Positions 1 to 64,000 of a stretch of 64,000 bases of DNA are shown here, one piece after another. Source of the DNA: Chloroflexia bacterium (GTDB lineage Bacteria; Chloroflexota; Chloroflexia; QHBQ01; JADMIH01); contig DASVVE010000023.1 of the NCBI GenBank assembly GCA_036386675.1, forward strand, positions 7,786 to 71,785, in the 5' to 3' direction. The position numbers were made by a program, and so were the translations under genes. The notes under the pieces are model-generated. The model was not told the DNA's origin, searched no databases, and was given only the letters and a program-made list of their open reading frames with translations. Within the stretch, counting starts at the first letter, position 1; each line of letters begins with the position of its first letter.

Positions 1-3000
1 AAGCTGTACCGCCTTGGCTATTACCAGGACCAGGGGGCGCGCCTCTATTGGGAGCAGAGTAACATCGCCACGCCCTCGCAGTCTGCCTGCACCCGCGACA
101 AGGATACCGGGCTGGTGCAATGCCCCTGGTCGTCTACGTTCGCCATTCCCACCGATGCCAATTGGATCAGCGGCATCTACCTGCTGCGCCTCGACTCCAA
201 CCAGGGCAATCGTTTCTTCGTCTACTTCATCGTTCGCAACGACGGCTACGCGGCCGACATCCTGGCGATGGAGCCTACCAAGACGAACCAGGCCTACAAC
301 CGCTACGGCTGCGAGAGCCTCTACTTCTCAGGCACGGCTAACACAAGCAACAACCAGTGCGACGGAGTGGTCTCCAACGGCAACAGCAACAGGACGCGAA
401 GCTACAAGGTGTCGTTTGACCGCCCGTACAAGGGCGGTGCGGGCACGGGCGGCCTCTTTACCCACGACATAGAGATGATACGCTGGCTGGAGGCATCCGG
501 CTACGATGTGACCTACATCAGCGACGTGGACCGGGCCGCCAACCCATCTATCCTGCTTGGACACAAGGCTTATCTGGTCATGGGGCATGACGAATACTGG
601 ACCTGGCAGGAGTTCGACGCTGTAGAAAACGCGGTGGCGAGCGGAGTGAACGTGCTCTTCCTGTCGGCTAACGAAGCGTACTGGCGCATTCGTATGGAGA
701 GTTCCAGCCTTGGGCCTAACCGCGTGGTCGTGGGCTACAAAGACGCAACTGCCGACCCTATCAAGTCGGGGCCTGACGGGCCAACGATCACCTTCCGCAA
801 CCTGAACCGCTCGGAGAACCGCCTACTTGGCACCGGCTACATGAGCTACTACGACGACGCCCTCTACAACATGCCCTGGCAGCCAACCGTGGACTCCGGC
901 AAATGGTACTGGGACTGCACGGGCCTGCGGACGGGCGATACCGTCAACAACATCGTGGGCGAAGAGTGGAACGCCATCCTGTACAACTACAACTCCGTCA
1001 CCCCCGCGGGGATAGAGTTGCTGTCGGAGGGCGTGGCTTATAACGACCGGGGCGTGCCCTACCCGCAGAACACCACCATTTATACCGCCCCAAGTGGAGC
1101 AATGGTGTTCGCGGCGGGTAGCATCCACTGGTCGTGGGGCCTGATGGACCACTCATACCCCAACCAGGTGTTCCAGTCGTATGCCCGGTCGAACGACGCT
1201 GATGCGCGCATTCAGCAACTGACGGCCAACATACTTGATAGGTTCGCGGGCTACTGGGACGGCACGCCGAGGGGTTGCGAAGGGCAGGACTTCTACAAGA
1301 CAGGCCCACGCCCCACGCGCACCCCCATGCCGGCGCCCCCAACCGCTACCGGCACGCTGCCCACCAGCCCGCCCACTCGCACGGGCACTCCTACCCCGCA
1401 AAACGGCGGCAACACCGCCACGCCTACGGGCACTAACGCGGGCATCGCCACGAACACGAGTATTCCCGCTAATACCGCTACTGCCACTCGCACCCCAACG
1501 CAGACCCCGACACGAAACGCAACCCAAACACCTGTCCAGGGCACCGCATGTATGGTGACGTTCCCGGCTACCGACCTGCCCAAGGACATTCGCGACTTTA
1601 CCACTACCACCTCGGCCATTAGCGTGAGCGCGACGGGAACGGTGGCCCAGGTAGAGGTGCTTGGCCTCAGCATTGAGCACAGTTATGCCAGCGACGTGAC
1701 AGCTGTCCTTGTAAGCCCACAGGGCACGAGGGTAGACCTGTTTGCGGCGGTGTGTGGTACGGGCGAATGGACGGCAACGAATACGGGCTTCGGCATAGCC
1801 CAGTCGGCTGCGGGCGCGATGGGGTCTGTGTGCCCGCCGGGTCAGGCCACATACAAACCGGAAGAGGCGAGCCTGGCGACCTTTGTAGGGCAGCACGCGC
1901 ACGGTACGTGGACGCTTGAGGTGAGCGATGGAGGCCAGTACGACATAGGCAAACTGCACGCCTGGCAACTGAGGATCACGCTCAATAGCGCGACTTGTGG
2001 GGCTGCGCCCAGTGCCACGTCCACCAACACCGCTACCAGTACCGCCACCAACACGCAGCCGCCGACCAGCACCAGCATACCCACGTCCACAATAGCACCT
2101 AGCAGCACTAGAACCGCTACAGCGTCCGCAACGTATACATATCAACCGACTGATACACCTGTGCCTACGTCTACAGCCACGCGAACACCACTACCAGCTA
2201 ATACCGCTACCGATACGGCGCAGCCTACCAACACTGCTACTCGCGCGCCAGTGCCGACCAATACCGCCACTGTGGCTGTTCCCGCGAGTGCCACCGCTAC
2301 ACACACCTCTACATCCACCAACACGGTCCAACCCGCCACCAATACAGCTACTCGGACCGCTACGAGGACCGCGACCGGCACCTCTACCTCAGTGGCAGCG
2401 AACACAGCCACAAGAACAGCGACAGCGACGAGAACCAGCACTGCCACACGTACTCCTACGCGAACGGTCATGGGTACAGCCACACGCACCCCAACCGTCA
2501 CTCGTACTCCCACGCGCACGGCTACGAGCCTGGCTACACAGACACCGGCGACAGGTGGTAGTTGTGCGGCCACTTACGCCAGCGCGGACGTGCCCAGGCC
2601 GCTGACCGACCAGGGCACCACCATCTCGGTCCTGACGGTGAATGACACCGGCACCGTGGCGCAGGTTGAGGTACGTGGCCTGAGCCTTGCTCATACATAC
2701 GCCAGCGACATGACGGTGTTCCTTATCTCGCCGCAGGGCGCGCGTGTGGAGCTTTTCTCCCACAGGTGCGGCAGCAACGTCTGGACGCAGGGTAATACAG
2801 GCTTCAGCTTGAAACAGGGCGCTACTACGGCGATGGGCGCCACATGCCCGCCCGGCAGCGGCACGTATCTACCCGTGGGTAACCTGGGGTTGATGGCGGG
2901 CCAGCAGGCGAAGGGCACGTGGAAGCTGGAGGTAAACGACACCGGGGCCTACGACCTCGGCACTCTCCATGCCTGGAACCTGTCGATAATCTACAGCAAC

Positions 3001-3696
3001 GTCCCCTGTCCGGTCGGCTCGCAGGCGCATGCGAACACCCCGGTGCCCACCGGCACCCCCAACACCACCTTTGGCGACGTAGCGCAGGAAGACGTATTCA
3101 AGCCGTACCTGGAATGGATGGCCTCGCGGGGCTACATCAGCGGCTATCCTTGCGGCGGTGAGGGCGAGCCGTGTCCTGGCACTTACTTCCGGCCGTCCGC
3201 CAGCGTCACCAGGGGGCAGCTACTCAAGATGGTGGTGAGCGCTACGGGCTGGGCCATGGTCAACCCCAAAGACCCCACTTTCGCCGACGTAGCGCGTGAC
3301 AGCGCCTTCTACATTTACGTGGAGACGGCCGCGCGGCACAGCATCATCAACGGTTATCCGTGCGGCAGCGAGGCCGAACCCTGCGACGGTGCGGGGCTAC
3401 CCTACTTCCGAGCAGGGAGCAACATCACGCGCGGGCAGTTGAGCAAGGTCATGGCCCTGGCGCTGGGCTTACCGGCCCCGGCGGCAGGTACCGAGACCTT
3501 CGAGGACGTGCCGGAGGGCAGTCCCTTCCACACGTACGTGGAGGCGATGTCGGCCAACCATATAGTGGGTGGATACACCTGCGGGCTTCCGGGCGAGCCG
3601 TGCGACGGTGCGCGGAGACCCTACTTCCGACCTTCAAGCAGCGCCAGCCGCGGGCAGGTCGCCAAGTTCGTAGCGGTGGGCTACGGCGATAGATGA
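1..3696 (+). CDS. SLH-anchored multidomain surface protein, 5' end outside the window (dimethylformamidase-beta-like domain, two proprotein-convertase-type P domains, Thr/Pro/Ala-rich linkers, three SLH repeats)
   Basis: Frame 1 is open from nt 1; the ORF track gives 115..3696. Motifs read by eye: GHDEYWT and [15 protein letters not shown] (DMFase large-subunit-like family). Two P-domain-like modules ([17 protein letters not shown]...[25 protein letters not shown] and [17 protein letters not shown]...[25 protein letters not shown]). Three C-terminal repeats starting [10 protein letters not shown] / [11 protein letters not shown] / [11 protein letters not shown] and ending TRGQ/SRGQ, typical of SLH domains. 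Confidence 0.8.
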
Positions 3697-3722
3697 CAGC
3701 AATATCGCGAAAGTAAATTACC

Positions 3723-3754
3723 GTTGGAGGAGACAGAAGGGGGCCTCCTCCAAC
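3723..3754 (+). terminator. Stem-loop downstream of the SLH protein gene
   Basis: Perfect 10-bp stem GTTGGAGGAG / CTCCTCCAAC with a 12-nt loop, 27 nt after the stop. No clear U-tract follows, so terminator function is uncertain. Confidence 0.4.
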
Positions 3755-3974
3755 AAATGAGTAGTAGACGTATCACATAGTACTGCCTGATATACCACGC
3801 TCACGCTAAAAGAGTTAACACCATCGGGTGATTTGGCTCTCGTGACGCGAGTTTACAATCAAGATACCGGCAATACTCCCTAGCTAATCGTGGGCGCTAT
3901 ACAACTTCGCATACGGCAGAGCAGCCGTTCTGCTTAACTATCCACATGCCCTGAAGGGGCGGTAACAGTCACGA

Positions 3975-5579
3975 GTGGTAACCCTGCGGGCGCGTCAGGG
4001 ACCCTCCTGTCTCCTACGGGAAAGGGACATTCAAATGGCGCAAATACCAGATTTCTTTACTGACGAAAAAGGCATAGTTGGGGGCATTTATACCGCCCTC
4101 ATAGGGGCTTCGCGCACGAGGCCCGTCGCCAGGGCGATGGCCCCAACCACCGCGCGCACCCTCACCGACAGCGGGAATCTCAGGACTGGCCCCCTGAAGC
4201 GGGGACTGGCGATTGGAGAGCGCAAGCTGTTGCAGGCGTTCGCCGACTGGTCTGTGCTGGTGACGGGCTGCTTCTTCATCCTGAGCATTAGCGACCGGCT
4301 CTACTCGCGCAGCGCGATGGGCGTGAGCCTCCTGGTGCTCACGATGCTCTGGTTCTTCTTCGCGGACGCTTTCGACGCCTACAGGGTGCCGACGATGCAG
4401 AGCCGCTTCTACACCGCCTACGCCGCCGCTAAGGTGGCCGTGGTGACCACTATCAGCTACACGCTGGTGGCCTGGTTCGTGGGTGGCGTCGTGCCCATAA
4501 TCCGGCCCCGCATCAGCGAAACGCTGCTCATCGCCGCGCTTATGCTGCCCATCGCGGGGGTGCGCGTCCTGTTGAGCCTGGCGATGTCGCATGCCCCATT
4601 ACGCAGGCGCGTGGTGGTGGTAGGTGCCAACCAGGATGGCTTCGAGATGGTCGAGGCGATCCGCCGCTACGACGGCAAGACTTACGAGTTCCTGGGCTAC
4701 TTTGACGACGCGCCGGAGCTGGTGCAGGACAAGGCCCCAATCAGGCGCGAGAGCGTGCACCCCACCTCCGAGCTTATCGCCTTCAATGCTATGTACGGCA
4801 TCGACCAGGTGGTGCTTGCCAACCCGTTGCAGAACGTATCGCTCCTGCACACCCTGTCCCGGCTGCACGAGCAAGGCGCTCAAATCACCCCGATGTTCGC
4901 CATCTACCAGGACCTCACGGGCCGAGTGCCGGTGTCGCACCTGGGCAACGACTGGTACGTGGCCCTCCCGGCCAACGTCAAGAAGACGACCCGCACCTAC
5001 CAGCTTATCAAGCGGGGCCTGGACATAGTAATGTCGCTGGGCATGCTCATCGTGGCCGCGCCCGTTATCCCGCTGACCATGTTGGCAATCAAGCTCGACT
5101 CTCCGGGGCCGATCTTCTTCAAGCAGGTACGCGTGGGCCAGGGCGGCAAGCTGTTCAAGATAGTCAAGTTCCGCTCGATGCGCCAGGATGCCGAGGCCGG
5201 GAGCGGCGCGGTGTGGGCCAGCAACGGCGACCCGCGAATAACCCGCATCGGACGCTTCCTGCGCAAGAGCCGCATTGACGAGATACCGCAGCTTTGGAAC
5301 ATCGTGGTGGGCGACATGAGCTTCGTCGGCCCCCGCCCCGAACGCCCGGAGTTCGACGAGCAGTTGGAGCGTGAGATACCGTTCTACCTGGCGAGGCGGG
5401 CGGTCCGCCCAGGGCTTACCGGGTGGGCGCAGGTGCAGTACCGCTATGGCAACACTCTCGCGGACACGCTTCGCAAGGTCGAATACGACCTGTACTACAT
5501 CAAGAACGAGTCGCTATACCTCGACCTGCTCATCCTGCTACGCACCGTGGCGGTGGTGCTAAAGCTCGGCGGCAACTAG
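3975..5579 (+). CDS. Polyprenyl-phosphate glycosyl-phosphotransferase (bacterial sugar transferase, WbaP/EpsB-type priming enzyme)
   Basis: C-terminal bacterial sugar-transferase motifs KRGLDIVMS...PGPIFFKQVRVGQGGKLFKIVKFRSM...DEIPQLWNIVVGDMSFVGPRPERPEF follow several hydrophobic helices. Start is GTG 3975 or ATG 4035. Confidence 0.85.
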   Translation: MVTLRARQGPSCLLRERDIQMAQIPDFFTDEKGIVGGIYTALIGASRTRPVARAMAPTTARTLTDSGNLRTGPLKRGLAIGERKLLQAFADWSVLVTGCFFILSISDRLYSRSAMGVSLLVLTMLWFFFADAFDAYRVPTMQSRFYTAYAAAKVAVVTTISYTLVAWFVGGVVPIIRPRISETLLIAALMLPIAGVRVLLSLAMSHAPLRRRVVVVGANQDGFEMVEAIRRYDGKTYEFLGYFDDAPELVQDKAPIRRESVHPTSELIAFNAMYGIDQVVLANPLQNVSLLHTLSRLHEQGAQITPMFAIYQDLTGRVPVSHLGNDWYVALPANVKKTTRTYQLIKRGLDIVMSLGMLIVAAPVIPLTMLAIKLDSPGPIFFKQVRVGQGGKLFKIVKFRSMRQDAEAGSGAVWASNGDPRITRIGRFLRKSRIDEIPQLWNIVVGDMSFVGPRPERPEFDEQLEREIPFYLARRAVRPGLTGWAQVQYRYGNTLADTLRKVEYDLYYIKNESLYLDLLILLRTVAVVLKLGGN

Positions 5580-5629
5580 GATTGATTTCGTTAGCAAGCC
5601 CCTTACCTGAGCCTCGCCTGGACCCAATT

Positions 5630-6586
5630 ATGAGACCCACAGTCAGCGCGGTCATAACCACATACAACTATGCCCGGTTCCTCCCACCGGCCATCGAGAG
5701 CGTGTTGGCTCAGACGCTGCCAGCCGACGAGATAATCGTGGTGGACGACGGCTCGACCGATGACACGGCGCAGGTGGTGGCTCGATATGCCGACCGGGGC
5801 GTGCGATACGTTTATAAGGAGAACGGGGGCGGTAGCTCAGCGCGCAACGCGGGTATTCTAGCCAGCAACTGCGATTTTATTGCGTTCCTGGACGGGGACG
5901 ACCGCTGGCTGCCACACAAGTTGGAGCGACAGGTCGAGCAGATGGTGCGGTACGCTAACGTGGGGCTGGTGTCCGGCGGTGAGTGGCAGGTGGACGCGCG
6001 CGGCGAGCACCCTTACCTTGTGGCGCGGCAAGCTATAGAAGCAGCCGGGGTCTACAAGCAGATGCTCGTGGAGAACTTCATCGGCAATACCTCCCTGGCG
6101 CTGGTGCGGCGCTCCGTCTTTGACAAGGTGGGCATGTTCGATGAGAAAGTGCCGCTGGGCCACGACTGGGATATGTGGCTGCGCATCGCCAGAGAGTACC
6201 CCATCAGCGTGATAGGCGAGCCACTTATCTACTATACGCGGCACTCCGGTAGCCTGTCGGCGGGCAAGATTGAGCAGCGGTACCGCTCGAACCGCGAGTT
6301 CCACCGCCGCTACATAGGGCAGCTTCCCTCCGCTTGGGACCGCTTCTGGATAGCGAGGGCCGCGCAGAGCATGAACCTCTATTACACCGCGGTGGGCCTG
6401 GCAGACGACCGTGGCAGACGCTTTAGCGCCCTGGGATTGGCCGTGCTGGCGCTGGTCATGGACCCGTTCTACAAGGCCAAGCTCAAACTGGGCCTGGTGC
6501 TGCGTTCCTTATTCGGGGCGAAGATGGTAAGCCGTATCAGTCACACCCTGCGAGCTAGGGTGTCGCACGGAACAAGAGGTATTTAG
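5630..6586 (+). CDS. Glycosyltransferase family 2
   Basis: VSAVITTYNYARFLPPAIESVLAQT...IIVVDDGSTDDT...FLDGDDRW is a typical GT2 N-terminal signature. The track ORF starts at 5423, but ATG 5630 lies 51 nt after the upstream stop and begins the conserved domain. Confidence 0.85.
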   Translation: MRPTVSAVITTYNYARFLPPAIESVLAQTLPADEIIVVDDGSTDDTAQVVARYADRGVRYVYKENGGGSSARNAGILASNCDFIAFLDGDDRWLPHKLERQVEQMVRYANVGLVSGGEWQVDARGEHPYLVARQAIEAAGVYKQMLVENFIGNTSLALVRRSVFDKVGMFDEKVPLGHDWDMWLRIAREYPISVIGEPLIYYTRHSGSLSAGKIEQRYRSNREFHRRYIGQLPSAWDRFWIARAAQSMNLYYTAVGLADDRGRRFSALGLAVLALVMDPFYKAKLKLGLVLRSLFGAKMVSRISHTLRARVSHGTRGI

Positions 6587-6638
6587 AACTGCACGCGAGG
6601 TTCCATCATTGCGTGGAGCCACCCACACCGGAGCACTA

Positions 6639-7844
6639 ATGGCCGCCATCTCCCAAGCCCAATACCAGCAGGCAACTCCCCATACATTGGGCACGCCCAC
6701 CTCCCGCACGACTGCCGGTGCGACCACATTACACGTAAGCGAAGTGAACAGCCGCGCCGCTTTCATGCAGATGCAGGGCGAGTGGAACGCCCTGGTCCGC
6801 GCCACCGACGACCAACCCTTCTACCGCCACGAGTGGTTTCGCATTTGGCTGGACAACTTCGCAGCCGATGCCAGGTGGCGGATATTTGTCGCACGCGACG
6901 GCGAGGGCAAGCTGGTTGGCGCTCTCCCCCTCATCGAACAGCCTGGCATGGTGCTGGGAGCGCCCGCGCGGTGTCTCTCCGCCGCGGCAAACGACCACAC
7001 TCCCCGGTTCGACCTGATTGCCGAGGACCCGGAAGCAGTCGCGGCCGCGTTCGTCGGGCACCTGAGACGCGACAGTAACTGGGACGTCCTGCACCTGCCC
7101 AGCGTGCCGCCTGGGGGCCATGCGTGGCGCTTGTACGAGGCAGCTAACCATGCGGGCCACCCCACCGGCACCTGGCAGGCCGACAACTCACCCTATTTTG
7201 CCTTACCCGCCAGGCACGAGGAGATGCAGAAGCAACTCGACACGAAGTTCAAGGCGAACCTGAGACGCAGGCACAAGAAACTGGCGGAGAAGGGGCCTGT
7301 AACGGTCCAAAAGGCCTCCGGTGAGAGCGACCTGGCATACCACCTGGAGGAAGGCTTCGCGGTGGAGCAGAGCGGCTGGAAGGGGCGTGAGGGTACCGCG
7401 ATGGCCCAGGACGGCCACGTGGCGGGCTTCTACTCGGAGCTTGCGCGATTCGCGGCGCACGACGGCAGCCTGGCGCTCTATTACCTGCGGGTGGATGGCA
7501 AAGCCGTGGCGTTTCACTACGGGCTGACCTACGGCTCGACCTACTACCTGCTCAAACCGGGCTACGACGAGAGCGTGAAGGAGTGCAGTCCGGGCCAACT
7601 GCTGATGGACGAGGTGGTGAAGCAGTGCATCGAAGACGGTCTGACCGAGTTCGACTTCCTTGGTCCCGACATGACGTGGAAGCGGGACTGGGCAAGTGAC
7701 AGCCGGCAGCACACCCGCCTCTACATCTTCCGCGACAGCCCATACGGCAGGTTCCTGCGCAACTACAAGTTCAACTGGTCGAGGCAGGTAAAGCACGCCA
7801 TTACATGGCTGGTCGATTCGGGCGCAGGCATTGGACTTGGATAG
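6639..7844 (+). CDS. CelD/BcsL-like GNAT-fold acyltransferase (Acetyltransf_6 / FemAB-like)
   Basis: EWNALV...PFYRHEWFRIWLDNF...VARDGEGKLVGALPLIE at the N terminus, and YYLRVDGKAVAFHYGL...SPGQLLMDEVVKQCIEDGLTEFDFLGPDMTWKRDW at the C terminus, match the family pattern as I recall it. Paralogous to 9038..10267. Confidence 0.7.
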   Translation: MAAISQAQYQQATPHTLGTPTSRTTAGATTLHVSEVNSRAAFMQMQGEWNALVRATDDQPFYRHEWFRIWLDNFAADARWRIFVARDGEGKLVGALPLIEQPGMVLGAPARCLSAAANDHTPRFDLIAEDPEAVAAAFVGHLRRDSNWDVLHLPSVPPGGHAWRLYEAANHAGHPTGTWQADNSPYFALPARHEEMQKQLDTKFKANLRRRHKKLAEKGPVTVQKASGESDLAYHLEEGFAVEQSGWKGREGTAMAQDGHVAGFYSELARFAAHDGSLALYYLRVDGKAVAFHYGLTYGSTYYLLKPGYDESVKECSPGQLLMDEVVKQCIEDGLTEFDFLGPDMTWKRDWASDSRQHTRLYIFRDSPYGRFLRNYKFNWSRQVKHAITWLVDSGAGIGLG

Positions 7845-9036
7845 GTCGGTGAAGCAAAAAGAGTACTTCGTCCCGTCGCTACCTACCCTGTGGCCCGGCA
7901 TGCTCCTGCCTCGCGCTGGACGGAAGGATGGGCGCAAAGGCATCTTCCCCTTCGACAGTCCCTCCGCTTCGTACTATTATTTCTCGCGAAACGCCCTCTG
8001 GGAAGCAATCAAGCTGCTCGGCTTGTCGGGTGGTGAGGTCGTGGTCCCAGCGTATCACCACGGGGTGGAAATTGAGACGCTCGTAGCGGCCGGGGTAAAG
8101 CCGGTGTACTACCCGGTGGGGCGCGACTGGGACGTGAATCCCGCCGACGTGGAGGCGCTGATTAGCCCCAACACGCGGGCGCTGTACCTCATTCACTACG
8201 CGGGCTTCCCAGGCCCCACCCGGCAGATGAGGGCGCTGGCCGGCCATTACAACCTGCCGCTTATCGAAGACTGTGCCCTATCGCTCCTCTCCTCCGAGGG
8301 GAGTACCCCACTGGGCAGCACGGGCGACGTGGCCTTCTACTCGATTTACAAGATGCTGCCGGTGCCGAACGGCGGGCTTATGGTGTTGAACGGCAAGCTT
8401 GCCGAGCGTACCGCCGAGTTGGGGCAGGTGGAGGCACCGCCCTTTACCTCGACGGTCAGCCATATACTCTCCTCGTTGCTACAGAACGTGGAGTTTCGCG
8501 GTGGAAAGGCCGGGCGACTGGTGAGGCAGGGCGTGCGGCGGCTGGGCAAGCGCACGGTGGAAACGGCCGGAATAGAGCGAGTGACCACCGGCAGCGACCA
8601 CTTCAACCCCGACGACGCGGGCCTGGGCATGAGCAGCGTGAGCCACAACGTGCTGGCGGCGCTGGACATGGCGCGCATCATAGAGGTCCGGCGGCTCAAC
8701 TACCGCTACCTGTTGCGGCAGTTGGGCGACGTAGGCCAGCCCCTGATGCCGCACCTGGGGGAAGGCGTTTGCCCGCTCTTCTATCCCATGATAGTGCGGA
8801 ACAAGGAAGAGATCGTAAGGAAGTTGGAGGCCGTGGGTATCGAGGCCATTGACTTCTGGCATTACTTCCACCCTTCCTGCGACCCGCAACAGTTCCCCGA
8901 CGCCGCCTGGCTGCGCGAGCACGTGCTGGAGGTACCCTGCCACCAGGACCTCACCCCGGCGCGCATGGCCTACGTGACGCGTATGGTGCGGGAGGTAGTG
9001 TGTGGAGAACAAATAAGCGTGGCGGTGGGTGTATAG
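7831..9036 (+). CDS. DegT/DnrJ/EryC1/StrS-like PLP-dependent aminotransferase-fold protein
   Basis: VVVPAYHHGVEIETLVAAG, LIHYAGFPG, LIEDCALSL and FYSIYKMLPVPNGG (candidate PLP lysine) resemble sugar aminotransferases. Start is uncertain (TTG 7831 overlaps the upstream gene; ATG 7900 is an alternative). Confidence 0.6.
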   Translation: MDLDRSVKQKEYFVPSLPTLWPGMLLPRAGRKDGRKGIFPFDSPSASYYYFSRNALWEAIKLLGLSGGEVVVPAYHHGVEIETLVAAGVKPVYYPVGRDWDVNPADVEALISPNTRALYLIHYAGFPGPTRQMRALAGHYNLPLIEDCALSLLSSEGSTPLGSTGDVAFYSIYKMLPVPNGGLMVLNGKLAERTAELGQVEAPPFTSTVSHILSSLLQNVEFRGGKAGRLVRQGVRRLGKRTVETAGIERVTTGSDHFNPDDAGLGMSSVSHNVLAALDMARIIEVRRLNYRYLLRQLGDVGQPLMPHLGEGVCPLFYPMIVRNKEEIVRKLEAVGIEAIDFWHYFHPSCDPQQFPDAAWLREHVLEVPCHQDLTPARMAYVTRMVREVVCGEQISVAVGV

Positions 9037-9037
9037 T

Positions 9038-10267
9038 ATGATCACGATGGAACGCCCGATAACGATAGCCGACGAACTTGAGCGCACGCTGGCTCGTCCT
9101 CTCTCTGCCCTCCCCGAACCCTTGCAGATGGGATTGGTCACCGACGTGCTGGCATTTGCTGCGCTGCGCCGCGAGTGGGGCGAACTGCTTGATAGGAGCA
9201 GCGCCAGCATATTCAACTCCTGGGAATGGTTATATCCGTGGTACAGGCGGTTGGGCGCGGACCGGCAGCTCTACATCCTGACGGCGCGTGATGAGGACGG
9301 CAGTTTGGTGGGGTTGATGCCCTTATGCGTGGAGCAACGCCGCGCGATGGGACGCAAGCTGCGCCGCCTGACCTTCCTGGGGGAGACGCACATCTGTGGC
9401 GACTACATGGACGTTGTAGCGCTACCGGAACGGCACGAGGCGGTGGTGGAGACGTTTGCTGACTATCTTAGGCGGTCGCAGGGCATGTGGGACGTGCTGG
9501 ACCTGGCCGACATAGACAGCCAATCGCCCACGCTGGCCCTGTTGCAGAAGAGTTTCTCAGCCCCTGAGTACGTCGCGGAGATTCGACCCGGCTTCGTCTG
9601 CCCTACTCTGACGTTGCGGCCCGGAGAGACGTTCGAGGACTTCCTGCGCGGCTCTTCGCGGCGGGAGAACTATCGCCGCCGTAAGAAGCAGTTGGAGAAG
9701 CAGCCAGGCTTCAGCGTGGAGTGCATAGAGGACCCGGCGGACCTTGCGCGGCCTTTCAGCGAGTTCCTGCGCCTGCACGCCATGCGTTGGTCGGGCGAGG
9801 GCGGCTCTGACGGTATTACCGGGCACGACGTGGAGGCATTCCACCGGGACGCTACTACTTTGCTTGCCGAGCGGGGTAAGCTGCGGTTGTTCGTGATGAG
9901 TGTGGAGGGTAAGGCTGTGGCCTCGCTGTACGCCCTGCGACACGGCGACACCTTCAGCTACTACCAGGCCGGGCGCGACCCCGAATGGCAGAACATGAGC
10001 GTGGGCCTCGTGATGCTGGTCGAAACGTTCAAGCGGGCCATCGAGGAAGGGGCCGCTACCTACGACTTCCTGCGCGGCGAGGAGCCATACAAGGCCGAAT
10101 GGAACAACGGGCAACGCACCATCGTCGGCCTGCGCATCTACCCACGCGGTGGAACGGGCAGCGATATTGGCAGGCAGGAGCGACTGGTTGCCTCGACTCG
10201 CGACTTGGTGAAACGCCTACTACCCACCGCCATGTTGGAGCGGGTGAGGCGCTTGAGGAAGTCCTGA
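9038..10267 (+). CDS. CelD/BcsL-like GNAT-fold acyltransferase, second copy
   Basis: EWGELLDRSSASIFNSWEWLYPWYRRLG...ARDEDGSLVGLMPLCV and FVMSVEGKAVASLYALRHG...YDFLRGEEPYKAEWNNG follow the same architecture as 6639..7844. ATG 9038 lies just after the upstream stop (9034-9036). Confidence 0.7.
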   Translation: MITMERPITIADELERTLARPLSALPEPLQMGLVTDVLAFAALRREWGELLDRSSASIFNSWEWLYPWYRRLGADRQLYILTARDEDGSLVGLMPLCVEQRRAMGRKLRRLTFLGETHICGDYMDVVALPERHEAVVETFADYLRRSQGMWDVLDLADIDSQSPTLALLQKSFSAPEYVAEIRPGFVCPTLTLRPGETFEDFLRGSSRRENYRRRKKQLEKQPGFSVECIEDPADLARPFSEFLRLHAMRWSGEGGSDGITGHDVEAFHRDATTLLAERGKLRLFVMSVEGKAVASLYALRHGDTFSYYQAGRDPEWQNMSVGLVMLVETFKRAIEEGAATYDFLRGEEPYKAEWNNGQRTIVGLRIYPRGGTGSDIGRQERLVASTRDLVKRLLPTAMLERVRRLRKS

Positions 10268-10281
10268 AGAAGCACGGAGTC

Positions 10282-11445
10282 CTAGGCTCGATGCCTGCCT
10301 AACTCCCTCATGTAAAGCTGCTCCAACTTGCGCACCCAGGTCTCCATGCTGTAATGTGCGTGCGCCCACTCGCGTGCGGCTGTAGCCCTCTGCCGGGCTT
10401 TCTGTGGATTGTCAAGGCAGCTTAGTATTGCCTGCGCCAGGGCCTGTGGGTCTTCGGGAGGCACCAGCAGACCCGTGCGGCCGTCCTGCACCACCCCACC
10501 TACCCCTCCAACCTCTGTTGACACGACCGGGCAGCCGGAGGACATAGCTTCCAGCAGCGAGATGGGCAGACCCTCCCACAGGGAAGAAAGCACAAACACG
10601 TCGCTTGCCGCCATCAGCTCAGGCACGTCGCTCCTGACCCCGGCCAGCACGAATTTGCCGGTTAGTCCCAGGTCCGCGACCTGTGCGTCTAACTCGTCCT
10701 TGAGATCACCCTGGCCCACTACGGCAAAGCGCACCTCCGGCCGTTTGTCGAGGACGAGTCTCGCCGCCTCCACGAGGTAGCTAAGGCCCTTCTGTGGCAT
10801 TAAGCGCGCCACGTTCAGGACCAGTGGGGCCTCGCCGGTCACTGCGGGATCGCCAAGCAGGTCGCGCTTGAGAGCAGTGGTGTCGAGTTCGGGCATGGGG
10901 CGAAAGCGGGTGGTGTCTACCCCGTTGGGTATGGCGACAAAGCGGCCGGCGGGCAGGCCGTACCACCCGGCAATCTCCTCTCGTAAAGCGGGCGACACGA
11001 CAATCAGCCTGCGGCACCACAGCCGCGCTGACCACCTCTCCATCCAGCGCCTCCGAGCAGGCTCGTGGTCGAAGTCCTGGCGCGAATTGTGGACGGTGGA
11101 GACCACCGGAGTGCGGGTGATGAAGCCAGCGGCCCGCCCCATGATGTCCGAGGCGAGCAGGTGCGTGTGTATTATGTCAATGTTATGCTTGCGTATGTAG
11201 CGGACGAGCGAGATGAGAGTTGGCACATCGTAAGCGTTGCGTTGGTTCATGGCGATAACTGGCACGCCGAGAGCACGGATTTGATCGCCGAGGTCGGACG
11301 GATGATCGGGACGGAGGCCGCAGACATGTAGATCGAACCGGCTGGTGTCTATCGAGGAGGCAAGGGTGCGCAGCAGCATTTCGGCCCCGCCCGGCCCAAG
11401 CACGTCGATAATTTGGAGCACTCGCACCCGTCGCTGTCGAGGCAT
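10282..11445 (-). CDS. Glycosyltransferase family 4
   Basis: N-terminal VRVLQIIDVLGPGGAEMLL and C-terminal SLWEGLPISLLEAMSSGCPVVSTEVGGV are GT4 (GT-B) signatures. Confidence 0.85.
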   Translation of the reverse strand: MPRQRRVRVLQIIDVLGPGGAEMLLRTLASSIDTSRFDLHVCGLRPDHPSDLGDQIRALGVPVIAMNQRNAYDVPTLISLVRYIRKHNIDIIHTHLLASDIMGRAAGFITRTPVVSTVHNSRQDFDHEPARRRWMERWSARLWCRRLIVVSPALREEIAGWYGLPAGRFVAIPNGVDTTRFRPMPELDTTALKRDLLGDPAVTGEAPLVLNVARLMPQKGLSYLVEAARLVLDKRPEVRFAVVGQGDLKDELDAQVADLGLTGKFVLAGVRSDVPELMAASDVFVLSSLWEGLPISLLEAMSSGCPVVSTEVGGVGGVVQDGRTGLLVPPEDPQALAQAILSCLDNPQKARQRATAAREWAHAHYSMETWVRKLEQLYMRELGRHRA

Positions 11446-11572
11446 ACTCAGCTTGTCCCTTCGCTATGTTGGCTTGCCTTTGGCGTGGGGCCAAGCAGCA
11501 ACAATTCTTCGACGTCGCATGCTTGCCTGACATTCAATGGAGGTCTGGCGTGGAGCAATCGCGGCTTCATGG

Positions 11573-12454
11573 CTAGCAAGGCACCGGCAGCGTATCTGTG
11601 CTCTGCACTTCCCCCGGTTTGCGGCGCGGCCAACGCTTTCGCCCCAGCAGGCCCTTGACGACGAGGTTGATACCCACGTAGGCCGGGCCGATTGTGGGCA
11701 CCACGAACGCTTTCATAATCTCCGGCGTGGTATTGTTACTCACCAACAGGCGTGGCAGCCTGAGCGGGTCGCTGCCCGCCGCCGCCCTGCCCTGGTCAAC
11801 CGTGGTCGCCGTTGCATAGCCCGCCGCGCGCACGGCCCGCACTACACGACCATCGTAGTCGCCCTGCGGGTAGGCGAAGGAGCGCACGGGGGTGCCCAAC
11901 CGCTCCTCCAGCAGCTTGCGGGGCGCGGTAAGCTCGTGCTCCAGGGAGGAGGGGCTGTACTGCGTCAGGAAGCCGTGTGTGGCGGTATGCGCCCCTATCT
12001 CCACCCCCTGCGCGTGCAGGTGCTCTATCTGCTGCCAGGTGAGGATTGGCAGCGAAGGCAAGGCGCGAGGCCCGTCTGTCCACCGGGTCATACGTCCTAC
12101 CATGCCGGTAATTACGTACACTGTGGACGAGAAGCCGTACCGCTGTAACGCGGGCATACCCGCATCCGCGAGGTTGGCGAACCCATCATCGAAGGTGATA
12201 GCCACGGCACGCGGAGGGAAGGGGCGGCGGGAGGATAGGTGCTCGGCCACCTGCGACAGGGTGAGGGTGCGGCAACCCAACTCCGCGAGGGCCGACATTT
12301 GCGCCTGGAACAGCCTCGGAGCCACGGAGAGCGGAGTGCCCAAATCGTCGAGCGAATGGTAGCTCAGTATGGTAATGCCCCCACCGGGAAGTGGCTTGCC
12401 CGCGAAGTAGATGCCCGCGTACAGGGCCTGCATTATCGACCGTCTGAGAGACAT
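11573..12454 (-). CDS. Polysaccharide deacetylase (CE4 / NodB family)
   Basis: NodB motifs ITFDDGFANL and HTATH are present. Confidence 0.85.
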   Translation of the reverse strand: MSLRRSIMQALYAGIYFAGKPLPGGGITILSYHSLDDLGTPLSVAPRLFQAQMSALAELGCRTLTLSQVAEHLSSRRPFPPRAVAITFDDGFANLADAGMPALQRYGFSSTVYVITGMVGRMTRWTDGPRALPSLPILTWQQIEHLHAQGVEIGAHTATHGFLTQYSPSSLEHELTAPRKLLEERLGTPVRSFAYPQGDYDGRVVRAVRAAGYATATTVDQGRAAAGSDPLRLPRLLVSNNTTPEIMKAFVVPTIGPAYVGINLVVKGLLGRKRWPRRKPGEVQSTDTLPVPC

Positions 12455-12466
12455 GTAGGGTAGAAG

Positions 12467-12667
12467 CTATCCGCCTTCAAAATAGATGGGGGGCACACAG
12501 AGTATGCCGTGCTGCAACAGCCACTCGCCAGTACCCGCACGCGGCTGTGTTCCCAGCGATTGTATCACACGCCAGTCATAGCGGCAATTACCCGTGTGTG
12601 GCACCTGCGGTAGCCCGATAGGGTGATATGCGTGCGCGGTGCATGGGGTACAATGGTGGGGCACCAC
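12467..12667 (-). CDS. Small Cys/His-rich hypothetical protein (66 aa)
   Basis: The ORF ends 12 nt upstream of the CE4 start and its codon usage looks coding-like. No recognisable family; HHCTPCTAHAYH...HTGNC could bind metal. Weak support. Confidence 0.25.
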   Translation of the reverse strand: MVPHHCTPCTAHAYHPIGLPQVPHTGNCRYDWRVIQSLGTQPRAGTGEWLLQHGILCVPPIYFEGG

Positions 12668-12726
12668 TTCGTAGCGGCAAAGCTATCCTGGTGACGTTGA
12701 TCTGGGAGAGCAGCACCCAAGTTCCT

Positions 12727-12890
12727 TTTTGTCATTCTGAACGCAGTGAAGAATCTCGTCCTCTACCGGGGTGTTTCTTCTTTCTTATGGTACCTTGTGG
12801 CTGAAGGAAAGGTGGTATTTGGGTGGTGGAGGACGAGATTCTTCACGGAGTTTACCCTGAGCTTAGCCGAAGAGTTCAGAATGACAAGAA
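12727..12890. repeat. Stand-alone copy of the TGTCATTCTGAACGCAGTGAAGAATCTCGTCC inverted-repeat module ('inner module')
   Basis: Left arm 12730-12761. The right arm ends at 12886 and carries a ~27-nt insertion (GGAGTTTACCCTGAGCTTAGCCGAAGAG). Its loop resembles the loops of the copies at 19284, 47398 and 59687. Confidence 0.85.
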
Positions 12891-12966
12891 GGAGCCATGT
12901 GCTATTATTCGATTTCCTTATCTTGAAGATAGTTTCTAAGCAATTGCCATACAATCACTTTACCTA

Positions 12967-14520
12967 ATGATGAAGGACACCTCCCTGGATACGGACACCC
13001 CAATAGAAGCAGCAGATAAACCTACTGGCGGGCTTGGTAAGCAGGCGGCGCAGGGGGCAGCCTGGAACTACATGGCTTTTGTCGTCAGCAAGGGGCTGGT
13101 GTTCGTATCGACCCTTATCCTGGCGCAGATACTCTCGCCCGCCGAGTTCGGCTTGGTTGGCATGGCGCTGCTCGTTATCACCGTGCTCGACATCCTGCGC
13201 GACTTCGGGATAGGCTCGGCGGTCATCTACTACGGGCGCGAGGGTCCGGCAGCCGCTAACATGGCTTTCGCGCTCAGCAGCGGCATCGGCATCGTTCTAT
13301 TCGCCGCCAACTGGCTGCTGGCACCCTACACGGCCCAGTTCTTCTACAGCGAGAACCCGCAGGACATCCCGACCGTCACCTCCCTGGTGCAGGTGTTGGG
13401 CCTCAGCCTGCTGTTTGCATCGTTGGGCAGCACCCACGACGCCCTGTTGCAGAAAGAGATCAACTACCGGCGGCGCATGGTGCCCGAGGTGGGACGGACG
13501 CTACTCAAGGGCGTGCTGTCGGTGGCGCTGGCGTTCGCGGGGCTGGGGGTGTGGAGCCTGGTTTGGGGGCAGGTGCTGGGGGAGGCGTGCGCCACGGTGC
13601 TGCTGTGGGTGGTGACAAAGTGGCGGCCCGCCCGCTTCTTCCGCCGCGACCTGCTCCGCTCGATGCTCGGCTACAGCTTCCAGACGATGCTGGCGGGCGG
13701 GCTGGGCACGATGCTGGCCGACGTGGACTACTTCATCATAGGCGCGCTGCTCGGCCCCACCGCGCTCGGTATTTACACGCTGGCCTTCCGCATACCCGAC
13801 CTGCTGATAAGGAACATGGCCCAGGCGGTGGCGACGGTGGCCTTCGCGGTGGCGGCCAAGCTGCAATCGGACCTCGCGGCACTGAGAGAAGCCTACCTGA
13901 AAATGCAGCGTTACATGCTGATAATACTGGCACCGCTCGGATTCGGCTTGTTCGCGGTCACCCCAACGCTCATCCATACGCTGTTCAAGCCCGACTGGGC
14001 ACCCGTTATCCCGGTCATGCAGATACTTTCGGTCTACATGGTGCTGGGCGGCATCAACTACTGGCCGGGGGTTATCTACAAGGCGGTGGGGCGGCCGGAC
14101 GTGCTGAACTACATCAGCCTGGTGAAGCTGGCGATGCTGGTGCCCGCGCTCTGGTGGGGTGCGGCTAATTACGGCATCGAGGGCGTCGCCTGGGGGCAGT
14201 TGGGGGTGCGTGTCGTGGGTATCGTGATCGACATGGTGATAGTCGCCCGCTTCGTCAAGATCAGCGTGTTAGACCAGTTGCGCGTGATCTGGCCGCCCCT
14301 GGTTGCCGCTTGCCTCATGTCCGCCGCCGTGCGCCTGCTCTCCTTCGCGGTGGACCCGGCGGAACGAGGAGGGATTCCGGTGCTCATCCTGTCGGTAATC
14401 GTAGGTGGGGCGGTCTACGCGGCGGCCATCTGGCTGCTGGACCGTACGGCGGTGGGCGGCATGTTGGAGTTGGCGCGCTCTATGCTCAAGCGTAACCGGC
14501 TGGCGCCGAAAGAAGCCTAA
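12967..14520 (+). CDS. Wzx-type oligosaccharide flippase (MOP/Polysacc_synt family)
   Basis: 517 aa and highly hydrophobic throughout (about 12-14 helices). The N terminus is of Polysacc_synt type, and the gene sits in a glycan cluster. Confidence 0.8.
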   Translation: MMKDTSLDTDTPIEAADKPTGGLGKQAAQGAAWNYMAFVVSKGLVFVSTLILAQILSPAEFGLVGMALLVITVLDILRDFGIGSAVIYYGREGPAAANMAFALSSGIGIVLFAANWLLAPYTAQFFYSENPQDIPTVTSLVQVLGLSLLFASLGSTHDALLQKEINYRRRMVPEVGRTLLKGVLSVALAFAGLGVWSLVWGQVLGEACATVLLWVVTKWRPARFFRRDLLRSMLGYSFQTMLAGGLGTMLADVDYFIIGALLGPTALGIYTLAFRIPDLLIRNMAQAVATVAFAVAAKLQSDLAALREAYLKMQRYMLIILAPLGFGLFAVTPTLIHTLFKPDWAPVIPVMQILSVYMVLGGINYWPGVIYKAVGRPDVLNYISLVKLAMLVPALWWGAANYGIEGVAWGQLGVRVVGIVIDMVIVARFVKISVLDQLRVIWPPLVAACLMSAAVRLLSFAVDPAERGGIPVLILSVIVGGAVYAAAIWLLDRTAVGGMLELARSMLKRNRLAPKEA

Positions 14521-14544
14521 CCTCGACTTGAAAGGGTGATATCC

Positions 14545-14633
14545 TGTAGGGGCAGGCACGGGGGCCTGCCCTGGGTAGTAGGCGTACCATGTGCTAATCT
14601 CATGAAGGGCAGGCACGGGGGCCTGCCCCTACA
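14545..14633. terminator. Twin GGGCAGGCACGGGGGCCTGCCC hairpins between convergent genes (probable bidirectional terminator / REP-like pair)
   Basis: Two direct copies of an 8-bp-stem hairpin (14550-14571 and 14607-14628), closed by an outer TGTAG/CTACA pairing. They lie between the flippase stop (14520) and the DUF218 stop (14674). Confidence 0.5.
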
Positions 14634-14673
14634 ACCATTAACGTCATTGTCTGATTTTGCGTAGTTTTATGCG

Positions 14674-15306
14674 TTATTCATGCGTGCCCGTAGCCACCTT
14701 AAGCTGGTAGAGTACCAGCGACAGCGTGTCCCTCAGTACCCGGAAGTTGCGCTGGTCGGGGTTACGCCAGAAGGGACTTTCAACGGCAGGCGAGGGGTAG
14801 ACATGCAGCCCGGCGTCCCTGGCTACCAGGCTGGCCCGCTTGATGTGGTACGGCTCGGTGACGAGGATGGCGGTGTCCCAGCCGTTTTGCTGCATTATCA
14901 CTTTGCTGTACCCTACGTTTTGTATCGTGTTGTGGGCCTGCTCCTCCAGGACCACGGCCGATTCCGGCACTCCGGCGGCAGTGAGCACCCGCAGCATCAC
15001 GGAGGCCTCGCTGGGGCCGTTCTCTATATGGCCGCCCGTGGCGATTATGCGAGGGGCGAGACCTTTGTGGTAGAGGCCTGCGGCGTGTTGGCCCCGCGAG
15101 CTAAGACAGACACTCGGCCCGCCTCTTGGCGCGTACGGATTACAACCCAGCACGATTATCACGTCAGCCGGGGCAGCGTAGTCGGTCTCGGCTCCTATTA
15201 TGACGTAGGCAAGGTCGCCCAGAAGCCACACCGCGAGTATGGCGAACAAAAGAAGCGCTACCCGCAATGGCTTGAGCAGCCTGCGGGAGACTTTTCTATC
15301 CTTCAT
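14674..15306 (-). CDS. DUF218 / YdcF (SanA/ElyC-like) family protein
   Basis: N-terminal TM helix, then DVIIVLGCNPY...RIIATGG...SEASVM...GVPESAVVLEEQAHNTIQN...LVTEPYHIKRA, a typical DUF218 pattern. Confidence 0.75.
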   Translation of the reverse strand: MKDRKVSRRLLKPLRVALLLFAILAVWLLGDLAYVIIGAETDYAAPADVIIVLGCNPYAPRGGPSVCLSSRGQHAAGLYHKGLAPRIIATGGHIENGPSEASVMLRVLTAAGVPESAVVLEEQAHNTIQNVGYSKVIMQQNGWDTAILVTEPYHIKRASLVARDAGLHVYPSPAVESPFWRNPDQRNFRVLRDTLSLVLYQLKVATGTHE

Positions 15307-16273
15307 TGTTGCGCGACCGTGTGCCTCGGAGTATGCCCTTTAACCTTCGGTAGACCAGACCCGCCGGGCTGAGCTTGATGGCGAAGTGGCGCAAGGACTC
15401 GCCGCCCTCGGCACCAATGCGAAAGAGGCGATAGGGGTCGGTCTTGCCCACTACGTTGAGGCCGGGCACCGTAGTGAAGGCCGCAATGAGACCTACCTCC
15501 TTGACCGCGTCCATAGCGGTGCGGTTGACTGCATGCTCGCGCCCGTTGGGGTAGCAGAAGATGGGTAGCGGACGCTGTAGACGCGCCGTAAGGTCGCGCC
15601 AGGAGCCACGCGTCTCTGAGATGACACGGCCAGGTGCGGCACGAGCGAGGATGGGGTGGTGGCGAGTGTGTGGTCCGATGGCTACACCCTCGGCCTCAAG
15701 CGCCCGCAGTTCGTCCCAGTCCAGCAGGTATCGCTCGTGGTTTGGCTCGACGCCACAGCTTTCCACAATCGAGCGCAGGAGGGCGGTAGCTTCCTCCTCG
15801 GCCAGCCTCTCGAAATGAGGTACGATCCGGGAGAAAGCCTCGGAACGCTCCTGTTTGTCGCCCAGGGGCAGCGTTCCGAGGCCCGCCACCTCTAGCTGCT
15901 GCAACCCGGTGCCCCTGATTGAGCGGTACAGTTCGTCCCACCAGAAAAGACAGGCAGGCTCGCCCGCCATGTGCGTTGACACGAACAGCGTCACGGGCAG
16001 GCCGAGGCGCTTCAGCACCGGCATGGCCGTATCCATGAAGCAGCGATAGCCATCATCGAAGGTAATCACCAGGGCACGCCGTGGCAGCGTGTAGCCATCC
16101 CTGAAGGCACGCACTACGTCCCACGAAGACACGACGTTGTAATGGGAGGCCACGTGGCGCATCTGCTCCTCGAAAGCGGCGGGCGAGGCATCAATGAGCG
16201 AGTCGGCCAGGTCGGGGCAGCCGGGTTCGGCTATGCGGTGGTAGGAAAGGACTGTAAAGCTGGAAGTGGGCAT
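15296..16273 (-). CDS. Polysaccharide deacetylase (CE4 / NodB family)
   Basis: ITFDDGYRCF and GPHTRHH motifs. The start ATG overlaps the upstream stop (TAATG). Confidence 0.85.
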   Translation of the reverse strand: MPTSSFTVLSYHRIAEPGCPDLADSLIDASPAAFEEQMRHVASHYNVVSSWDVVRAFRDGYTLPRRALVITFDDGYRCFMDTAMPVLKRLGLPVTLFVSTHMAGEPACLFWWDELYRSIRGTGLQQLEVAGLGTLPLGDKQERSEAFSRIVPHFERLAEEEATALLRSIVESCGVEPNHERYLLDWDELRALEAEGVAIGPHTRHHPILARAAPGRVISETRGSWRDLTARLQRPLPIFCYPNGREHAVNRTAMDAVKEVGLIAAFTTVPGLNVVGKTDPYRLFRIGAEGGESLRHFAIKLSPAGLVYRRLKGILRGTRSRNNEG

Positions 16274-18411
16274 TAGCTTATCACTCCGTAGCGGTTGTTG
16301 TATAGCTGCAAGCCTATGGGTGTGAGTTGCACTTCGTAGCCGGTGCCGGCGCTGTGTGGGTGGTACTCAAGGCGCGCTCGCTCGAAGTACTGCACGTAGA
16401 CAGGCAGCCCGGCGGACGAGGTGTCCAGCAGCACGGGGCTTACCGGGTAGCCGAACAGGTCAGCGCCTCCCGTCTGCCAGGCTTCGTAGAAGGCGCTCGG
16501 CACGGTGATCGCACTGCTCTCGATATGCACCTGCTCCCCCTGTAGCGCGGGCGGCAGAAGGTCTGCGGGCTTGCCTGCCACCTCTACCTCAAGTCCCACC
16601 TTGCCAATAACAACCTCATACGGACCACCATCCACTGGATGGCATTCCAGGCGGGCAAACTCGTAATACTGGACTGGCACGGTACGGCCTCCGGTGCCTT
16701 GCTCCTCGAAGACGGTGCTGACCGCCTTGCCGAATACATCCTCTCCACCCTGGGCTTCGTAGAACCTGCGGATCAACTCACCCGGAGCTTCAGGGGAGAA
16801 CACGACCACTGGCAGTACCGGTTCCCCAGGCAGGGCGGCAGAAGAAGGGGGCGTCAGCCTATCGAGCGGAACGGGCAACAGGTAGGCCCTGGGTGCGGTG
16901 GGGTCGGCAAAAGGCAGCACCGGCTCTTGCTCGTCGGGGGGCACGCCAGCAGGGACACGCTCCACCTCGGTGTTGCGTGAGATCTGGCGCAACGCCACCA
17001 TGAGGGCTACTTGCAGCCACAGCATGTAGAGGAAAGCCCCGTGCAGGAAGACGCTGCTTACCAGGTAACCTAGCAGACCAATGCCGAGCCAGACGGCCAG
17101 TTCCCCCCCCTGCCTGTTCAGCACGTCCATGAAGCGCCGCCTGGCCTCGCGCAACGCCCTGACACAAGCCAGTATCAACCCGCCAAACACCAGCAGGCCC
17201 ACAATCCCGTGCTCCGTGGCAATCTCAAGGTAGAGGTCGTGCGGTGGAATCGCCTTGCGGTGCAGGGCGAGGCCGCTGCCTTCCAGGTATTCAAGCTGGT
17301 GCAGTGGGTAGTTCTCCCGGCCCACGCCGAGCACCATGTGGTCTGCGAACATGTCTACGGCTGCACTCACGGCACCCACGCGGCCTCGAATGGAGGCCTC
17401 GGTCAATATGGCGCGTTGGTCGCCCGTGATGGTGCCGACCAGAGTGCTCATACGCTCTACATAGTTGCTGGGTAATGCCAGCAATACCAGCATACCGCCC
17501 ACCAGGAGCGCGATGAGGGCGGGGAGCTTCGGGCGCTTGAAGAGCATGACCGCGAACAGGGTAACGCCCAGGGCCACGGCGTCACCACGAGAGTAGGTGA
17601 AGACAATAGCCCCGATGACGACCGTGGTGGCCCCGAGCGCGATTAGTTTCACCAGCAGAGCGCGCGACTCGAACACAAAGTAGAGGCCAACCGGCACCAC
17701 TATCAGTAGTAGCTGGCCGTAGTAGTTAGCGTCACCGATTGTGCCGCCCGGCCTGGGCGCATCCGAGCCGCCGAAGATCTCGCTCACGCGGAACTGGGCG
17801 AGGCCGCCGAAGTCGGTGCCGGTGCTCCCAGTGGCAGTCTGGTAGATGGTCAGCAGTGAGAGCAGGGTGGCAATACCGAGCAGGCCCCATAGGGTCGCCT
17901 TGAGCCGACCCAGGTTGGTCAGCGAGTTGATGATGATCAGGTAGGTGAGGAAGTTGCGGATGAATTCGACCAGGTTGGGCATGACGAGGTCGGGGTTTCT
18001 AGCGTACAGCAACCCCAGCGCTATCACCGCGCCGTAAGCCACCAGCCAGGCGGTGACCTCGTCCTTCTTCAGCCCCTCGCGCCGGTAAATCACCCGGTAG
18101 CCGAGCACCGCGCTGAGCATGATGGCGCCAGCAAAGCGGGCCAGCGGCGGGAAGTCGTGGTACTTGACCATGATGCTGAGCAAATCGGCGTAGACCAGCA
18201 CTACATACAGGGTCACGGCCCAATGAGGGCGCGCGTAGATGAAGATAAGCAAAAACGGGCTGAGCGACAGGGCAATCAGGAGGTTCTGCGGCATGCCCAA
18301 TCCCGCCGCGAAACCCACCAGCAGCCCAGCCAGCACCGTCACCAATGCAAAGACCCTGGTGACCCCTGGGTCAAGTATGGCTGGTGGTGGCCGGAGAGTA
18401 CGGACTTGCAT
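16273..18411 (-). CDS. O-antigen ligase / Wzy_C family membrane protein with a C-terminal soluble repeat domain
   Basis: About 12 TM helices with a Wzy_C-like loop (FTYSRGDAVALG). The last ~230 aa are hydrophilic with two repeats (FGKAVSTVFEE...VQYYEFARLECHP and FGYPVSPVLLD...VQYFERARLEYHP). Confidence 0.8.
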   Translation of the reverse strand: MQVRTLRPPPAILDPGVTRVFALVTVLAGLLVGFAAGLGMPQNLLIALSLSPFLLIFIYARPHWAVTLYVVLVYADLLSIMVKYHDFPPLARFAGAIMLSAVLGYRVIYRREGLKKDEVTAWLVAYGAVIALGLLYARNPDLVMPNLVEFIRNFLTYLIIINSLTNLGRLKATLWGLLGIATLLSLLTIYQTATGSTGTDFGGLAQFRVSEIFGGSDAPRPGGTIGDANYYGQLLLIVVPVGLYFVFESRALLVKLIALGATTVVIGAIVFTYSRGDAVALGVTLFAVMLFKRPKLPALIALLVGGMLVLLALPSNYVERMSTLVGTITGDQRAILTEASIRGRVGAVSAAVDMFADHMVLGVGRENYPLHQLEYLEGSGLALHRKAIPPHDLYLEIATEHGIVGLLVFGGLILACVRALREARRRFMDVLNRQGGELAVWLGIGLLGYLVSSVFLHGAFLYMLWLQVALMVALRQISRNTEVERVPAGVPPDEQEPVLPFADPTAPRAYLLPVPLDRLTPPSSAALPGEPVLPVVVFSPEAPGELIRRFYEAQGGEDVFGKAVSTVFEEQGTGGRTVPVQYYEFARLECHPVDGGPYEVVIGKVGLEVEVAGKPADLLPPALQGEQVHIESSAITVPSAFYEAWQTGGADLFGYPVSPVLLDTSSAGLPVYVQYFERARLEYHPHSAGTGYEVQLTPIGLQLYNNRYGVIS

Positions 18412-18421
18412 CGAATTGCGG

Positions 18422-18499
18422 ATTTGGAAATTGGAATTTCGAATTGCGAATTTAGTAGGAGTTCAACAAATTCGCAATTCGAAATTCCAATTTCCAAAT
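18422..18499. repeat. Perfect 32-bp-stem palindrome ATTTGGAAATTGGAATTTCGAATTGCGAATTT (family 2)
   Basis: Arms 18422-18453 and 18468-18499 are exact reverse complements with a 14-nt loop. The element fills the gap between the wzz-like stop (18499-18501) and the Wzy_C start (18411). Confidence 0.95.
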
Positions 18500-19149
18500 C
18501 ACTTATTTACTTCCTGGTTGTAGTAAGGGTGGAGGGCGCGAAGCTCGCTTTGTACGCCCCTGGAGCCTACCAGGTAGTCGAGGGCGATCGCGAGGAGCAC
18601 GCCGAGGGCCAGGCCCAGGGCCACGCCCATAGGTATGTCGCGGGCGGGCACCGGGGATGTGGGTTCGATGGGCGGGCTTGCCATTTCGAGCGGCTCAAGG
18701 TCTATGACGCTGTAGTACTGATGGGCTTTGCTTACGGTGTTGCTTATCGTGGCGTTGAGGTAGAGGGCGAGGGCCTGGGGGTCGGGGCCACTGGCGCTTA
18801 CCGCGATCACCGAGGAGTCGGGCAGCACGTTGGCCTCCAGATCGTACAAGTGGGCCTCATCGGGATTTAGCCCGGCTGCCTCACGGGCGGCGGTCTTTAC
18901 GTCAGCGGAGGTGAACGTCTGCGCCAGGGTGCCGGTGACGTGGCGCGAGCCAAGCTGCCCCACCAGGTCCACAATCGTGACGGTGTTCGAGAGCACCGCC
19001 GCAGGTCGCGCGGCCACCCGGGCCTGGACGCTGTACCTGGGGGTGCGCACCGAATCGAGCAGGGCGGCCCCACCCCCGGCGGCCAGCATAGACAAAAGGA
19101 TCACCCACCAGTAGCGGGCGATTATACGCAGGTACGTACCGACTTCCAT
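18499..19149 (-). CDS. Wzz / polysaccharide chain-length determinant (PCP) family protein
   Basis: N-terminal YLRIIARYWWVILLSMLAAGG helix and C-terminal GVALGLALGVLLAIALDYL helix flank a soluble domain. No kinase domain or adjacent BY-kinase gene. Confidence 0.7.
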   Translation of the reverse strand: MEVGTYLRIIARYWWVILLSMLAAGGGAALLDSVRTPRYSVQARVAARPAAVLSNTVTIVDLVGQLGSRHVTGTLAQTFTSADVKTAAREAAGLNPDEAHLYDLEANVLPDSSVIAVSASGPDPQALALYLNATISNTVSKAHQYYSVIDLEPLEMASPPIEPTSPVPARDIPMGVALGLALGVLLAIALDYLVGSRGVQSELRALHPYYNQEVNK

Positions 19150-19173
19150 AGGTCTTTACCTCATGTGGGGATT

Positions 19174-19518
19174 CTGAAACGTGAAACGTGAAACGTGAAA
19201 CGTGAAACGTGAAACGTGATGCGGCTAACTGTACTTGGTTCGTGGGTGCGAGCTTGTTACTGTTGCGGGACCATCTTCCTTCCTGTCATTCTGAACGCAG
19301 TGAAGAATCTCGTCCCTCTCTTAGGTATAACACCTTTCTTGAGATGAGAGTGTTGCCCTTGGAAGAGGGCCGCTTGGGTGCTGTAGGACGAGATTCTTCG
19401 CTGAGTTCAGAATGACAGGGCCTACTTGGTTCTGTCCTGCCAACAGTCCAGCACTCACGTACCCTATTGCACAAGCCGCATTAAGTTTCACGTTTCACGT
19501 TTCAGAGCCACGTTTCAG
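19174..19518. repeat. Composite nested palindromic element (family 1, full form): (GAAACGT)6-GATGCGGC cap enclosing the inner module at 19284..19417
   Basis: Left cap CTGAAACGT x6 then GATGCGGC (19174-19225). Right cap GCCGCATTAAGTTTCACGTTTCACGTTTCAG... (19475-19518). The inner inverted repeat TGTCATTCTGAACGCAGTGAAGAATCTCGTCC pairs with GGACGAGATTCTTCGCTGAGTTCAGAATGACA. The right cap contains the stop codon of the GT4 gene. Confidence 0.9.
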
Positions 19519-20622
19519 CATCAATTTCTCGTACAGTTCCTCGACGTGGTTCACCATCTTGTCTATGGTGAAGTGCGCGTGCACCCTCGCCTGGCCTGAT
19601 GAGCCGAGGCGCTGGGCGAAATCGCGGTCTGTTATGAGACGGGCCAGGCCCTCCGTGAGAGCGGCCCTGTCGCCAGGCTCCACCAGCAGGCCCGTCGAGC
19701 CATCTTGCACCACTTCGGGTACGCCGCCCACGCGCGTGGCTACCACGGGCAAGCACATCGACATGGCCTCCAGCACGGCTATTGGCAACGCTTCCTTGTG
19801 CGAGGGCAAGACGAACACGTCCATCGCATTCAGCAGCCGGGTTACGTCGTCGCGGGTGCCGGTAAATAGCGCGGCCCCTGTATCGAGCATGCCCAACTCG
19901 CCTGCGTACTTCTCTAGGTCCGGGCGTAGCGGCCCGTCACCTATTATAAGCAGCCTTACGTGCGGGTGCGACTTTCGTAGCTCGTTCGCGGCCCAGAGGA
20001 GGTCGTCCTGGCCGCCCTTGTCGGCACTCAGGCGGCCCACTGTGCCGATTACCACGTCTTTCGGTGCAAGGCCGAGTTCCTGGCGCACCGTCGGGGCCTC
20101 GACCCCTGGCTTGAACCGCGAGATGTCCACACCATTATAGGTCACGTCGAGATAACGCGCGGGGATTCCCTCCATCTGCATGACCAATTGCTTGCTGGCT
20201 TCGGAGGGCACCAGGATACGGTCTGTGAGACGATAGAGGAGGCGGTCTACCCACACTTCGCGTTGCGCCTTGGACGACCAGTGCTCGTGCGCTATTATCA
20301 CCGGCACCCCGGCTAGCCTGCCGAGCACGCGACCCCAGGTGTTCGCGCCGAAGAGGTGGGTGTGGAGGACGTGCACGGGCTGGCGGCGCATGAAGCGCAC
20401 CAGGCCGAGCATCTTGTGGCTCTCCCAGCGGCTGTTGCGCTCTATCACGAGGGTGCGCACCCCGGCAGCGTCGAGCAGGGGTTGGTAGTTGCCGGTGTGG
20501 CGGGTGACTACCACGGTGACGTTGAAGCGGGAGCGGTCCAGGCGCAGCGCGAGGTCAACCAGGGCCTTCTCGGCCCCGCCCCGCCCAGTCACATCCGTCA
20601 TTTGCACCACGTTCAGCTTCAT
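19495..20622 (-). CDS. Glycosyltransferase family 4
   Basis: VVQMTDVTGRGGAEKAL at the N terminus and HKEALPIAVLEAMSMCLPVVATRVGGVPEVV at the C terminus. The last residues KRGSET and the stop are encoded by the GAAACGT repeat. Confidence 0.85.
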   Translation of the reverse strand: MKLNVVQMTDVTGRGGAEKALVDLALRLDRSRFNVTVVVTRHTGNYQPLLDAAGVRTLVIERNSRWESHKMLGLVRFMRRQPVHVLHTHLFGANTWGRVLGRLAGVPVIIAHEHWSSKAQREVWVDRLLYRLTDRILVPSEASKQLVMQMEGIPARYLDVTYNGVDISRFKPGVEAPTVRQELGLAPKDVVIGTVGRLSADKGGQDDLLWAANELRKSHPHVRLLIIGDGPLRPDLEKYAGELGMLDTGAALFTGTRDDVTRLLNAMDVFVLPSHKEALPIAVLEAMSMCLPVVATRVGGVPEVVQDGSTGLLVEPGDRAALTEGLARLITDRDFAQRLGSSGQARVHAHFTIDKMVNHVEELYEKLMLKRGSET

Positions 20623-20826
20623 ATGCCTCGCTTCCGCTCAGTTGGCAGCCGCGCAATAAGGAGGAGCCGTGCGGCCTGGCTCCTACCTGGATGATACCGG
20701 AAAATCGACGTTTCGTGCTATGACCCAAAGGTTTTGCCGCCGAGTAACAAAAGTACCGCTGGTGACGCGCTCCCGTACTTTTAGGCCATGCCGGGGAGCG
20801 GGAGCATGGTGTATGATTCTCGGTAG

Positions 20827-22017
20827 ATGAAATCACAGACCGGCAGGCCGCGTGCCCTACAAGCTATACGCACGGTAGACTCCCGGCAGACGGGCGGGCC
20901 GGAGGAATTGCTGCTGGCCTGCTCCCCCATCATGCGCGAGCGGGGGCAGTTCGACCCGGCGATACTCCTCCTGCGCAAGCCCAACCCCGCCGACCCTGAG
21001 CGAGACTTCCACACGCGAGCGCGCAAGCGCAACATCCCTGTGCTCGCTTTGCCGGAAATGCGCTGGCGCCCACGCTGGCTGCGCGCGTTGCCGCGTAGGA
21101 TGAACGTCGCCCTGGTGCACGTACACGGCCAGCGCGCCAACTACTTCATCTGGTTGATGCGGAGGCTGTTTCCTGGCACATGGGGCAGGTTGCCGTTGGT
21201 GGCTACGGTGCACGGTTGGGTGCAGGACAACTTCGTGCGCAAGGTCGTTACCAGGCTGGAACTGCTCACCCTGCGCGAGTGCGACCACATTATCACCGTT
21301 TCGCAGTTGCAGCAACGCACGCTGCTGGAGATGGGCTTCAGTCCTGATAGGGTGAGCGTGGTGCGGCCCGGCATCCCGGAGTTCGCGATGGGACGCAAGG
21401 CCACGGCAGAGGAGCGTCACAGTGCCCGCGCGCGGTGGGGCATACCGCAGGACGCTTTTGTGATATCAGCCATCGGACGGCTTTCAACGGAAAAGCGCTT
21501 CGACCTCTACCTGCAAGTATGCGCCGCGCTGGCCGAGCGATTGCCCGACGCCGTGTTTCTGCTGGTGGGTGGGGGCAAGCAGGAAGCCAACTTGAAGGAG
21601 CAGGCGGCTAGCCTGGGGCTGGGCGAGCGCCTGATATTCACAGGGCTGACGCGCGAGATGCCCAGCGTGTACGCAGCCACCGACCTTGTGATGATCACAT
21701 CGGACACCGAGGGCATACCCCACGTGTTGCTGGAAGCGATGGGCCAGGGCATCCCGGTGGTGTCTACCGCAGTGGGCGGCATACCGGAGATTGTCACCTC
21801 AGGCGAGAACGCACTACTGGTGCCCGCCGGCAGCCTGGACGACCTGGTGAACGCCGCGATACGCATCCACGACGAACCTGGGCTTGGGTGCCACCTGGCC
21901 GCGGGTGGCCGAGAAGTGGCCGGACAATTCACCATAGATCGACTGGTTGCCGGTACGGAGCAAGTCTACAAAAAGGTGCTGGACCGCCGGGCCGCACCGA
22001 GCACGCGAGCACGATAA
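20827..22017 (+). CDS. Glycosyltransferase family 4
   Basis: SDTEGIPHVLLEAMGQGIPVVSTAVGGIPEIV signature; the N terminus is less typical (QTGGPEELLL). Confidence 0.8.
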   Translation: MKSQTGRPRALQAIRTVDSRQTGGPEELLLACSPIMRERGQFDPAILLLRKPNPADPERDFHTRARKRNIPVLALPEMRWRPRWLRALPRRMNVALVHVHGQRANYFIWLMRRLFPGTWGRLPLVATVHGWVQDNFVRKVVTRLELLTLRECDHIITVSQLQQRTLLEMGFSPDRVSVVRPGIPEFAMGRKATAEERHSARARWGIPQDAFVISAIGRLSTEKRFDLYLQVCAALAERLPDAVFLLVGGGKQEANLKEQAASLGLGERLIFTGLTREMPSVYAATDLVMITSDTEGIPHVLLEAMGQGIPVVSTAVGGIPEIVTSGENALLVPAGSLDDLVNAAIRIHDEPGLGCHLAAGGREVAGQFTIDRLVAGTEQVYKKVLDRRAAPSTRAR

Positions 22018-22018
22018 C

Positions 22019-23200
22019 ATGCGCATACTCTTTCTCACCCCACGATTCTGCTACCCCTTGCTCAAAGGCGACACTTCGCGTGTGTACCACCAACTCCGCG
22101 AGCTATCGCGCGAGCACGAGATCACGCTGTTGAGCATAGCCGAGAGGCCCGTAAGCCCCGACGAGTACGAGCAGGTCGCCAAATACTGCAAGCGCGTTGT
22201 CGTCGTGCCGCTCCCCCGGTGGCGTACGCTCTGGAACCTGGGCACGGGCCTGCTTTCGAAGCTGCCTTTGCAGGTGAATTACTACCGCATCCCGGCCGTG
22301 CAGCGGCATCTAATGAGGCTGCTGTCCGAGGAGCAGTTCGACCTGCTACATGTGACTCTCGTGAGGATGCTGCCTTACGTTCGGGCCGTCGAGCATCCGC
22401 CCGTTGTAGTCGACCTGATCGACTCCCTCACGCTGAACCTTGCCGACCGGCGCGAGCAAGTAAGTGGGCCGAAACGACTCGCGTATGAGATCGAGTACAG
22501 GAGGATGCGCGATTACGAGCAAGCAGTGGTGGCGCGTTACCCTGAGTTGCTCGTCACGTCTCCCGCCGACAAACTGGCGCTTGGAGGGCGAGACGGCATC
22601 ACCGTGCTGCCAATGGGCGTCGATTTGGAACGTTTCCAGTTCCGTGGCCCCGAAGTGCGAGATTCGCAAACGATAATCTTCACCGGCAACATGGGCTACC
22701 ACCCGAACGAAGAAGCTGTGCTCTGGTTCGCCGCCGAAGTGTGGCCCAGGCTGCGAGCCACGCACCCGCAGCTTGTCTGGCAGGTAGTCGGCACCAATCC
22801 TACAGAGAGGGTGCGCGCGCTAGCCGAGCCGGAAAATGGAGTAGAGGTACTGGGTTGGGTGCCCGATGTAAGCGACTACCTGGGGCGGGCCACGATTTCT
22901 ATCTGCCCGTTGCGCTCAGGCTCAGGCATCCAGATGAAGGTGCAGGAAGCGATGTCGGTGGGCGCGCCCGTGGTGGCGACCTCGATAGCGAACCGTGGCG
23001 TGGGCGGAGTGCCGGGCCGCGACCTGCTGGTAGCCGACACGGCACATGATTTTGCGGCTGCCGTCACTCGCCTGCTGGACGACCCGCAGGGCCGCGCATG
23101 CCTGGGACACGCGGGGCGGCAGTTCGTGGAGCAACAGTTCCAGTGGGAGCGACACGCGGAGCAACTAACGGCTATTTATGAGAGGCTGTTAGGTGCCTAA
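22019..23200 (+). CDS. Glycosyltransferase family 4
   Basis: ATG 22019 follows the upstream TAA by 1 nt. MRILFLTPRFCYPLLKGDTSRVYHQLRELS at the N terminus and GSGIQMKVQEAMSVGAPVVAT at the C terminus. Confidence 0.85.
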   Translation: MRILFLTPRFCYPLLKGDTSRVYHQLRELSREHEITLLSIAERPVSPDEYEQVAKYCKRVVVVPLPRWRTLWNLGTGLLSKLPLQVNYYRIPAVQRHLMRLLSEEQFDLLHVTLVRMLPYVRAVEHPPVVVDLIDSLTLNLADRREQVSGPKRLAYEIEYRRMRDYEQAVVARYPELLVTSPADKLALGGRDGITVLPMGVDLERFQFRGPEVRDSQTIIFTGNMGYHPNEEAVLWFAAEVWPRLRATHPQLVWQVVGTNPTERVRALAEPENGVEVLGWVPDVSDYLGRATISICPLRSGSGIQMKVQEAMSVGAPVVATSIANRGVGGVPGRDLLVADTAHDFAAAVTRLLDDPQGRACLGHAGRQFVEQQFQWERHAEQLTAIYERLLGA

Positions 23201-23229
23201 GGTGGGGCGCACCTCGATCTGCTGCATTT

Positions 23230-23402
23230 TGCGAAGGGCGGCGCCCGTCGATTGAAATCGAGGGCTACAGCTTGCGAAGTCTGCCCTGCGGCAGACTGGT
23301 ATATCTCAGAGCGTCTGAAACGACCTTGAAAGATGTATTAGTCCCCGAAGGGGGACTTTGCAAGGTGTAGCCCTCGATTTCAATCGACGGGCGCCGCCTT
23401 TG
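23230..23402. repeat. Long inverted repeat (about 50-bp arms) with terminal mini-hairpins
   Basis: The left arm GCGAAGGGCGGCGCCCGTCGATTGAAATCGAGGGCTACAGCTTGCGAAGTC (23230-23280) is nearly the reverse complement of 23353-23402. Each arm abuts a small hairpin (AGTCTGCCCTGCGGCAGACT and AGTCCCCGAAGGGGGACT). Confidence 0.85.
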
Positions 23403-23446
23403 CAACCCGTAGCATCATTCGACGGGCGTCACCATGCGACCAACCG

Positions 23447-23812
23447 CTACTGAACTGCTGCTGTATACCCGCGAATGTGAACTACCGGGCGGGTGCGTGA
23501 CGTGTGCTTGGCGCGAACATAGCACACCCGCTCAGTAGTCTGCTTCCATGATATGGGCCGCGCTGCCGGTTGCCTATTACCCCATCGGGTGAAGCGGCAG
23601 GAACCAAAGTACTTACTGATAATCGGAATGTTACCTGAAGAAGTATAGATTGGTAGAGCTAATCTCGCTTCCGGGGCTTGGCACAACTCTTGCCCGAATG
23701 TAGCCAATTCATCATAGTAAATGCGGGCAGATGTACTAGATACGCTTCCCAAGCTGAGAAATTCTGCTATACTACTGCAATAGATTTGCGACACGCGTTG
23801 AGTGGGGTTCAT
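23447..23812 (-). CDS. Hypothetical protein (121 aa) in a lower-GC patch
   Basis: Only ORF in 23447-23860. ATG 23812 avoids overlap with the neighbouring gene. No recognisable motif, and the composition is atypical for this window. Confidence 0.25.
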   Translation of the reverse strand: MNPTQRVSQIYCSSIAEFLSLGSVSSTSARIYYDELATFGQELCQAPEARLALPIYTSSGNIPIISKYFGSCRFTRWGNRQPAARPISWKQTTERVCYVRAKHTSRTRPVVHIRGYTAAVQ

Positions 23813-23864
23813 GCTCCGAGTTACGCACGAGCCGCAACACGACCCTAGAAATCGGAGCAGATAC

Positions 23865-24686
23865 ATGCCATTCGCGAACGGGCTACCCCTTATCGGCATT
23901 TCGACGATGGACGACAACGATGCGGCCGGCGTGCACGCGCCTCGCTTCAGCATCAACCAGAGCTACTGCAAGGCGGTAGAAGCGGCGGGCGGCGTGCCCA
24001 TCATGATCCCGCACCAGGAAGACGCCGATGCCCTGCGCAGCATCTATGAAATCCTGGATGGGCTGCTGGTGCCCGGCGGGCTGGACATCCACCCGAAGCA
24101 CTACGGTCAGGAGCCTCACCCCGCCCTCGATCCCACCGACCACGGCATGGACTTCCTGGAGACCACCGTGCTACCCTGGGCCATCGAAGACGACATGCCG
24201 ATCCTGGGTATCTGTCGAGGCGAGCAGGTGCTGAACGTGATAATGGGCGGCACGCTGATCCAGGATATCTACTCCGAGTACCCCACCACCATCGACCACC
24301 GCGAGTCCTTCAAACGCAGGATCCGCGATTTCCTGGCGCATGACATCTCTATTGACCCCGGTTCTCGACTGCACGCCCTCGCAGGCAAGGACCGCGTGTG
24401 GGTTAACACCTCACACCACCAGTCTATCGACAAGATCGGCAATGGCCTGGTGGCTACCGCGTGGTCGCCCGACGGTATCGTGGAAGCCATAGAGCACCCG
24501 GACGCACACTACCTTGTGGCCGTGCAGTGCCACCCTGAGGAACTGTGGCGCAAGCATGCGTGGGCGCGCAAGCTGTTCAAGTCGTTCGTGGACGCCACTG
24601 TGGAGTCGAAGAGGGGCGTGCGCCGCACCTCGGCCTCCATCTCCCTGCCTCAGAGCCAGCCGCAGGTCACCGCGGTAGGCGCATAG
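23865..24686 (+). CDS. Gamma-glutamyl-GABA hydrolase-like class I glutamine amidotransferase (peptidase C26)
   Basis: PLIGIS..., PILGICRGEQVLNV (nucleophile Cys), NTSHHQS and VQCHPE form the triad pattern of the C26/PuuD family. ATG 23865 begins the conserved part. Confidence 0.8.
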   Translation: MPFANGLPLIGISTMDDNDAAGVHAPRFSINQSYCKAVEAAGGVPIMIPHQEDADALRSIYEILDGLLVPGGLDIHPKHYGQEPHPALDPTDHGMDFLETTVLPWAIEDDMPILGICRGEQVLNVIMGGTLIQDIYSEYPTTIDHRESFKRRIRDFLAHDISIDPGSRLHALAGKDRVWVNTSHHQSIDKIGNGLVATAWSPDGIVEAIEHPDAHYLVAVQCHPEELWRKHAWARKLFKSFVDATVESKRGVRRTSASISLPQSQPQVTAVGA

Positions 24687-24769
24687 ACTTTTAGCAGAAT
24701 GTGAGGCGGTCGGCACGGGAGATGTTCAGCGTCTCCAGAGCCGCCCGCCCTTTTTATTCCAATACAACC

Positions 24770-26050
24770 ATGTCACAGACACCGGCTACACTGATAATCC
24801 ACTCGGCGGCAGAGCTTGTGACGTGCCACAGCGATAGCTCGCCGGAAGGTCCGCGCGCCGGGGCTATGCAGGCCGACGCTGGTATCATCTCCAATGGCGC
24901 GGTGGCGGTGCGGGACGGCCACATCCTGGCAGCCGGGCCGAGGGATGAGGTACTCCATCGCTACCGGGGCGACGATACCGACCTGATTGACGCCACCGGC
25001 AAGACGGTCACCCCTGGCCTCGTGGACGCGCACACGCACCTGATCTGGAGCGGCTACCGTGACGAAGAATACGAGATGCGGCTGCGCGGTGCCACCTACC
25101 TGGAGATCATGGCGGCTGGCGGTGGCATCATGTCCACGGTACGGGCGACGCGCATCGCCCATGAGGACGAATTGAAAAGCAGGACGGCCGAGCGATTGCG
25201 GCGCATGCTAGAGCACGGTACCACGACGGTCGAAATCAAGAGCGGCTACGGCCTCTCGGTGGAAGACGAGTTGAAGTGCCTGTGGGCGGTACGTGACCTC
25301 AACCACGAGTTGCAGATGGCGGGCACGGGGCCACGCATAGCCGCCACGTTCCTGGGCGCGCATGCCATACCCGAAGAGTACGCGGGCGACCCTGAAGGCT
25401 ATGTAACGCTGGTGATAGAGAAGATGCTGCCCACGGTGGCGGACCAGGGGCTTGCGGAGTGGTGCGACGTCTTCTGCGATGTGGGGGCTTTCACGGCAGA
25501 CCAGACCCGGCGCATCCTACAGGCGGCCAAAGACCTGGGCCTGGGCACCCGGCTGCACGCCAACGAGTTCGAGCGCGTGGGGGCCGTGCAGGTGGCCGCC
25601 GAGATGCGCTGCTCGTCAGCCGACCACCTGCTGGTGATGGAGCCTGAGGACATAGAGGCGCTCCGGGAGGCGGGCACGGTGGCGGTGCTGCTGCCGGGCA
25701 CGCCGCTGGGCCTGGGGTTGGGCAGGTACGCCCCGGCACGTGCCCTCATCGAAGCGGGAGTGCCGGTGGCCCTCGCCACCGACTGCAACCCCGGCACCTG
25801 CCCCTCCGAGAACCTGACGCTGATGATCGCCCTGGCCTGCTCGCAGATGAAGATGTCGCCCGCCGAAGCCATTGTGGCCGCCACCATCAACAGCGCCTAC
25901 ACCCTTGACCGGGGGCACCTGCTGGGCAGCCTTGAGCCGGGCAAACTTGGCGACATAGTCATCTGGAACGCCCCCAACCACAGGCACCTTGCCTACCACT
26001 TCGGCGTCAACCTTGCCGAGCAGGTGTTTGTTGGCGGTCTGAGGGTATAA
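24770..26050 (+). CDS. hutI: Imidazolonepropionase
   Basis: TVTPGLVDAHTHLIWSG, EIKSGYGL, LHANEF, DHL and LATDCNPG are HutI amidohydrolase motifs. ATG 24770. Confidence 0.85.
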   Translation: MSQTPATLIIHSAAELVTCHSDSSPEGPRAGAMQADAGIISNGAVAVRDGHILAAGPRDEVLHRYRGDDTDLIDATGKTVTPGLVDAHTHLIWSGYRDEEYEMRLRGATYLEIMAAGGGIMSTVRATRIAHEDELKSRTAERLRRMLEHGTTTVEIKSGYGLSVEDELKCLWAVRDLNHELQMAGTGPRIAATFLGAHAIPEEYAGDPEGYVTLVIEKMLPTVADQGLAEWCDVFCDVGAFTADQTRRILQAAKDLGLGTRLHANEFERVGAVQVAAEMRCSSADHLLVMEPEDIEALREAGTVAVLLPGTPLGLGLGRYAPARALIEAGVPVALATDCNPGTCPSENLTLMIALACSQMKMSPAEAIVAATINSAYTLDRGHLLGSLEPGKLGDIVIWNAPNHRHLAYHFGVNLAEQVFVGGLRV

Positions 26051-26063
26051 GCGGGCAGGAGAA

Positions 26064-26307
26064 GGAACCGCCAAGACGCCAAGGACGCCAAGAGTAATAA
26101 AGAATTGCACCGCAGAGACGCAGAGGACGCGGAGATTACGCGGAGAAGAATAGAGGGGGTTCTTTATTAGGGCAGCGTTGTGCAGTAAGATGCTCCCCTT
26201 ACCCCTTCCTGAACAACCACAATCTCTGCGTAATCTCTGCGTCCTCTGCGTCTCTGCGGTGAATAATATTCTTCGTCTTGGCGCGCTCTTGGCGTCTTGG
26301 CGGTTCC
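26064..26307. repeat. Long palindromic element built from GCCAAGAC/GCCAAGGAC and GCAGAGAC/GCAGAGGAC units (family 3)
   Basis: The left arm GGAACCGCCAAGACGCCAAGGACGCCAAGAG...CACCGCAGAGACGCAGAGGACGCGGAG (26064-26148) is mirrored by 26224-26307. It lies between the convergent hutI and asparaginase genes. Confidence 0.9.
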
Positions 26308-26326
26308 GTCTATTTACTTCGGTTAC

Positions 26327-27391
26327 TCATTCTTCTGCAAGGGACAGTGTAAAAGCGGGGCGGACCATGCCCACGACATCACCGGGGCGGTTGCGTATCT
26401 CCTCCACCCAGTACATTTCCAGTTTGTTCAGGGCATCTTCGGTGAGCATGCCGGTTTGGCGGAGGCCCTCGGTCACGGAGGGGTTGCGGGCGCGGAGGGA
26501 GTTGTCGCCGTCGAGTACCTTTAGCGCAAAGCCGATGGCAGGATTATCCCCTGTGCTCACCGTGGCGGCGCAGAACACCCCTTCCGCGCCCACCTTGCTA
26601 ATCAGGGTGCCACCGGCGGCCCGCATGAGGTCGGTATCGAAGCGTTGCTGGCGGGCGGCCACATACTCCGGGTACGCGAGCATGGCCTCGGTGATGCGGC
26701 GTACCGCGCTACGGCGAGGCTCCGGCCAGTAATCAGCCTGCGCCAGGCGAGCGAATGATACGGACATGGCATGTACGGACATGCCAAAAGTCAGCACTCC
26801 GCAGCCGTCCACACCGACGTGCACCTCCTGGGGATCGAGACCCGCGAACTCGGCCACGACCTTGTGCATGGCCTGTTGCACCGGGTGGGGGCCATTCTCG
26901 TAGCCGCTGATAGGCCAGCCGTGAAAGCGCGCCAGGGCAAGCATGCCGGCATGCTTGCCGGAGCAGTTGTTATGGAGTGCCGTCGGCGCTTCACGACGAT
27001 CTTCGAGGGCACGAGCGGCCGCCTTGTCGTAGGGCGCGTGCACCCCGCAAGCCAGGGCGTCCGGTCCCAGGCCAATCTTAGCGAGGATGCTCAATACAGC
27101 TTCAGCGTGTATGTCCTCCCCACCGTGGGAGCCGCAACATATGGCAATCTCTTGCTCGGTCAGCCCAAAGTGGTCGGCTGCCCCGCTTTCCACGACCGGC
27201 ACGGCCTGTATCGGCTTGGAGGACGAGCGATAGTAGCTCACCACGCCGGGATTGCCCAGCCACGCCAGCAGGCTACCCTCCGCGTCCGCCACCGAAATCA
27301 CCCCATGATGCACCGACTCCACAATCGGCCCGCGCGTAACCTCCACCAGCACCGCCGCACTATGTGTAGGGCCATGCTTTGGATCGACCAT
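26327..27391 (-). CDS. L-asparaginase II family protein (Rhizobium-type)
   Basis: VEVTRGPIVESVHHGVISV...YYRSSSKPIQAVPVVESGAADHF...CCGSHGGEDIH...NNCSGKHAGML matches the Asparaginase_II family as I recall it. Confidence 0.8.
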   Translation of the reverse strand: MVDPKHGPTHSAAVLVEVTRGPIVESVHHGVISVADAEGSLLAWLGNPGVVSYYRSSSKPIQAVPVVESGAADHFGLTEQEIAICCGSHGGEDIHAEAVLSILAKIGLGPDALACGVHAPYDKAAARALEDRREAPTALHNNCSGKHAGMLALARFHGWPISGYENGPHPVQQAMHKVVAEFAGLDPQEVHVGVDGCGVLTFGMSVHAMSVSFARLAQADYWPEPRRSAVRRITEAMLAYPEYVAARQQRFDTDLMRAAGGTLISKVGAEGVFCAATVSTGDNPAIGFALKVLDGDNSLRARNPSVTEGLRQTGMLTEDALNKLEMYWVEEIRNRPGDVVGMVRPAFTLSLAEE

Positions 27392-27400
27392 TGTACCTCC

Positions 27401-27479
27401 ATTTTGAATTGCGAATTGCGAATTGCGAATTTGTTCCGTATTCTACTAAATTCGAATTTCGAAATTCGAATTTCCAAAT
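27401..27479. repeat. Family 2 palindrome, degenerate copy
   Basis: ATTTTGAATTGCGAATTGCGAATTGCGAATTT ... AAATTCGAATTTCGAAATTCGAATTTCCAAAT with imperfectly complementary arms. It fills the gap between the O-methyltransferase stop and the asparaginase SD. Confidence 0.8.
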
Positions 27480-28144
27480 CATACCTTCACGCTCATACTC
27501 AGCCCATCACGGAGTGGGATAATGGTGCTGGTTAGCCTGGGGTGGTTGAAGATTGCTTGATTGAAGGCGGCTATGCCCTGGGTGGAGGGGCTGTGGTCCT
27601 GCGGCTGGAGTACCTGGCCGGAGCGTAGGGCGTTGTCGGAGAGGAGCACGCCACCGGGGCGCAGACGCCGCACACAGAGGTCCAACATCTCCAGGGCGGT
27701 GTCGGCACGGTCGAACTGGGTAAGCACATCCAGGAAGATGAGGTCGAAACTCTCCTCCATGCCGCGCATCAGGACGAGCGCATCCCCGCGACGCACCGCG
27801 CACACGCCGGAAAGCCCCGCCTGGCGCATGTAAGCCTCGGCCCAGACCGCCCTGCTACCGTCGCGCTCAAGCGTAACCACACGGCCTTCGACCTTTTCTG
27901 CCGCCATACTTAGCCACATGGCTGAATAACCAATAGCTGTACCTACTTCAAGTATGTCTTTCGGCTTGGTCGCCAATACCAACGAGTAGAGGAATTGCCC
28001 CTGCATAGGTCCAACTATACCAAGGCCCTCCCGCTCGGCGTGCGCTTCCATGTCGGCAAGCATTTCTTCCCTTGCGGGTAACAGGGCCTCCATGTAGTCT
28101 TCCAGCCTGGGGTCGGTGATGCCGAAGTGCTTCATTGCTCTCAA
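27479..28144 (-). CDS. Class I SAM-dependent O-methyltransferase (family 3, caffeoyl-CoA OMT-like)
   Basis: ILEVGTAIGYSAMW, VTLERD and FDLIFLD motifs; 221 aa. Confidence 0.8.
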   Translation of the reverse strand: MRAMKHFGITDPRLEDYMEALLPAREEMLADMEAHAEREGLGIVGPMQGQFLYSLVLATKPKDILEVGTAIGYSAMWLSMAAEKVEGRVVTLERDGSRAVWAEAYMRQAGLSGVCAVRRGDALVLMRGMEESFDLIFLDVLTQFDRADTALEMLDLCVRRLRPGGVLLSDNALRSGQVLQPQDHSPSTQGIAAFNQAIFNHPRLTSTIIPLRDGLSMSVKV

Positions 28145-29121
28145 CCGGGGAAAAATGGACTATCGGGGCTAATAGGTTGGGGTGCTTCAGACTCGTGCAA
28201 CACATTGATTTCTTCGCCCAATAGAGCGCATACCACCGGGGCTACTACGTGCGGGTCGCCGCTGGTGTAGACAGTGAGCCGCCCCACATGCCCGTCGGCG
28301 CGGAGCAGGTGCCGGGTTTCGAGCACCCGGCGGGTCTGCATGGCTACGCCCCCGCTAGAGTCGATTAGCTGCACGTCGTCTCCGGCTATCCTATGAAGGA
28401 CTGAGTTCAGGAACGGATAATGAGTGCAGCCTAGCACAATGCAGTCCGCCCCGGCTTCGAGCATAGGTGCCACTGCGGCCTCTACCGCTTCCTCAGTTTC
28501 GGGGGTGTCAAGCTCACCCCGCTCTACCGCTTCCACCATGCCCACCGGGGCCGTAGTGACAACACGCACGCCCGCCGGGGTGGCGAACCGCTCTATCACA
28601 TCGGCCAGCAAACGTCCCCTGAGCGCGGCGGGTGTGGCAAGCACGCCTACTGTGCCGGTCCGGGTCATGGCTACGGCGGGCTTGACGGCGGGTACCAGGC
28701 CAACGATAGGGGCGGTGTAGCGGGCACGCAAGTGTTCAAGCCCAGCGGCGGAGGCGGTGTTACAGGCCACCACAAGCGTCTTGGCACCCTGGCCGAAGAC
28801 AAACTCGGCCACCTCCAGCGCCCGATTGCGCAGCCATTCGTCCGAGCGCCCGCCGTAGGGGCAGTAGGCGCTATCGGCATAGAAGACAATGTCCTCCTGG
28901 GGCAGCAAGCGCCGTATCTCAGCTACAATGGAGAGGCCACCCAGCCCGGAGTCGTACGCGCCTATGGGGCAGAGAGACGCCAACTCGGAGAAGGGTCCGG
29001 GTAATTGCGCTACGGCGCTGGAGCCTACCGCGTTCCGAATTGAAGGTGGTAGGGGCACATTCTGCTCCACCTGCCCCTGGGCATTCCGAGCGGGTGGCGC
29101 GCCCGACGCTGGGCTAGACAT
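28141..29121 (-). CDS. murI: Glutamate racemase
   Basis: IGAYDSGLGGLSI, VVACNTASA and VLGCTHYPFL are present. About 55 aa of N-terminal extension make the start uncertain. Confidence 0.9.
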   Translation of the reverse strand: MSSPASGAPPARNAQGQVEQNVPLPPSIRNAVGSSAVAQLPGPFSELASLCPIGAYDSGLGGLSIVAEIRRLLPQEDIVFYADSAYCPYGGRSDEWLRNRALEVAEFVFGQGAKTLVVACNTASAAGLEHLRARYTAPIVGLVPAVKPAVAMTRTGTVGVLATPAALRGRLLADVIERFATPAGVRVVTTAPVGMVEAVERGELDTPETEEAVEAAVAPMLEAGADCIVLGCTHYPFLNSVLHRIAGDDVQLIDSSGGVAMQTRRVLETRHLLRADGHVGRLTVYTSGDPHVVAPVVCALLGEEINVLHESEAPQPISPDSPFFPG

Positions 29122-29192
29122 CGTTGTGCTCGTTGGGTTTCATGCGCTAGCTAGTATCGCGCGCCGCGCGGGGGTTGTCAAGCGGGGCGATG

Positions 29193-29347
29193 CTGAAACG
29201 TGAAACGTGAAACGTGAAACGTGATGCGGTAAGGATTATAGGGTACGTGAATTCAACCCTGCTCCTAAGACGTGACCCTGCTCCAACTTCCCCGATTCAC
29301 GCACCCTCTTTAGCAAGCCGCATCACGGTTCACGTTTCACGTTTCAG
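29193..29347. repeat. Family 1 palindromic element, short form (no inner module)
   Basis: CTGAAACGT x4 then GATGCGG ... GGGTACGTGAATTC ... GATTCACGCACC ... GCCGCATCACGGTTCACGTTTCACGTTTCAG. Confidence 0.9.
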
Positions 29348-29502
29348 CACCCTCTGCATCATGATATGTAGGAACCACACTGGCATGTTCTCCATCTCCC
29401 ACTTGTGCTCCATGTTGGGCAGAATGTGAGTGTAGTAGCGATAATTGCGCGGCTGGGCTTGTGGCAAGCTTCGGCCCCAGTTGAACTGCGAAAGAGTCTA
29501 AC

Positions 29503-29539
29503 GGAAAAAGAAGACCCGCCACCATATTGATGACGGGTC
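29503..29539 (-). terminator. Intrinsic terminator after rseP
   Basis: On the minus strand, the GACCCG...CGGGTC stem (29513-29539) is followed by UUCUUUUUCC, 22 nt after the rseP stop. Confidence 0.55.
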
Positions 29540-29560
29540 GCATAGCCGGTTATTAGCAGC

Positions 29561-30859
29561 CTAAGGCATGAGGCCTTGCCCGCTGAGCAAGCGCTGTACG
29601 TCGAAGAAGGTAATCAGGGCCATCAGCCCCAGCAGCACGACCATGCCCGCGAAGTGCACCATCGCCTCTTTTTCGGGGGCTATGCGGCGGCCACCTCTCA
29701 ACAGCTCGATGAAGATAAACAACAGGCGTCCGCCGTCCAGCGCGGGCAGGGGCATGAGATTTATCATGAAGAGCGATATGCCAAGCAGCGCGGTCAGGGT
29801 CAGCAGGCCGTTGAAGCCGGTCTCCTGCGCTACCTCTCCCGTTAGCTGGCTGATACCGACCACGCCCGCTACACCAGGACCCTGTGAGGTACCCGCAAGC
29901 GCCTGGGCTATACCCCTTGGTATGCTCGTTATGACGTCCCAGGTGCTGTTCAGAGAGCGGCCAAGGGCTTCGGTGGGGCTGTAATAGACTGTGGTGAGGG
30001 GCCGGTCCAGGGTGAAGCCGTACGACCTTGGTTGGGAGCCGGTGCCTATATCCAGCGTTAGCGGACCGACCCTCTGGCCGTTGCGCTCCACAACGACGGT
30101 GGGGCTTGTCTTGCTGCTAGCCAGGAGGGCGCTCACGTGGGCATCAACGTTGACCGGAGTGCCGTTTACCTCAACGATGATATCCCCAGGTTGCAATCCT
30201 GCCTGGCTCGCTACGCTATTGGGGCGTACCTCCCCCACTTTCACCGGACTGAGTGCGAAGCCCAGGCTTATACCGAGCGGAGGGTCGCCCTGCGGCGTGA
30301 CGGTAAGATCGACCCTCTCGCCGTTGCGCATAACGGTGTACTTGGTTGGCTTCCCCAGGTTGGAGCGGCTGGCAGTTCGCAACTCATTGTCGTTGGCGAT
30401 AGGCTGGCTGTTAACCGCTACTATGACGTCACCGATTTGCATGCCGCCACGTTCCGCGGGGGAATTCTCAACCACGCCACCGATGGCTGTGAAAGGAGCG
30501 TCCACCTGCTGCGTGCCTGCGATGGAGGTGCCCGCGAAGATCAGGATGGCGAGCAACAGGTTCATGGTCGAGCCTGCCGCGAGCACGATGATGCGCTTCC
30601 AGGCAGGGGCTTTGCCGAACGAGCGCGGGTCGTCAGAGTCGCCGTTCTCCCCGGTAATTTTTACAAAGCCGCCGATGGGCAGCCAGTTCATCGAATAGTC
30701 AATGCCGTTGCGGCGTATGGCGAACATGCGCGGCGGGAACCCGATACCGAACTCCTCCACCTTGATCCCCAGCCAGATAGCCGTCAAGAAGTGCCCTAGC
30801 TCGTGGACGACAATCAGCACGCCCAGCACAGGAAACACCCACAACCAAGCCCAATCCAT
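29561..30859 (-). CDS. rseP: RIP metalloprotease RseP (site-2 protease, M50)
   Basis: The HELGHFLTA zinc motif sits in the first TM region. Two PDZ-like segments and the C-terminal NLMPLPALDGGRL motif are present. Confidence 0.9.
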   Translation of the reverse strand: MDWAWLWVFPVLGVLIVVHELGHFLTAIWLGIKVEEFGIGFPPRMFAIRRNGIDYSMNWLPIGGFVKITGENGDSDDPRSFGKAPAWKRIIVLAAGSTMNLLLAILIFAGTSIAGTQQVDAPFTAIGGVVENSPAERGGMQIGDVIVAVNSQPIANDNELRTASRSNLGKPTKYTVMRNGERVDLTVTPQGDPPLGISLGFALSPVKVGEVRPNSVASQAGLQPGDIIVEVNGTPVNVDAHVSALLASSKTSPTVVVERNGQRVGPLTLDIGTGSQPRSYGFTLDRPLTTVYYSPTEALGRSLNSTWDVITSIPRGIAQALAGTSQGPGVAGVVGISQLTGEVAQETGFNGLLTLTALLGISLFMINLMPLPALDGGRLLFIFIELLRGGRRIAPEKEAMVHFAGMVVLLGLMALITFFDVQRLLSGQGLMP

Positions 30860-30883
30860 TACTTACTCCGTTTTCTGAGGCGT

Positions 30884-30969
30884 AAAACGTGAAACGTGAT
30901 GCGGCAAGGCTCACATGCTCACTAATAAAGAACCAAGTTCCACAAGTCTCATCACGTTTCACGTTTCAC
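30884..30969. repeat. Family 1 palindromic element, minimal form
   Basis: AAAACGTGAAACGTGATGCGGC ... GTCTCATCACGTTTCACGTTTCAC. The right arm contains the dxr stop codon (30952-30954). Confidence 0.85.
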
Positions 30970-32178
30970 CAAATCCAACGCCGTCTGCCTTGCCCACTCG
31001 TCAGCCCACTTGATCGATTCGATGTCGGGCCGGTCTACCGTGACGGCGACGTGCTTTTCAAGCACACCCTCTATTATACCAGGAATGTCCCCAAACCGCA
31101 GTTGCCCGGCCAGGAAGGCAGGCACGGCAATCTCGTCGGCGGCGGCCAGTACGGTCGGGTAGGTGCCCCCTTTGCGGCCCGCCTCAAACGCCAGGCTGAG
31201 GCACCTGAAGCGGCCGGTGTCTACCGCCTCGAAGTGGAGCGCGCCTATGCTCGCCCAGTCGGCGCGGGGGTGGGCGGCGTTGGGGTAGCGGTGCGGGTAG
31301 GTGAGGGCGTACTGGATGGGCACGCGCATGTCGGGGATGCCAAGCTGAGCCTTGGCCGAACCGTCGGTGAAGCGCACCATCGAGTGGATGATGCTCTCCG
31401 GGTGCACGACCACTTCAATGTCGTCAAAAGGCACTCCGAACAGCCAGTGCGCCTCTATTACCTCCAGCCCCTTGTTCATCAGGGTGGCAGAGTCGATAGT
31501 CACCTTGGCACCCATGTTCCAGGTGGGGTGGTTGAGGGCCTGTTGCGGGGTGGCGTTGTAAGTGCTCTCCTGGTCCCATGTGCGGAAGGGGCCGCCGGAG
31601 GCCGTCAGCACCAGCTTCTCAATCACGTCCCACGCGCCGCTCGCGCCCCTGGTAGCCTCCCGTTCCGGCGCTTCCGGCTCGCCGGCCAGGCACTGCCAGA
31701 TGGCGCTGTGCTCGCTATCTATAGGGCGTATGCGGGTGCCCATGCGGCGCGCGAGGCCGGTCACCAACTCCCCCGCCATCACCAGCGCCTCCTTGTTGGC
31801 AAGGGCCACTTCTTTCCCCGCCTCAAGCGCGGCCAGCGTGGGCGCGAACCCGGCATGCCCGGTGGTGGCAACCACTACGATATCTACGTCGGGGTGCCGA
31901 GCGAGTTCCTCCAGTCCTGCCTCGCCTGCGAGTAAGGGCGGACCGCCGTCCGAGGCCGCCGACGCCGCTGCTTCATCTGCCAGCGCCAGTATCAAAGGGG
32001 GTTGCGGCAAGGCACGGGCCTGTGCCAACAGAGCATCCCGGTCACGCCCCGCAGCCAAAGCCACCACGCGTAAGCGCCCCTCAAGACGGCTCACCACGTC
32101 GAGTGTCTGGCGGCCAATCGAGCCGGTGGAGCCTAGCAGGGCTATGTTTATGGGGGATTTATCGGGGTTGTAGGTCAT
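30952..32178 (-). CDS. dxr: 1-deoxy-D-xylulose-5-phosphate reductoisomerase
   Basis: INIALLGSTGSIGRQTL, NKEALV, DSEHSAI and NHPTWNMG are present. ATG 32178 begins the conserved N terminus; the longer track ORF runs into a repeat element. The C terminus VKRET plus stop is encoded by the GAAACGT repeat. Confidence 0.9.
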   Translation of the reverse strand: MTYNPDKSPINIALLGSTGSIGRQTLDVVSRLEGRLRVVALAAGRDRDALLAQARALPQPPLILALADEAAASAASDGGPPLLAGEAGLEELARHPDVDIVVVATTGHAGFAPTLAALEAGKEVALANKEALVMAGELVTGLARRMGTRIRPIDSEHSAIWQCLAGEPEAPEREATRGASGAWDVIEKLVLTASGGPFRTWDQESTYNATPQQALNHPTWNMGAKVTIDSATLMNKGLEVIEAHWLFGVPFDDIEVVVHPESIIHSMVRFTDGSAKAQLGIPDMRVPIQYALTYPHRYPNAAHPRADWASIGALHFEAVDTGRFRCLSLAFEAGRKGGTYPTVLAAADEIAVPAFLAGQLRFGDIPGIIEGVLEKHVAVTVDRPDIESIKWADEWARQTALDLVKRET

Positions 32179-32242
32179 ATGTGTGATAAGTGATCGTTGA
32201 GAGTAGCTGGTACGTAAATGCATCCCCGCCCGGCCTGATGCA

Positions 32243-32406
32243 CTCTGTTTCACTTTGTCATCCTGAGCGCAGCGAAGGATCAGGTGGGTAGATAAGAGTC
32301 CCCAACATTGGGGATGCTCATGGCAAGAGAAACACTGGTCCCTGAAAAGTAAGAGTCAAGAACGGGCTACTGATCCTTCGCTGCGCTCAGGATGACAGAG
32401 TGAAAC
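32243..32406. repeat. Variant inner-module inverted repeat (TGTCATCCTGAGCGCAGCGAAGGATCAG) extended by GTTTCAC/GTGAAAC
   Basis: The left arm CTCTGTTTCACTTTGTCATCCTGAGCGCAGCGAAGGATCAG is mirrored by CTGATCCTTCGCTGCGCTCAGGATGACAGAGTGAAAC. Confidence 0.85.
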
Positions 32407-32462
32407 TTGGTTCCTCTAATCTGGGGTCTAATAAACATCACATCGCTTGAGCAAAATCAGTC

Positions 32463-33371
32463 TTACCTCAGCAAGCGTAAGGGCAGATACAGTGCCAGGG
32501 AAATCAATATGGGGCCGTGGCTAAGTTCTACCAGGGCGCGGGCCAGGTCCACAGCGCGAGGGTGAAGGCGGTGCGCGCCTGAAGCGGCCTCCATCAGGGG
32601 GCGCGTGAGATAGCTGACGATCAGCCCTATGCCGATAAGGGACGCAATAATGAGGCCGAAAATCAGCAGCCAGGTAGGCTCAGTCAGTTGGTTCAGCAAG
32701 TTGAGCGAAACGACCACGGTGGAGAGTAGGGTCGCCAACAGCAGCGCCACACCGGCGGGCAACAGGCTTCCCTGCCTGGTAATGCGCCGTAGGGCCAATA
32801 GTATGGCCTCGAACAAGATGGGCGGCAGTAGCACCGAGAGCAGGAAGACGCGAGGCCCCAGGTTGCTGCCGAACACCCCCAACAGCAGCCACATGGCATG
32901 CACGCCCAACGACGCGTACAGGGCCATCGACATCACCAGCGCCCAGTCACGGAGCGCCCGCTGAAGGTCACGGCGGCCCAGGTGCGCTACCAATGTGAGT
33001 GCCGCCACAGGCCCGAGCGCGTCCACCAGGCGGGAAGGAGTGTTGGTGACCAGGGTGGGCAGCGTAAGTGCCACGTAAGCCCCAACACTGAGCGCGGCCC
33101 AGCCCCAGCGCAACGATGCAGGGCCTTCAAACAGGTTGCTAGCTGCCGCGCCCACCACGAACGCACCCCACACCAGCAGGGTCGCCACAACGGGGTTGAG
33201 CAGCGTCCACGACAGCAACCACGAAAGCGGGCTGCCAACCGACATCAACAGGAGGATGACGGCCGCCAGTACGAGTTTCCAGGCGAGGTTGAGCCAGCTT
33301 GAGCGAGGGCCGCTGGGGTTTGTAACGCGCTCGGCAGTGGGGCCTGGTGTGGCAGTGGGCGAACCCCGCAT
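32463..33371 (-). CDS. Polytopic membrane protein of unknown function, in the position normally held by cdsA
   Basis: About 8 hydrophobic helices. ATG 33371 lies 10 nt after the uppS stop. I cannot find the CdsA signature (S-x-x-K-R...K-D...P-G-H-G-G-x-x-D-R-x-D). Confidence 0.6.
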   Translation of the reverse strand: MRGSPTATPGPTAERVTNPSGPRSSWLNLAWKLVLAAVILLLMSVGSPLSWLLSWTLLNPVVATLLVWGAFVVGAAASNLFEGPASLRWGWAALSVGAYVALTLPTLVTNTPSRLVDALGPVAALTLVAHLGRRDLQRALRDWALVMSMALYASLGVHAMWLLLGVFGSNLGPRVFLLSVLLPPILFEAILLALRRITRQGSLLPAGVALLLATLLSTVVVSLNLLNQLTEPTWLLIFGLIIASLIGIGLIVSYLTRPLMEAASGAHRLHPRAVDLARALVELSHGPILISLALYLPLRLLR

Positions 33372-33381
33372 CGACTTCGCG

Positions 33382-34224
33382 CTAGACCGCCGCGGGGTCG
33401 GGGCTGTTGGAGACGGAGGCCTGCTCGTCCACCGGGGTGGCGGTATCGGTTTCGCCGGTGTCGGCGCCGGGGGTGAAAGGCAAGCCGTTGTGCTCGGCGT
33501 ATTCTCGGTACTCTTCGGGCAGGATGCCGCCGAATTTGCGGTGCCTGCGGCCATATTCCCTGATGGCCTCAGCGAAGGCTTCCTTGTCGAAGTCGGGCCA
33601 GGTGGTCGGGGTCGAATAGTATTCGGAGTAGGCGGCCTGCCACAGCAGGAAGTTGCTCAGGCGCATCTCCCCGGCGGTGCGGATAATCAGGTCGGGGTCC
33701 GGCGTGCCCGCTGTGTCGAGGTGCGTCGAAATCAGTTCCTCGGTGATGTCTTCGGGCTTGACCCCCTGCGCGACCAGCTTGCGCACGGCCCGCACCACGT
33801 CGTCGCGGCCGCCGTAGTTGAAGCACACGCTCAGGATGAGGCGGCTGTTGTGCTTGGTGGTCTCAAGCGAGTAGGCGATGGCATCTTGCAGGGCCTGGGG
33901 TACGTTCTCCATATGGCCCAGGTGCCGTATCTGCACCCCCTCTCGGTCGAGTTCGGGCGTCTCGCGCTCTATCACCTCGGCCAGGATGCGCATGAGGCCC
34001 TGGACCTCGCTGTCGGGCCTATTCCAGTTCTCGGTGGAGAAGGCGTACACGGTGAGGTACTTTACGCCGTTCTCGACGCAGGCATGCACGATGCGCCGGA
34101 TGTTCTCGGTGCCCGCCCGGTGCCCCATGAGCCTCGGCTTCCCGCGCTGCCGCGCCCACCGCCCATTACCATCCATGATGATGGCAACGTGCTGAGGCTT
34201 GAGATCTGAGTTCGCTTCGCTCAT
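33382..34224 (-). CDS. uppS: Isoprenyl transferase (undecaprenyl diphosphate synthase family)
   Basis: HVAIIMDGNGRWA, FSTENWNRP and RTAGEMRLSNFLLWQAAYSE are present. There is a C-terminal acidic extension of about 45 aa. Confidence 0.9.
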   Translation of the reverse strand: MSEANSDLKPQHVAIIMDGNGRWARQRGKPRLMGHRAGTENIRRIVHACVENGVKYLTVYAFSTENWNRPDSEVQGLMRILAEVIERETPELDREGVQIRHLGHMENVPQALQDAIAYSLETTKHNSRLILSVCFNYGGRDDVVRAVRKLVAQGVKPEDITEELISTHLDTAGTPDPDLIIRTAGEMRLSNFLLWQAAYSEYYSTPTTWPDFDKEAFAEAIREYGRRHRKFGGILPEEYREYAEHNGLPFTPGADTGETDTATPVDEQASVSNSPDPAAV

Positions 34225-34233
34225 AATTCTTCG

Positions 34234-34306
34234 ATTTGGAAATTGGAATTTCGAATTTGATTGGAGTTCCTACTAAATTCGCAATTCGAAATTCCAATTT
34301 CCAAAT
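34234..34306. repeat. Family 2 palindrome
   Basis: ATTTGGAAATTGGAATTTCGAATTT ... AAATTCGCAATTCGAAATTCCAATTTCCAAAT. It fills the frr-uppS gap (frr stop 34309, uppS start 34224). Confidence 0.9.
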
Positions 34307-34308
34307 TC

Positions 34309-35774
<1,466 letters not shown>

Positions 35775-35819
35775 CTATCAGGTTTGGCATTGGTTGGCAA
35801 CAACCTGAGTGCTTGCGTT

Positions 35820-35922
35820 CTGAAACGTGAAACGTGAAACGTGATGCGGCTTGTGGGATAGTGTCCCATCTTGGCCTCACTGGTACTTGTAGTACCATCA
35901 CGTTTCACGTTTCACGTTTCAG
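35820..35922. repeat. Family 1 palindromic element, short form
   Basis: CTGAAACGT x3 then GATGCGGC ... CATCACGTTTCACGTTTCACGTTTCAG. It starts 3 nt after the tsf stop, inside the tsf-pyrH gap. Confidence 0.9.
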
Positions 35923-35924
35923 CC

Positions 35925-36467
35925 CTACGCGCCTGTGCCGTTGTTGCTGTCGCTGGCTTGCTGGGAGCCGCCCGCGGTGCCTACTTCAAAGCGGATGAAG
36001 CGGCTGATCTGGATGTTCTCACCCAGCTTGCCGATGGCTTCCTTTACCAGGTCGCGGATGGTCTTGCGGGGGTCGCGGATGTACTCCTGGTCCAGCAGGG
36101 CGTTGCCGGAGCCTGAGCCGGAGCCACCTTCGAGGGTGCCCACTTCGGCGGGGTCCATCGAAGCCACCTGCATAGCGACCTCGCGGGCCAGCGTGCGGAA
36201 CTCCGGCGTGCGAGCCACAAAGTCGGTCTCGCAATTCACCTCGACCAGCGCACCGATGCGCCCGCCCGTGTGTATGTACGACTCGATTAGACCCTGGCTC
36301 ACTTCTCTACCTGCTACCTTGCTGGACTTGGCTAGTCCCTTCTGGCGCAACGCCTCCACGGCCTTTTCCACGTTGCCGCCGGACTCCTGCAATGCCTTCT
36401 TGCAGTCCATTACGCCGGCGCCAGTCTTCTCGCGCAGTTCCTTTACTGCCTGTGCTGAAATGTCCAC
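35925..36467 (-). CDS. tsf: Elongation factor Ts (short form)
   Basis: ISAQAVKELREKTGAGVMDCKKALQESGGNVEKAVEALRQKG is followed by a dimerisation core. The GTG start at 36467 is preceded by GGAGG. Confidence 0.85.
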   Translation of the reverse strand: MDISAQAVKELREKTGAGVMDCKKALQESGGNVEKAVEALRQKGLAKSSKVAGREVSQGLIESYIHTGGRIGALVEVNCETDFVARTPEFRTLAREVAMQVASMDPAEVGTLEGGSGSGSGNALLDQEYIRDPRKTIRDLVKEAIGKLGENIQISRFIRFEVGTAGGSQQASDSNNGTGA

Positions 36468-36483
36468 ATTTACCTCCAAGTGA

Positions 36484-36512
36484 GTTGTTAGTTGTTGGTC
36501 CTTAGTTGTTAG
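36484..36512. repeat. GTTGTTAGTTGTTGG-type simple repeat
   Basis: GTTGTTAGTTGTTGGTCCTTAGTTGTTAG lies just upstream of tsf. A related string occurs at 62069-62099. Confidence 0.5.
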
Positions 36513-36572
36513 CCTTGCGTCGTTGCATGTTCCGAGCAACTCACCACCCGAAACGCATAACTCAAAACTCGC

Positions 36573-36604
36573 AAAAAGGGGGCCAAGCTTACCCAGCCGC
36601 CCCC
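36573..36604 (-). terminator. Hairpin plus U-tract between rpsB and tsf (terminator/attenuator)
   Basis: The minus strand reads GGGGGC-(15 nt)-GCCCCC followed by UUUUUG. Confidence 0.5.
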
Positions 36605-36656
36605 ATTCTTGTTGCCTGCTCTATCTGGCTACATGGTAGCTGGTGATTATTGCTTC

Positions 36657-37631
36657 CTATACCTCGGCGTCGTCGGGGGTGAAGCTATACTCGCCCGGCT
36701 CTATCGTGTAGTCAACGTCCACATCGGCCCGCATGCTCTCGCGGCGCTGTGCGCCTTCAAGAGAAGCGTCGGCCATCTTGGCGGTGATGATTCGCACGGC
36801 GCGAATAGCGTCATCGTTGGAGGGGATCACGTAGTCCACCTCATCGGGGTCGGCGTTGGTATCCACCATAGCCACGACCGGGATGCCCAGCTTGATTGCC
36901 TCTGTAATGGCGATACGCTCGCGGTGGGTGTCCACGATGAACACGGCATCGGGCAGGTCGCGCATGTCCTTGATACCACCCAGCAGGGCGTTGAGCTTCT
37001 CGATCTTCTCTTCGAGCTTAGCGGCCTCGGCCTTGGGCAGGTCGGCAAGCTCGCCGCGTTCCTGGCGGCCCTCAAGGTCGGCAAGGTAGCGCAAGCGGTT
37101 GCGAATCGTGGCGAAGTTGGTGAGCATACCGCCCATCCAGCGCTTGTTCACGAAGTACTGCCCGCCGCGCTCGGCCTCTTCGCGGATGGCCTCCTGGGCC
37201 TGCTTCTTGGTGCCGATGAACAGCACTTTACCGCCGTTGGCTACCAGGTCGCTAACAAAGCCCATCGCCGTTTGCAAGCCGGTAACGGTCTGCTGAAGGT
37301 CGATGATGTGGATGCCGTTGCGCTCGGTGAAGATGTAGGTCTTCATCTTCGGGTTCCAGCGCTTGGTCTGGTGGCCGAAGTGCACGCCCGCCTCAAGCAG
37401 GGCCTTCATGTTGATACCAGTACCACCGCCACCGCCACTGCCACCGCTGCCGTTATCGGAGCCGTTGCCGCCACCATAACCGCGCGTCGGCGGCTGCTGC
37501 TCACGAGCCGGGGCAGGGGCAGGAGCAGGTGCTTCCTCTACCGGGGTCGCGGCCTGTGCGGGTGCGGTATCTACTGTATCTGCCTCGGCAGGGGCTGCCA
37601 ACTGGTCCATGTCCGTATCTGTTGTCGCCAA
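36657..37631 (-). CDS. rpsB: 30S ribosomal protein S2 with a ~74-aa low-complexity N-terminal extension
   Basis: The conserved core starts at [22 protein letters not shown] (ATG 37409). The ORF is open to TTG 37631, which is preceded by GGAGGA with a 6-nt spacer. Confidence 0.9.
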
Positions 37632-37885
37632 AAGAATCCTCCGTCAGTGTTAAACGTCCGCCACCCTCTTTCGCGCCGGGCACGCGAGCCGCTCCTATGT
37701 TTGCGTGTTTCTGGCGGCTGGCGCGCACGTCCCGGCTGGTCAGGTGACGTGCTTGATATGTACTCCGGGGCACGCAATACCCCGACTGTTGCGCGCTTTT
37801 TCAGGTAGGCCCTTTAAGAGCGCCAACGGCAATTATATCATAAGAGACTCATGTGAGACAAGTTCCATGTGCAGTAGTTCAGCAC

Positions 37886-37917
37886 GAAAAGAGCCGGCAA
37901 ACGCTAATCCTGGCTCT
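37886..37917 (-). terminator. Hairpin plus U-tract after the Zn-ribbon membrane protein gene
   Basis: On the minus strand, the AGAGCCAG...CCGGCUCU stem is followed by UUUCGUG, 32 nt after the stop. Confidence 0.45.
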
Positions 37918-37948
37918 CGTGAGCATCAAGGTTGTTTCTCGCAGTCGG

Positions 37949-38593
37949 CTAGTAGACCAACGGTGCCCGCAGTTTGTTGTTGTGGGAGTTGATTGCCACT
38001 ATGGCCCAGACAACACAAACCAGTATGAAACCGAGCCATATTCCGAAAGGTAGCAGCGTTAACCAGCTTATGCCCGAGCTTGTGAATCCAGGATCGTAGT
38101 AGTCCATACCGCCAACGACACGCGTATAAAAGAGAGTCCACGCACCGGCGGAGACCAATAGCATCACGATCCCGCCCCCGGCAGTTGCGTAGAACAGACC
38201 TAGCGGCCCAAACAGCAACGCGAGTATGAATCCCAGCCCAACGCTCTTAGGGGACCGGGCTGAAGCTCTAGCGACAGGCTGGCTGTATTGAGGGTACTGT
38301 GCCTGCGCGGCCGCAGGGGGTGGCCCATAGGCTGCCTGTTGAGGATGATAGGATGGTTGTTCCGGAGGGCCGTAAGGTGGGTGGGAAGGAGATGGTGGAT
38401 AGTAGGGCTGCGCCTGATGCGGTGGTTGGGACGAGTACGCACCTGGCGCTACGGAAGGAGCGGAAGGAGGAATGGCGGCAAGCGGGTTCCCGCACCGGTT
38501 ACAGAAACGCATGCCGGGCGCACTAGCTTGCCCGCAGTTCTGACAGGTAATATCCGTGGGCTGAGTAGAACCGGGAACGTAGGGGCCGCTCAT
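37949..38593 (-). CDS. Zinc-ribbon domain membrane protein with a Pro/Gln/Tyr-rich linker
   Basis: CQNCG...CNRCG zinc ribbon, then a P/Q/Y-rich segment and hydrophobic helices (GLGFILALLFGPLGLFY...). ATG 38593 is preceded by GGAGGG. Confidence 0.6.
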   Translation of the reverse strand: MSGPYVPGSTQPTDITCQNCGQASAPGMRFCNRCGNPLAAIPPSAPSVAPGAYSSQPPHQAQPYYPPSPSHPPYGPPEQPSYHPQQAAYGPPPAAAQAQYPQYSQPVARASARSPKSVGLGFILALLFGPLGLFYATAGGGIVMLLVSAGAWTLFYTRVVGGMDYYDPGFTSSGISWLTLLPFGIWLGFILVCVVWAIVAINSHNNKLRAPLVY

Positions 38594-38793
38594 GATTACC
38601 CTCCAAAGGAGCACTGCGATACCGGATAGTGGTGGCATCGCCAGGCAAACGCTACATTGGCAGCTACTTCGCAGGGGTACGACGAGTGGGAGCATTCAGA
38701 TTTTAGCACTCATCTGGCTGGATGGCAATACCCTTGGAAGGCCTCTACTGAGCGCCAGAATTCTCCTCGATGGGCATCTTCCCGGTGGCTGTC

Positions 38794-40818
38794 TCACCGC
38801 TCATCACGGTATATCCAGTAGTTGCTCTGTTCTACTACTAACTGTTTACGCTCATCAATGTCTCGCTGCGTTTCTTCTGTCAGACGATTCCGTCCGGTGG
38901 CATGGATCACCACTAGAGGCGCTCGCGAGACTCGGTCCAGAAAGTCGGCTTGGGGAGCGGGACGGTACATCACGCCATAAACATCGGGCCGCTCGCCTGG
39001 TATAGCCAGCTCGTTCCGCCTGCCATTCAATACAGCCGACCACAGGTCACCCATATCGCGGGTGTTCAGGCCGATACCGAGGGAGATCATGTGGCCGTAG
39101 CTGTCTACCAGGTAGCCGGTGGCGTTGTGACTGGGCGGCCGGGCGGCCAGGAGGTTGAACTGCTCGTCGGTAGCGAGGACGGGAGTGCCGGGCGGGACGG
39201 CGTTGTTCACATAGCGCCCCACCACCTCGAAAATGCGCTCTTCGTACCGGGTCACAATGCCGGTCCACTGCACCACCAGCAGGGGCAGCAACACAACAGC
39301 CAACAGCGCGGGCGCGGCAATGCGCAGGAGCATAACACGTGAGGTTCCTACGCGGGACGCAAGTCGGCGTAGCAGGCTGGGCAGCAGGCTGACGGCGGCC
39401 CCTAGCAGGCAGAGGGGGGCGGCAAGCTGTATGTAGTAGTGCTGGTAGAAGGAGCGGCTGTAGGTGAACAGCAGCACGCTGAAGAACATCCAGATAGCGA
39501 CCACCCACCAGCCGCCGGTGGAGCGCCGCTGCCATATCGACGCGGAGAGTACCAGGAAGCCGAAGGCGGCAAGCAGCAGCGTAGAGGGATTGCGCAAGGT
39601 GGCGGTGAGGTCGGCTATGCGGGCCGGGATTTCAGCTATGCCATCGCTCGGCCTGAGTAGTTGGAAGAAGAACACGTCGCGCACGAACTGCGATGGAGCC
39701 AGCACCAGGAAAGGCAGCAGCACGACCAAGGCTCCGGCAAGCGCACCTCCTAGAGCGAACAGCAGCCCGGCACCTACACGGCGGGTATCCTCGCCTTTAC
39801 GTGAGCTAAAGCGATATGTCGCCCATAGCCACGTCATGTCTGTGAGGATGGCAAGCATGCAGGCCACTCCCGCAATCTTGGTCAGCGTGCTGAGTGCCCC
39901 GCATATGCCGCAGAGGACGAGCAACCATAAGGCAGTCTTTCGCCTGGGGGCATTGGCTTCGCCTGCAAGGTATGGGCGCGCCCACAAATAGAGAAGTAAG
40001 GCCGCACACGATAGGAGCACCATTGGGCCATCCAGCATGACCTTGCGGTTGATCTCGACCACGCGTCCGTCCAACGCCCAGAGTAGCCCGGCCACGGTGC
40101 CACCTGCCAGCCCCGCCAGCCTTGTGCCGACGAGGAAGAGCAGCGCCAGGGTGATGAGGCTGTAGCCAACCGACAGATAGCGGGCCATCATAAAGGAAGT
40201 CGGGCTGCCCCACTCGTTGAAGTGATAGGCCATTGCAGGCGCGTAGGAGAAGGCGGCCACGGGCGGGTGGGCGAAGAAGTAATCGCGGTAGGGCATGATG
40301 CCCTGGAGGAAGAGTTGCGAGGCCCCGGCGTACACCCCTTCGTCGTCGTAGGGACGCTCGCTGAGGCCAACCTCTTGCGGCAACAGCAGCACCATGCGAC
40401 CGAAGCCCGCCACGAGCACCAGCGCCATTAGCACCACGGCGGGCACGAGCCAGCGCCTAGGGCTTGTGCTGCTAGTCGCCCGGTCTTCCCTAGCTTCCAC
40501 GATCGAGGGACGAGTGCGGAACGTGAGCAGGCCAACCCCCAGCAGCCAGGCGGCCCAGGGCAGCCAGGGCGTGCCATCGAAGTGCGAATGCACAGGTGCA
40601 AGGAAGTCCAGGGAGGCAGGCGCATTGGAGGACGAGGGCAGCCCGAACCAGGCACTAACCCCGGTCGCAAGCAACGAAAAAAGGCGCAGGTGAATCACCA
40701 CGCCTATTACGCCGTACAGGATGAGCGCCCCGGCTATGTAGGGCACCAGACGACCCCCGCCCTCACGTACCTCAGCTTGCATAGCCCGATTGTCGCACGA
40801 GGGGAACGGGAGTGTCAA
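38794..40818 (-). CDS. GT-C fold glycosyltransferase, family 39 (PMT/ArnT-like)
   Basis: 674 aa and multi-TM. The first periplasmic loop reads RPYDDEGVYAGASQLFLQGIMPYRDYFFAHPP (DE motif as in PMT_2-type enzymes). Start is TTG 40818 or ATG 40782. Confidence 0.7.
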   Translation of the reverse strand: MTLPFPSCDNRAMQAEVREGGGRLVPYIAGALILYGVIGVVIHLRLFSLLATGVSAWFGLPSSSNAPASLDFLAPVHSHFDGTPWLPWAAWLLGVGLLTFRTRPSIVEAREDRATSSTSPRRWLVPAVVLMALVLVAGFGRMVLLLPQEVGLSERPYDDEGVYAGASQLFLQGIMPYRDYFFAHPPVAAFSYAPAMAYHFNEWGSPTSFMMARYLSVGYSLITLALLFLVGTRLAGLAGGTVAGLLWALDGRVVEINRKVMLDGPMVLLSCAALLLYLWARPYLAGEANAPRRKTALWLLVLCGICGALSTLTKIAGVACMLAILTDMTWLWATYRFSSRKGEDTRRVGAGLLFALGGALAGALVVLLPFLVLAPSQFVRDVFFFQLLRPSDGIAEIPARIADLTATLRNPSTLLLAAFGFLVLSASIWQRRSTGGWWVVAIWMFFSVLLFTYSRSFYQHYYIQLAAPLCLLGAAVSLLPSLLRRLASRVGTSRVMLLRIAAPALLAVVLLPLLVVQWTGIVTRYEERIFEVVGRYVNNAVPPGTPVLATDEQFNLLAARPPSHNATGYLVDSYGHMISLGIGLNTRDMGDLWSAVLNGRRNELAIPGERPDVYGVMYRPAPQADFLDRVSRAPLVVIHATGRNRLTEETQRDIDERKQLVVEQSNYWIYRDER

Positions 40819-40903
40819 ACGAGTGGTTAGTGGTTAGTAGGACAACCACTAACCACTAACCACTAACCACTAACCACTAACCACTAACCACTAACCACTC
40901 GTT
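40818..40903. repeat. GGTTAGT-heptamer hairpin (3 units on the left arm, 8 complementary units on the right arm)
   Basis: AACGAGTGGTTAGTGGTTAGTAGG ACAA (CCACTAA)x7 CCACTCGTT. The right end overlaps the TAA stop of the LiaF-like gene (40902-40904). Confidence 0.9.
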
Positions 40904-42074
40904 ACTTGGACCTGATGTTGAGGTTGCCCACGCCGTGATCGATCTTGATGGTCACCTTGTTCGTGGCGGTGTCGTAGGCGCTCGATTCGTAGGTGTCCTC
41001 ACCCTGGCTAGAGAAGCGGTGGTCTACGGTCGTGTTGCCGATGCCGGAGTCTACCTCGATGCGGGCTTCCAGGCCTTCGGGCACGATTAGCTCAAGGTTA
41101 CCTGTGCCGCCATCTAGCTCGACGGTGGTGTTATTGGCGGTGGCCGGTAAGGTAATGCTGGCGTTGCCAGTGCCGCTGTCAACGGTCAGGCCGCTAAGTT
41201 GCAGATCTTCAAGGTCAAGAGTCATATTGCCGGTACCGGCATCAACCTCCAGGTTCACAGGCACGCGCTCATTCAAGGTGATCACCCAGCCTGGCGAGCG
41301 GCCGCCGTTGAACCAGTGCGGGGCGAAGTTCCAGCCGCCGGAGCGTTCCGCGATCTCCACTTCGGCGGTGTTGCCGCTCTCGTTCACATCCACACGGGGC
41401 GCGCCGTGGTTCTCGTAGTAACCGAGATCGCCTCTCGCTAGCTCATTGGGCTCACCCGACATGCTGCCGATGGTCAGGCTGCCGACGCCCATGTCCACGT
41501 GCACGTCAGCTGACTTTGCGGTGTTCAGGCGAATGTCGAGCTGGGCGCTAGCTAGCTCGCCGGGAGCCGTGAAGCCACTGTTGGCGTACACGATAGCACC
41601 CCCTGTCCCCAAAACGGCCAGCACCAGCAGCAAGGAGATGACAGGGCTACGTCGACCCACCACGAGGTCGATGCCTATAGCGATCAAGATAAGAGGCCAC
41701 AGGCGACCAAGCGTCTCCCATATGGTCCAGGGCACCACGCCCAGGTTGTTGAGCAGGAACAGCACGCCCGCCGATATCAAGAGCAGCGGGCCGAGCAGTG
41801 GCGCGCGATGGTGCCTGTGGTTGTGAGGCGGCGATCCAGCGAGGGGCACCGGCTGCGAGGAACCATAAGGTGGGTATGGCTGGTATGGCGGCGGAACGGG
41901 AGCCGAAGGTGTTCCCCCTGCATAGTTGCCGCTGTAAGTGTCCTGCGGGCGTATCTCCGAGGGCACGTACGTAGTGGGTTGGCCTCCGTAGTTGGAGGGA
42001 GAAGCTTGCGGCAGGAGTGGGCCGGTGTCGTTGCCTCCCACTCTCGCGCTGCTGTCATTACGGTTTTGTTCCAT
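40902..42074 (-). CDS. LiaF-like / DUF4097 ('toast-rack') membrane protein
   Basis: Pro/Tyr-rich N terminus, then TM helices, then C-terminal repeats of the DxGxGN type (DAGTGNMTLDL, DSGTGNASITL, DGGTGNLELIV, DSGIGNTTVD). Confidence 0.7.
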   Translation of the reverse strand: MEQNRNDSSARVGGNDTGPLLPQASPSNYGGQPTTYVPSEIRPQDTYSGNYAGGTPSAPVPPPYQPYPPYGSSQPVPLAGSPPHNHRHHRAPLLGPLLLISAGVLFLLNNLGVVPWTIWETLGRLWPLILIAIGIDLVVGRRSPVISLLLVLAVLGTGGAIVYANSGFTAPGELASAQLDIRLNTAKSADVHVDMGVGSLTIGSMSGEPNELARGDLGYYENHGAPRVDVNESGNTAEVEIAERSGGWNFAPHWFNGGRSPGWVITLNERVPVNLEVDAGTGNMTLDLEDLQLSGLTVDSGTGNASITLPATANNTTVELDGGTGNLELIVPEGLEARIEVDSGIGNTTVDHRFSSQGEDTYESSAYDTATNKVTIKIDHGVGNLNIRSK

Positions 42075-42192
42075 ACAGGTCTCTCCTGGTTATGTAAAGC
42101 AAGGATGCAGTAACTCCAAGGGGATTACTGCATCGCGAGCGGCTTGTTCTATTTACTTATCTTACTCTGCATGCCGGGCCTTGTGCAGAATG

Positions 42193-42723
42193 CTAAGCGC
42201 GGCGGTTAACCATCATCAGGCCGAGGCCCACGAGCAGCAGGGGCCACCAGACACCCCAGGCGAAGAAGCGGAAGAAGCCCAGGTTGAGCAACAGGAAGAA
42301 TACCCCAATCGCTATCAAGGCCATTGCCGGGTTGCCCTGCCGGGGCTGTGCCGAAGCGCCTGCCGGGGGTAGCTGGCCCTGCGGGACGGTCGTGCCGCCA
42401 TTCGGCTGGGCTACACCACCGTTGCCACCGTTGCCACCATTGCCGCCGTTGCCGCCGGTGAGGCCGCGCAACCGGGCACCCATATCGCCCAGGTTCTCGT
42501 TGACGACCTCGTTTACGTCGGTGGCAGTGCTCGCGGTGCCTGGGACCAGCAGCCACAGCAGCATGTAGACGAAGGCAAATCCCCCGCTGGTAATGAAGGC
42601 AAGCACCAGGAAGATAATCCTGATGATGTTGGGGTCGATCCCGAAATAGCTTGCCAGGCCCGAGGCCACGCCACCGAGCATCCTCTGGCTAGTGCTCCTA
42701 TAAAGACGGCTTGTGCCGTTCAT
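42193..42723 (-). CDS. PspC domain protein
   Basis: LYRSTSQRMLGGVASGLASYFGIDPNIIRIIFLVLAFITSGGFAFVYMLLWLLVP is a canonical PspC domain. ATG 42723 is preceded by GGAGGG. An internal (GGN)4 tract arises from 9-bp tandem repeats at about 42417-42455. Confidence 0.8.
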   Translation of the reverse strand: MNGTSRLYRSTSQRMLGGVASGLASYFGIDPNIIRIIFLVLAFITSGGFAFVYMLLWLLVPGTASTATDVNEVVNENLGDMGARLRGLTGGNGGNGGNGGNGGVAQPNGGTTVPQGQLPPAGASAQPRQGNPAMALIAIGVFFLLLNLGFFRFFAWGVWWPLLLVGLGLMMVNRRA

Positions 42724-43066
42724 CCTTGTCCCTCCGAAAAGTATTTGTTGCCTGGTAAGCGGAAATCCAGGCGGCATTTGAAAGTGTCTTACAGTCTTAG
42801 TTACGCAAGGTCGGCGCAAAAGGTCGCAAAATTATAGCTACAACTTTTGCGGTTGATTCTTGGGACCCTTTGCAACTGTATCTGAGTTGTGAAGGTACAC
42901 GCCCGGAGTCTTGCCCGCTCGAAGTCCCACAAGACCCTTGGCAGCACGGTAAGTGTACTTGTAAGCTGGTGCGGGGTGGATGGTTAGTCCGGCATAATGT
43001 GTATGCTACTTTCGACGTACCTCCTTACTGAGACTACTGGTGTACACTCCCGGCTTCGCGGGACTC

Positions 43067-43097
43067 TTGACAAGGTCGCGCCACTTCGGTTACTAAT
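43067..43097 (+). promoter_or_regulatory. Candidate promoter of the pheS leader
   Basis: Perfect -35 TTGACA (43067-43072), but only a weak -10 candidate (TACTAAT) after a 17-19 nt spacer. Confidence 0.35.
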
Positions 43098-43102
43098 AGA
43101 TG

Positions 43103-43480
43103 CTACATAGCCGGTCGCGGAGACCGGCAGCACAACACCAGAGCAACAATCAAGGGCAACGACGGAGAGAGTAAGTCCGCGGAGGCGCACAGGGAAGGAT
43201 AGGCCAGAGACTGAGAGCCTACCTCGTACGACACGGACCCAAGTTCACTCCCGAGCCGGAAGGTGAACGGAATTTGGAAATTGGAATTTCGAATTGCGAA
43301 TTTGTTGAATACCTTCTAAATTCGCAATTCGAAATTCCAATTTCCAAATCCAACTAGCTTTCCCCGGTAGCTCCCGTTATCGAGCATGGAGCGGTCTGCA
43401 TTGCAAGGTTTTGCGGGCCGAAATCAGGGTGGTACCACGTGGCCGCGCCTCGTCCCTGGCGAGCAGCGCGGTCTTTTTGT
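43103..43480 (+). promoter_or_regulatory. T-box leader (Phe specifier) controlling pheST
   Basis: T-box core AGGGUGGUACCACGUGG lies at 43426-43442. A GC hairpin plus UCUUUUUGUUU terminator follows (43442-43480). F-box-like CCGUUA is at 43374-43379. Upstream Stem-I-like GGAGAGAGUAAG and CCAGAGACUGAGAG motifs are present, and AAG-UUC-A (UUC at 43244-43246) is a candidate Phe specifier. pheS starts at 43516. The 5' boundary is inferred. Confidence 0.75.
43272..43349. repeat. Family 2 perfect 32-bp-stem palindrome embedded in the T-box leader
   Basis: Arms 43272-43303 and 43318-43349 are exact reverse complements with a 14-nt loop. The arm sequence is identical to the copy at 18422. Confidence 0.95.
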
Positions 43481-43515
43481 TTAAGTTGAGATTGGGCGTG
43501 CTGGAGGAGTAATTT

Positions 43516-44592
43516 ATGGCGACATTGCAGGAACAGATAGAGCAGGCCAGGCAGGAGGCGCTTGCGGCTCTTGCTCCACTGAGGGACAGCACGGGGCTGG
43601 AGGAGTGGAACCGGCAATACCTGGGCAAGAAGGGGCTGTTGACGGGGCTGTTCAGGGGCGTGGGTGCCCTGCCTACAGAGGAGCGCGCGGCAGCGGGCCA
43701 GGCGATAAACACCGCCAAGGCCGGGCTGGAGCAGGCATACGTCGAGGCCGAAAGGCGCATCGGGCAGGGCGAGTTACAGCGACGATTGGTCGAAGAGGCG
43801 GTGGACATTACACTGCCGGGGCGGCCAATTCCCGCCGGGCACAGGCACATTATCAACCAGACGGCCCGCGACGTGATACAGGCGTTCCGCGACCTGGGCT
43901 TCCAGGTATACGAGGGGCCGGATATCGAGCTTGATATGTACAACTTCGAGCTGCTTAATATCCCGCCGGAGCACCCCGCCCGCTCTATGCAGGACACCTT
44001 CTACGTGGACGACCGCCTGCTGGGCATGCGCGAGCCTGGGGCCAGTATGGACGAGTTGCCACCGGTGGTGTTGCGCACGCACACCTCGCCCGGACAAATC
44101 CGGCTGATGCGCAGGGTTGAGCCGCCGGTGCGATTGGTCATTCCGGGGCGGACATACCGCTCGGAGGCGACCGACGCCACCCATGAGGCTTACTTCACGC
44201 AGATGGAGGGCATGGCGATAGACAAGAAGGTGACGCTGGCCGACCTGAAGGGCACGCTGGCCGCCTTCGCCCGCGCCATCTTCGGCAGCGACCGCAAGGT
44301 GCGCTTCCGCTGCGACTACTTCCCCTACGTGGAGCCTGGGGTGGACCTGGCGATTGACTGCATCAATTGTGACGGCAGCGGCTGCCGGTCGTGCAAGTAC
44401 ACCGGCTGGCTGGAAATCCTGGGGGCGGGCATGATCCACCCGCAGGTGCTCATCAACGGCGGGGTGGACCCTGAGGACTACAGCGGCTTCGCGTTCGGGG
44501 CAGGCTTCGAGCGGATAGCGATGCTGCGGCACGGGATTGACGATATTCGGCTGTTCTACGGGAACGACCTGCGGTTCTTGCAACAGTTTTAG
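43516..44592 (+). CDS. pheS: Phenylalanine--tRNA ligase alpha subunit
   Basis: Class II aaRS motifs are present (HPARSMQDTFY, LRTHTSPGQIR, FRCDYFPYVEPG, GAGFERIAML). SD GGAGGAG lies upstream of the ATG. Confidence 0.95.
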   Translation: MATLQEQIEQARQEALAALAPLRDSTGLEEWNRQYLGKKGLLTGLFRGVGALPTEERAAAGQAINTAKAGLEQAYVEAERRIGQGELQRRLVEEAVDITLPGRPIPAGHRHIINQTARDVIQAFRDLGFQVYEGPDIELDMYNFELLNIPPEHPARSMQDTFYVDDRLLGMREPGASMDELPPVVLRTHTSPGQIRLMRRVEPPVRLVIPGRTYRSEATDATHEAYFTQMEGMAIDKKVTLADLKGTLAAFARAIFGSDRKVRFRCDYFPYVEPGVDLAIDCINCDGSGCRSCKYTGWLEILGAGMIHPQVLINGGVDPEDYSGFAFGAGFERIAMLRHGIDDIRLFYGNDLRFLQQF

Positions 44593-44596
44593 AGAC

Positions 44597-44637
44597 GAAA
44601 CCGCCAAGACGCCAAGGACGCCAAGAGCGCGCCAAGG
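44597..44637 (+). repeat. Single-arm family 3 array (GCCAAG units) between pheS and pheT
   Basis: GAAACCGCCAAGACGCCAAGGACGCCAAGAGCGCGCCAAGG. No complementary arm lies before the pheT start at 44670. Confidence 0.8.
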
Positions 44638-44669
44638 TTGCTGTTGATTTGAGGTAGAGGAGAAAGATT

Positions 44670-47303
44670 ATGCCGATGAGAGCGCCGCTCTCGTGGTTGC
44701 GGGAGTACATAGACATTAATGTGCCGGTGGAGGAGTTAGCCCGCCGCTTGACCCTTGCAGGGCAGGAGGTGGAGCATATCGTCCGCATCGGCGCGGAGTG
44801 GGAGAACATTTACACCGGCGTGGTTGCTAGATTGGAGAGGCACCCTAACGCCGACCGGCTGAACCTGGCTACCGTAGAGTACGGGGCAGGGAAGGCCATC
44901 ACGGTGGTGACGGGCGCGCCCAACATCGAGCAGGGGCAGAAGGTGGTGCTGGGGCTGGTGGGGTGCAAGTACCTGGACCAGCACGTGGAGCCGCCCAAGT
45001 GGTCCACCCTCAAGCCCGCAAAGATTCGGGGCATCCAGACCGAGGGGATGGTCATGTCGGAGGCGGAGCTTGGGCTGTCGGAGGAGCACGAGGGCATTAT
45101 CGTGCTCGACCCGCAGACGCCGCTTGGCCTCACCGCCCAGGAGGTGCTTGGCGACACGGTGCTGGAGATAGATGTCACCCCGAACAACGGGCGCATCCTG
45201 TCGATGATTGGCATGGCCCGCGAAATAGCGGCGCTGTTCGATGGCGAGGTGCGCTATCCCACAATTGAGTGGCATGCCGCAGGACCACCTGCCGAACAAC
45301 TCTTGAGCGTCGAGATACACGACCCCGACCTCTGTGCTCGCTACTCCGGCGCGGTGATACAGAACGTGAAGATTGGGCCTTCGCCCGCCTGGATGCAGCG
45401 CCGCCTGGCGCTGGCGGGTATGCGCCCCATCAACAACATCGTGGACATCACCAACTACGTCATGCTGGAGATGGGCCAGCCCCTGCACGCCTTCGACTAC
45501 GAGGCGGTGGAGGGACGCAAGATTATCGTGCGCCGCGCCAGGCAAGGGGAGCAGATAGAGACGCTCGACCACGTCCACCGGACGCTGGACCCCAATATGC
45601 TCGCCATCTGCGACATCAACAAGCCGGTGGCGCTCGCGGGTGTTATGGGCGGGGCCAACAGCGAGATTGGCACTGAGGGCACGGCCACGGTGCTGCTGGA
45701 GTCGGCCCACTTCAACCCGCGCACGGTGCGCCGGACCGCTCGCCTGTTGAAGCTGCCTTCCGAGGCGTCGTACCGCTTCGAGCGTTGGGTCGATCCCACT
45801 CTGACGGTGCCTGCCATGAAGCGGGCGGCGGAATTGATGCGGCAGCTTGGCGGCGGCACCATAGCCGAGGGCTACGCGGACGAGTACCCACGCCCCCCGA
45901 AGCCGAGGCGCATCCACTTCTACACCGATGAGGTGGAGCGGCTGCTGGGCATACCCCTGCCGCCCTCGGAGATAGCCAGGATGCTTGAGCGGCTGGAGTT
46001 CAAGGTGGACCTGCCCCACAACGCCGACGCCGTAGGCAAGTACACTACCATGCTCATTGACGTGCCCTCGTACCGCAACGACGTGACCATACCCGCCGAT
46101 GTCGTGGAAGAGGTGGCGCGCATGGTGGGTTACGACATCATCCCCGAAACGATGCTTGAGGGCAGGTTGCCGCGCCCTGAGGTGAACCACTCGCGCCAGA
46201 TTGCCGAGGATATACACGACAGGATGCTGGCTTCCGGCATGGACGAGGTGCTCACCTACTCGGTGACGCACAGCGAGTCGTTGCGCAGGCTGGCGGCCCT
46301 GGAGGAGAGCATCGGCAGCCAGGGTGTGGATGGAGCGGAGGAGAGGCCGCAGTACCGGGCCTGGGACACGTCGCGTCCGCCGGTGACCATCGTCAACCCG
46401 ACCAGCAGCAGACAAGACGTGATGCGCCCTACCATGCTACCGAACATGCTCGACACCCTGCTGATGAACATGCGCCTGATGCCGGAAGCGCCGATACGTA
46501 TCTTCGAGCTTGGTAAGATATTCGTGACGCGCACGGAGCAAGAGGTGGAGCAACGGCGGGCCGAAATCGAACGCGAGCGGGTGCAGTACCCACGCCTACG
46601 CAATTGGCAACCGGTACAGGGCGAGGAGCGTCTGCCACTGGAATTACGCCGCCTCACCGGCCTGATATCCGGGCCGAGGGAACCACGTTCGCTCTTCTCT
46701 GACGATGGTGGGGCAGCGCCCCAACCCTGGCACGGCGAGGAGTTGGACTTCTTCGACGCAAAGGGTGTGGTGGAGGAACTGCTGCGCCACCTGCACATGC
46801 AGGGAGTGGAGTGGGTGCCCGCGGGCGCGCCGCTGTTCCACCCCGGCCGGGTCGCTATGCTGCGAGCAGGGGGCCGAGACCTGGGAATCGTGGGCGAGCT
46901 ACACCCGGCTGTTCTCGTGGAATGGGACATACCCGCCAAACGAGTGGCGGCGTGGGACCTGGACGTGGAGGCGCTAATCGAGTCGGTACCGGAGCGCCAC
47001 ATGTACAACCAGATCAGCCCTTACGTGCCGGTGCGGCAAGACATGGCCTTCGTGGTGCCCGCCGATATGGCTGCCGCACGGATAGCGGGGGCTATCAAGC
47101 GCGCGGGCGGGGCAAGTGTGCTCGACGTTACGCTGTTCGACATCTACACAGGCCAGCAGGTAGGCGAGGGCCAAAAGAGCATGGCCTTCGCCGTGACCTT
47201 CAACTCGACCGAAAAGCTGCTCACGGAGGAGGATGTCGCCCGCGTCCGCCAACGTATAGCCCGCACGTTAGAGCGGGAGTTGGGGGCGAAGCTTAGAGGG
47301 TAG
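44670..47303 (+). CDS. pheT: Phenylalanine--tRNA ligase beta subunit
   Basis: N-terminal MRAPLSWLREYIDI..., a tRNA-binding (EMAP-like) domain, B3/4 and B5 domains, and a C-terminal FDIYTG...KSMAFAVTF anticodon-binding domain. 877 aa. Confidence 0.95.
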   Translation: MPMRAPLSWLREYIDINVPVEELARRLTLAGQEVEHIVRIGAEWENIYTGVVARLERHPNADRLNLATVEYGAGKAITVVTGAPNIEQGQKVVLGLVGCKYLDQHVEPPKWSTLKPAKIRGIQTEGMVMSEAELGLSEEHEGIIVLDPQTPLGLTAQEVLGDTVLEIDVTPNNGRILSMIGMAREIAALFDGEVRYPTIEWHAAGPPAEQLLSVEIHDPDLCARYSGAVIQNVKIGPSPAWMQRRLALAGMRPINNIVDITNYVMLEMGQPLHAFDYEAVEGRKIIVRRARQGEQIETLDHVHRTLDPNMLAICDINKPVALAGVMGGANSEIGTEGTATVLLESAHFNPRTVRRTARLLKLPSEASYRFERWVDPTLTVPAMKRAAELMRQLGGGTIAEGYADEYPRPPKPRRIHFYTDEVERLLGIPLPPSEIARMLERLEFKVDLPHNADAVGKYTTMLIDVPSYRNDVTIPADVVEEVARMVGYDIIPETMLEGRLPRPEVNHSRQIAEDIHDRMLASGMDEVLTYSVTHSESLRRLAALEESIGSQGVDGAEERPQYRAWDTSRPPVTIVNPTSSRQDVMRPTMLPNMLDTLLMNMRLMPEAPIRIFELGKIFVTRTEQEVEQRRAEIERERVQYPRLRNWQPVQGEERLPLELRRLTGLISGPREPRSLFSDDGGAAPQPWHGEELDFFDAKGVVEELLRHLHMQGVEWVPAGAPLFHPGRVAMLRAGGRDLGIVGELHPAVLVEWDIPAKRVAAWDLDVEALIESVPERHMYNQISPYVPVRQDMAFVVPADMAAARIAGAIKRAGGASVLDVTLFDIYTGQQVGEGQKSMAFAVTFNSTEKLLTEEDVARVRQRIARTLERELGAKLRG

Positions 47304-47304
47304 G

Positions 47305-47634
47305 CTGAAACGTGGTTCTGAAACGTGAAACGTGATGAGGCTTGCTATTGCTGGTACGTGAATAGGAGGCTGTCTCTAACGTGGGACCATCTTCCCCTTT
47401 GTCATTCTGAACGCAGTGAAGAATCTCGTCCCTTAGCACCCAAGTTGCCCCTTTCTCCTGGGCACGTGTCTTCTTCGAGAAAAGTGGAACATCCCGGTAG
47501 AGGACGAGATTCTTCGCTATGCTCACAATGACAAAGCCCAACAGCGTCCTGCCCTACAAACAGGGTGGTATTCACGAACCGAATAACACCAGCCGTATCA
47601 CGTTTCACGTTTCACGTTTCAGAAACCCCGTTTC
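47305..47634. repeat. Family 1 composite element, full form (inner module 47398..47536, inverted relative to copy 19174)
   Basis: Starts 2 nt after the pheT stop with CTGAAACGTGGTTCTGAAACGTGAAACGTGATGAGG. Subterminal GGTACGTGAATA pairs with TATTCACGAACC. The right cap is CGTATCACGTTTCACGTTTCACGTTTCAGAAACCCCGTTTC. Confidence 0.9.
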
Positions 47635-47645
47635 TTGCTTCGCCC

Positions 47646-48224
47646 CTAGACCGAATAGAAGACCTCTAGCTTTTCCTTGTTCACGACCACCAATTCCCGC
47701 TGCCACGGGGTATTGGGCCGAACTATGAGGTAGACAGTTGCCTTAGTGATGGGGATGAAGGGGTCGTGGCCCTGGAGCAGGGTTTCGAGGGTAGCCCCGG
47801 CGAGCAGGTGGCACTGGCCGTAGATGATGAAGGTGTCGGTCAGGGCGTAGCAGGGGACGGCCTGCTTGTGTACGTAGTATTCGCGGCCGGGACCGAGGCT
47901 TTGCGGCTGGCCGGGGGCATGTGGCTGTTGAGTTTGTTGGGTCTGCTGGGTCTGCTGGGTCTGCTGGGGTATGGTGGCGGCGAATTGTATGTGGTCGCGG
48001 CCGACGTACACAGACGTTGCCATCTTCTGGGGGCTGGTGTTCGCCTGGCCCAGCGGGGTGACAGTAGCGCCGTTCACCGTGAAGAAGTCCCGGTCACGGC
48101 GGTTGATGAGGTCGCTGGTGCGCTTGAAGGGGCCGGATATCGAACCCTGGATAAAGAGGCGAGCGGTGTATAGCTCGACGTTATGGCTGATTGGCCCGGA
48201 GGGCATGGCCGTGTACTCTTCCAT
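47646..48224 (-). CDS. Hypothetical protein with internal duplication and a (QQT)4 tract
   Basis: 192-aa ORF with coding-like codon usage. The two halves share a pattern, and the central QQTQQTQQTQQTQQ comes from 9-bp tandem repeats at 47934-47969. No family recognised. Confidence 0.5.
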   Translation of the reverse strand: MEEYTAMPSGPISHNVELYTARLFIQGSISGPFKRTSDLINRRDRDFFTVNGATVTPLGQANTSPQKMATSVYVGRDHIQFAATIPQQTQQTQQTQQTQQPHAPGQPQSLGPGREYYVHKQAVPCYALTDTFIIYGQCHLLAGATLETLLQGHDPFIPITKATVYLIVRPNTPWQRELVVVNKEKLEVFYSV

Positions 48225-48377
48225 GATTCCTTCCCGTCATGTGTAGTTGTGCATTGGGGAGCGCCGTTGCGTTATAATGCTATAATCCCTGCGTATTTCA
48301 CACGTTATAGCAGGGGCCAGGCGCAGTGTTGCCTCGATTCGACGCTTATCTTACCACACGCTAGAAGCCACGCCTAG

Positions 48378-49466
48378 ATGACAGAAGAGTTACAACCCCG
48401 CCCCCAAAAGTCCCATAAGCAAGGTACGGGAGCCAGGCAGACCCAGGCAGGGCGCGATCCGAGGCGGCAGTATATCCGCCTGCACAGCGACGAGAACCCT
48501 TACGGCTGCTCGTTGCGTGTGCAAGAAATACTGGGATCGTCCGACCAGTACCACCTGCCCGCCGACCCGATGTCCACCGACCTGCGGGCGGCCCTCAGCG
48601 GCTATACGGGCTTCGTGCCGGAGCGTATCGTCGCGGGCGCGGGCACGGTCGAGCTGACAGAGCGGATGCTGCATGCCTTCCTGGACGCGGGGGACGCCGT
48701 TATCGTCTGCCCGCCATCGCTGCCGCAACACAACCTGGCGGCATCGCGGGCGCGGGTTACCCTGGTGCAGGTGCCTCGTGACGAGCGGTTCGAGGTGGAC
48801 ACCGACGCCATCCTGACCACCATGCGCAGGCAGTCGAACATCAAGATGGTGGCGCTCTCCTCACCCAACAACCCCACGGGCAACATTACGCCCCCTACCG
48901 CCGTGGTGAGGCTGCTGCAAATGGGCGTGTGGGTGCTGGTGGACGAGAGCTATTTCGAGTTCGCGGACCGCACGGTAGCGCCCCTGGTGGCCGAGTTCGA
49001 CAACCTGGTCGTGCTGCGCTCCTTCAGCCCGTGGGCGGGCCTGCACGGTCTGCCGGTGGGGTACGCTCTCTGCTCGACCAGGGCGGCAGCACGCTTGCAA
49101 AGGCTCACACCCCCCGGCTCATTGAACCGCGCAGGGCAACTGGCGGCCTTCGCCTCTCTGGGCGACCTGGAGTCCCTCCAACAGAGGGTGCGCCGCATAC
49201 GCCTCGAACGCGGGCGCATGTACCGGCAGCTACGCAAGCTGAACCTGATGCAGCCCTACTCCTCCGCCGCGCCTTTCCTCCTGTGCCAGCTCACTCGCGG
49301 CACTTCCCATCTCATTCAGCGCCACCTCCAAGACGACGGCATCCTCGTGAAGGGCATATCGGACCGCTGGCTAGCCAACCACCTGCGCATCAGCGTCGGC
49401 CTCCCCGAAGACACCAACCGCCTGGTCGCCAGCCTCAGAACCCTGGCGGGCAACCCGGAATTGTGA
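48378..49466 (+). CDS. Histidinol-phosphate aminotransferase-like (class II aminotransferase fold) protein lacking the PLP lysine
   Basis: IRLHSDENPYGCS, SSPNNPTGN and LVDESYFEF fit HisC-type enzymes. The Schiff-base motif reads LRSFSPWAGLHGLPVGY where HisC has SK..GLAGLR.GY. Confidence 0.7.
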   Translation: MTEELQPRPQKSHKQGTGARQTQAGRDPRRQYIRLHSDENPYGCSLRVQEILGSSDQYHLPADPMSTDLRAALSGYTGFVPERIVAGAGTVELTERMLHAFLDAGDAVIVCPPSLPQHNLAASRARVTLVQVPRDERFEVDTDAILTTMRRQSNIKMVALSSPNNPTGNITPPTAVVRLLQMGVWVLVDESYFEFADRTVAPLVAEFDNLVVLRSFSPWAGLHGLPVGYALCSTRAAARLQRLTPPGSLNRAGQLAAFASLGDLESLQQRVRRIRLERGRMYRQLRKLNLMQPYSSAAPFLLCQLTRGTSHLIQRHLQDDGILVKGISDRWLANHLRISVGLPEDTNRLVASLRTLAGNPEL

Positions 49467-49578
49467 TTTGGAAATTGGAATTTCGGATTGCGGATTTAGT
49501 TGTCTTTAGATGCACCCGGCTGGCATAGCTTAGAATAAATCAAATTCGCAATTCGAAATTCCAAATTCGAAATCTCCA
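49466..49578. repeat. Family 2 palindrome with an enlarged loop
   Basis: ATTTGGAAATTGGAATTTCGGATTGCGGATTT (begins at the last nt of the TGA stop) ... AAATTCGCAATTCGAAATTCCAAATTCGAAATCTCCA, which ends directly at ATG 49579. Confidence 0.85.
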
Positions 49579-50400
49579 ATGTCCTTCCTTCTTTCCTATC
49601 TCCTGGCTGCTGCAATAGGGTACCTGGCGTACCGGGCACGGGCGTTGTCCAAGTCGGGTGCGGTTGTGGCTTGCGTGGTTGGTGGGACGGTGTTTGCGTT
49701 CGGCGGGTGGGCGGCTGCTTTGCTGCTTGTAACGTTCTTCGCCTCTTCGAGCCTGCTTTCCTTCTTCAAGGCGGGTCACCCGGCCAAGCACAGGGCCTCG
49801 GAGACGTTCGACAAGGGCGGCAGGCGGGACGCGGCACAGGTCGTGGCTAACGGCGGTGTCGCGGCCCTCGCGGTTCTTCTCTTTTACTTCTTCCCGTCTG
49901 CCTTCTTCAGTGGGGCATTCGTTGGCGCGCTCGCGGCGGCCACTGCCGACACCTGGGCTACGGAAGTGGGCATACTGAGCAAGCGGCGGCCCCGGCTCAT
50001 TACCACAGGCGCGCAGGTACGGGCGGGCACATCGGGAGCTATTAGCTTGCTGGGCAGCGCGGCTGCACTAGCAGGGGCGCTCCTTATAGGATTGGTTGCC
50101 GGGTTGCTGGGGCGCTTTTCCGAAGGTGGGTATTTTCCGGTGGGTTCGATAGTGGCGGCTGTGGGCACCGCGCTTATTGGCGGCGCAACGGGTTCTATCG
50201 CGGACAGTCTCATGGGAGCGATGGTCCAAGCGAGCTACTACTGTCCCGCCTGCGACAAGCCGACCGAGAGCAAGGTCCACAAGTGCGGGACGCGGACAAG
50301 CCTCACCAGGGGAGTGGGCTGGATCAACAACGACCTGGTGAACCTGGCGGCGACTGTGACAGGTGCCCTTGTGGGCGGTGCTGTGGCTTTGGTCTTGTGA
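49579..50400 (+). CDS. DUF92 (TMEM19-like, TIGR00297 family) integral membrane protein
   Basis: RARALSKSGAVVACVVGGTVFAFGGW...LLLVTFFASSSLLSFFK...GGRRDAAQVVANGGVAAL...ATADTWATEVG is a typical DUF92 pattern. Confidence 0.75.
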   Translation: MSFLLSYLLAAAIGYLAYRARALSKSGAVVACVVGGTVFAFGGWAAALLLVTFFASSSLLSFFKAGHPAKHRASETFDKGGRRDAAQVVANGGVAALAVLLFYFFPSAFFSGAFVGALAAATADTWATEVGILSKRRPRLITTGAQVRAGTSGAISLLGSAAALAGALLIGLVAGLLGRFSEGGYFPVGSIVAAVGTALIGGATGSIADSLMGAMVQASYYCPACDKPTESKVHKCGTRTSLTRGVGWINNDLVNLAATVTGALVGGAVALVL

Positions 50401-50453
50401 CAAGTGTAATGAGAGTAGGGATGGAGCCGCGATTAACAGTACCCATGTAGGTC

Positions 50454-50485
50454 TTTGTCATCCCTCACTGCGTTCGGAATGACAA
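50454..50485. repeat. Collapsed remnant of the inner module
   Basis: TTTGTCATCCCTCACTGCGTTCGGAATGACAA retains both ends of the inverted repeat without the centre. Confidence 0.6.
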
Positions 50486-50645
50486 TACTACTCTGAGCGA
50501 CGAAAAGTGGCTCGTGCTCACTGGAAAGAGCGATTTTCTACCTCTAAGATAGGTGCAATCGGGCATATGTGGTGTTATAATACGCATCACCCGGACGGAC
50601 TTATATCGACCCGCATCGTGAAAGCTGAGTAGAGGAGCGAACGCT

Positions 50646-51152
50646 ATGGACGAGAGATACACCGATACCCAGGCCACAGGGGCACGCTCGGCTGAAGAGG
50701 CAGCCTGGGACGAGGAGTTCAACAGCACCAGGCAGCGCACCGGCGTGGGCAGTACGGTGGGTGAGCTTGCGCGGCTGACGGTACAGGTGCCCGGTGCGGT
50801 AGCCTCGATGACCGCTTCAATGTTCCCCCAGGACACGCGCAGGCACGCCAGGGCGGCCATGCGAGAAGGGTTTCTGGCCGTGCGCTCGCTGCTGGGGGCC
50901 ATCGGTGACGGCATAGAGGACGCTCTATCGGATAGGAATGGGCCTGCCTCCACGCGGCAACCCCTCACCACCAGCGGCCCTGCGGGCACCTGGGGCACCG
51001 CGCCCTCCGCCACCGACCCGCTCACTGCCACAAGCTCCAGGGCGAGACGAATTGAGATATCGGATATGGACTCGACGCCCGGCACTTCGGCAAGCGCCGA
51101 CGAAGATGACGCGCCCGACGAGCGGGGCCTGCGGGCTGAGATCGACTACTAG
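50646..51152 (+). CDS. Hypothetical protein (168 aa)
   Basis: ATG is preceded by AGGAG (8-nt spacer). GC3-rich codon usage favours this strand over the antisense ORF 50465..51085. No motif recognised. Confidence 0.5.
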   Translation: MDERYTDTQATGARSAEEAAWDEEFNSTRQRTGVGSTVGELARLTVQVPGAVASMTASMFPQDTRRHARAAMREGFLAVRSLLGAIGDGIEDALSDRNGPASTRQPLTTSGPAGTWGTAPSATDPLTATSSRARRIEISDMDSTPGTSASADEDDAPDERGLRAEIDY

Positions 51153-51171
51153 ACGCACGCGGCAGGTTATT

Positions 51172-51335
51172 GAAACGCCAAGACGCAGAGACGCCAAGGA
51201 CCACGCCAAGATTAAGGATTGTTTGGTTTAAACAAAAGGAGCAGGGTACAACAGCATGTACCCTGCTCCTTTTATACCCTCTAAACCCTAATCCTCTTGG
51301 CGTGGTCCTTGGCGTCTCTGCGTCTTGGCGTTTTC
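51172..51335. repeat. Family 3 palindromic element wrapped around a canonical terminator
   Basis: The left arm GAAACGCCAAGACGCAGAGACGCCAAGGACCACGCCAAG is mirrored by CTTGGCGTGGTCCTTGGCGTCTCTGCGTCTTGGCGTTT (38-nt perfect match). The right arm lies inside the 3' end of the GlcD-like ORF. Confidence 0.9.
51231..51276. terminator. Bidirectional intrinsic terminator
   Basis: 14-bp stem AGGAGCAGGGTACA / TGTACCCTGCTCCT with a 6-nt loop, flanked by AAACAAAA on one side and TTTTAT on the other. It lies between convergent genes. Confidence 0.75.
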
Positions 51336-52787
51336 GTCACTAGTTCTGAATTGGCCTGTCGGGGAGGTGCCGTCGAGGGCGGCGGGGAAGATTTTGCCAG
51401 GGTTGAAGCGGTTTTCCGGGTCGAGCGCCCATTTGATACGCTGCATCATTTCCAGGCTGGCGGCGTCGAGGCTCTTGTGCAGGTATTCGCGCTTCAGGGA
51501 GCCGATGCCGTGCTCGCCCGATAGCGTGCCGCCAAGCGCGATTGCCGCCTCGAATATCTCCCTTGCGCCTGCCTGCACGCGGGCCATTTCTTCGGGGTCG
51601 CGCAGGTTGCACAAGATGTTAGGGTGGAGGTTACCGTCACCGATATGGCCGAACAGGGGTATAACCAGGTTATGCCGGGCGGCTATTTCGGTCACTTTAG
51701 CTACCATATCGGGGATATGCGCGCGGGGCACCGAGATGTCTTCGCCCAGCTTGTTAGGCTTGAGGCGCGAGATGGCGGGGGAGACCGCTCGTCGGGCCGC
51801 CCACAGCGCCAGGCTCTCGGCTTCGGTCTCGGCCTGCCGGACCTCCATTGCCCCACCTTCGCGGCACAGGGTCGCTATCTCTGTTAGCTCGTTCTGCACC
51901 ACGCGGCTGTCGTTGCCGTCCTGATCTATGAGCAAGATCGTCTCGGCGGCGAGGGGCAGACCGAAGGGCTTGTAGGCCTCCACTGCCCGGATGCAGAGGT
52001 TGTCCATCATCTCCAGGGTCAGGGGCACAATACCGGCCTGTAGCACGCGGTTGACCGTTTCGGCGGCGTCTGCCAGGCGGTTGAAGATTGCCATGACGGT
52101 GCCACGGTAGCGGGGCTTCGGGATAAGGCGCAGGGTAATCTCGGTAATGACTCCGAGCGTGCCTTCGGAGCCGACGAATAGCTGGGTGAGGTTGTAGCCG
52201 GTCTGCACCTTCATCATCTTGCCGCCGGTGCGTATGATGCGTCCATCGGCCAGCACCACCTGGAGGCCCAGCACGTAGTCCTTGGTGGTGCCGTACTTGA
52301 GGCAGCGAGGGCCGCCCGCGCTCGTCGCCACGTTGCCACCTATCGTGCACTGCCGTAGCGACTGAGGGTCGGGCGGGTAGAACAGCCCGAGCTTTTCGGC
52401 TTCGGCCTGGAGGCGGGCGTTGATGAGGCCGGGCTGCACCACCGCGACCATGTTCAGGCGGTCCAACTCCAGCACGCGGTCCATCATGGTGGTGTTGACC
52501 ACGATGCCGCCCTGTGTGGGTACGGAGCCGCCCGCGAGGCCCGTTCCGCCGCCGCGAGGCACCACCGGCAGGTCCATCTCCCGCGCCAGGCGTACCACCG
52601 CCGACACCTCCTCAGCCGTGATGGGGGAGACCACCGCGTCGGGCCTGTGGTTGGCCCAGGTACCGTCGTAGCCGAACACCGCCAGGTCTTCGGGGGTGGA
52701 GTGCACCCTACCGGTGGGCAGCACCTGGCGGAGCCGCTGCACTAGCGGGGATACGGCATTATCGCTTTGCCAGGTCGTGGTAGACAT
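51288..52787 (-). CDS. FAD-linked oxidase (GlcD / D-lactate dehydrogenase family)
   Basis: VVPRGGGTGLAGGSVP marks the FAD_binding_4 part; GEHGIGSLKREYL and NPGKIFP mark the C-terminal part. ATG 52787 is chosen to avoid overlap with the upstream gene. About 30 aa after NPGKIF are encoded by repeat-arm sequence. Confidence 0.85.
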   Translation of the reverse strand: MSTTTWQSDNAVSPLVQRLRQVLPTGRVHSTPEDLAVFGYDGTWANHRPDAVVSPITAEEVSAVVRLAREMDLPVVPRGGGTGLAGGSVPTQGGIVVNTTMMDRVLELDRLNMVAVVQPGLINARLQAEAEKLGLFYPPDPQSLRQCTIGGNVATSAGGPRCLKYGTTKDYVLGLQVVLADGRIIRTGGKMMKVQTGYNLTQLFVGSEGTLGVITEITLRLIPKPRYRGTVMAIFNRLADAAETVNRVLQAGIVPLTLEMMDNLCIRAVEAYKPFGLPLAAETILLIDQDGNDSRVVQNELTEIATLCREGGAMEVRQAETEAESLALWAARRAVSPAISRLKPNKLGEDISVPRAHIPDMVAKVTEIAARHNLVIPLFGHIGDGNLHPNILCNLRDPEEMARVQAGAREIFEAAIALGGTLSGEHGIGSLKREYLHKSLDAASLEMMQRIKWALDPENRFNPGKIFPAALDGTSPTGQFRTSDENAKTQRRQGPRQED

Positions 52788-52816
52788 AGATAAGGAAGCG
52801 AGAGGATGATTCCGCT

Positions 52817-53494
52817 TCAGTTGTCGCTCCATTCTTGTTGAACGTCCAGCAATTTCCAACCATCGGGGGCCGTGGCATCGGGTTGGAAGCGATAGAGGTT
52901 GCCTCCCGCGTCTCCAATCCCGCGGAAGATGCTGCCGCGCACGGCCACGATGCCGGTGCCTGCCGGGCCGGACGCGATTTCGCCCAGGGTAATGAACACA
53001 CCGCTGTCCTTCACTTTGCCGCCGTCCTCAAGGGGGCCTACCGCGTCCGAGAACTCGGAGATGAAGTATTGCCGCTCCCCATCCACGGAGTCCATGTAAC
53101 TGCTCAAGGTTTCGCCTAACGGGTTAGTAAGGCCGGACTCATCGAGGCGCTCGCCCTGCCCCAGGAACGGGTTCAGGTAGACGGTAGTGGCAGGCTCGGC
53201 CTTGACGAGGTTGAGCACTACCAGGCCGTAGATGGTCTCACGGTCGTCTTCGCTGACGAAGGCGGGAGTGGCAACCGGAGTCGGCTGGCCTGCGCCCGAT
53301 ACCACCTCTGTGATAAGAGCACCGGGGAGGTTGATGGTGGGAGCGGTCTCGACGAGAGTCGGAGTGCTGCGGGCGGCCTCACTCGACCCCGACTGCGGAC
53401 CACTCATATCGCATGCTGAAAGCAACAAACCCAGGGCAAGCAGACGAACTGCCGCCACCCAGCGCCTCCCAGCCAGACGCCTATCCGACCTCAT
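52817..53494 (-). CDS. Putative lipoprotein, unknown function
   Basis: MRSDRRLAGRRWVAAVRLLALGLLLSAC has a lipobox-like LSAC. No family recognised. Confidence 0.55.
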   Translation of the reverse strand: MRSDRRLAGRRWVAAVRLLALGLLLSACDMSGPQSGSSEAARSTPTLVETAPTINLPGALITEVVSGAGQPTPVATPAFVSEDDRETIYGLVVLNLVKAEPATTVYLNPFLGQGERLDESGLTNPLGETLSSYMDSVDGERQYFISEFSDAVGPLEDGGKVKDSGVFITLGEIASGPAGTGIVAVRGSIFRGIGDAGGNLYRFQPDATAPDGWKLLDVQQEWSDN

Positions 53495-53652
53495 AACATA
53501 ACGCCCCTGATCTGAACGCAAAATGAAAAGCAGTAGTACAACGCCACTGCTATTCTACACGAAGCCTCAGGAGGCTTGCAGAGAGGGACCGGATGAGCGT
53601 TCGGTGAGCCTGGCTGGTGCAGGCAAAGCAACCTACCCCAAGCGCATGCCCC

Positions 53653-53877
53653 TTACTCTATGGCGCGGTTCGACAGTGCAACAATTCTGCGGGCCGATTC
53701 CCAGACCTGAGCAAGCTGCCCCTGGTGTAGTAGTTCGACGGGTGTTGTGTCTCGCAAGCATGGGTTGAAACCTATGAGCCATGCTCTCGCGGCGGCCTCC
53801 GAATGCGAACTACTGATCAATTGTGCAACTCCGTAGGCTGCCCGCAACTGCTGCTCGCTTTGTACCCTCATTTCCAC
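53653..53877 (-). CDS. DUF2384 (Xre/MbcA/ParS antitoxin C-terminal domain)-like fragment, orphan
   Basis: ARAWLIGFNPCLRDTTPVELLHQGQLAQV resembles the toxin-binding domain of RES-Xre antitoxins. It is only 74 aa, an in-frame TAG lies 11 codons upstream, and no RES-type ORF is nearby. Confidence 0.4.
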   Translation of the reverse strand: MEMRVQSEQQLRAAYGVAQLISSSHSEAAARAWLIGFNPCLRDTTPVELLHQGQLAQVWESARRIVALSNRAIE

Positions 53878-54117
53878 TACGTCGCCACTCGTCCGGCACG
53901 ATACAGTCCTGGCATCCTAGACTCCGGCTATATGAGCCGTCATCCGTCTCACCAGCAGAGACGTAATGTCCGGCTACGCGTGTGGCACGTTACCTGAAGA
54001 ACCTTGTGATGCTGAGAACCGCCCTTACTTCAGGTGGAACACCCAGGTGACCAGGGGACAGGCTTCTAAGATTGTAGCCAACACCTTCTATCCTGGCTGC
54101 CAATCAGTGGTACTGAC

Positions 54118-54237
54118 GAGGACTGAGGGCTGAGTCAGAAGAATAGAGAAGCGGCTAGTGCGCAAACTAGCCGCCTTTTTTATATGAGCATGTTGGATAA
54201 CCACCACTCAGTCCTCAGTCCTCAGTCCTCAGTCCTC
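54118..54237. repeat. CAGTCCT-heptamer hairpin wrapped around a terminator
   Basis: GAGGACTGAGGGCTGAGT (54118-54135) pairs with ACTCAGTCCTCAGTCCTCAGTCCTCAGTCCTC (54207-54237). The DUF4388 stop codon (54229-54231) lies inside the array. Confidence 0.85.
54137..54182. terminator. Intrinsic terminator (bidirectional shape) downstream of the DUF4388 gene
   Basis: 9-bp stem GCGGCTAGT / ACTAGCCGC with T7 on the plus strand and a U-rich UUCUCUAUUCUUC tail on the minus strand. Confidence 0.65.
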
Positions 54238-55623
54238 GGTACTGCTCCGTAGGTCCGCCATGTCGAGGAGACCTTCGAGGGCGTAGAACTCGTACATGCG
54301 CATTAGGGCGCGGCTTTCGGGGTCCATGTGCTGGTAGAGGGCTTCGGTGAGGCCCTTGCGGATTTCGGCCGGGAAGAGCTTGGCGAAGCGGTTTTGCTCG
54401 ATAGCGACGAATAGCTTGTAGAGGTCGAGCAGGGCAATCGTGTCGATGGACAATTCCTGGTCGGTCATGCGAATCTTACCGACGTGCATGCGGGTCTTGA
54501 GCTTGTTTTCGCGGCAGAAGCGGTTTAGCTCGTACTCGAACTCCATCGCCTTGCGCGAGTAGCCGTACATCACCAGCTTGATATAGATCGCCTCCACGGT
54601 GTAGCGGAATAGCTCCATCACGCGGTGCTTGTTGGGGGGCACAGGCTCGACCAGGCTGAGGCGGGTGAGGCCATGCAGCAGCTTGGCGGTCTCGAACTGG
54701 GTGCGCTGTCGCCTGCGGGCGATGGTAGCCACGTCGCTCACGCCGTCCACCATAGTGAGCACGTCGCGGGCTTCGTCCGATAGCGGCCCGGTGGCGGGCC
54801 TGGGCAGGCGGCGGAAGGCCATGAGCACGGAAGGCACCACGGGGGCGATTTTGATCCATTCGTCCACGCGGCGGGTGCCCTCGATGATGAGCTTCTCGGC
54901 GCTCACCGATACGGGCGTGCCGTCGGCCTTCACCAGCAGGTCGCCCTGGAAGGTGAAGCGACAATTGCGCCAGAGGAACAGGGTGTAGATGGTGGCTTCC
55001 AGCATCTGCTCCTCGCACCAGTTCAGGTCGTCCATTGTGACGAGGCGGTGCTGCAAAAGAAGCTGCGAGGGGTCGGGGCCGCTACGCTCCTGCTGGGTGA
55101 GGTTGCCGGTATAGCCGCTAGGGGGCGTGAACACCTCGATGTCCTCGAAGTTCTCCATGTGGGGGGCGGTGCCGCCCGAGTCTAGGTTGAAGGCGTCGGC
55201 GTAAGCGTCCCGGCCGTTGGCGCGGTCGTTGAGGCCGCCGGTGGTGGGCGCTTTGAAGTGGCCGCCGTTGCGACCGACCGTGGCGCTCACGCTGGCGGGG
55301 GACTCGCGTTGCGGCTGGATCGATTCTTCCTTTTCGGTGACGCCGAGCACGCGCTTCCAGTCGTAGCCGAAGTAGCGCTGTAGCTGCATCGGGTTGAGCT
55401 TACCGGCCTGGATGAGAAGATCGACCACGCTGGGCAGGCGGGTAGCGGCCGCGATGTAGCTGATGCGGCCCTGCTCGAAGCAGATGGTGCGCGTATTCCA
55501 GCCCTGGATAAGGGTGAGCGTGCCCGTCTTCTGGGTGAAAGACAGGGTCTGCAACAGGTCGGTCAGGGTAAATAGACCGATCCGCCCTTGCAGGTCAAAT
55601 TCTTCTTTCTCGTGTGTATCCAT
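54229..55623 (-). CDS. DUF4388 (PATAN-like) domain protein
   Basis: DLQGRIGLFTLTDLLQTLSFTQKTGTLTLIQGWNTRTICFEQGRISYIAA is the DUF4388 signature. ATG 55623 begins just before it. The longer track ORF reaches to within about 10 nt of the family 3 repeat (55834). Confidence 0.7.
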   Translation of the reverse strand: MDTHEKEEFDLQGRIGLFTLTDLLQTLSFTQKTGTLTLIQGWNTRTICFEQGRISYIAAATRLPSVVDLLIQAGKLNPMQLQRYFGYDWKRVLGVTEKEESIQPQRESPASVSATVGRNGGHFKAPTTGGLNDRANGRDAYADAFNLDSGGTAPHMENFEDIEVFTPPSGYTGNLTQQERSGPDPSQLLLQHRLVTMDDLNWCEEQMLEATIYTLFLWRNCRFTFQGDLLVKADGTPVSVSAEKLIIEGTRRVDEWIKIAPVVPSVLMAFRRLPRPATGPLSDEARDVLTMVDGVSDVATIARRRQRTQFETAKLLHGLTRLSLVEPVPPNKHRVMELFRYTVEAIYIKLVMYGYSRKAMEFEYELNRFCRENKLKTRMHVGKIRMTDQELSIDTIALLDLYKLFVAIEQNRFAKLFPAEIRKGLTEALYQHMDPESRALMRMYEFYALEGLLDMADLRSSTED

Positions 55624-55833
55624 GAGGGTGCCGTGCCTGGTTAGTGGGCGTGCCGCGAGCATGGGGGTAAAAGTTGGAGTTGTAGGCGCGATTTTACCCG
55701 CGAAATGCTCATAACGCCCCCCATCATAGTAACAGCACGGGCGGCCCTTAAGGAACGGGAAAATGGTACTACACGACGCAGCCATCATGGTGGCACCGAA
55801 AGTACCATGCTTGGTGGCCCCTATTAAGAGACG

Positions 55834-56082
55834 GAACCGCATCACGCCAAGGACGCCAAGAATAGCGCCAAGGATTTTATTGGTTGTTCACCGCAGAGAC
55901 GCAGAGGACGCAGAGGGTACGCAGAGATAATGGTTGTTCGTAATAAGTAAGGGTTACACCGCACTGTACGATGCTACCACTACAAAGAATACCCTCAACT
56001 ATTCTCCGCGTGATCTCCGCGTCCTCTGCGCCTCTGCGGTGCAACCGTTCTTCTCTTGGCGTCCTTGGCGTGATGCGGTTTC
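55834..56082. repeat. Family 3 palindromic element with CCGCATCACG outer ends
   Basis: GGAACCGCATCACGCCAAGGACGCCAAG...CACCGCAGAGACGCAGAGGACGCAGAG is mirrored by CTCCGCGTGATCTCCGCGTCCTCTGCGCCTCTGCGGTG...CTTGGCGTCCTTGGCGTGATGCGGTTTC. It lies in a divergent intergenic region. Confidence 0.9.
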
Positions 56083-56113
56083 GTCTCCTACTCAGTTGGT
56101 CGGCGCAGGTTGC

Positions 56114-56142
56114 TTGACTGTGGATTGGGGGTGCTCTATACT
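56114..56142 (+). promoter_or_regulatory. Sigma-70-type promoter of the FMN riboswitch / ribXY unit
   Basis: TTGACT (56114-56119), a 17-nt spacer, then TATACT (56137-56142). Confidence 0.6.
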
Positions 56143-56171
56143 GGAAGGTGGGACAACATAATAGCTAAGCA

Positions 56172-56306
56172 GACTTTCAGGGCAGGGTGAGATTCCCGAC
56201 CGGCGGTAAGGCGAATGTCGTACAAAGCAGTTGCCAAGCCCGCGAGCCGCAAGGCAGACCCGGTGAGAAGCCGGGGCCGACGGTATAGTCCGGATGGAAG
56301 AAAGTC
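56172..56306 (+). promoter_or_regulatory. FMN riboswitch (RFN element) aptamer
   Basis: P1 pairs GACUUUC with GAAAGUC. Conserved blocks are AGGGCAGGGUGAGAUUCCCGACCGGCGGUAA, AGCCCGCGAGCC, CCGGUGAGAAGCCGGGGCCGACGGUAUAGUCCGGAUGGAAGAAAG. This is a near-textbook match to the B. subtilis ribD leader as I recall it. Confidence 0.9.
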
Positions 56307-56404
56307 GAACAAGCCGCACGCGCGGTGGCATCTCATGCAGGGCCGCGCGGTCGAAGGCCGGGTCATCCCGGTGTTCGCGCATGGGGCTGTTCACGATTCC
56401 TCGA

Positions 56405-56438
56405 CCCTGGTAGCTGCAAGGCAACCGGGGATTTTTTT
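56405..56438 (+). terminator. Riboswitch expression-platform terminator
   Basis: CCCUGGUAGC-UGCAAG-GCAACCGGGG stem-loop followed by AUUUUUUUA, directly in front of ATG 56439. Confidence 0.6.
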
Positions 56439-57338
56439 ATGGGCTATGCAGAGACAGAGACAACCACGCCACAGAACATGAGTGGCTACAACCGCATAAC
56501 CGGTGTTCCTACCGGGCCGCGTAACGGGCACCCCGAACAGGATGCCGTGTTGCTTGCGCCAGATGAGCCGGACAGGGCGCTTGCCGTACGCACTACCCTG
56601 CTGCGGGCGTTGGTGGGGTTAGTGGCACTGGCGGGGCTGGTGTTGGTCTGGTGGCTGCTGGTGGCGGTGGGCAATTATCCGCCGTTCATCTTGCCCGCGC
56701 CGCTGGACGTGGCTGAGCGGACCTGGAGCATGCTGCTTGACGGCTCGCTGTGGCTGCATTTCGGCACTACCACGCTTGAGGCGGGGCTGGGGTTTGTGCT
56801 GGCGCTGCTGGTCGGATTGCCGCTTGGTTACTTGCTGGCGCATAGCAGGCGGCTTGAGCGGGTGGTCAGCCCCTACATCGCCGTCAGCCAGGGGTTGCCG
56901 GTGGTGGCTATCGCGCCTCTGCTGGTGCTCTGGTTGCAGGATGATTTGGCGCGCAAGGTGGTGATTGTCGCGCTTATCGTGTTCTTCCCGCTGCTGGTAA
57001 ACGCCGTCGTGGGGCTGCGCGGGATTGACAGGTCGATGCTGGAGGTGGCGCGGATATCGGGCGCGAACCGCTGGCAGACGATCTGGTACGTGGAGCTGCC
57101 GCTGAGCCTGCGGGCGCTGCTGGGGGGGGTGAAGCTGGGGCTTACCCTCTCGATCACAGGCGCGGTGGTGGGCGAGTTTGTGTCGTCGGGGGCGGGGCTG
57201 GGGTTCCTGCTCATGCTGGGTAGGGGGCTGTTCGATACGACGCTCATCTTCGTGGGGCTGGTGTCGCTGGCCTTCCTCACGGTGGTGGCGTACCTGGGGG
57301 TTAGCCTGCTGGAGAAGTGGCTGATTAGCTGGGAGTAG
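56439..57338 (+). CDS. ribX: ABC transporter permease (NitT/TauT-ThiX type), predicted riboflavin transporter component RibX
   Basis: Six hydrophobic helices with a BPD_transp_1-like loop (EVARISGANRWQTIWYVELPLSL). It sits under the FMN riboswitch. Start is uncertain (ATG 56439 or 56478, neither with an SD). Confidence 0.75.
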   Translation: MGYAETETTTPQNMSGYNRITGVPTGPRNGHPEQDAVLLAPDEPDRALAVRTTLLRALVGLVALAGLVLVWWLLVAVGNYPPFILPAPLDVAERTWSMLLDGSLWLHFGTTTLEAGLGFVLALLVGLPLGYLLAHSRRLERVVSPYIAVSQGLPVVAIAPLLVLWLQDDLARKVVIVALIVFFPLLVNAVVGLRGIDRSMLEVARISGANRWQTIWYVELPLSLRALLGGVKLGLTLSITGAVVGEFVSSGAGLGFLLMLGRGLFDTTLIFVGLVSLAFLTVVAYLGVSLLEKWLISWE

Positions 57339-57394
57339 TGGTTAGTGGTTAGTGGTTAGTGGTTAGTGGTTAGTGGTTAGTGGTTAGTGGTTAG
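57339..57394 (+). repeat. (TGGTTAG)8 tandem heptamer array, no complementary arm
   Basis: Eight exact units start 1 nt after the ribX TAG stop. Same unit as the hairpin at 40818. Confidence 0.95.
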
Positions 57395-57442
57395 TTAGAG
57401 TTTGCGCGAACAAATTACGAGGATTTAGGAGATTACACAGAA

Positions 57443-58525
57443 ATGTATAAGAAGCTTGGCAAACACATAGTGGTTCTTTTGATACTTGCGATTGCCCTAT
57501 CTGGCTGTGGCACTCCGCAGACCGAGGCTAACACGCCGGGACCTCAGCCGGGAGAGACGGCATCCCCGACGACGGAGGGCACACCCGCCACGCTCACGAA
57601 GGTGACCATCGCGCTGGGCTACATACCTGACGTGCAGTTCGCGCCCTTCTACGTGGCGTTGCACAGGGGGTACTATCGCGCCGAAGGGCTGGACGTTACC
57701 CTGCGCAACGGCATAGTTACGGACCTGGTTGGGGAGCTTGGCACGGGGGCGAACAACGTGAACTTCGCGGCGGTGTCAGGCGACGAATTGATACCGGCGA
57801 GGGCCGCGGGGGTGCCGGTGAAGTACGTCATGACGTGGTACAGGCAGTATCCGGTGGCGGCAGCGTCCATCGTAGGCAAGGGTCCGACGCTCAGTAGCCC
57901 GGCGGACCTGAAGGGCAAGGTCGTGGGGATACCCGGTCCGTATGGGGCCAACTACATCGGGTTGCAGGCGCTGCTCAAGGCGGCAGGGCTTACCTTGCAG
58001 GACGTTCAGATCAAGAACATCAACTTCACGCAGGCCGCCAGCCTGTCGGCGGGGCAGGTGGACGTGGCGATGGTGTATGCCGCCAACGAGCCAACGCAGC
58101 TTCGCAGCCAGGGCTTCGAGGTGAGCACGCTGCCGGTATCTGACTACGCGGCGCTTGCCTCTAATGGCCTTGCGACCAACGAGAAGACGCTCAGTGAGAA
58201 CCCCGACCTGGTGCGGCGGGTGGTGCGCGCTACGCTGAAGGGCATCAATAGCACTGTGGACGACCCGGAGGGGGCCTTCCAGGAGTCGCTCAAGCAGATA
58301 CCGGAGCTTAGCAAGGACGAGAGCACGCAGCAGCTTCAGCGCCAGGTTCTCACGGAGACGATCAAGTTAATGCAACCGAAGCCCGGCGACCCCTCAGCCG
58401 ATCAGCCCGTAGGCTGGGTTGACGCGGACGTGTGGACGAAGACCCAGGACGCGCTGTTCGATTTCGGCATCATCAAGAAGAAGCTGGATGTCGAGGAGAT
58501 GTTCACGAACGAGTTTGTGGATTAG
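57443..58525 (+). CDS. ribY: ABC transporter substrate-binding lipoprotein (NMT1/THI5-like), predicted riboflavin-binding RibY
   Basis: Lipobox LALSGCG. NMT1-like ITIALGYIPDVQFAPFYVALHRGYY. Co-transcribed with ribX under the FMN riboswitch. Confidence 0.75.
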   Translation: MYKKLGKHIVVLLILAIALSGCGTPQTEANTPGPQPGETASPTTEGTPATLTKVTIALGYIPDVQFAPFYVALHRGYYRAEGLDVTLRNGIVTDLVGELGTGANNVNFAAVSGDELIPARAAGVPVKYVMTWYRQYPVAAASIVGKGPTLSSPADLKGKVVGIPGPYGANYIGLQALLKAAGLTLQDVQIKNINFTQAASLSAGQVDVAMVYAANEPTQLRSQGFEVSTLPVSDYAALASNGLATNEKTLSENPDLVRRVVRATLKGINSTVDDPEGAFQESLKQIPELSKDESTQQLQRQVLTETIKLMQPKPGDPSADQPVGWVDADVWTKTQDALFDFGIIKKKLDVEEMFTNEFVD

Positions 58526-58535
58526 GGTATGTGGG

Positions 58536-58863
58536 CTGAAACGGGGTTCTGAAACGGGGTTCTGAAACGTGAAACGTGATGCGGCTTGCTATTGTTGGTG
58601 CGTGAATACGAGGTCATTGATATACAGGGGCCATATTCCCCCTGTCATCCTGAACGCAGTGAAGGATCTCAAGAAGTTGAGGAGTGGTGCTGTTGAACGT
58701 GTGGGTCACGGTGCTACAGGTTCAGTGCCGTGGTAAGAGGAGCATCTGAGATCCTTCACTGCGTTCAGGATGACAGGGGGAATATGGTCCCGCCAAAGTA
58801 AACGTCTAGCATCCACGAACCAACCATAGCAAACCGCATCACGTTTCACGTTTCACGTTTCAG
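58536..58863. repeat. Family 1 composite element, full form (inner module 58629..58790 with 43-bp near-perfect arms)
   Basis: CTGAAACGGGGTTCTGAAACGGGGTTCTGAAACGTGAAACGTGATGCGGC forms the left cap. The inner arm GGCCATATTCCCCCTGTCATCCTGAACGCAGTGAAGGATCTCA is mirrored at 58747-58790. The right cap CCGCATCACGTTTCACGTTTCACGTTTCAG contains the stop of the MBL-like gene. Confidence 0.9.
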
Positions 58864-59584
58864 ATCCACCTCCCCGCAACTCGTCCCATACGTGGCGTAT
58901 GTTATCGAGATGGGCATGGAGGTGAGGGAAGTCGTCGTAGAGGTCGGCGGCGACCTGGAGGAGGCGGTCGAGGAGTATGCCCGAGGCGGCGGAGGTGCCT
59001 ACGTGGCGGACCAGGGAGGTGACGTAGTTGCGGTCGTTGTCGATGCGGGCTTTGATGGCGCGCTTGCCGGTGGCGGATGCACCGCGCGAGGATATGGCGA
59101 GCCTTGTGTCTAGGGCCTCTACTGTTTCCAGGGCCTCAAGGTAGGCATCGGGTCCGCCTGACAGGTTGGGCACACCTGCACCCGGCTCCGGCAATATATC
59201 ACCGGCCAGTAGTATGCGCTCTTTCGTTTCGTAGAGGGCAATGCGGGCATGGGGGCCGGGGAGCGGTACGACATCCCAGGCCGGCATGGAGATGGGCAGG
59301 GGAATGCGGCCCTTGAACATATTGGCGGAGAAGAGAGGCAGAGTGGGCCAGGCTGATGAGGGTTCCGTGGGGCCAGGCACCGGCTCGTTGGCCGGCGCGC
59401 TGCCGGTTAGCACCACGGCCTCTAAATCGACGCTCATCTCGGCCACGAAGCGGTTTACGGCATCAGGTAGGCCGGGGTCTACGACCACCGCCCCGGTGTC
59501 GCCTACCAGCACGAGGAAGTTACGCCCTGAGGCATCCCCCTGGAAAAGCCACAGGCCTGGTACGACCTCATGAGCTTCGATCAA
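58853..59584 (-). CDS. MBL-fold-like protein with a degenerate metal-binding motif
   Basis: GLWLFQGDASGRNFLVLVGDTGAVVVDPG and ILLAGDILP resemble the metallo-beta-lactamase fold. The HxHxDH position reads LTGSAPANE. The TTG start is preceded by AGGAG. The C terminus GGGSET plus stop is encoded by the repeat. Confidence 0.5.
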   Translation of the reverse strand: MIEAHEVVPGLWLFQGDASGRNFLVLVGDTGAVVVDPGLPDAVNRFVAEMSVDLEAVVLTGSAPANEPVPGPTEPSSAWPTLPLFSANMFKGRIPLPISMPAWDVVPLPGPHARIALYETKERILLAGDILPEPGAGVPNLSGGPDAYLEALETVEALDTRLAISSRGASATGKRAIKARIDNDRNYVTSLVRHVGTSAASGILLDRLLQVAADLYDDFPHLHAHLDNIRHVWDELRGGGSET

Positions 59585-59599
59585 GTTACGCTCCTGGTT

Positions 59600-59909
59600 C
59601 TGAAACGTGAAACGTGAAACGTGATGCGGCTTGTGATGTTTGGTACGTGAATATGAGGCTGCTCGATTGCAGGGCCGAGTCTCTACTTTGTCATTCTGAA
59701 CGCAGTGAAGAATCTCGTCCTCTACCCCGATGTTTCCCTTTTCTTAGGGCACACTGTTACCAATCGAAAAGTGCTCCTTGGGTGCTGTAGGACGAGATTC
59801 TTCACTGCGTTCAGAATGACAAAGGCCCTACGGCGACTCGCAACTAAAGCAGAGTCCCATTCACGTACCTATTGAGCAAGCCGCATCACGTTTCAGATCC
59901 ACGTTTCAG
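59600..59909. repeat. Family 1 composite element, full form (inner module 59687..59824)
   Basis: CTGAAACGT x3 then GATGCGGC, GGTACGTGAATA ... the inner inverted repeat ... CATTCACGTACC, GCCGCATCACGTTTCAGATCCACGTTTCAG. It fills the pknB-to-MBL gap. Confidence 0.9.
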
Positions 59910-59913
59910 CATC

Positions 59914-61896
59914 CTACTGCCTGCGGCGCAGCACGATGTTGACTACGCCATTTTCTTCTATCTCGGTGCCAGGGGCTGGGTCGGTGCGCAGGACCGCGCC
60001 GGGCGGGACGCTCTCGTTCGGGTCGTCTTCTTCTGTGACGGAGCCTACCGAGAGGCCGAGGGATTCCAGGCGTTGTTGTGCGAGTTCGAGGTTTTCGGTG
60101 CCTCGCAGGTCGGGCACGCGCTGGCTCCTGCCCAGGCTGATGTAGATAGTCACAGCCTGGCCCGACTTGACGCTGGTGTCGGCGGGAGGGTCGGTCCGGG
60201 TGACTATACCTTTTTGCACGGCATCACTGCCCTCGTAGGCGATTGTCACCCGCAGGCCGGTGCTTTCCAGCACGCCGCGCGCCTCGTTGGGGTCGGTGTT
60301 GGTCAGGTTGGGCAGCTTGAACGCGGGCGGGCCACGGCTGACGCGCACGGCTATCTGGCTCGTCTGCTTGAGGATGGAGTTTTCGGGCGGGTCTTGCTGG
60401 GCTACCACGCCTTCAGGCCACTCCACGCTGTCTATGCGGTCCAACTCGAACAGCTGGAAGCCGTTCTGCCGCGCAATCACTATGGCGTCCTGCACCCGCA
60501 GTCCGACCAAGTTCGGCACAGGCACCGATTGAGGGGTGCTGGTGGCGGTTGGAGTGAGGGTGGGGGTGGAGGTGGGCGTGTTGGTGGGAGGCACGGCCGT
60601 GTTGGTGGGGGTGGCTGTGGGCACGGTGGGCGTGGCGGTGGGGCTGGGTATGACGCGTACCTGGAAGAGGCCCGGCAGGTTGGGGCCGATTACGATAACG
60701 CCGCCAATCAGGACGGCCAGTATGCCCAATGTGATGAACGTGATAGCGGCAATCATGCAGCCGGAGCTACCCGCACCCGACTGGGCGCGGGGCACCGGGG
60801 CGACGGCCATCGAGGTCGGGCTGCCAAGCGGGCTGGTCATGCCCCTGGTCGGAAGCGTGCCCGCCGCCGCGCCGCCCATTGCGTAGGCCCCTCGTGGCCC
60901 CGCGCCAACGCGTAAGGAGCCGGTAGCGGGACCGGAGGCGCTCATGCGGCTTGTCCTGGCACCCACCTGGGGAGGCTGCTGGCCGCGCGGCCGGGGCTGA
61001 ATGTTCACCTGGGCGACGGGCACCTCCATCGTGGGTTGCTGGCCGCCCATTTGTATCGCCCGGAGCGCCTTCTCCATCTCCGCCGCGCTGCCGAACCGCT
61101 GTTGAGGGTCCTTAGCCATCGACTTCAGGATGACGGCATCGAGGCGTGGGGGCACGGAGGGATTCAGGTTGCGGGCCGAAGGGGCCTCTTCGGAGATGTG
61201 CTTGTAGGCTAGGCCCATGATGTTTTCGCTCTCGAACGGCAAGCGCCCGGTGAGCATTTCGTAGAGGGTCACACCTACAGCGTAGATGTCGGACTGGGGC
61301 ACCACGCGCTCGCCCTTGGCCTGTTCGGGGGAGAAATAGTGGGCGGTGCCGAGCGCAAGTCCAGCCTCGGTGAGACCCAGGTCGGACACGCTCTTGGCGA
61401 TGCCGAAGTCGGTGACTTTGACCGCGCCATCAGGCGTGATAAGCACGTTCTGGGGCTTGATGTCGCGGTGGATGAGGCCGCTACGGTGGGCGTACTCAAG
61501 GCCCGCGAGGATCTGTGCGGCGACCGAAATAGCTTTGCCGATGGGCAGGGGCGAGGAGCGATTGATGTAGCTCTTGAGGCTCTCGCCGTTGATGTACTCC
61601 ATTACGATGTAATGGATATCGCCGTCCTGCCCCACGTCGTAGACGTTGACGATGTTGGGGTGGGCGAGATTGGCGGCGGCCTGGGCTTCGCGCCGGAAGC
61701 GGGCGACGAATTGGGCGTCGGTGGAATATTGCTCGCGGAGCACCTTGATGGCGACGATGCGGCCCAGGATGTTGTCGCGGGACTTGTAGACCTGGGCCAT
61801 GCCACCGCCGCCTACCACGCTGATGAGTTGGTACCGCCCGTTGAGCACGCGACCTATTCCGCCGCTCGTATTTTCGCCGCCGCTGTTGTCAGCCAA
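59914..61896 (-). CDS. pknB: Ser/Thr protein kinase with extracellular PASTA repeats (PknB/Stk1-like)
   Basis: Kinase motifs GGGGMAQVY, VAIKVL, HRDIKPQNVL, DFGIAK and SPEQA are present. They are followed by one TM helix, a Thr/Pro-rich linker and three PASTA-like modules. Confidence 0.9.
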   Translation of the reverse strand: MADNSGGENTSGGIGRVLNGRYQLISVVGGGGMAQVYKSRDNILGRIVAIKVLREQYSTDAQFVARFRREAQAAANLAHPNIVNVYDVGQDGDIHYIVMEYINGESLKSYINRSSPLPIGKAISVAAQILAGLEYAHRSGLIHRDIKPQNVLITPDGAVKVTDFGIAKSVSDLGLTEAGLALGTAHYFSPEQAKGERVVPQSDIYAVGVTLYEMLTGRLPFESENIMGLAYKHISEEAPSARNLNPSVPPRLDAVILKSMAKDPQQRFGSAAEMEKALRAIQMGGQQPTMEVPVAQVNIQPRPRGQQPPQVGARTSRMSASGPATGSLRVGAGPRGAYAMGGAAAGTLPTRGMTSPLGSPTSMAVAPVPRAQSGAGSSGCMIAAITFITLGILAVLIGGVIVIGPNLPGLFQVRVIPSPTATPTVPTATPTNTAVPPTNTPTSTPTLTPTATSTPQSVPVPNLVGLRVQDAIVIARQNGFQLFELDRIDSVEWPEGVVAQQDPPENSILKQTSQIAVRVSRGPPAFKLPNLTNTDPNEARGVLESTGLRVTIAYEGSDAVQKGIVTRTDPPADTSVKSGQAVTIYISLGRSQRVPDLRGTENLELAQQRLESLGLSVGSVTEEDDPNESVPPGAVLRTDPAPGTEIEENGVVNIVLRRRQ

Positions 61897-62068
61897 TAGC
61901 TACCCCAATCACCCGACATGCAACAATTCTGCGCGCTGGCACACACCTTGCGCTATAGTCTCGGACCCAGCACGGAGCGTCGCGTACACTTTTGCACATT
62001 GAATAGGTACGCATAACACTCCTGATAAAGATTGTAAACCAGCCTATGGGGCATGTCAAACGTTTTGG

Positions 62069-62139
62069 GTTGTTAGTTGCCAGTTGTTAGTTGTTGGTGC
62101 TGAGATCAAATTCGCAATCCGAAATCCGAATTTCCAAAT
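62069..62139. repeat. Adjacent half-elements: GTTGTTAGTTG simple repeat plus a single family 2 arm
   Basis: GTTGTTAGTTGCCAGTTGTTAGTTGTTGGTG (62069-62099), then CAAATTCGCAATCCGAAATCCGAATTTCCAAAT (62107-62139) with no partner arm. Confidence 0.7.
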
Positions 62140-62185
62140 ACCTATGTTACAATAGCCCTATTATGGGCTGTGCGCGGAGGAACTG

Positions 62186-62905
62186 ATGGACACACCTAAC
62201 ACGCGGGGCTTTAACGAGCAAGATTCGCGGGATAACAGGACCAGCGAGGGTCCCACGTCTACTCCTGTTGAGGGCCGGGACATGGTTGGCGAGGGGAGGA
62301 GCCTGGCCCCTGAGCAAGACCCGGTGAACGCGGTAAACCCCATGGCTAGCCCCAGCAGCTATTCCCTGAACGCGATAGAGGCAGGGGATACGCCGCTAGA
62401 TGAGGAGCTTGACTTGCTGGTGGACCCGGATATGGATCGCGAGCAGTTGAGCAACAACCCGGACGTGCTCAATCTCGACGCTAGCTGGCGGGTGGAGAGC
62501 GAGGAAGCCGATTTCATGGGCGACCCAGGTACCACGGATATTATAGAGGCGATTGAGGAAGGCGAGCCTTATTTCCCGCCGACCGACCCACCGCTGAGGA
62601 CCGTGGGCCTGAACAACGTGGAGACGCTAGGCGGCTTCTCTATCACCTCCCTTGAGGAGCCGACAGAGCCGGTGGACGACCCGGTGCGTCTGCAACTCAA
62701 CGACGACGAGATTGCCGGGCGGGTGCGCTATGCCCTCGCTACAGATGCATATACTGCCGACCTCAATATTGAGGTGGAGGTGCAGGACGGGACGGTGTAC
62801 CTGCACGGCACCGTCGGCTCGCTGGACGATGTAGAGCAGGCGGAGCAGATAGCGGGCAGCGTGCCGGGTGTGATTGAAGTGGAAGAGGATTTGGAGATAG
62901 TTTAG
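62186..62905 (+). CDS. BON domain protein with an acidic N-terminal region
   Basis: The C-terminal VRYALATDAYTADLNIEVEVQDGTVYLHGTVGSLDDVEQAEQIAGSVPGVIEVEEDL is a BON domain. SD GGAGG lies upstream. TGtTACAAT (extended -10) is at 62145-62153. Confidence 0.75.
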   Translation: MDTPNTRGFNEQDSRDNRTSEGPTSTPVEGRDMVGEGRSLAPEQDPVNAVNPMASPSSYSLNAIEAGDTPLDEELDLLVDPDMDREQLSNNPDVLNLDASWRVESEEADFMGDPGTTDIIEAIEEGEPYFPPTDPPLRTVGLNNVETLGGFSITSLEEPTEPVDDPVRLQLNDDEIAGRVRYALATDAYTADLNIEVEVQDGTVYLHGTVGSLDDVEQAEQIAGSVPGVIEVEEDLEIV

Positions 62906-63020
62906 AGGTAACAGGTAACGAGTAACACGTAACGCGTTAGGTGGCTAAAGCGAGCGTGTGGCTTAAGGAGTAATTATCTTGCGCCCGCACCATTACGTGT
63001 TACACGTTACCTGTTACTCC
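62905..63020. repeat. GGTAACN-heptamer hairpin filling the BON-PHP gap
   Basis: GAGGTAACAGGTAACGAGTAACACGTAACGCG (from the last nt of the TAG stop) pairs with CATTACGTGTTACACGTTACCTGTTACTCC, which ends 2 nt before ATG 63023. Confidence 0.9.
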
Positions 63021-63022
63021 CC

Positions 63023-63928
63023 ATGAAACAGATGAACAACACGCACACAAATCCCAATAGCAGCGGGCGGCTGTCGGGTGTCACGATACCGGCGGACGCT
63101 TACATTGACCTGCACATGCACACCACGGCCTCGGATGGGCGTTTCACGCCGGAGGAGCTGGCGAAGGCCGCGCACGAACTGGGGCTGGCGGTTATCGCGC
63201 TGGCGGACCACGACCGGGTGGACAACGTGCTGCCGCTGCAAAGGGAGGCAGGGCGGTACGGGGTGCACGTGATACCGGCGGTGGAGGTGTCGTGCGTGTG
63301 GGGCGAGGTGCAGTATCACATGCTGGTGTACAACGTGGACCTCACCGATGATAGCGTTGTGGGGCCGCTGAATCAGGCGAGAGACAGGTACGCAGAGATA
63401 TGCGCGAAGGGTATTGAGGAACTGGCAAGGCAGGGCAAGGCTATCGACCCGGCGGTGCTGGCGATTTGCACCAGGGGGCAACCTATCGCGCCCTACCACG
63501 TTTTCCAGGCGATCATCAAGCACGAGTACGCGCCAAACATGAAGGAGGCGCACGAGCTTGCCAAGACTGTGGGTGTGGACTTCCTTCCCCAGGCCGACAT
63601 GCGAGATATGATCCAGCGGGCGCGCAGCAGTGGGGCTATCCCCATACTGGCCCACCCCGCACGCGCCGAACCGGGCTTCAACCCACCGAGCGAGGAGACC
63701 CTGCGCGAGATGATAGAGGCCGGGCTGATGGGCTTCGAGGTGTGGCACCCGTTCCACTCGTCCTACGACACGGCTTATTATATGAAGCTGTGCCAGGACC
63801 ATCACTTGCTTATGTCAAGCGGTTCGGATACGCACTCGCCGCAGGACCCGCGCCGCAAGCTGACAAGGTGGCCCGCAGCGCATGTTAGCTGGTTGCTGGC
63901 GGCGTGTGGGGTGAGTTTGGAGAGCTAA
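63023..63928 (+). CDS. PHP domain metal-dependent phosphoesterase (TrpH/YciV-like)
   Basis: YIDLHMHTTASDGRFTPEELA...AVIALADHD...IPAVEVS...ILAHP...GFEVWHP...SGSDTH are PHP motifs. Confidence 0.8.
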   Translation: MKQMNNTHTNPNSSGRLSGVTIPADAYIDLHMHTTASDGRFTPEELAKAAHELGLAVIALADHDRVDNVLPLQREAGRYGVHVIPAVEVSCVWGEVQYHMLVYNVDLTDDSVVGPLNQARDRYAEICAKGIEELARQGKAIDPAVLAICTRGQPIAPYHVFQAIIKHEYAPNMKEAHELAKTVGVDFLPQADMRDMIQRARSSGAIPILAHPARAEPGFNPPSEETLREMIEAGLMGFEVWHPFHSSYDTAYYMKLCQDHHLLMSSGSDTHSPQDPRRKLTRWPAAHVSWLLAACGVSLES

Positions 63929-64000
63929 AGGCTCGGATGCTATCTGCCTGGGTGGCCCGTCCTCGGCATGCCAGGCCCACCGGGAGGGCCGACTGTCCTC

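What the first reader, a model, noticed from the sequence alone, without database searches (positions are those of the whole stretch)
19174..63020. Four sequence-unrelated heptamer-repeat hairpin families whose arms put a stop codon in all three frames in front of the adjacent gene
Units GAAACGT (reads ..ACG TGA..), GGTTAGT (TAG), AGGACTG (the reverse complement of the CAGTCCT array; TGA) and GGTAACN (TAA) each contain a stop triplet. Because 7 is coprime to 3, three tandem units give a stop in every frame. In every copy here the stop-bearing strand faces the gene that reads into it. On the plus strand these are pheT->47305, ribX->57339, ribY->58536 and BON->62905. On the minus strand they are GT4 19495, dxr 30952, tsf 35925, LiaF-like 40902, DUF4388 54229, MBL-like 58853 and pknB 59914. 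In the palindromic copies both outer ends are capped this way for inward reading. The 8/9-mer family (GCCAAGAC/GCAGAGAC) and the GGAAATT/CGAATT family carry no stops, and there the GlcD-like ORF reads about 30 codons into the arm. A shared design (heptad period, stop triplet, hairpin) across unrelated sequences looks like selection for a 'translation bumper plus stem-loop' at gene ends. I do not know of a description of it.
Basis: seen in the sequence. Interest (0 to 1): 0.75.

Follow-up and report, generated by a model that had tools for sequence, protein, structure and literature searches.

The report
Heptamer-repeat hairpins crowding gene ends
The 7-base repeat hairpins at gene ends are real, but they are an uncultured Chloroflexia lineage's version of known intergenic heptamer and palindromic repeats, and their stops in all three frames occur no more often than base composition predicts.

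Summary
The described sequence is there.

The adaptive reading does not hold up:
- Both ends of a palindrome show the same strand to inward-reading genes, and copies of one family are not independent. GGTTAGT has stops on both strands.
- GAAACGT and GGTAACN share a CGT[GA]A core and replace each other at orthologous sites, so they are not unrelated.
- In window plus 112 related loci, 26 of 52 heptamer families carry a stop against 28.4 expected from letter shuffles. For gene-facing strands it is 10 of 21 against 9.4.
- In the window, 9 gene ends abut stop-less repeat families against 12 with stops. A relative has a stop-less TTGCGTA hairpin at the same dxr site.
- MacGregor (2015) already described three-frame stops in heptamer repeats.

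Best reading: these are fast-turning-over REP/BIME/STRR-like palindromic repeats inserted into junctions that were ancestrally stop/start overlaps. Stop-bearing ends are tolerated over the stop codon and supply the real stop of GT4, dxr and the MBL-fold gene. Stop-less ones extend the ORF (GlcD-like). Any RNA-level role is inferred, not shown.

The parts
19173..19518 (.). GAAACGT composite hairpin A. Outer TGAAACG arrays at 19175-19219 and 19485-19504, module GATGCGGC, and a nested inner palindrome at 19282-19419. It encodes the last 8 codons and the TGA of GT4.
29191..29349 (.). GAAACGT hairpin B, without the inner palindrome. It lies between an intrinsic-terminator-like hairpin (29513-29539) and a promoter-like site (29181-29153). 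No gene reads directly into it.
30881..30969 (.). Short GAAACGT hairpin C between dxr and rseP. It supplies the dxr tail ..VKRET and the TGA. Its loop is inverted relative to relative L049. Relative L054 has a GTAACNC hairpin here and L114 a TTGCGTA hairpin.
35820..35922 (.). GAAACGT hairpin D, 2 nt after the tsf stop and upstream of a promoter-like site for pyrH. Conserved in L049; replaced by a GTAACAC hairpin in L054.
47305..47640 (.). GAAACGT composite hairpin E in the convergent spacer between pheT and gene 47646-48224.
58536..58862 (.). GAAACGT composite hairpin F in the convergent spacer between the NMT1/THI5 binding-protein gene and the MBL-fold gene. It has a 13-mer outer repeat CTGAAACGGGGTT and supplies the MBL tail ..SET and the TGA.
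59601..59914 (.). GAAACGT composite hairpin G between pknB (stop 5 nt before the element) and the MBL-fold gene start.
40817..40904 (.). Asymmetric GGTTAGT/AACCACT hairpin (2.4 against 8 units), 1-2 nt after the LiaF-like gene's stop. The unit has stops on both strands.
57336..57395 (+). GGTTAGT x8.6 single array with no inverted partner. Its first TAG is the stop codon of the ABC permease gene.
54110..54237 (.). AGGACTG x4.4 array paired with a degenerate partner (about 54110-54135). It encloses a bidirectional intrinsic-terminator-like hairpin at 54149-54176 and supplies the last 2 codons and the TGA of the DUF4388 gene.
62906..63018 (.). GGTAACN (CGTAAC-core) hairpin. It starts right after the BON gene's TAG and ends 4-5 nt before the ATG of the PHP gene.
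18421..18500 (.). AATT-family hairpin: degenerate heptamers with no stops in the arms. The gene's TGA overlaps the element end. Other copies lie at 27406-27479, 34233-34307, 43270-43351 and 49465-49574.
51173..51333 (.). 8/9-mer (GCCAAGAC/GCAGAGAC) hairpin without stops. It encloses a terminator-like hairpin (about 51228-51275), and the GlcD-like ORF reads about 15 codons through its arm. Other copies lie at 26060-26311, 44600-44640 and 55825-56090.
32247..32406 (.). Solo copy of the inner palindrome TGTCATCCTGAGCGCAGCGAAGGATCAG. Another solo copy is at 12740-12852. Nested copies sit inside elements A, E, F and G.

Best explanation
WHAT IT IS
The window comes from an uncultured Chloroflexia lineage. 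Its intergenic DNA is crowded with several families of dispersed, modular palindromic repeats. Their outermost arms are tandem arrays of 7 nt (sometimes 8-9 nt).

They are the local counterpart of two known things. One is intergenic heptanucleotide repeats: cyanobacterial STRR, Beggiatoaceae TAACTGA and Xanthomonas GGGAATC. The other is mosaic palindromic repeats of the REP/BIME/REPIN type.

WHAT IS SHOWN
- They occupy the short spacers at gene 3' ends. At the dxr-rseP junction the ancestral state was a stop/start overlap.
- They abut or overwrite the stop codon.
- They turn over quickly at the same sites. Between relatives at 88-95% nucleotide identity, arrays change copy number, unit type and loop orientation.

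WHAT IS INFERRED
- Stops in all three frames follow arithmetically from a 7-nt unit built from T plus purines.
- The stops act as a permissive filter, not a selected device. An element whose gene-facing strand has them can sit on top of a stop codon with only a 2-8 residue tail change. A stop-less element lengthens the protein, as in the GlcD-like gene.
- Arm symmetry is kept at the DNA level, by copying or template switching between arms, or by replacement with sister copies.
- As RNA the elements would fold into very stable stem-loops right after the stop codon. They could then act like REP/BIME elements, as 3' end stabilisers or cistron insulators. This was not tested.
For: STRUCTURE AND ABUNDANCE
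- Arrays and hairpins are real.
- The period-7 excess is specific to this lineage: 296 arrays against at most 14 for other periods. There are 2 in 591 kb of distant dxr loci.
- 21 of 33 window spacers of at least 80 nt hold a palindrome with arms of 14 nt or more.
- Architecture is modular: conserved inverted modules separated by unrelated spacers.
- Two array hairpins enclose terminator-like hairpins.

ORIGIN BY INSERTION AND COPYING
- AATT copies share arm and loop homology, so they spread by copying.
- In 72 distant dxr loci the next gene starts at a median of -4 nt with no hairpin.
- Four related genomes hold four different hairpins at that site, one of them stop-less, and one loop is inverted.
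- Element-encoded C-termini and stop codons occur in GT4, dxr and the MBL-fold gene.
- The stop-less 8/9-mer arm is read through by the GlcD-like ORF.

STOPS ARE AT CHANCE LEVEL
- Stop content matches letter-shuffled units.
- The probability that the letters of GAAACGT give a stop on a given strand is 0.6.

DNA-LEVEL SYMMETRY
- There is no sense/antisense asymmetry in folding energy: 63 against 52, p=0.14.
- There are no target-site duplications.

LITERATURE
- PMC4679880: three-frame stops confine forward TAACTGA repeats to ORF ends.
- PMC4692102: stop-less GGGAATC heptamers lie on average 28 nt from the upstream ORF, sometimes as inverted pairs.
- PMC6764699: no evidence for selected fail-safe stops in eubacteria.
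Against: - No mobilising enzyme was found. No protein family recurs next to arrays in 0.83 Mb, and no autonomous element is bounded by these arms.
- Spacers between modules are unrelated among copies. That fits poorly with recent transposition of whole composites.
- An array-level orientation bias persists even where the ORF's own stop lies upstream of the array: 20:7 excluding the ascertained family.
- Interleaved GTGAAAC/GTGATGC arrays with an invariant CGTGA core occur in several phyla. This hints at a sequence-specific factor that the explanation does not name.
- The loci were collected by a GAAACGT pattern and genes were called with a crude ORF/GC3 rule. The statistics are therefore indicative, not genome-wide.
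- No transcript data exist.
Confidence: 0.6

Rival explanations
1. Heptad period, stop triplet and hairpin form a selected design. The design is a translation bumper that halts read-through or frameshifted ribosomes in all frames before a protective or terminating stem-loop. It arose independently in unrelated sequences.
For: - All gene-facing arms of the four families in the window carry stops, usually in all three frames within 41 nt or less.
- There is an array-level orientation bias of 51:17 overall, or 20:7 without GAAACGT.
- Only 15 of 667 internal GAAACGT-type units lack a stop triplet.
- When GAAACGT is replaced at the dxr and tsf sites in L054, the new GTAACNC unit also carries a stop.
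Against: - No family-level enrichment over letter shuffles: 26/52 against 28.4, and 10/21 against 9.4.
- Palindromic symmetry and shared ancestry make the copies non-independent.
- GGTTAGT has stops on both strands.
- The families are related. The C and G of the core are as conserved as T, G and A.
- Stop-less families are about as common at gene ends, 9 against 12. One sits at the same dxr site in L114.
- Counter-oriented families exist: AATTACG (6 pairs), AAATCGT and AGCTATC.
- Arrays also lie in divergent spacers.
- After GT4, MBL and dxr the remaining frames are not capped.
- The prior is weak: PMC6764699 finds no selection for fail-safe stops in eubacteria.
Confidence: 0.1
2. The elements are not mobile. 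Arrays grow in place by replication slippage of a 7-nt seed next to a pre-existing hairpin, such as a terminator or older palindrome. Quasi-palindrome template switching then copies them to the other side, so palindromes thicken outward like an onion.
For: - Arrays are always the outermost layer.
- Two enclose terminator-like hairpins. Others enclose the inner palindrome.
- Copy number differs between orthologues.
- Arms change in concert between orthologues, for example GGAAATT in the window against GGGAATT in L037.
- There are no target-site duplications and no nearby transposase.
- Spacers between modules are unrelated.
Against: - The same long arms, and partly the same loops, recur at unlinked loci. 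AATT arms of 32-33 nt are identical at 18421 and 43272, and a 31-nt arm is shared by L026 and L049.
- The same unit families recur in several genomes and phyla.
- At orthologous sites whole elements including loops are replaced.
- All of this needs dispersal or ectopic conversion, not only local growth.
Confidence: 0.15
3. The arrays are tandem binding sites, one per 7 nt, for a sequence-specific nucleic-acid-binding protein. It could be a regulator or an oligomeric RNA-binding protein of the TRAP/HutP/CSP kind, or a recombinase. It recognises a short core such as CGTGA, and its gene spread horizontally together with the repeats.
For: - A 5-nt core CGTGA is invariant, with 2 variable positions (AA, TG, AG, GG).
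- GTGAAAC and GTGATGC units interleave in Chloroflexota, Desulfococcaceae, Verrucomicrobiota, Limisphaerales and Gallionellales.
- The strict 7-nt period holds across many unit sequences.
- MacGregor proposed S1, Csp or Csr-type binders for TAACTGA repeats (PMC4679880).
Against: - There are dozens of different unit sequences (52 families), too many for one binder.
- Both arms are kept as exact complements, with no strand asymmetry. That points to DNA-level symmetry, not a single-stranded RNA site.
- No candidate gene co-occurs in the loci.
- Core conservation can also reflect descent from two successful unit types.
Confidence: 0.1

Closest known systems
TAACTGA heptamer direct repeats of marine Beggiatoaceae, cyanobacteria and Bacteroidetes (MacGregor 2015, PMC4679880)
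   Same: Both are intergenic tandem 7-nt repeats. The unit carries stop triplets, so forward repeats stop all three frames and can overlap ORF ends by only a few codons. Both have a patchy cross-phylum distribution and no known mechanism.
   Different: TAACTGA repeats are almost all direct, with only one inverted set. They lie mostly just upstream of start codons. Here the arrays are paired as long hairpins, abut stop codons, and come in many unit types.
Cyanobacterial STRR heptanucleotide repeats (Mazel 1990) with nested small dispersed repeats (Elhai 2008), both recalled from memory, and the general heptamer SSR excess (Mrazek 2007, as cited in PMC4692102)
   Same: Several unrelated 7-nt units occur as tandem arrays in non-coding DNA of filamentous bacteria. 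The excess of period 7 is lineage-specific. Other small repeats are nested within them.
   Different: STRR is described for cyanobacteria, not Chloroflexota. A systematic hairpin arrangement and stop-codon adjacency are not part of the description as I recall it. The Elhai paper could not be opened.
GGGAATC (Xanthomonas) and GGGGAYT (Nostoc) heptamer repeats (Rehm 2015, PMC4692102)
   Same: They are intergenic and much closer to the upstream ORF (average 28 nt) than to the downstream one. Some occur as inverted pairs able to form stem-loops. Length and sequence vary between close relatives.
   Different: Those units are G-rich, can form quadruplexes, and carry no stop triplet on either strand. 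That shows gene-end placement does not need stops.
REP / BIME / REPIN elements of proteobacteria (PMC3116915)
   Same: They are high-copy extragenic palindromes at gene 3' ends and between cistrons. They have a mosaic modular build, lack target-site duplications, occur as hairpin doublets, and evolve within a genome (remainder from general knowledge).
   Different: REPs are single imperfect palindromes of 20-40 nt, not tandem heptamer arrays. They are tied to a RAYT transposase, which was not found here (no dedicated HMM search was done).
MITEs such as Correia or Nezha elements (from memory)
   Same: They are short non-coding elements with terminal inverted repeats. They are dispersed in intergenic DNA and sometimes fuse to ORF ends.
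   Different: No target-site duplication, no related autonomous IS, and the terminal repeats are tandem arrays of variable length.

Membership tests
Intergenic heptanucleotide tandem repeats (STRR / long-SSR type) | Head-to-tail copies of a 7-nt unit, 3 or more units long | tested here: met
   TRF and regex find 11 perfect arrays of at least 3 units in the window, with up to 8.6 units.
Intergenic heptanucleotide tandem repeats (STRR / long-SSR type) | Period 7 over-represented relative to neighbouring periods, in a lineage-specific way | tested here: met
   296 arrays of period 7 against at most 14 for periods 4-12. Only 2 arrays in 591 kb of distant dxr loci, both in the close relative L113.
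Intergenic heptanucleotide tandem repeats (STRR / long-SSR type) | Non-coding location, with copy number varying between relatives | tested here: met
   All copies lie in spacers or overlap only ORF ends. Example of variation: 6.4 units in the window against about 2 in L037, and the dxr site differs in all four genomes.
REP / BIME / REPIN | High-copy extragenic imperfect palindromes with a mosaic of conserved modules | tested here: met
   21 of 33 spacers of at least 80 nt hold palindromes. Conserved inverted modules are separated by unrelated spacers.
REP / BIME / REPIN | Associated RAYT (Y1) transposase in the genome | tested here: inconclusive
   No protein family recurs near the arrays in 0.83 Mb. 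The whole genome was not available and no Y1 HMM scan was run.
REP / BIME / REPIN | Unit is a single 20-40 nt palindrome with a conserved head tetranucleotide | tested here: not met
   The arms are tandem 7-nt arrays of variable length and there is no GTAG-type head.
MITE (DDE-transposase mobilised) | Target-site duplication flanking the terminal inverted repeats | tested here: not met
   The flanks of 63 GAAACGT hairpins show no direct duplication. The terminal repeat consensus extends to GGTTCTGAAACG.
MITE (DDE-transposase mobilised) | A parent IS with the same terminal repeats | tested here: inconclusive
   No array pair 0.6-3 kb apart encloses an ORF, and no transposase cluster recurs. Only partial genomes were sampled.
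Intrinsic (Rho-independent) terminator | G+C-rich stem of 5-20 bp followed directly by a U-tract | tested here: not met
   The array hairpins are not picked up by the terminator scan and have no T-run. Two of them only enclose such a hairpin, at 54149-54176 and about 51228-51275.
   10 of 21 families against 9.4 expected (P=0.49). On any strand, 26 of 52 against 28.4 (P=0.83).
   In the window, 9 gene ends abut AATT or 8/9-mer elements against 12 with stop-bearing arrays. L114 has a stop-less TTGCGTA hairpin at the dxr site. Xanthomonas GGGAATC is another example.
   This needs ribosome profiling or reporter assays in a cultured relative.

The most novel reading that the evidence does not exclude
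The heptamer-array hairpins could be built and kept uniform by an unidentified machinery that is shared horizontally and works with a 7-nt ruler.

That machinery would recognise short cores, such as the CGTGA core shared by Chloroflexota, Desulfococcaceae, Verrucomicrobiota and others. It would lay symmetric arrays outward around existing hairpins and terminators at gene ends.

Stop-bearing termini would then be an adaptation at the level of the element. They would let the element colonise overlapping stop/start junctions of essential operons.

In some gene pairs the stem may also bring the upstream stop next to a downstream start codon that has no Shine-Dalgarno sequence. That would couple translation across the hairpin.
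Probability: 0.12. Interest if true: 0.7.

Novelty: new member of a known kind. Interest (0 to 1): 0.3.

Why it matters
- The result removes an attractive but unsupported adaptive story. The stops are arithmetic plus a survivorship filter.
- It documents that an uncultured soil Chloroflexia lineage carries an unusually dense and fast-changing population of heptamer-array palindromes.
- These sit inside otherwise conserved housekeeping operons (rpsB-tsf-pyrH-frr-uppS-dxr-rseP) and even supply the stop codons and C-terminal residues of essential genes.
- For annotation, ORF ends next to these arrays are defined by the element, and stop-less arrays create artificial C-terminal tails.
- The still unexplained 7-nt 'ruler' and the cross-phylum CGTGA core add a new lineage to the open question of how bacterial heptamer repeats arise and spread.

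Tried and rejected
- Known RNA families: Rfam at gathering score found only the FMN riboswitch. The permissive scan of 57300-63100 found only a spurious miRNA hairpin at E=0.048.
- tRNA or tmRNA association: none.
- Target-site duplications around 63 GAAACGT hairpins: none.
- A recurrent neighbouring gene such as a transposase or binder: all-against-all BLASTP of 616 ORFs from the window plus 112 loci gave only ordinary paralogues and orthologues.
- RNA-level selection on the sense strand: the sense-minus-antisense folding energy difference was not significant, 63 against 52, p=0.14.
- TGA as the specifically conserved part of the unit: rejected, because C and G of the CGTGA core are equally conserved in internal units. 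An earlier count was distorted by boundary units.
- Canonical terminators: terminator-like sites are not enriched in the window, with 18, 13 and 10 found against 14.1, 12.3 and 11.4 expected.
- Integron attC, CRISPR repeat and box C/D resemblances were considered from memory and dropped, because the consensus does not match and the genes are housekeeping.
- Metagenome scan for close relatives of the dxr locus: only two at 78% amino-acid identity. The other 78 loci served as a negative control.
- Elhai 2008 could not be opened.
- Full-text searches for the repeat sequence itself, and for heptamer repeats in Chloroflexi, found no description.

Full report
WHAT IS THERE

The gene identifications are correct. 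They are a GT4 glycosyltransferase, dxr, tsf, a LiaF-like protein, a DUF4388 protein, an MBL-fold protein, a PASTA kinase, an ABC permease, an NMT1/THI5 binding protein, a BON protein and pheT.

Period 7 is a genuine excess. In the window plus 112 loci fetched with a GAAACGT pattern (827 kb), there are 296 perfect arrays of at least 3 units with period 7. No other period from 4 to 12 has more than 14. In 591 kb around dxr genes from other lineages there are two, both in the single close relative.

Most arrays are the outer arms of long hairpins, at -37 to -64 kcal/mol and z from -5 to -12.6. The array at 57336 has no partner. The AGGACTG array has a degenerate one.

The nearest relatives are soil Chloroflexia/Chloroflexota MAGs at 88-95% nucleotide identity.

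ANATOMY

- The seven GAAACGT elements are modular palindromes. From outside in they have CTGAAACG arrays plus GTGATGCGGCTTG, then GGTACGTGAAT. In four copies there is then a nested inner palindrome, TGTCATTCTGAACGCAGTGAAGAATCTCGTCC, which also occurs alone. The modules are conserved but the spacers between them are unrelated.
- Arrays are always the outermost layer.
- The AGGACTG hairpin and an 8/9-mer hairpin each enclose a terminator-like stem flanked by an A-tract and a U-tract.
- 21 of the 33 window spacers of at least 80 nt contain a palindrome with arms of 14 nt or more. This includes three of the six divergent spacers.
- The elements interrupt the conserved rpsB-tsf-pyrH-frr-uppS-dxr-rseP cluster at four junctions.

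RELATION TO STOP AND START CODONS

Elements begin between about -24 and +25 nt from the stop codon, with a median near +1.

- GT4, dxr and the MBL-fold gene end in element-encoded tails (..LKRGSET*, ..VKRET*, ..GGGSET*).
- The permease and DUF4388 genes use the first units of their arrays as stop codon.
- Three AATT copies fuse the gene's TGA to the element end (TGATTTGG).
- The stop-less 8/9-mer arm is read through for about 15 codons by the GlcD-like ORF, whose Pfam domain ends 33 residues before the stop.

In 72 distant dxr loci the next gene starts at a median of -4 nt and there is no hairpin. In this lineage the element is therefore an insertion into an ancestrally overlapping stop/start junction. 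That alone explains why it touches both the stop codon and the next gene's ribosome-binding region.

TURNOVER

At the dxr-rseP junction four related genomes differ:
- The window has a short GAAACGT hairpin.
- L049 has a longer GAAACGT hairpin with the loop inverted. The loops are 40/51 identical as reverse complement against 21/51 direct.
- L054 has a GTAACNC hairpin inside a GAAACGT remnant.
- L114 has a TTGCGTA hairpin with no stop triplet on either strand.

At the tsf site L054 again has GTAACAC where the window and L049 have GAAACGT. AATT-family orthologues differ by matched changes in both arms, and sub-families recur at unlinked loci within a genome.

No target-site duplication and no recurrent neighbouring gene were found.

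TESTING THE 'BUMPER' IDEA

1. Both outer ends of a palindrome present the same strand to inward-reading genes, and all copies of a family share one architecture. All 102 GAAACGT pairs do. The number of independent observations is therefore the number of families, not of copies.
2. GGTTAGT/AACCACT has stops on both strands.
3. The families are not unrelated. GAAACGT, GATGCGT and GTAACNC share a CGT[GA]A core, interleave in the same arrays and replace each other.
4. A random heptamer has a stop on a given strand with probability 0.21-0.36, depending on G+C. The letters of GAAACGT give 0.6.
5. Across 52 families, 26 have a stop on some strand against 28.4 expected from shuffling each unit's letters (P=0.83). 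For arrays lying downstream of an ORF whose own stop precedes them, the majority gene-facing strand has a stop in 10 of 21 families against 9.4 expected (P=0.49).
6. Families with a stop on only one strand split 8 facing to 3 opposite, which is not significant. Counter-examples include AATTACG hairpins (6 pairs) and stop-less ACGATGG hairpins (9 pairs).
7. In the window, 12 gene ends abut stop-bearing arrays and 9 abut stop-less families.
8. Arrays also occur in divergent spacers, in 12 of 57. That compares with 80 of 238 tandem and 15 of 41 convergent spacers.
9. In internal units the C and G of the core are as invariant as T, G and A. Only the two bases after TGA vary.
10. After GT4, MBL and dxr the remaining frames are not capped.

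An array-level bias remains, 51:17 overall and 20:7 without the ascertained family. It is what a few expanded, related, palindromic families would give. It is also what a permissive filter would give: only stop-bearing ends are tolerated on top of a stop codon.

LITERATURE

- MacGregor (PMC4679880) states that forward TAACTGA heptamer repeats encode stops in all three frames. They can therefore overlap ORF ends by at most 18 nt. She reads this as a constraint on where the repeats can persist.
- Rehm et al. (PMC4692102) describe stop-less GGGAATC heptamers. They lie on average 28 nt from the upstream ORF against 160 nt from the downstream one. Some form inverted pairs, and they vary extensively between close relatives.
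- Ho and Hurst (PMC6764699) find no evidence for selected fail-safe stops in eubacteria.
- I found no description of these repeats in Chloroflexota or of the GAAACGT unit.

HOW IT MOST LIKELY WORKS

Shown: the elements are insertions at gene 3' ends, they turn over quickly, they supply real stop codons, and they would fold into very stable stems.

Inferred:
- They spread by copying or ectopic conversion, and arrays grow by slippage.
- Arm symmetry is kept at the DNA level. Folding energy shows no sense-strand bias, 63 against 52, p=0.14.
- Three-frame stops matter as a tolerance filter.
- In transcripts the stems may stabilise 3' ends or insulate cistrons, as REP/BIME elements do. Promoter-like hexamers follow three of them.

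Unexplained: the 7-nt ruler, and the occurrence of interleaved GTGAAAC/GTGATGC arrays with an invariant CGTGA core in several phyla.

VERDICT

The adaptive interpretation is not supported, and the three-frame-stop property is already known. The elements themselves are a new member of known kinds: heptanucleotide repeats and REP/BIME-like palindromes. Interest is modest.

Limits: the related loci were collected by one repeat pattern, gene calls outside the window are heuristic, and no expression data exist.

Noticed in passing
window 30904-30951 vs L049 about 1470-1520: The loop of the dxr-site hairpin is inverted between two genomes (40/51 identical as reverse complement, 21/51 direct). Either recombination between the arms flipped it, or the element re-inserted in the other orientation.
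   Followed up: yes
L003, L015, L019, L066 (Desulfococcaceae HSG8); L042, L048, L055, L091 (Verrucomicrobiota); L057 (Gallionellales); L097, L028 (Planctomycetota); L111 (Gemmatimonas): Interleaved GTGAAAC and GTGATGC heptamers, often as hairpins, occur in several phyla with local G+C from 0.46 to 0.66. Possible causes are horizontal spread, a shared mechanism or, for some MAGs, mis-binning.
   Followed up: partly
window 12740-12852, 19282-19419, 32247-32406, about 47400-47535, about 58640-58790, 59686-59824: A separate palindrome family, TGTCATYCTGARCGCAGYGAAGRATC, occurs solo or nested in the centre of GAAACGT elements, in two sub-types. From memory, similar motifs are widespread in other phyla. 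This was not checked.
   Followed up: partly
window 18411, 34224, 49579, 63023 (start codons): Four downstream genes start 4-15 nt after the 3' base of a hairpin with no Shine-Dalgarno-like sequence in between. The upstream stop sits at the 5' base. The stem would bring stop and start together, so translation may be coupled across the hairpin.
   Followed up: no
window 54149-54176 and about 51228-51275: Bidirectional intrinsic-terminator-like hairpins (A-tract, G+C stem, T-tract) sit in the loops of an AGGACTG heptamer hairpin and of an 8/9-mer hairpin. The arrays look like outer layers added around older hairpins.
   Followed up: partly
L114 about 880-910 (dxr 3' end): In a relative with 78% dxr amino-acid identity, dxr ends ..VIRET* (CGTGAAACATAA). 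This looks like a relic GAAACGT unit now fixed as coding sequence, although the adjacent hairpin is of the TTGCGTA type.
   Followed up: partly
window 56169-56309: An FMN riboswitch (114 bits) lies upstream of the ABC permease and the NMT1/THI5-like binding-protein genes. It is preceded by an 8/9-mer palindrome (55825-56090) in the divergent spacer.
   Followed up: no
window 23234-23401 and 14545-14633: Two further palindromes are not built from short tandem units. One has 48-nt arms that are 94% complementary. The other is G+C-rich, and in L037 the inner-palindrome family replaces it.
   Followed up: no
window 57336-57395 and 40817-40904: GGTTAGT arrays read as UAG-N4 repeats (period 7). From memory, this is the spacing recognised by HutP-type RNA-binding proteins. 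No such protein was looked for.
   Followed up: no
window 60533-60588, 42416-42457, 47938-47968: In-frame tandem repeats lie inside coding regions: a G-rich 6/24-mer in the PASTA kinase gene, a 9-mer x4.7 in the PspC-domain gene, and a perfect 9-mer x3.4 in gene 47646-48224. Their periods are multiples of three, unlike the intergenic heptamers.
   Followed up: no

Follow-up and report, generated by a model that had tools for sequence, protein, structure and literature searches.

The 345-base palindrome at positions 19174-19518 of the window (the whole 64,000-nucleotide stretch of DNA analysed here, C23:7786-71785 of a 5.2-Mb, 86-contig, 90%-complete assembly) is genuine and is made up of two unrelated hairpin repeats, both gene-less, one nested in the other. 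We read it, with a probability of roughly 60%, as stacked gene-less shells of small, selfish palindromic cassettes from two families without relation to each other, the inner one Ssn-type and the outer one a heptamer foldback of the class that encloses PF05635 genes, with the composite formed by central insertion. On this reading, what looked like an anonymous MITE-like palindrome would acquire two concrete protein partners. Below, G000 denotes the genome that holds the window, and other G numbers denote the relatives with which it was compared.

Architecture of the palindrome and its copies in the window

From outside to inside, 19174-19518 is built of a (GAAACGT)x6-GATGCGGC cap, a 66-nt arm, a 134-bp module, a mirror arm, GCCGCAT and an (ACGTTTC)n array; none of these parts, nor any copy described below, is assigned a strand. 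The left cap, a heptamer array of six GAAACGT units with GGATTCT just outside it, spans 19176..19217 and is followed by the 66-nt left middle arm (19218..19283), which runs from GATGCGGC via GGTTCGTGGGTG to GGGACCATCTTCCTTCC. The inner module then comprises 32-nt inverted arms (TGTCATTCTGAACGCAGTGAAGAATCTCGTCC) around a 70-nt loop. Its left arm (19284..19315) carries a TGTC tag and a putative small hairpin (ATTCT-GA-A / CGCAG / T-GA-AGAAT) resembling the NTS/SRM motifs (PMC11893778), its loop or spacer (19316..19385) lies where full copies hold a GIY-YIG gene, and its right arm (19386..19417) is an inverted copy with 2 mismatches. The right middle arm (19418..19481) leads via CACTCACGTACC to AAGCCGCAT, and the right cap (19485..19518) consists of an (ACGTTTC) array and, beyond a 4-nt spacer (AGCC), one further copy, ACGTTTCAG. 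As single-stranded DNA, 19170-19522 folds into one hairpin of -102.5 kcal/mol, compared with a mean of -45 for shuffles (z = -12). By loop sequence, the inner modules of the genome fall into three subfamilies, which we name A (fam1), B (fam2) and fam0; the module at 19174-19518 belongs to A. From the largest subfamily to the smallest, the member counts are 133, 110 and 20.

The window holds 11 matches to the cap motif (at 19211, 29216/29317, 30891, 35836, 47327/47592, 58571/58833 and 59616/59880), with 0 expected by chance, and six matches to the inner arm TGTCATTCTGAACGCAGTGAAGAATCTCGTCC (at 12730, 19284/19386, 47400 and 59689/59790), again with a chance expectation of 0. All seven capped copies named in a first-pass annotation of this DNA are thus present, and the outer elements in the window are gene-less. 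Four of the seven had been described as long copies with one shared module. Each of the four does carry a module, of subfamily A at 19174-19518, 47305..47620 and 59600..59905, but the one at 58536..58860 is of a different subfamily, fam0 (GAAGGATCTCAAG...). The remaining three, described as short copies without the module, do lack it, although at least some are deletion derivatives rather than unoccupied hosts: in the copy at 29193..29345, the left arm is complete but the right arm truncated. The other two lie at 30884..30965 and 35820..35925, and their right caps are without GCCGCATC.

Beyond the capped copies, the module had been reported to occur alone at two places. The one at 12727..12895, of subfamily A with a 27-nt insertion in its right arm, indeed lies outside any cap, whereas the one at 32243..32410 represents a third subfamily beside A and fam0, namely B (fam2), and sits inside degenerate outer-type arms, with GGTACGTAAATG at the usual distance. 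The mini-hairpin at 50454..50490 was rightly called a remnant, being the product of an internal deletion in a module that G008 retains in full.

The inner module and GIY-YIG gene-bearing cassettes

A genome-wide copy census, which the first-pass annotation had proposed, returned at least 106 cap pairs, whose lengths are bimodal, with ranges of 75-150 and 275-350 bp, together with 289 paired inner modules, most of which (234) measure 130-140 bp. It supports the earlier proposal of two independent non-autonomous repeat units, one lying centrally in the other: 208 of the 289 inner modules (~72%) are free of GAAACGT arrays on both sides, and 56-58 are located within caps. The ~22 nt outside each inner arm are weakly conserved (GGACCA..CCCCCT), and because this conservation extends to uncapped copies, we take the inner unit to be ~180 bp long; within a copy, covariation of the two extensions shows only a slight excess (0.43 vs 0.395). 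Across the phylum, the 25-nt inner arm was found in 56 of 401 sampled genomes and in 49 of 218 genera, with copy number in those 401 genomes rising in patchy, mobile-like bursts from 0 to ~350 per strand. Within the genus, the cap motif is unevenly distributed (0 to ~147 per strand); it is confined to part of that one genus and two genera of a neighbouring family. This distribution indicates that the two units behave independently, each with its own copy-number dynamics.

Searching the genome for plus and minus arm pairs 400-6000 bp apart gave only two places. At C66:6913-7350, a 115-aa ORF at ~7002-7349 with the Pfam GIY-YIG domain (PF01541, E = 8.5e-15) lies between subfamily-A arms, and a whole-genome search for GIY-YIG genes located a second small one at C39 (~33050-33340), between fam0 arms in a cassette of ~33003-33405; its 96-aa protein is 65% identical to the C66 paralogue. 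The 70-nt ends of the two cassettes are subfamily-specific, those of C66 matching only fam1, at up to 98% identity, and those of C39 only fam0, at up to 93%. Taking one genome per species, we found more than 580 homologues of the GIY-YIG protein, at 56-71% identity, in many phyla. Full flanks were available for 73 homologous loci: an arm stands within 200 nt of the gene at 43 of them, on both sides at 25, and no arm lies that close at the other 30. Homologues with arms occur in Chloroflexota, Cyanobacteria, Acidobacteriota, Deltaproteobacteria and further groups. Because inner arms enclose GIY-YIG genes both in this genome and across phyla, the inner module is, as far as sequence can tell, the gene-less form of an Ssn-type cassette.

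Ssn-family GIY-YIG enzymes are single-stranded DNA nucleases that are flanked by NTS/Ssn-related motifs in NTS-ssnA-NTS cassettes (Nat Commun 2025, PMC11893778), and to this kind of system, published in 2025, the inner unit adds a new variant in sequence. Tyr17 and Glu64 of the protein found here stand at the residue numbers mutated in SsnA (PMC11893778), a weak indication of SsnA kinship. The architecture of the Neisseria NTS (CGTCATTCCCGCGMAVGCGGGAATCYRG; PMC11893778) parallels that of the inner arm: as in NTS/SRM motifs, a non-palindromic xGTC tag, which gives the arm an orientation, lies directly 5' of what is here a putative small hairpin. The arm also shares GTCATTC..GAATC with NTS, and like the NTS/Ssn repeats it is present in hundreds of intergenic copies with a wide, patchy spread across phyla. 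As in NTS-ssnA-NTS cassettes, inverted arms flank a ~100-aa single-domain GIY-YIG gene. The stem of the inner arm is AT-rich with a tandem G.A pair, unlike the GC-rich stem of NTS, and unlike NTS/Ssn repeats the copies are mostly regular gene-less doublets with a conserved ~70-nt spacer, in three subfamilies.

Among 736 inner arms, the tag is TGTC in 705 and CGTC in 24. The putative arm hairpin pairs A4-T24, T5-A23, Y6-R22, C7-G21, Y8-R20, G9.A19, A10.G18 and R11-Y17 around a CGNAG loop, with the tandem G.A / A.G pair invariant. Four of the six Watson-Crick pairs covary, with standard pairs above 95%: positions 6/22 are TA in 375 arms and CG in 339 (non-pairs in 20), positions 7/21 CG in 660 and TA in 49, positions 8/20 TA in 657 and CG in 66, and positions 11/17 GC in 441 and AT in 247. 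A dyad protein site on duplex DNA would explain such covariation just as well. In nearest-neighbour folding, the isolated arm hairpin reaches -1 to -4 kcal/mol and is no more stable than shuffled sequences, compared with -9 for an NTS consensus. The published degenerate SRM pattern, HGTCWYN(0-2)YYVSBRHN(0-5)WNVSBRGN(0-2)RNCYNB, which was hand-built from 29 genomes (PMC11893778), matches none of the 736 arms. In view of this result and of the weak predicted arm hairpin, we hold back formal membership in the SRM family.

In the explanation we propose, the inner module would be a doublet of inverted TGTC-tagged hairpins, with the same kind of ends as are found around Ssn-type GIY-YIG genes, and the ~290 gene-less copies would be miniature derivatives of the two gene-bearing copies, one for A and one for fam0. 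The nucleases may recognise these copies in trans as single-stranded hairpins and would probably spread them without target-site duplication. The Ssn/NTS system would thereby be extended by a variant that the published pattern misses and that is abundant in Chloroflexota, with nuclease homologues in Cyanobacteria, Acidobacteriota and others.

Target-site duplications, for which the first-pass annotation had advised looking, were absent: in 183 inner copies outside caps, a scan over all fixed offsets detected none of at least 3 nt. Between paired TGTCATYCTGARCG arms, the genome has no transposase and only the two GIY-YIG cassettes. On these two results we rejected the inner module as a classical MITE. 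Were both units MITEs, derived by deletion from insertion sequences with a DDE transposase and moved by cut-and-paste via terminal inverted repeats, this would account for their terminal inverted repeats, uniform length, high copy number and patchy distribution, and Rfam gives them only generic sub-threshold matches to long hairpins. Such an origin is nevertheless most improbable, since the genome, a 90%-complete draft, shows no arm pair around a transposase and is without multi-copy IS-like DNA (the multi-copy search gave only repeated C-termini of surface proteins), and since the inverted repeats of DDE elements are not characterised by covariation of a hairpin within the arm.

An HUH or RAYT partner had also been suggested for the repeats. 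The genome has a single Y1_Tnp gene (C86:98135-98566), but it is bracketed by another REP, tagged GTAG (GCGATTGAAATCGCGGGCTACA), that forms its own ~125-bp doublets and whose core motif has 54 matches genome-wide; the inner arms flank GIY-YIG genes instead, and the heptamer caps flank PF05635 genes. We therefore rejected the inner module as a RAYT-linked REPIN, the RAYT of this genome being tied to a separate REP family. Among 24 Y1 loci in high-copy genomes, moreover, inner arms flank the gene in none, with arm matches ~1.1 kb downstream at one locus, and G086, G216 and G022 carry many inner arms but no Y1 gene. Spread of the unit as a REP or REPIN by a RAYT (a Y1 HUH transposase) is accordingly hard to credit, for all that the inner module is similarly built, from two inverted small hairpins and a spacer, and is likewise intergenic and free of target duplications. 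REPINs are said to have been described together with RAYTs by Bertels and Rainey in 2011, and REP/BIME repeats with RAYTs, reportedly, by Ton-Hoang and colleagues in 2012. With REPINs and BIMEs the inner module shares a hairpin doublet as its unit, the lack of target duplication, an intergenic location and the presence of one single-copy gene bracketed by copies of the repeat; unlike theirs, its partner gene encodes a GIY-YIG nuclease and not a Y1 transposase.

Heptamer caps and PF05635 genes

Tandem arrays of at least three units number 552 in the genome at period 7, compared with 5, 43, 68 and 36 at periods 5, 6, 8 and 9. At least 12 different heptamer units occur, nearly always as inverted pairs of fixed polarity. 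GAAACGT arrays range from 2 to 17 units genome-wide, and 114 of 117 GAAACGT pairs have the same polarity. As many units share this inverted-pair layout, the GAAACGT caps are one member of a class of heptamer arrays.

PF05635 genes number four in this genome, one of them at C1:47623-47931, 3-12 in its relatives and 21 in one genome of the phylum. Exact inverted tandem arrays flank the PF05635 gene at 13 of 23 loci in a genus/order set and at 6 of 22 in a phylum set; control windows shifted by 800 nt gave 0/46 and 0/44, respectively (0/90 together), and Y1 transposase loci gave 0/18. At one locus in a sister species, G022:C492, the sequence reads (GAAACGT)3-GATG..PF05635 ORF..CATC-(ACGTTTC)3-AGAACC, with the same caps as the palindrome at 19174-19518. 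This is the only GAAACGT-capped PF05635 gene that we found, and it is without the GATGCGGCTTGCT..GGTNCGTGAAT middle arms; the middle arms of the palindrome (GATGCGGYTTGCT..GGTNCGTGAAT) thus form a third layer, absent from this cassette. We propose that the outer element is a foldback whose ends, inverted tandem heptamer arrays, belong to the class that encloses PF05635 genes in the clade and in the phylum. The family PF05635, the '23S rRNA intervening sequence protein' or S23p, also includes the DGR protein Avd (PMC10053308). Because no RVT_1 reverse transcriptase gene was found in the genome, a DGR accessory role of its PF05635 genes is unlikely.

[quoted passage not shown] Both are palindromes with a PF05635 gene in the loop and with heptamers in the stem region that vary in number, and the IVS, too, is considered selfish and of unknown mobility (PMC4990558). 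Unlike the 23S IVS, the copies examined here all lie between protein genes and not in helix 45 of 23S rRNA, from which IVS-type elements are excised by RNase III; most of them are gene-less, and a single genome contains many different heptamer units. The STRR of heterocystous cyanobacteria, also heptamer repeats, were reportedly described by Mazel et al. in 1990. The arrays studied here resemble STRR and the paired GGGAATC arrays of Xanthomonas (PMC4692102) in being intergenic tandem heptamers, strongly over-represented compared with other periods, which in those systems are partly inverted pairs. They differ in belonging to another phylum and in that nearly all are inverted pairs of fixed polarity, enclosing repeat modules or PF05635 genes.

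In the searchable literature, we found no description of a link between dispersed heptamer foldbacks and PF05635 genes, and a literature search by element sequence gave no match. The link bears on the nature of STRR-type repeats and on the origin of the 23S IVS and S23p ORFs. A bolder proposal, which we offer tentatively and consider more doubtful than probable, is that inverted heptamer arrays (STRR-like repeats and 23S IVS stems) may be the termini of mobile cassettes that encode pentameric Avd-like PF05635 proteins, and that Ssn-type cassettes may insert specifically into their single-stranded apices. If this were true, small hairpin cassettes would parasitise one another, and the origin of STRR repeats and IVS elements would be explained.

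Nesting and later changes at orthologous sites

In 48 composites, drawn from all three subfamilies, GATGCGG and GTCAT are 65-69 nt apart on either side, and 58 of the ~290 modules (~20%) lie within elements that cover 0.32% of the genome. The same centre also holds other cargo, namely a small GC hairpin in ~7 medium copies and a GTAG-REP doublet (a REPIN) at C40:19638. A subfamily A module in turn occupies the spacer of a RAYT-type REPIN at C12:48680-49120. Exactly central nesting with several cargo types suggests hairpin apices as insertion targets, and from the sequences we infer that repeated insertion at a hairpin apex is likely. In our proposal, the inner doublet would have entered the exact centre of the outer foldback, its single-stranded apex, on repeated occasions. 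Preferential landing of the inner unit in the loop of the outer one, as the first-pass annotation had it, is plausible. Apex targeting is not a general rule, because a larger flanking palindrome surrounds only 19 of the 183 inner modules outside caps, leaving ~90% without one. Nested small non-coding repeats that are co-transcribed with neighbouring genes are familiar from Correia elements, BOX/RUP and BIME mosaics. Unlike in nested MITEs and mosaic repeats, the nesting described here is exactly central and is repeated with several types of cargo.

Orthologous sites in related genomes hold different inner modules. At 19174, subfamily A in G000 corresponds to B in G008, G021, G022 and G023, within clearly homologous arms; at 58536, three genomes have fam0 and G023 has A; and at 29193, G000 has no module, G021 has B and G022 has fam0. 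Some relatives have no element at the orthologous site (G002 and G011 at 19174, G022 and G023 at 12727, and G019 at 58536). Insertion polymorphism, another of the checks proposed at the outset, was therefore seen, but as differences between species only. No mobility event was observed; short-read contigs break off at the repeats, as do the metagenome contigs examined for strain polymorphism.

A constant arm length would also fit a history in which a small number of original composites were amplified. Between one and three founding insertions would then have sufficed, the composite of caps, arms and inner module multiplying as a unit, with the short and medium forms as deletion derivatives and no ongoing preference for the loop. 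The fixed distance of 65-69 nt between GATGCGG and GTCAT on both sides agrees with this account, as do the one-sided deletion at 29193 and the asymmetry of most short forms, 24 of 34 of which have GATGCGG on one side only. We nonetheless consider it unlikely: homologous outer elements hold different inner subfamilies (A or B at 19174, fam0 or A at 58536, and none, B or fam0 at 29193), the arms are very divergent within one subfamily and show no visible sorting by subfamily, and other hairpin cargo occupies the same centre. Gene conversion between dispersed copies could, for its part, mimic re-insertion.

Comparison of orthologous sites shows that the elements have been reshaped afterwards in three ways. 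First, loops invert through recombination between the arms. The loop at 47305 is inverted relative to that at 19284, and the loop at 12727 is inverted between G000 and G021 within orthologous flanks. The earlier claim that the module occurs in either orientation therefore stands as far as loops inverted between copies are concerned; separate insertions are unnecessary to explain it, given a symmetric outer element and the in-place inversion at 12727. Second, heptamer arrays grow, shrink or are replaced. Caps are swapped at orthologous sites, with (GTAACAC)n at three sites in G021 and (AATTCTT)n around the same arms at 47305 in G019; a (GTAACAC)n hairpin stands in G021 at 35820, where G022 and G023 share the copy seen in the window, and also at 59600. 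Third, short direct repeats in the arms give rise to internal deletions through microhomology and so to short forms and remnants. Both the remnant at 50454 (ATTCC) and the collapsed inner module of G008 at 59600 reflect deletions between ATTCC or ATCCT direct repeats present in both arms, and G023 has a 72-nt mini form at the latter site.

Because copies fill the spacers between co-directional genes, they are most likely transcribed as long hairpins within operon mRNAs, where a role in mRNA processing is possible. The copies run to the very edges of these spacers, next to the ribosome-binding site and the stop codon; in most relatives a hairpin of some kind occupies the corresponding spacer, be it of the same or of another sequence family; and the fold is very stable. 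All of this would suit a selected structural RNA or DNA element (operon punctuation, an RNase III site or a terminator) that is repeated owing to function and not to mobility. Families common to unrelated loci and phyla, however, require copying and not selection for structure alone, and some relatives have no element at the orthologous sites, so that function as the source of the repetition is quite improbable. A structural role is compatible with the stacked-cassette explanation as a secondary use.

Searched against Rfam, the element gave sub-threshold matches to plant miRNA precursors (MIR1919 and MIR1515, ~42 bits), which we read as generic similarity between long hairpins. The sole match above threshold was an unrelated FMN riboswitch. 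Repeats of this kind interrupt assemblies made from short reads, and it is easy to mistake them for small ORFs. The public sequencing runs that contain the window sequence are soil and biocrust metagenomes.

Variation at orthologous sites

Comparison of the Chloroflexia bacterium genome (G000) with its relatives revealed differences at sites of both the composites, in which a heptamer-capped outer element holds an inner module, and the modules alone. At window 47300-47625, the flanks that enclose a 320-bp composite in G000 lie 2.1-2.9 kb apart in two related genomes, G008 (locus L030) and G021 (L031). At window 12650-12970, about 290 bp are present in G000 and G021 and missing from two further relatives, G022 and G023; the missing segment comprises the inner module together with non-palindromic flanking stretches of ~65 and ~95 nt, and it is bounded by TACAAT-containing repeats immediately upstream of the gene at 12967. 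The ortholog of window 19150-19250 in G011 (L016) carries a variant heptad run, GAAACGT ATTGCGT ATTGCGT AGTTCGT ATTGCGT .. GATGCGTG, suggesting in-place turnover of heptamer units.

Further nesting and alternative cargo

Within one arm of the inner module, we found a small element with inverted ends TGGTGCATYTTGCAAGTAA, at C3:31134-31663 in G000 and at L017/L018 and L037 in the related genome G019. The G019 element itself carries a B-type module, adding one extra level of nesting. The center of the capped elements is also variable: in medium-length GAAACGT-capped copies of G000 (C6:87876, C64:35168, C71:129123, C39:98430, C16:29033, and C73:25071), a central hairpin of about CAGGGTCGCC-loop-GGCGACCCTG replaces the TGTC-tagged module. 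At three G000 places, inverted cap pairs surround entire ORFs of ordinary appearance, of 316 aa (C55:55902-56979), 246 aa (C66:20149-21206), and 157 aa (C66:15440-16091); these ORFs may be cargo, or the paired caps may belong to two adjacent half-elements.

Other repeat families and an RNA element

A second large heptamer family in G000, (GGACGAT)n, numbers 108-213 arrays (for example, C12:125393-125612 and C13:33641-33809). One side of it shows nested (GAGGACT)n arrays, and the opposite side has (GGCGTCTT)n octamers. C23, the contig to which the window belongs, terminates at its 3' end in a long (GATGGAC)n array. A RAYT-type arrangement is found at C86:98037-98660 of G000, where one Y1_Tnp gene (143 aa) lies between inverted GTAG-tagged REPs, GCGATTGAAATCGCGGGCTACA; this REP also forms doublets of ~125 bp elsewhere in G000, and its core motif has 54 matches across the whole genome.

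In the window, a palindromic repeat of ~80 bp at 18420-18500, located between two minus-strand ORFs, represents a further repeat family; many genomes of this genus contain copies of 85-98% identity, in both orientations. An FMN riboswitch (RF00050, 114 bits, plus strand) at window 56169-56309 precedes the ORF that spans 56325-57338.
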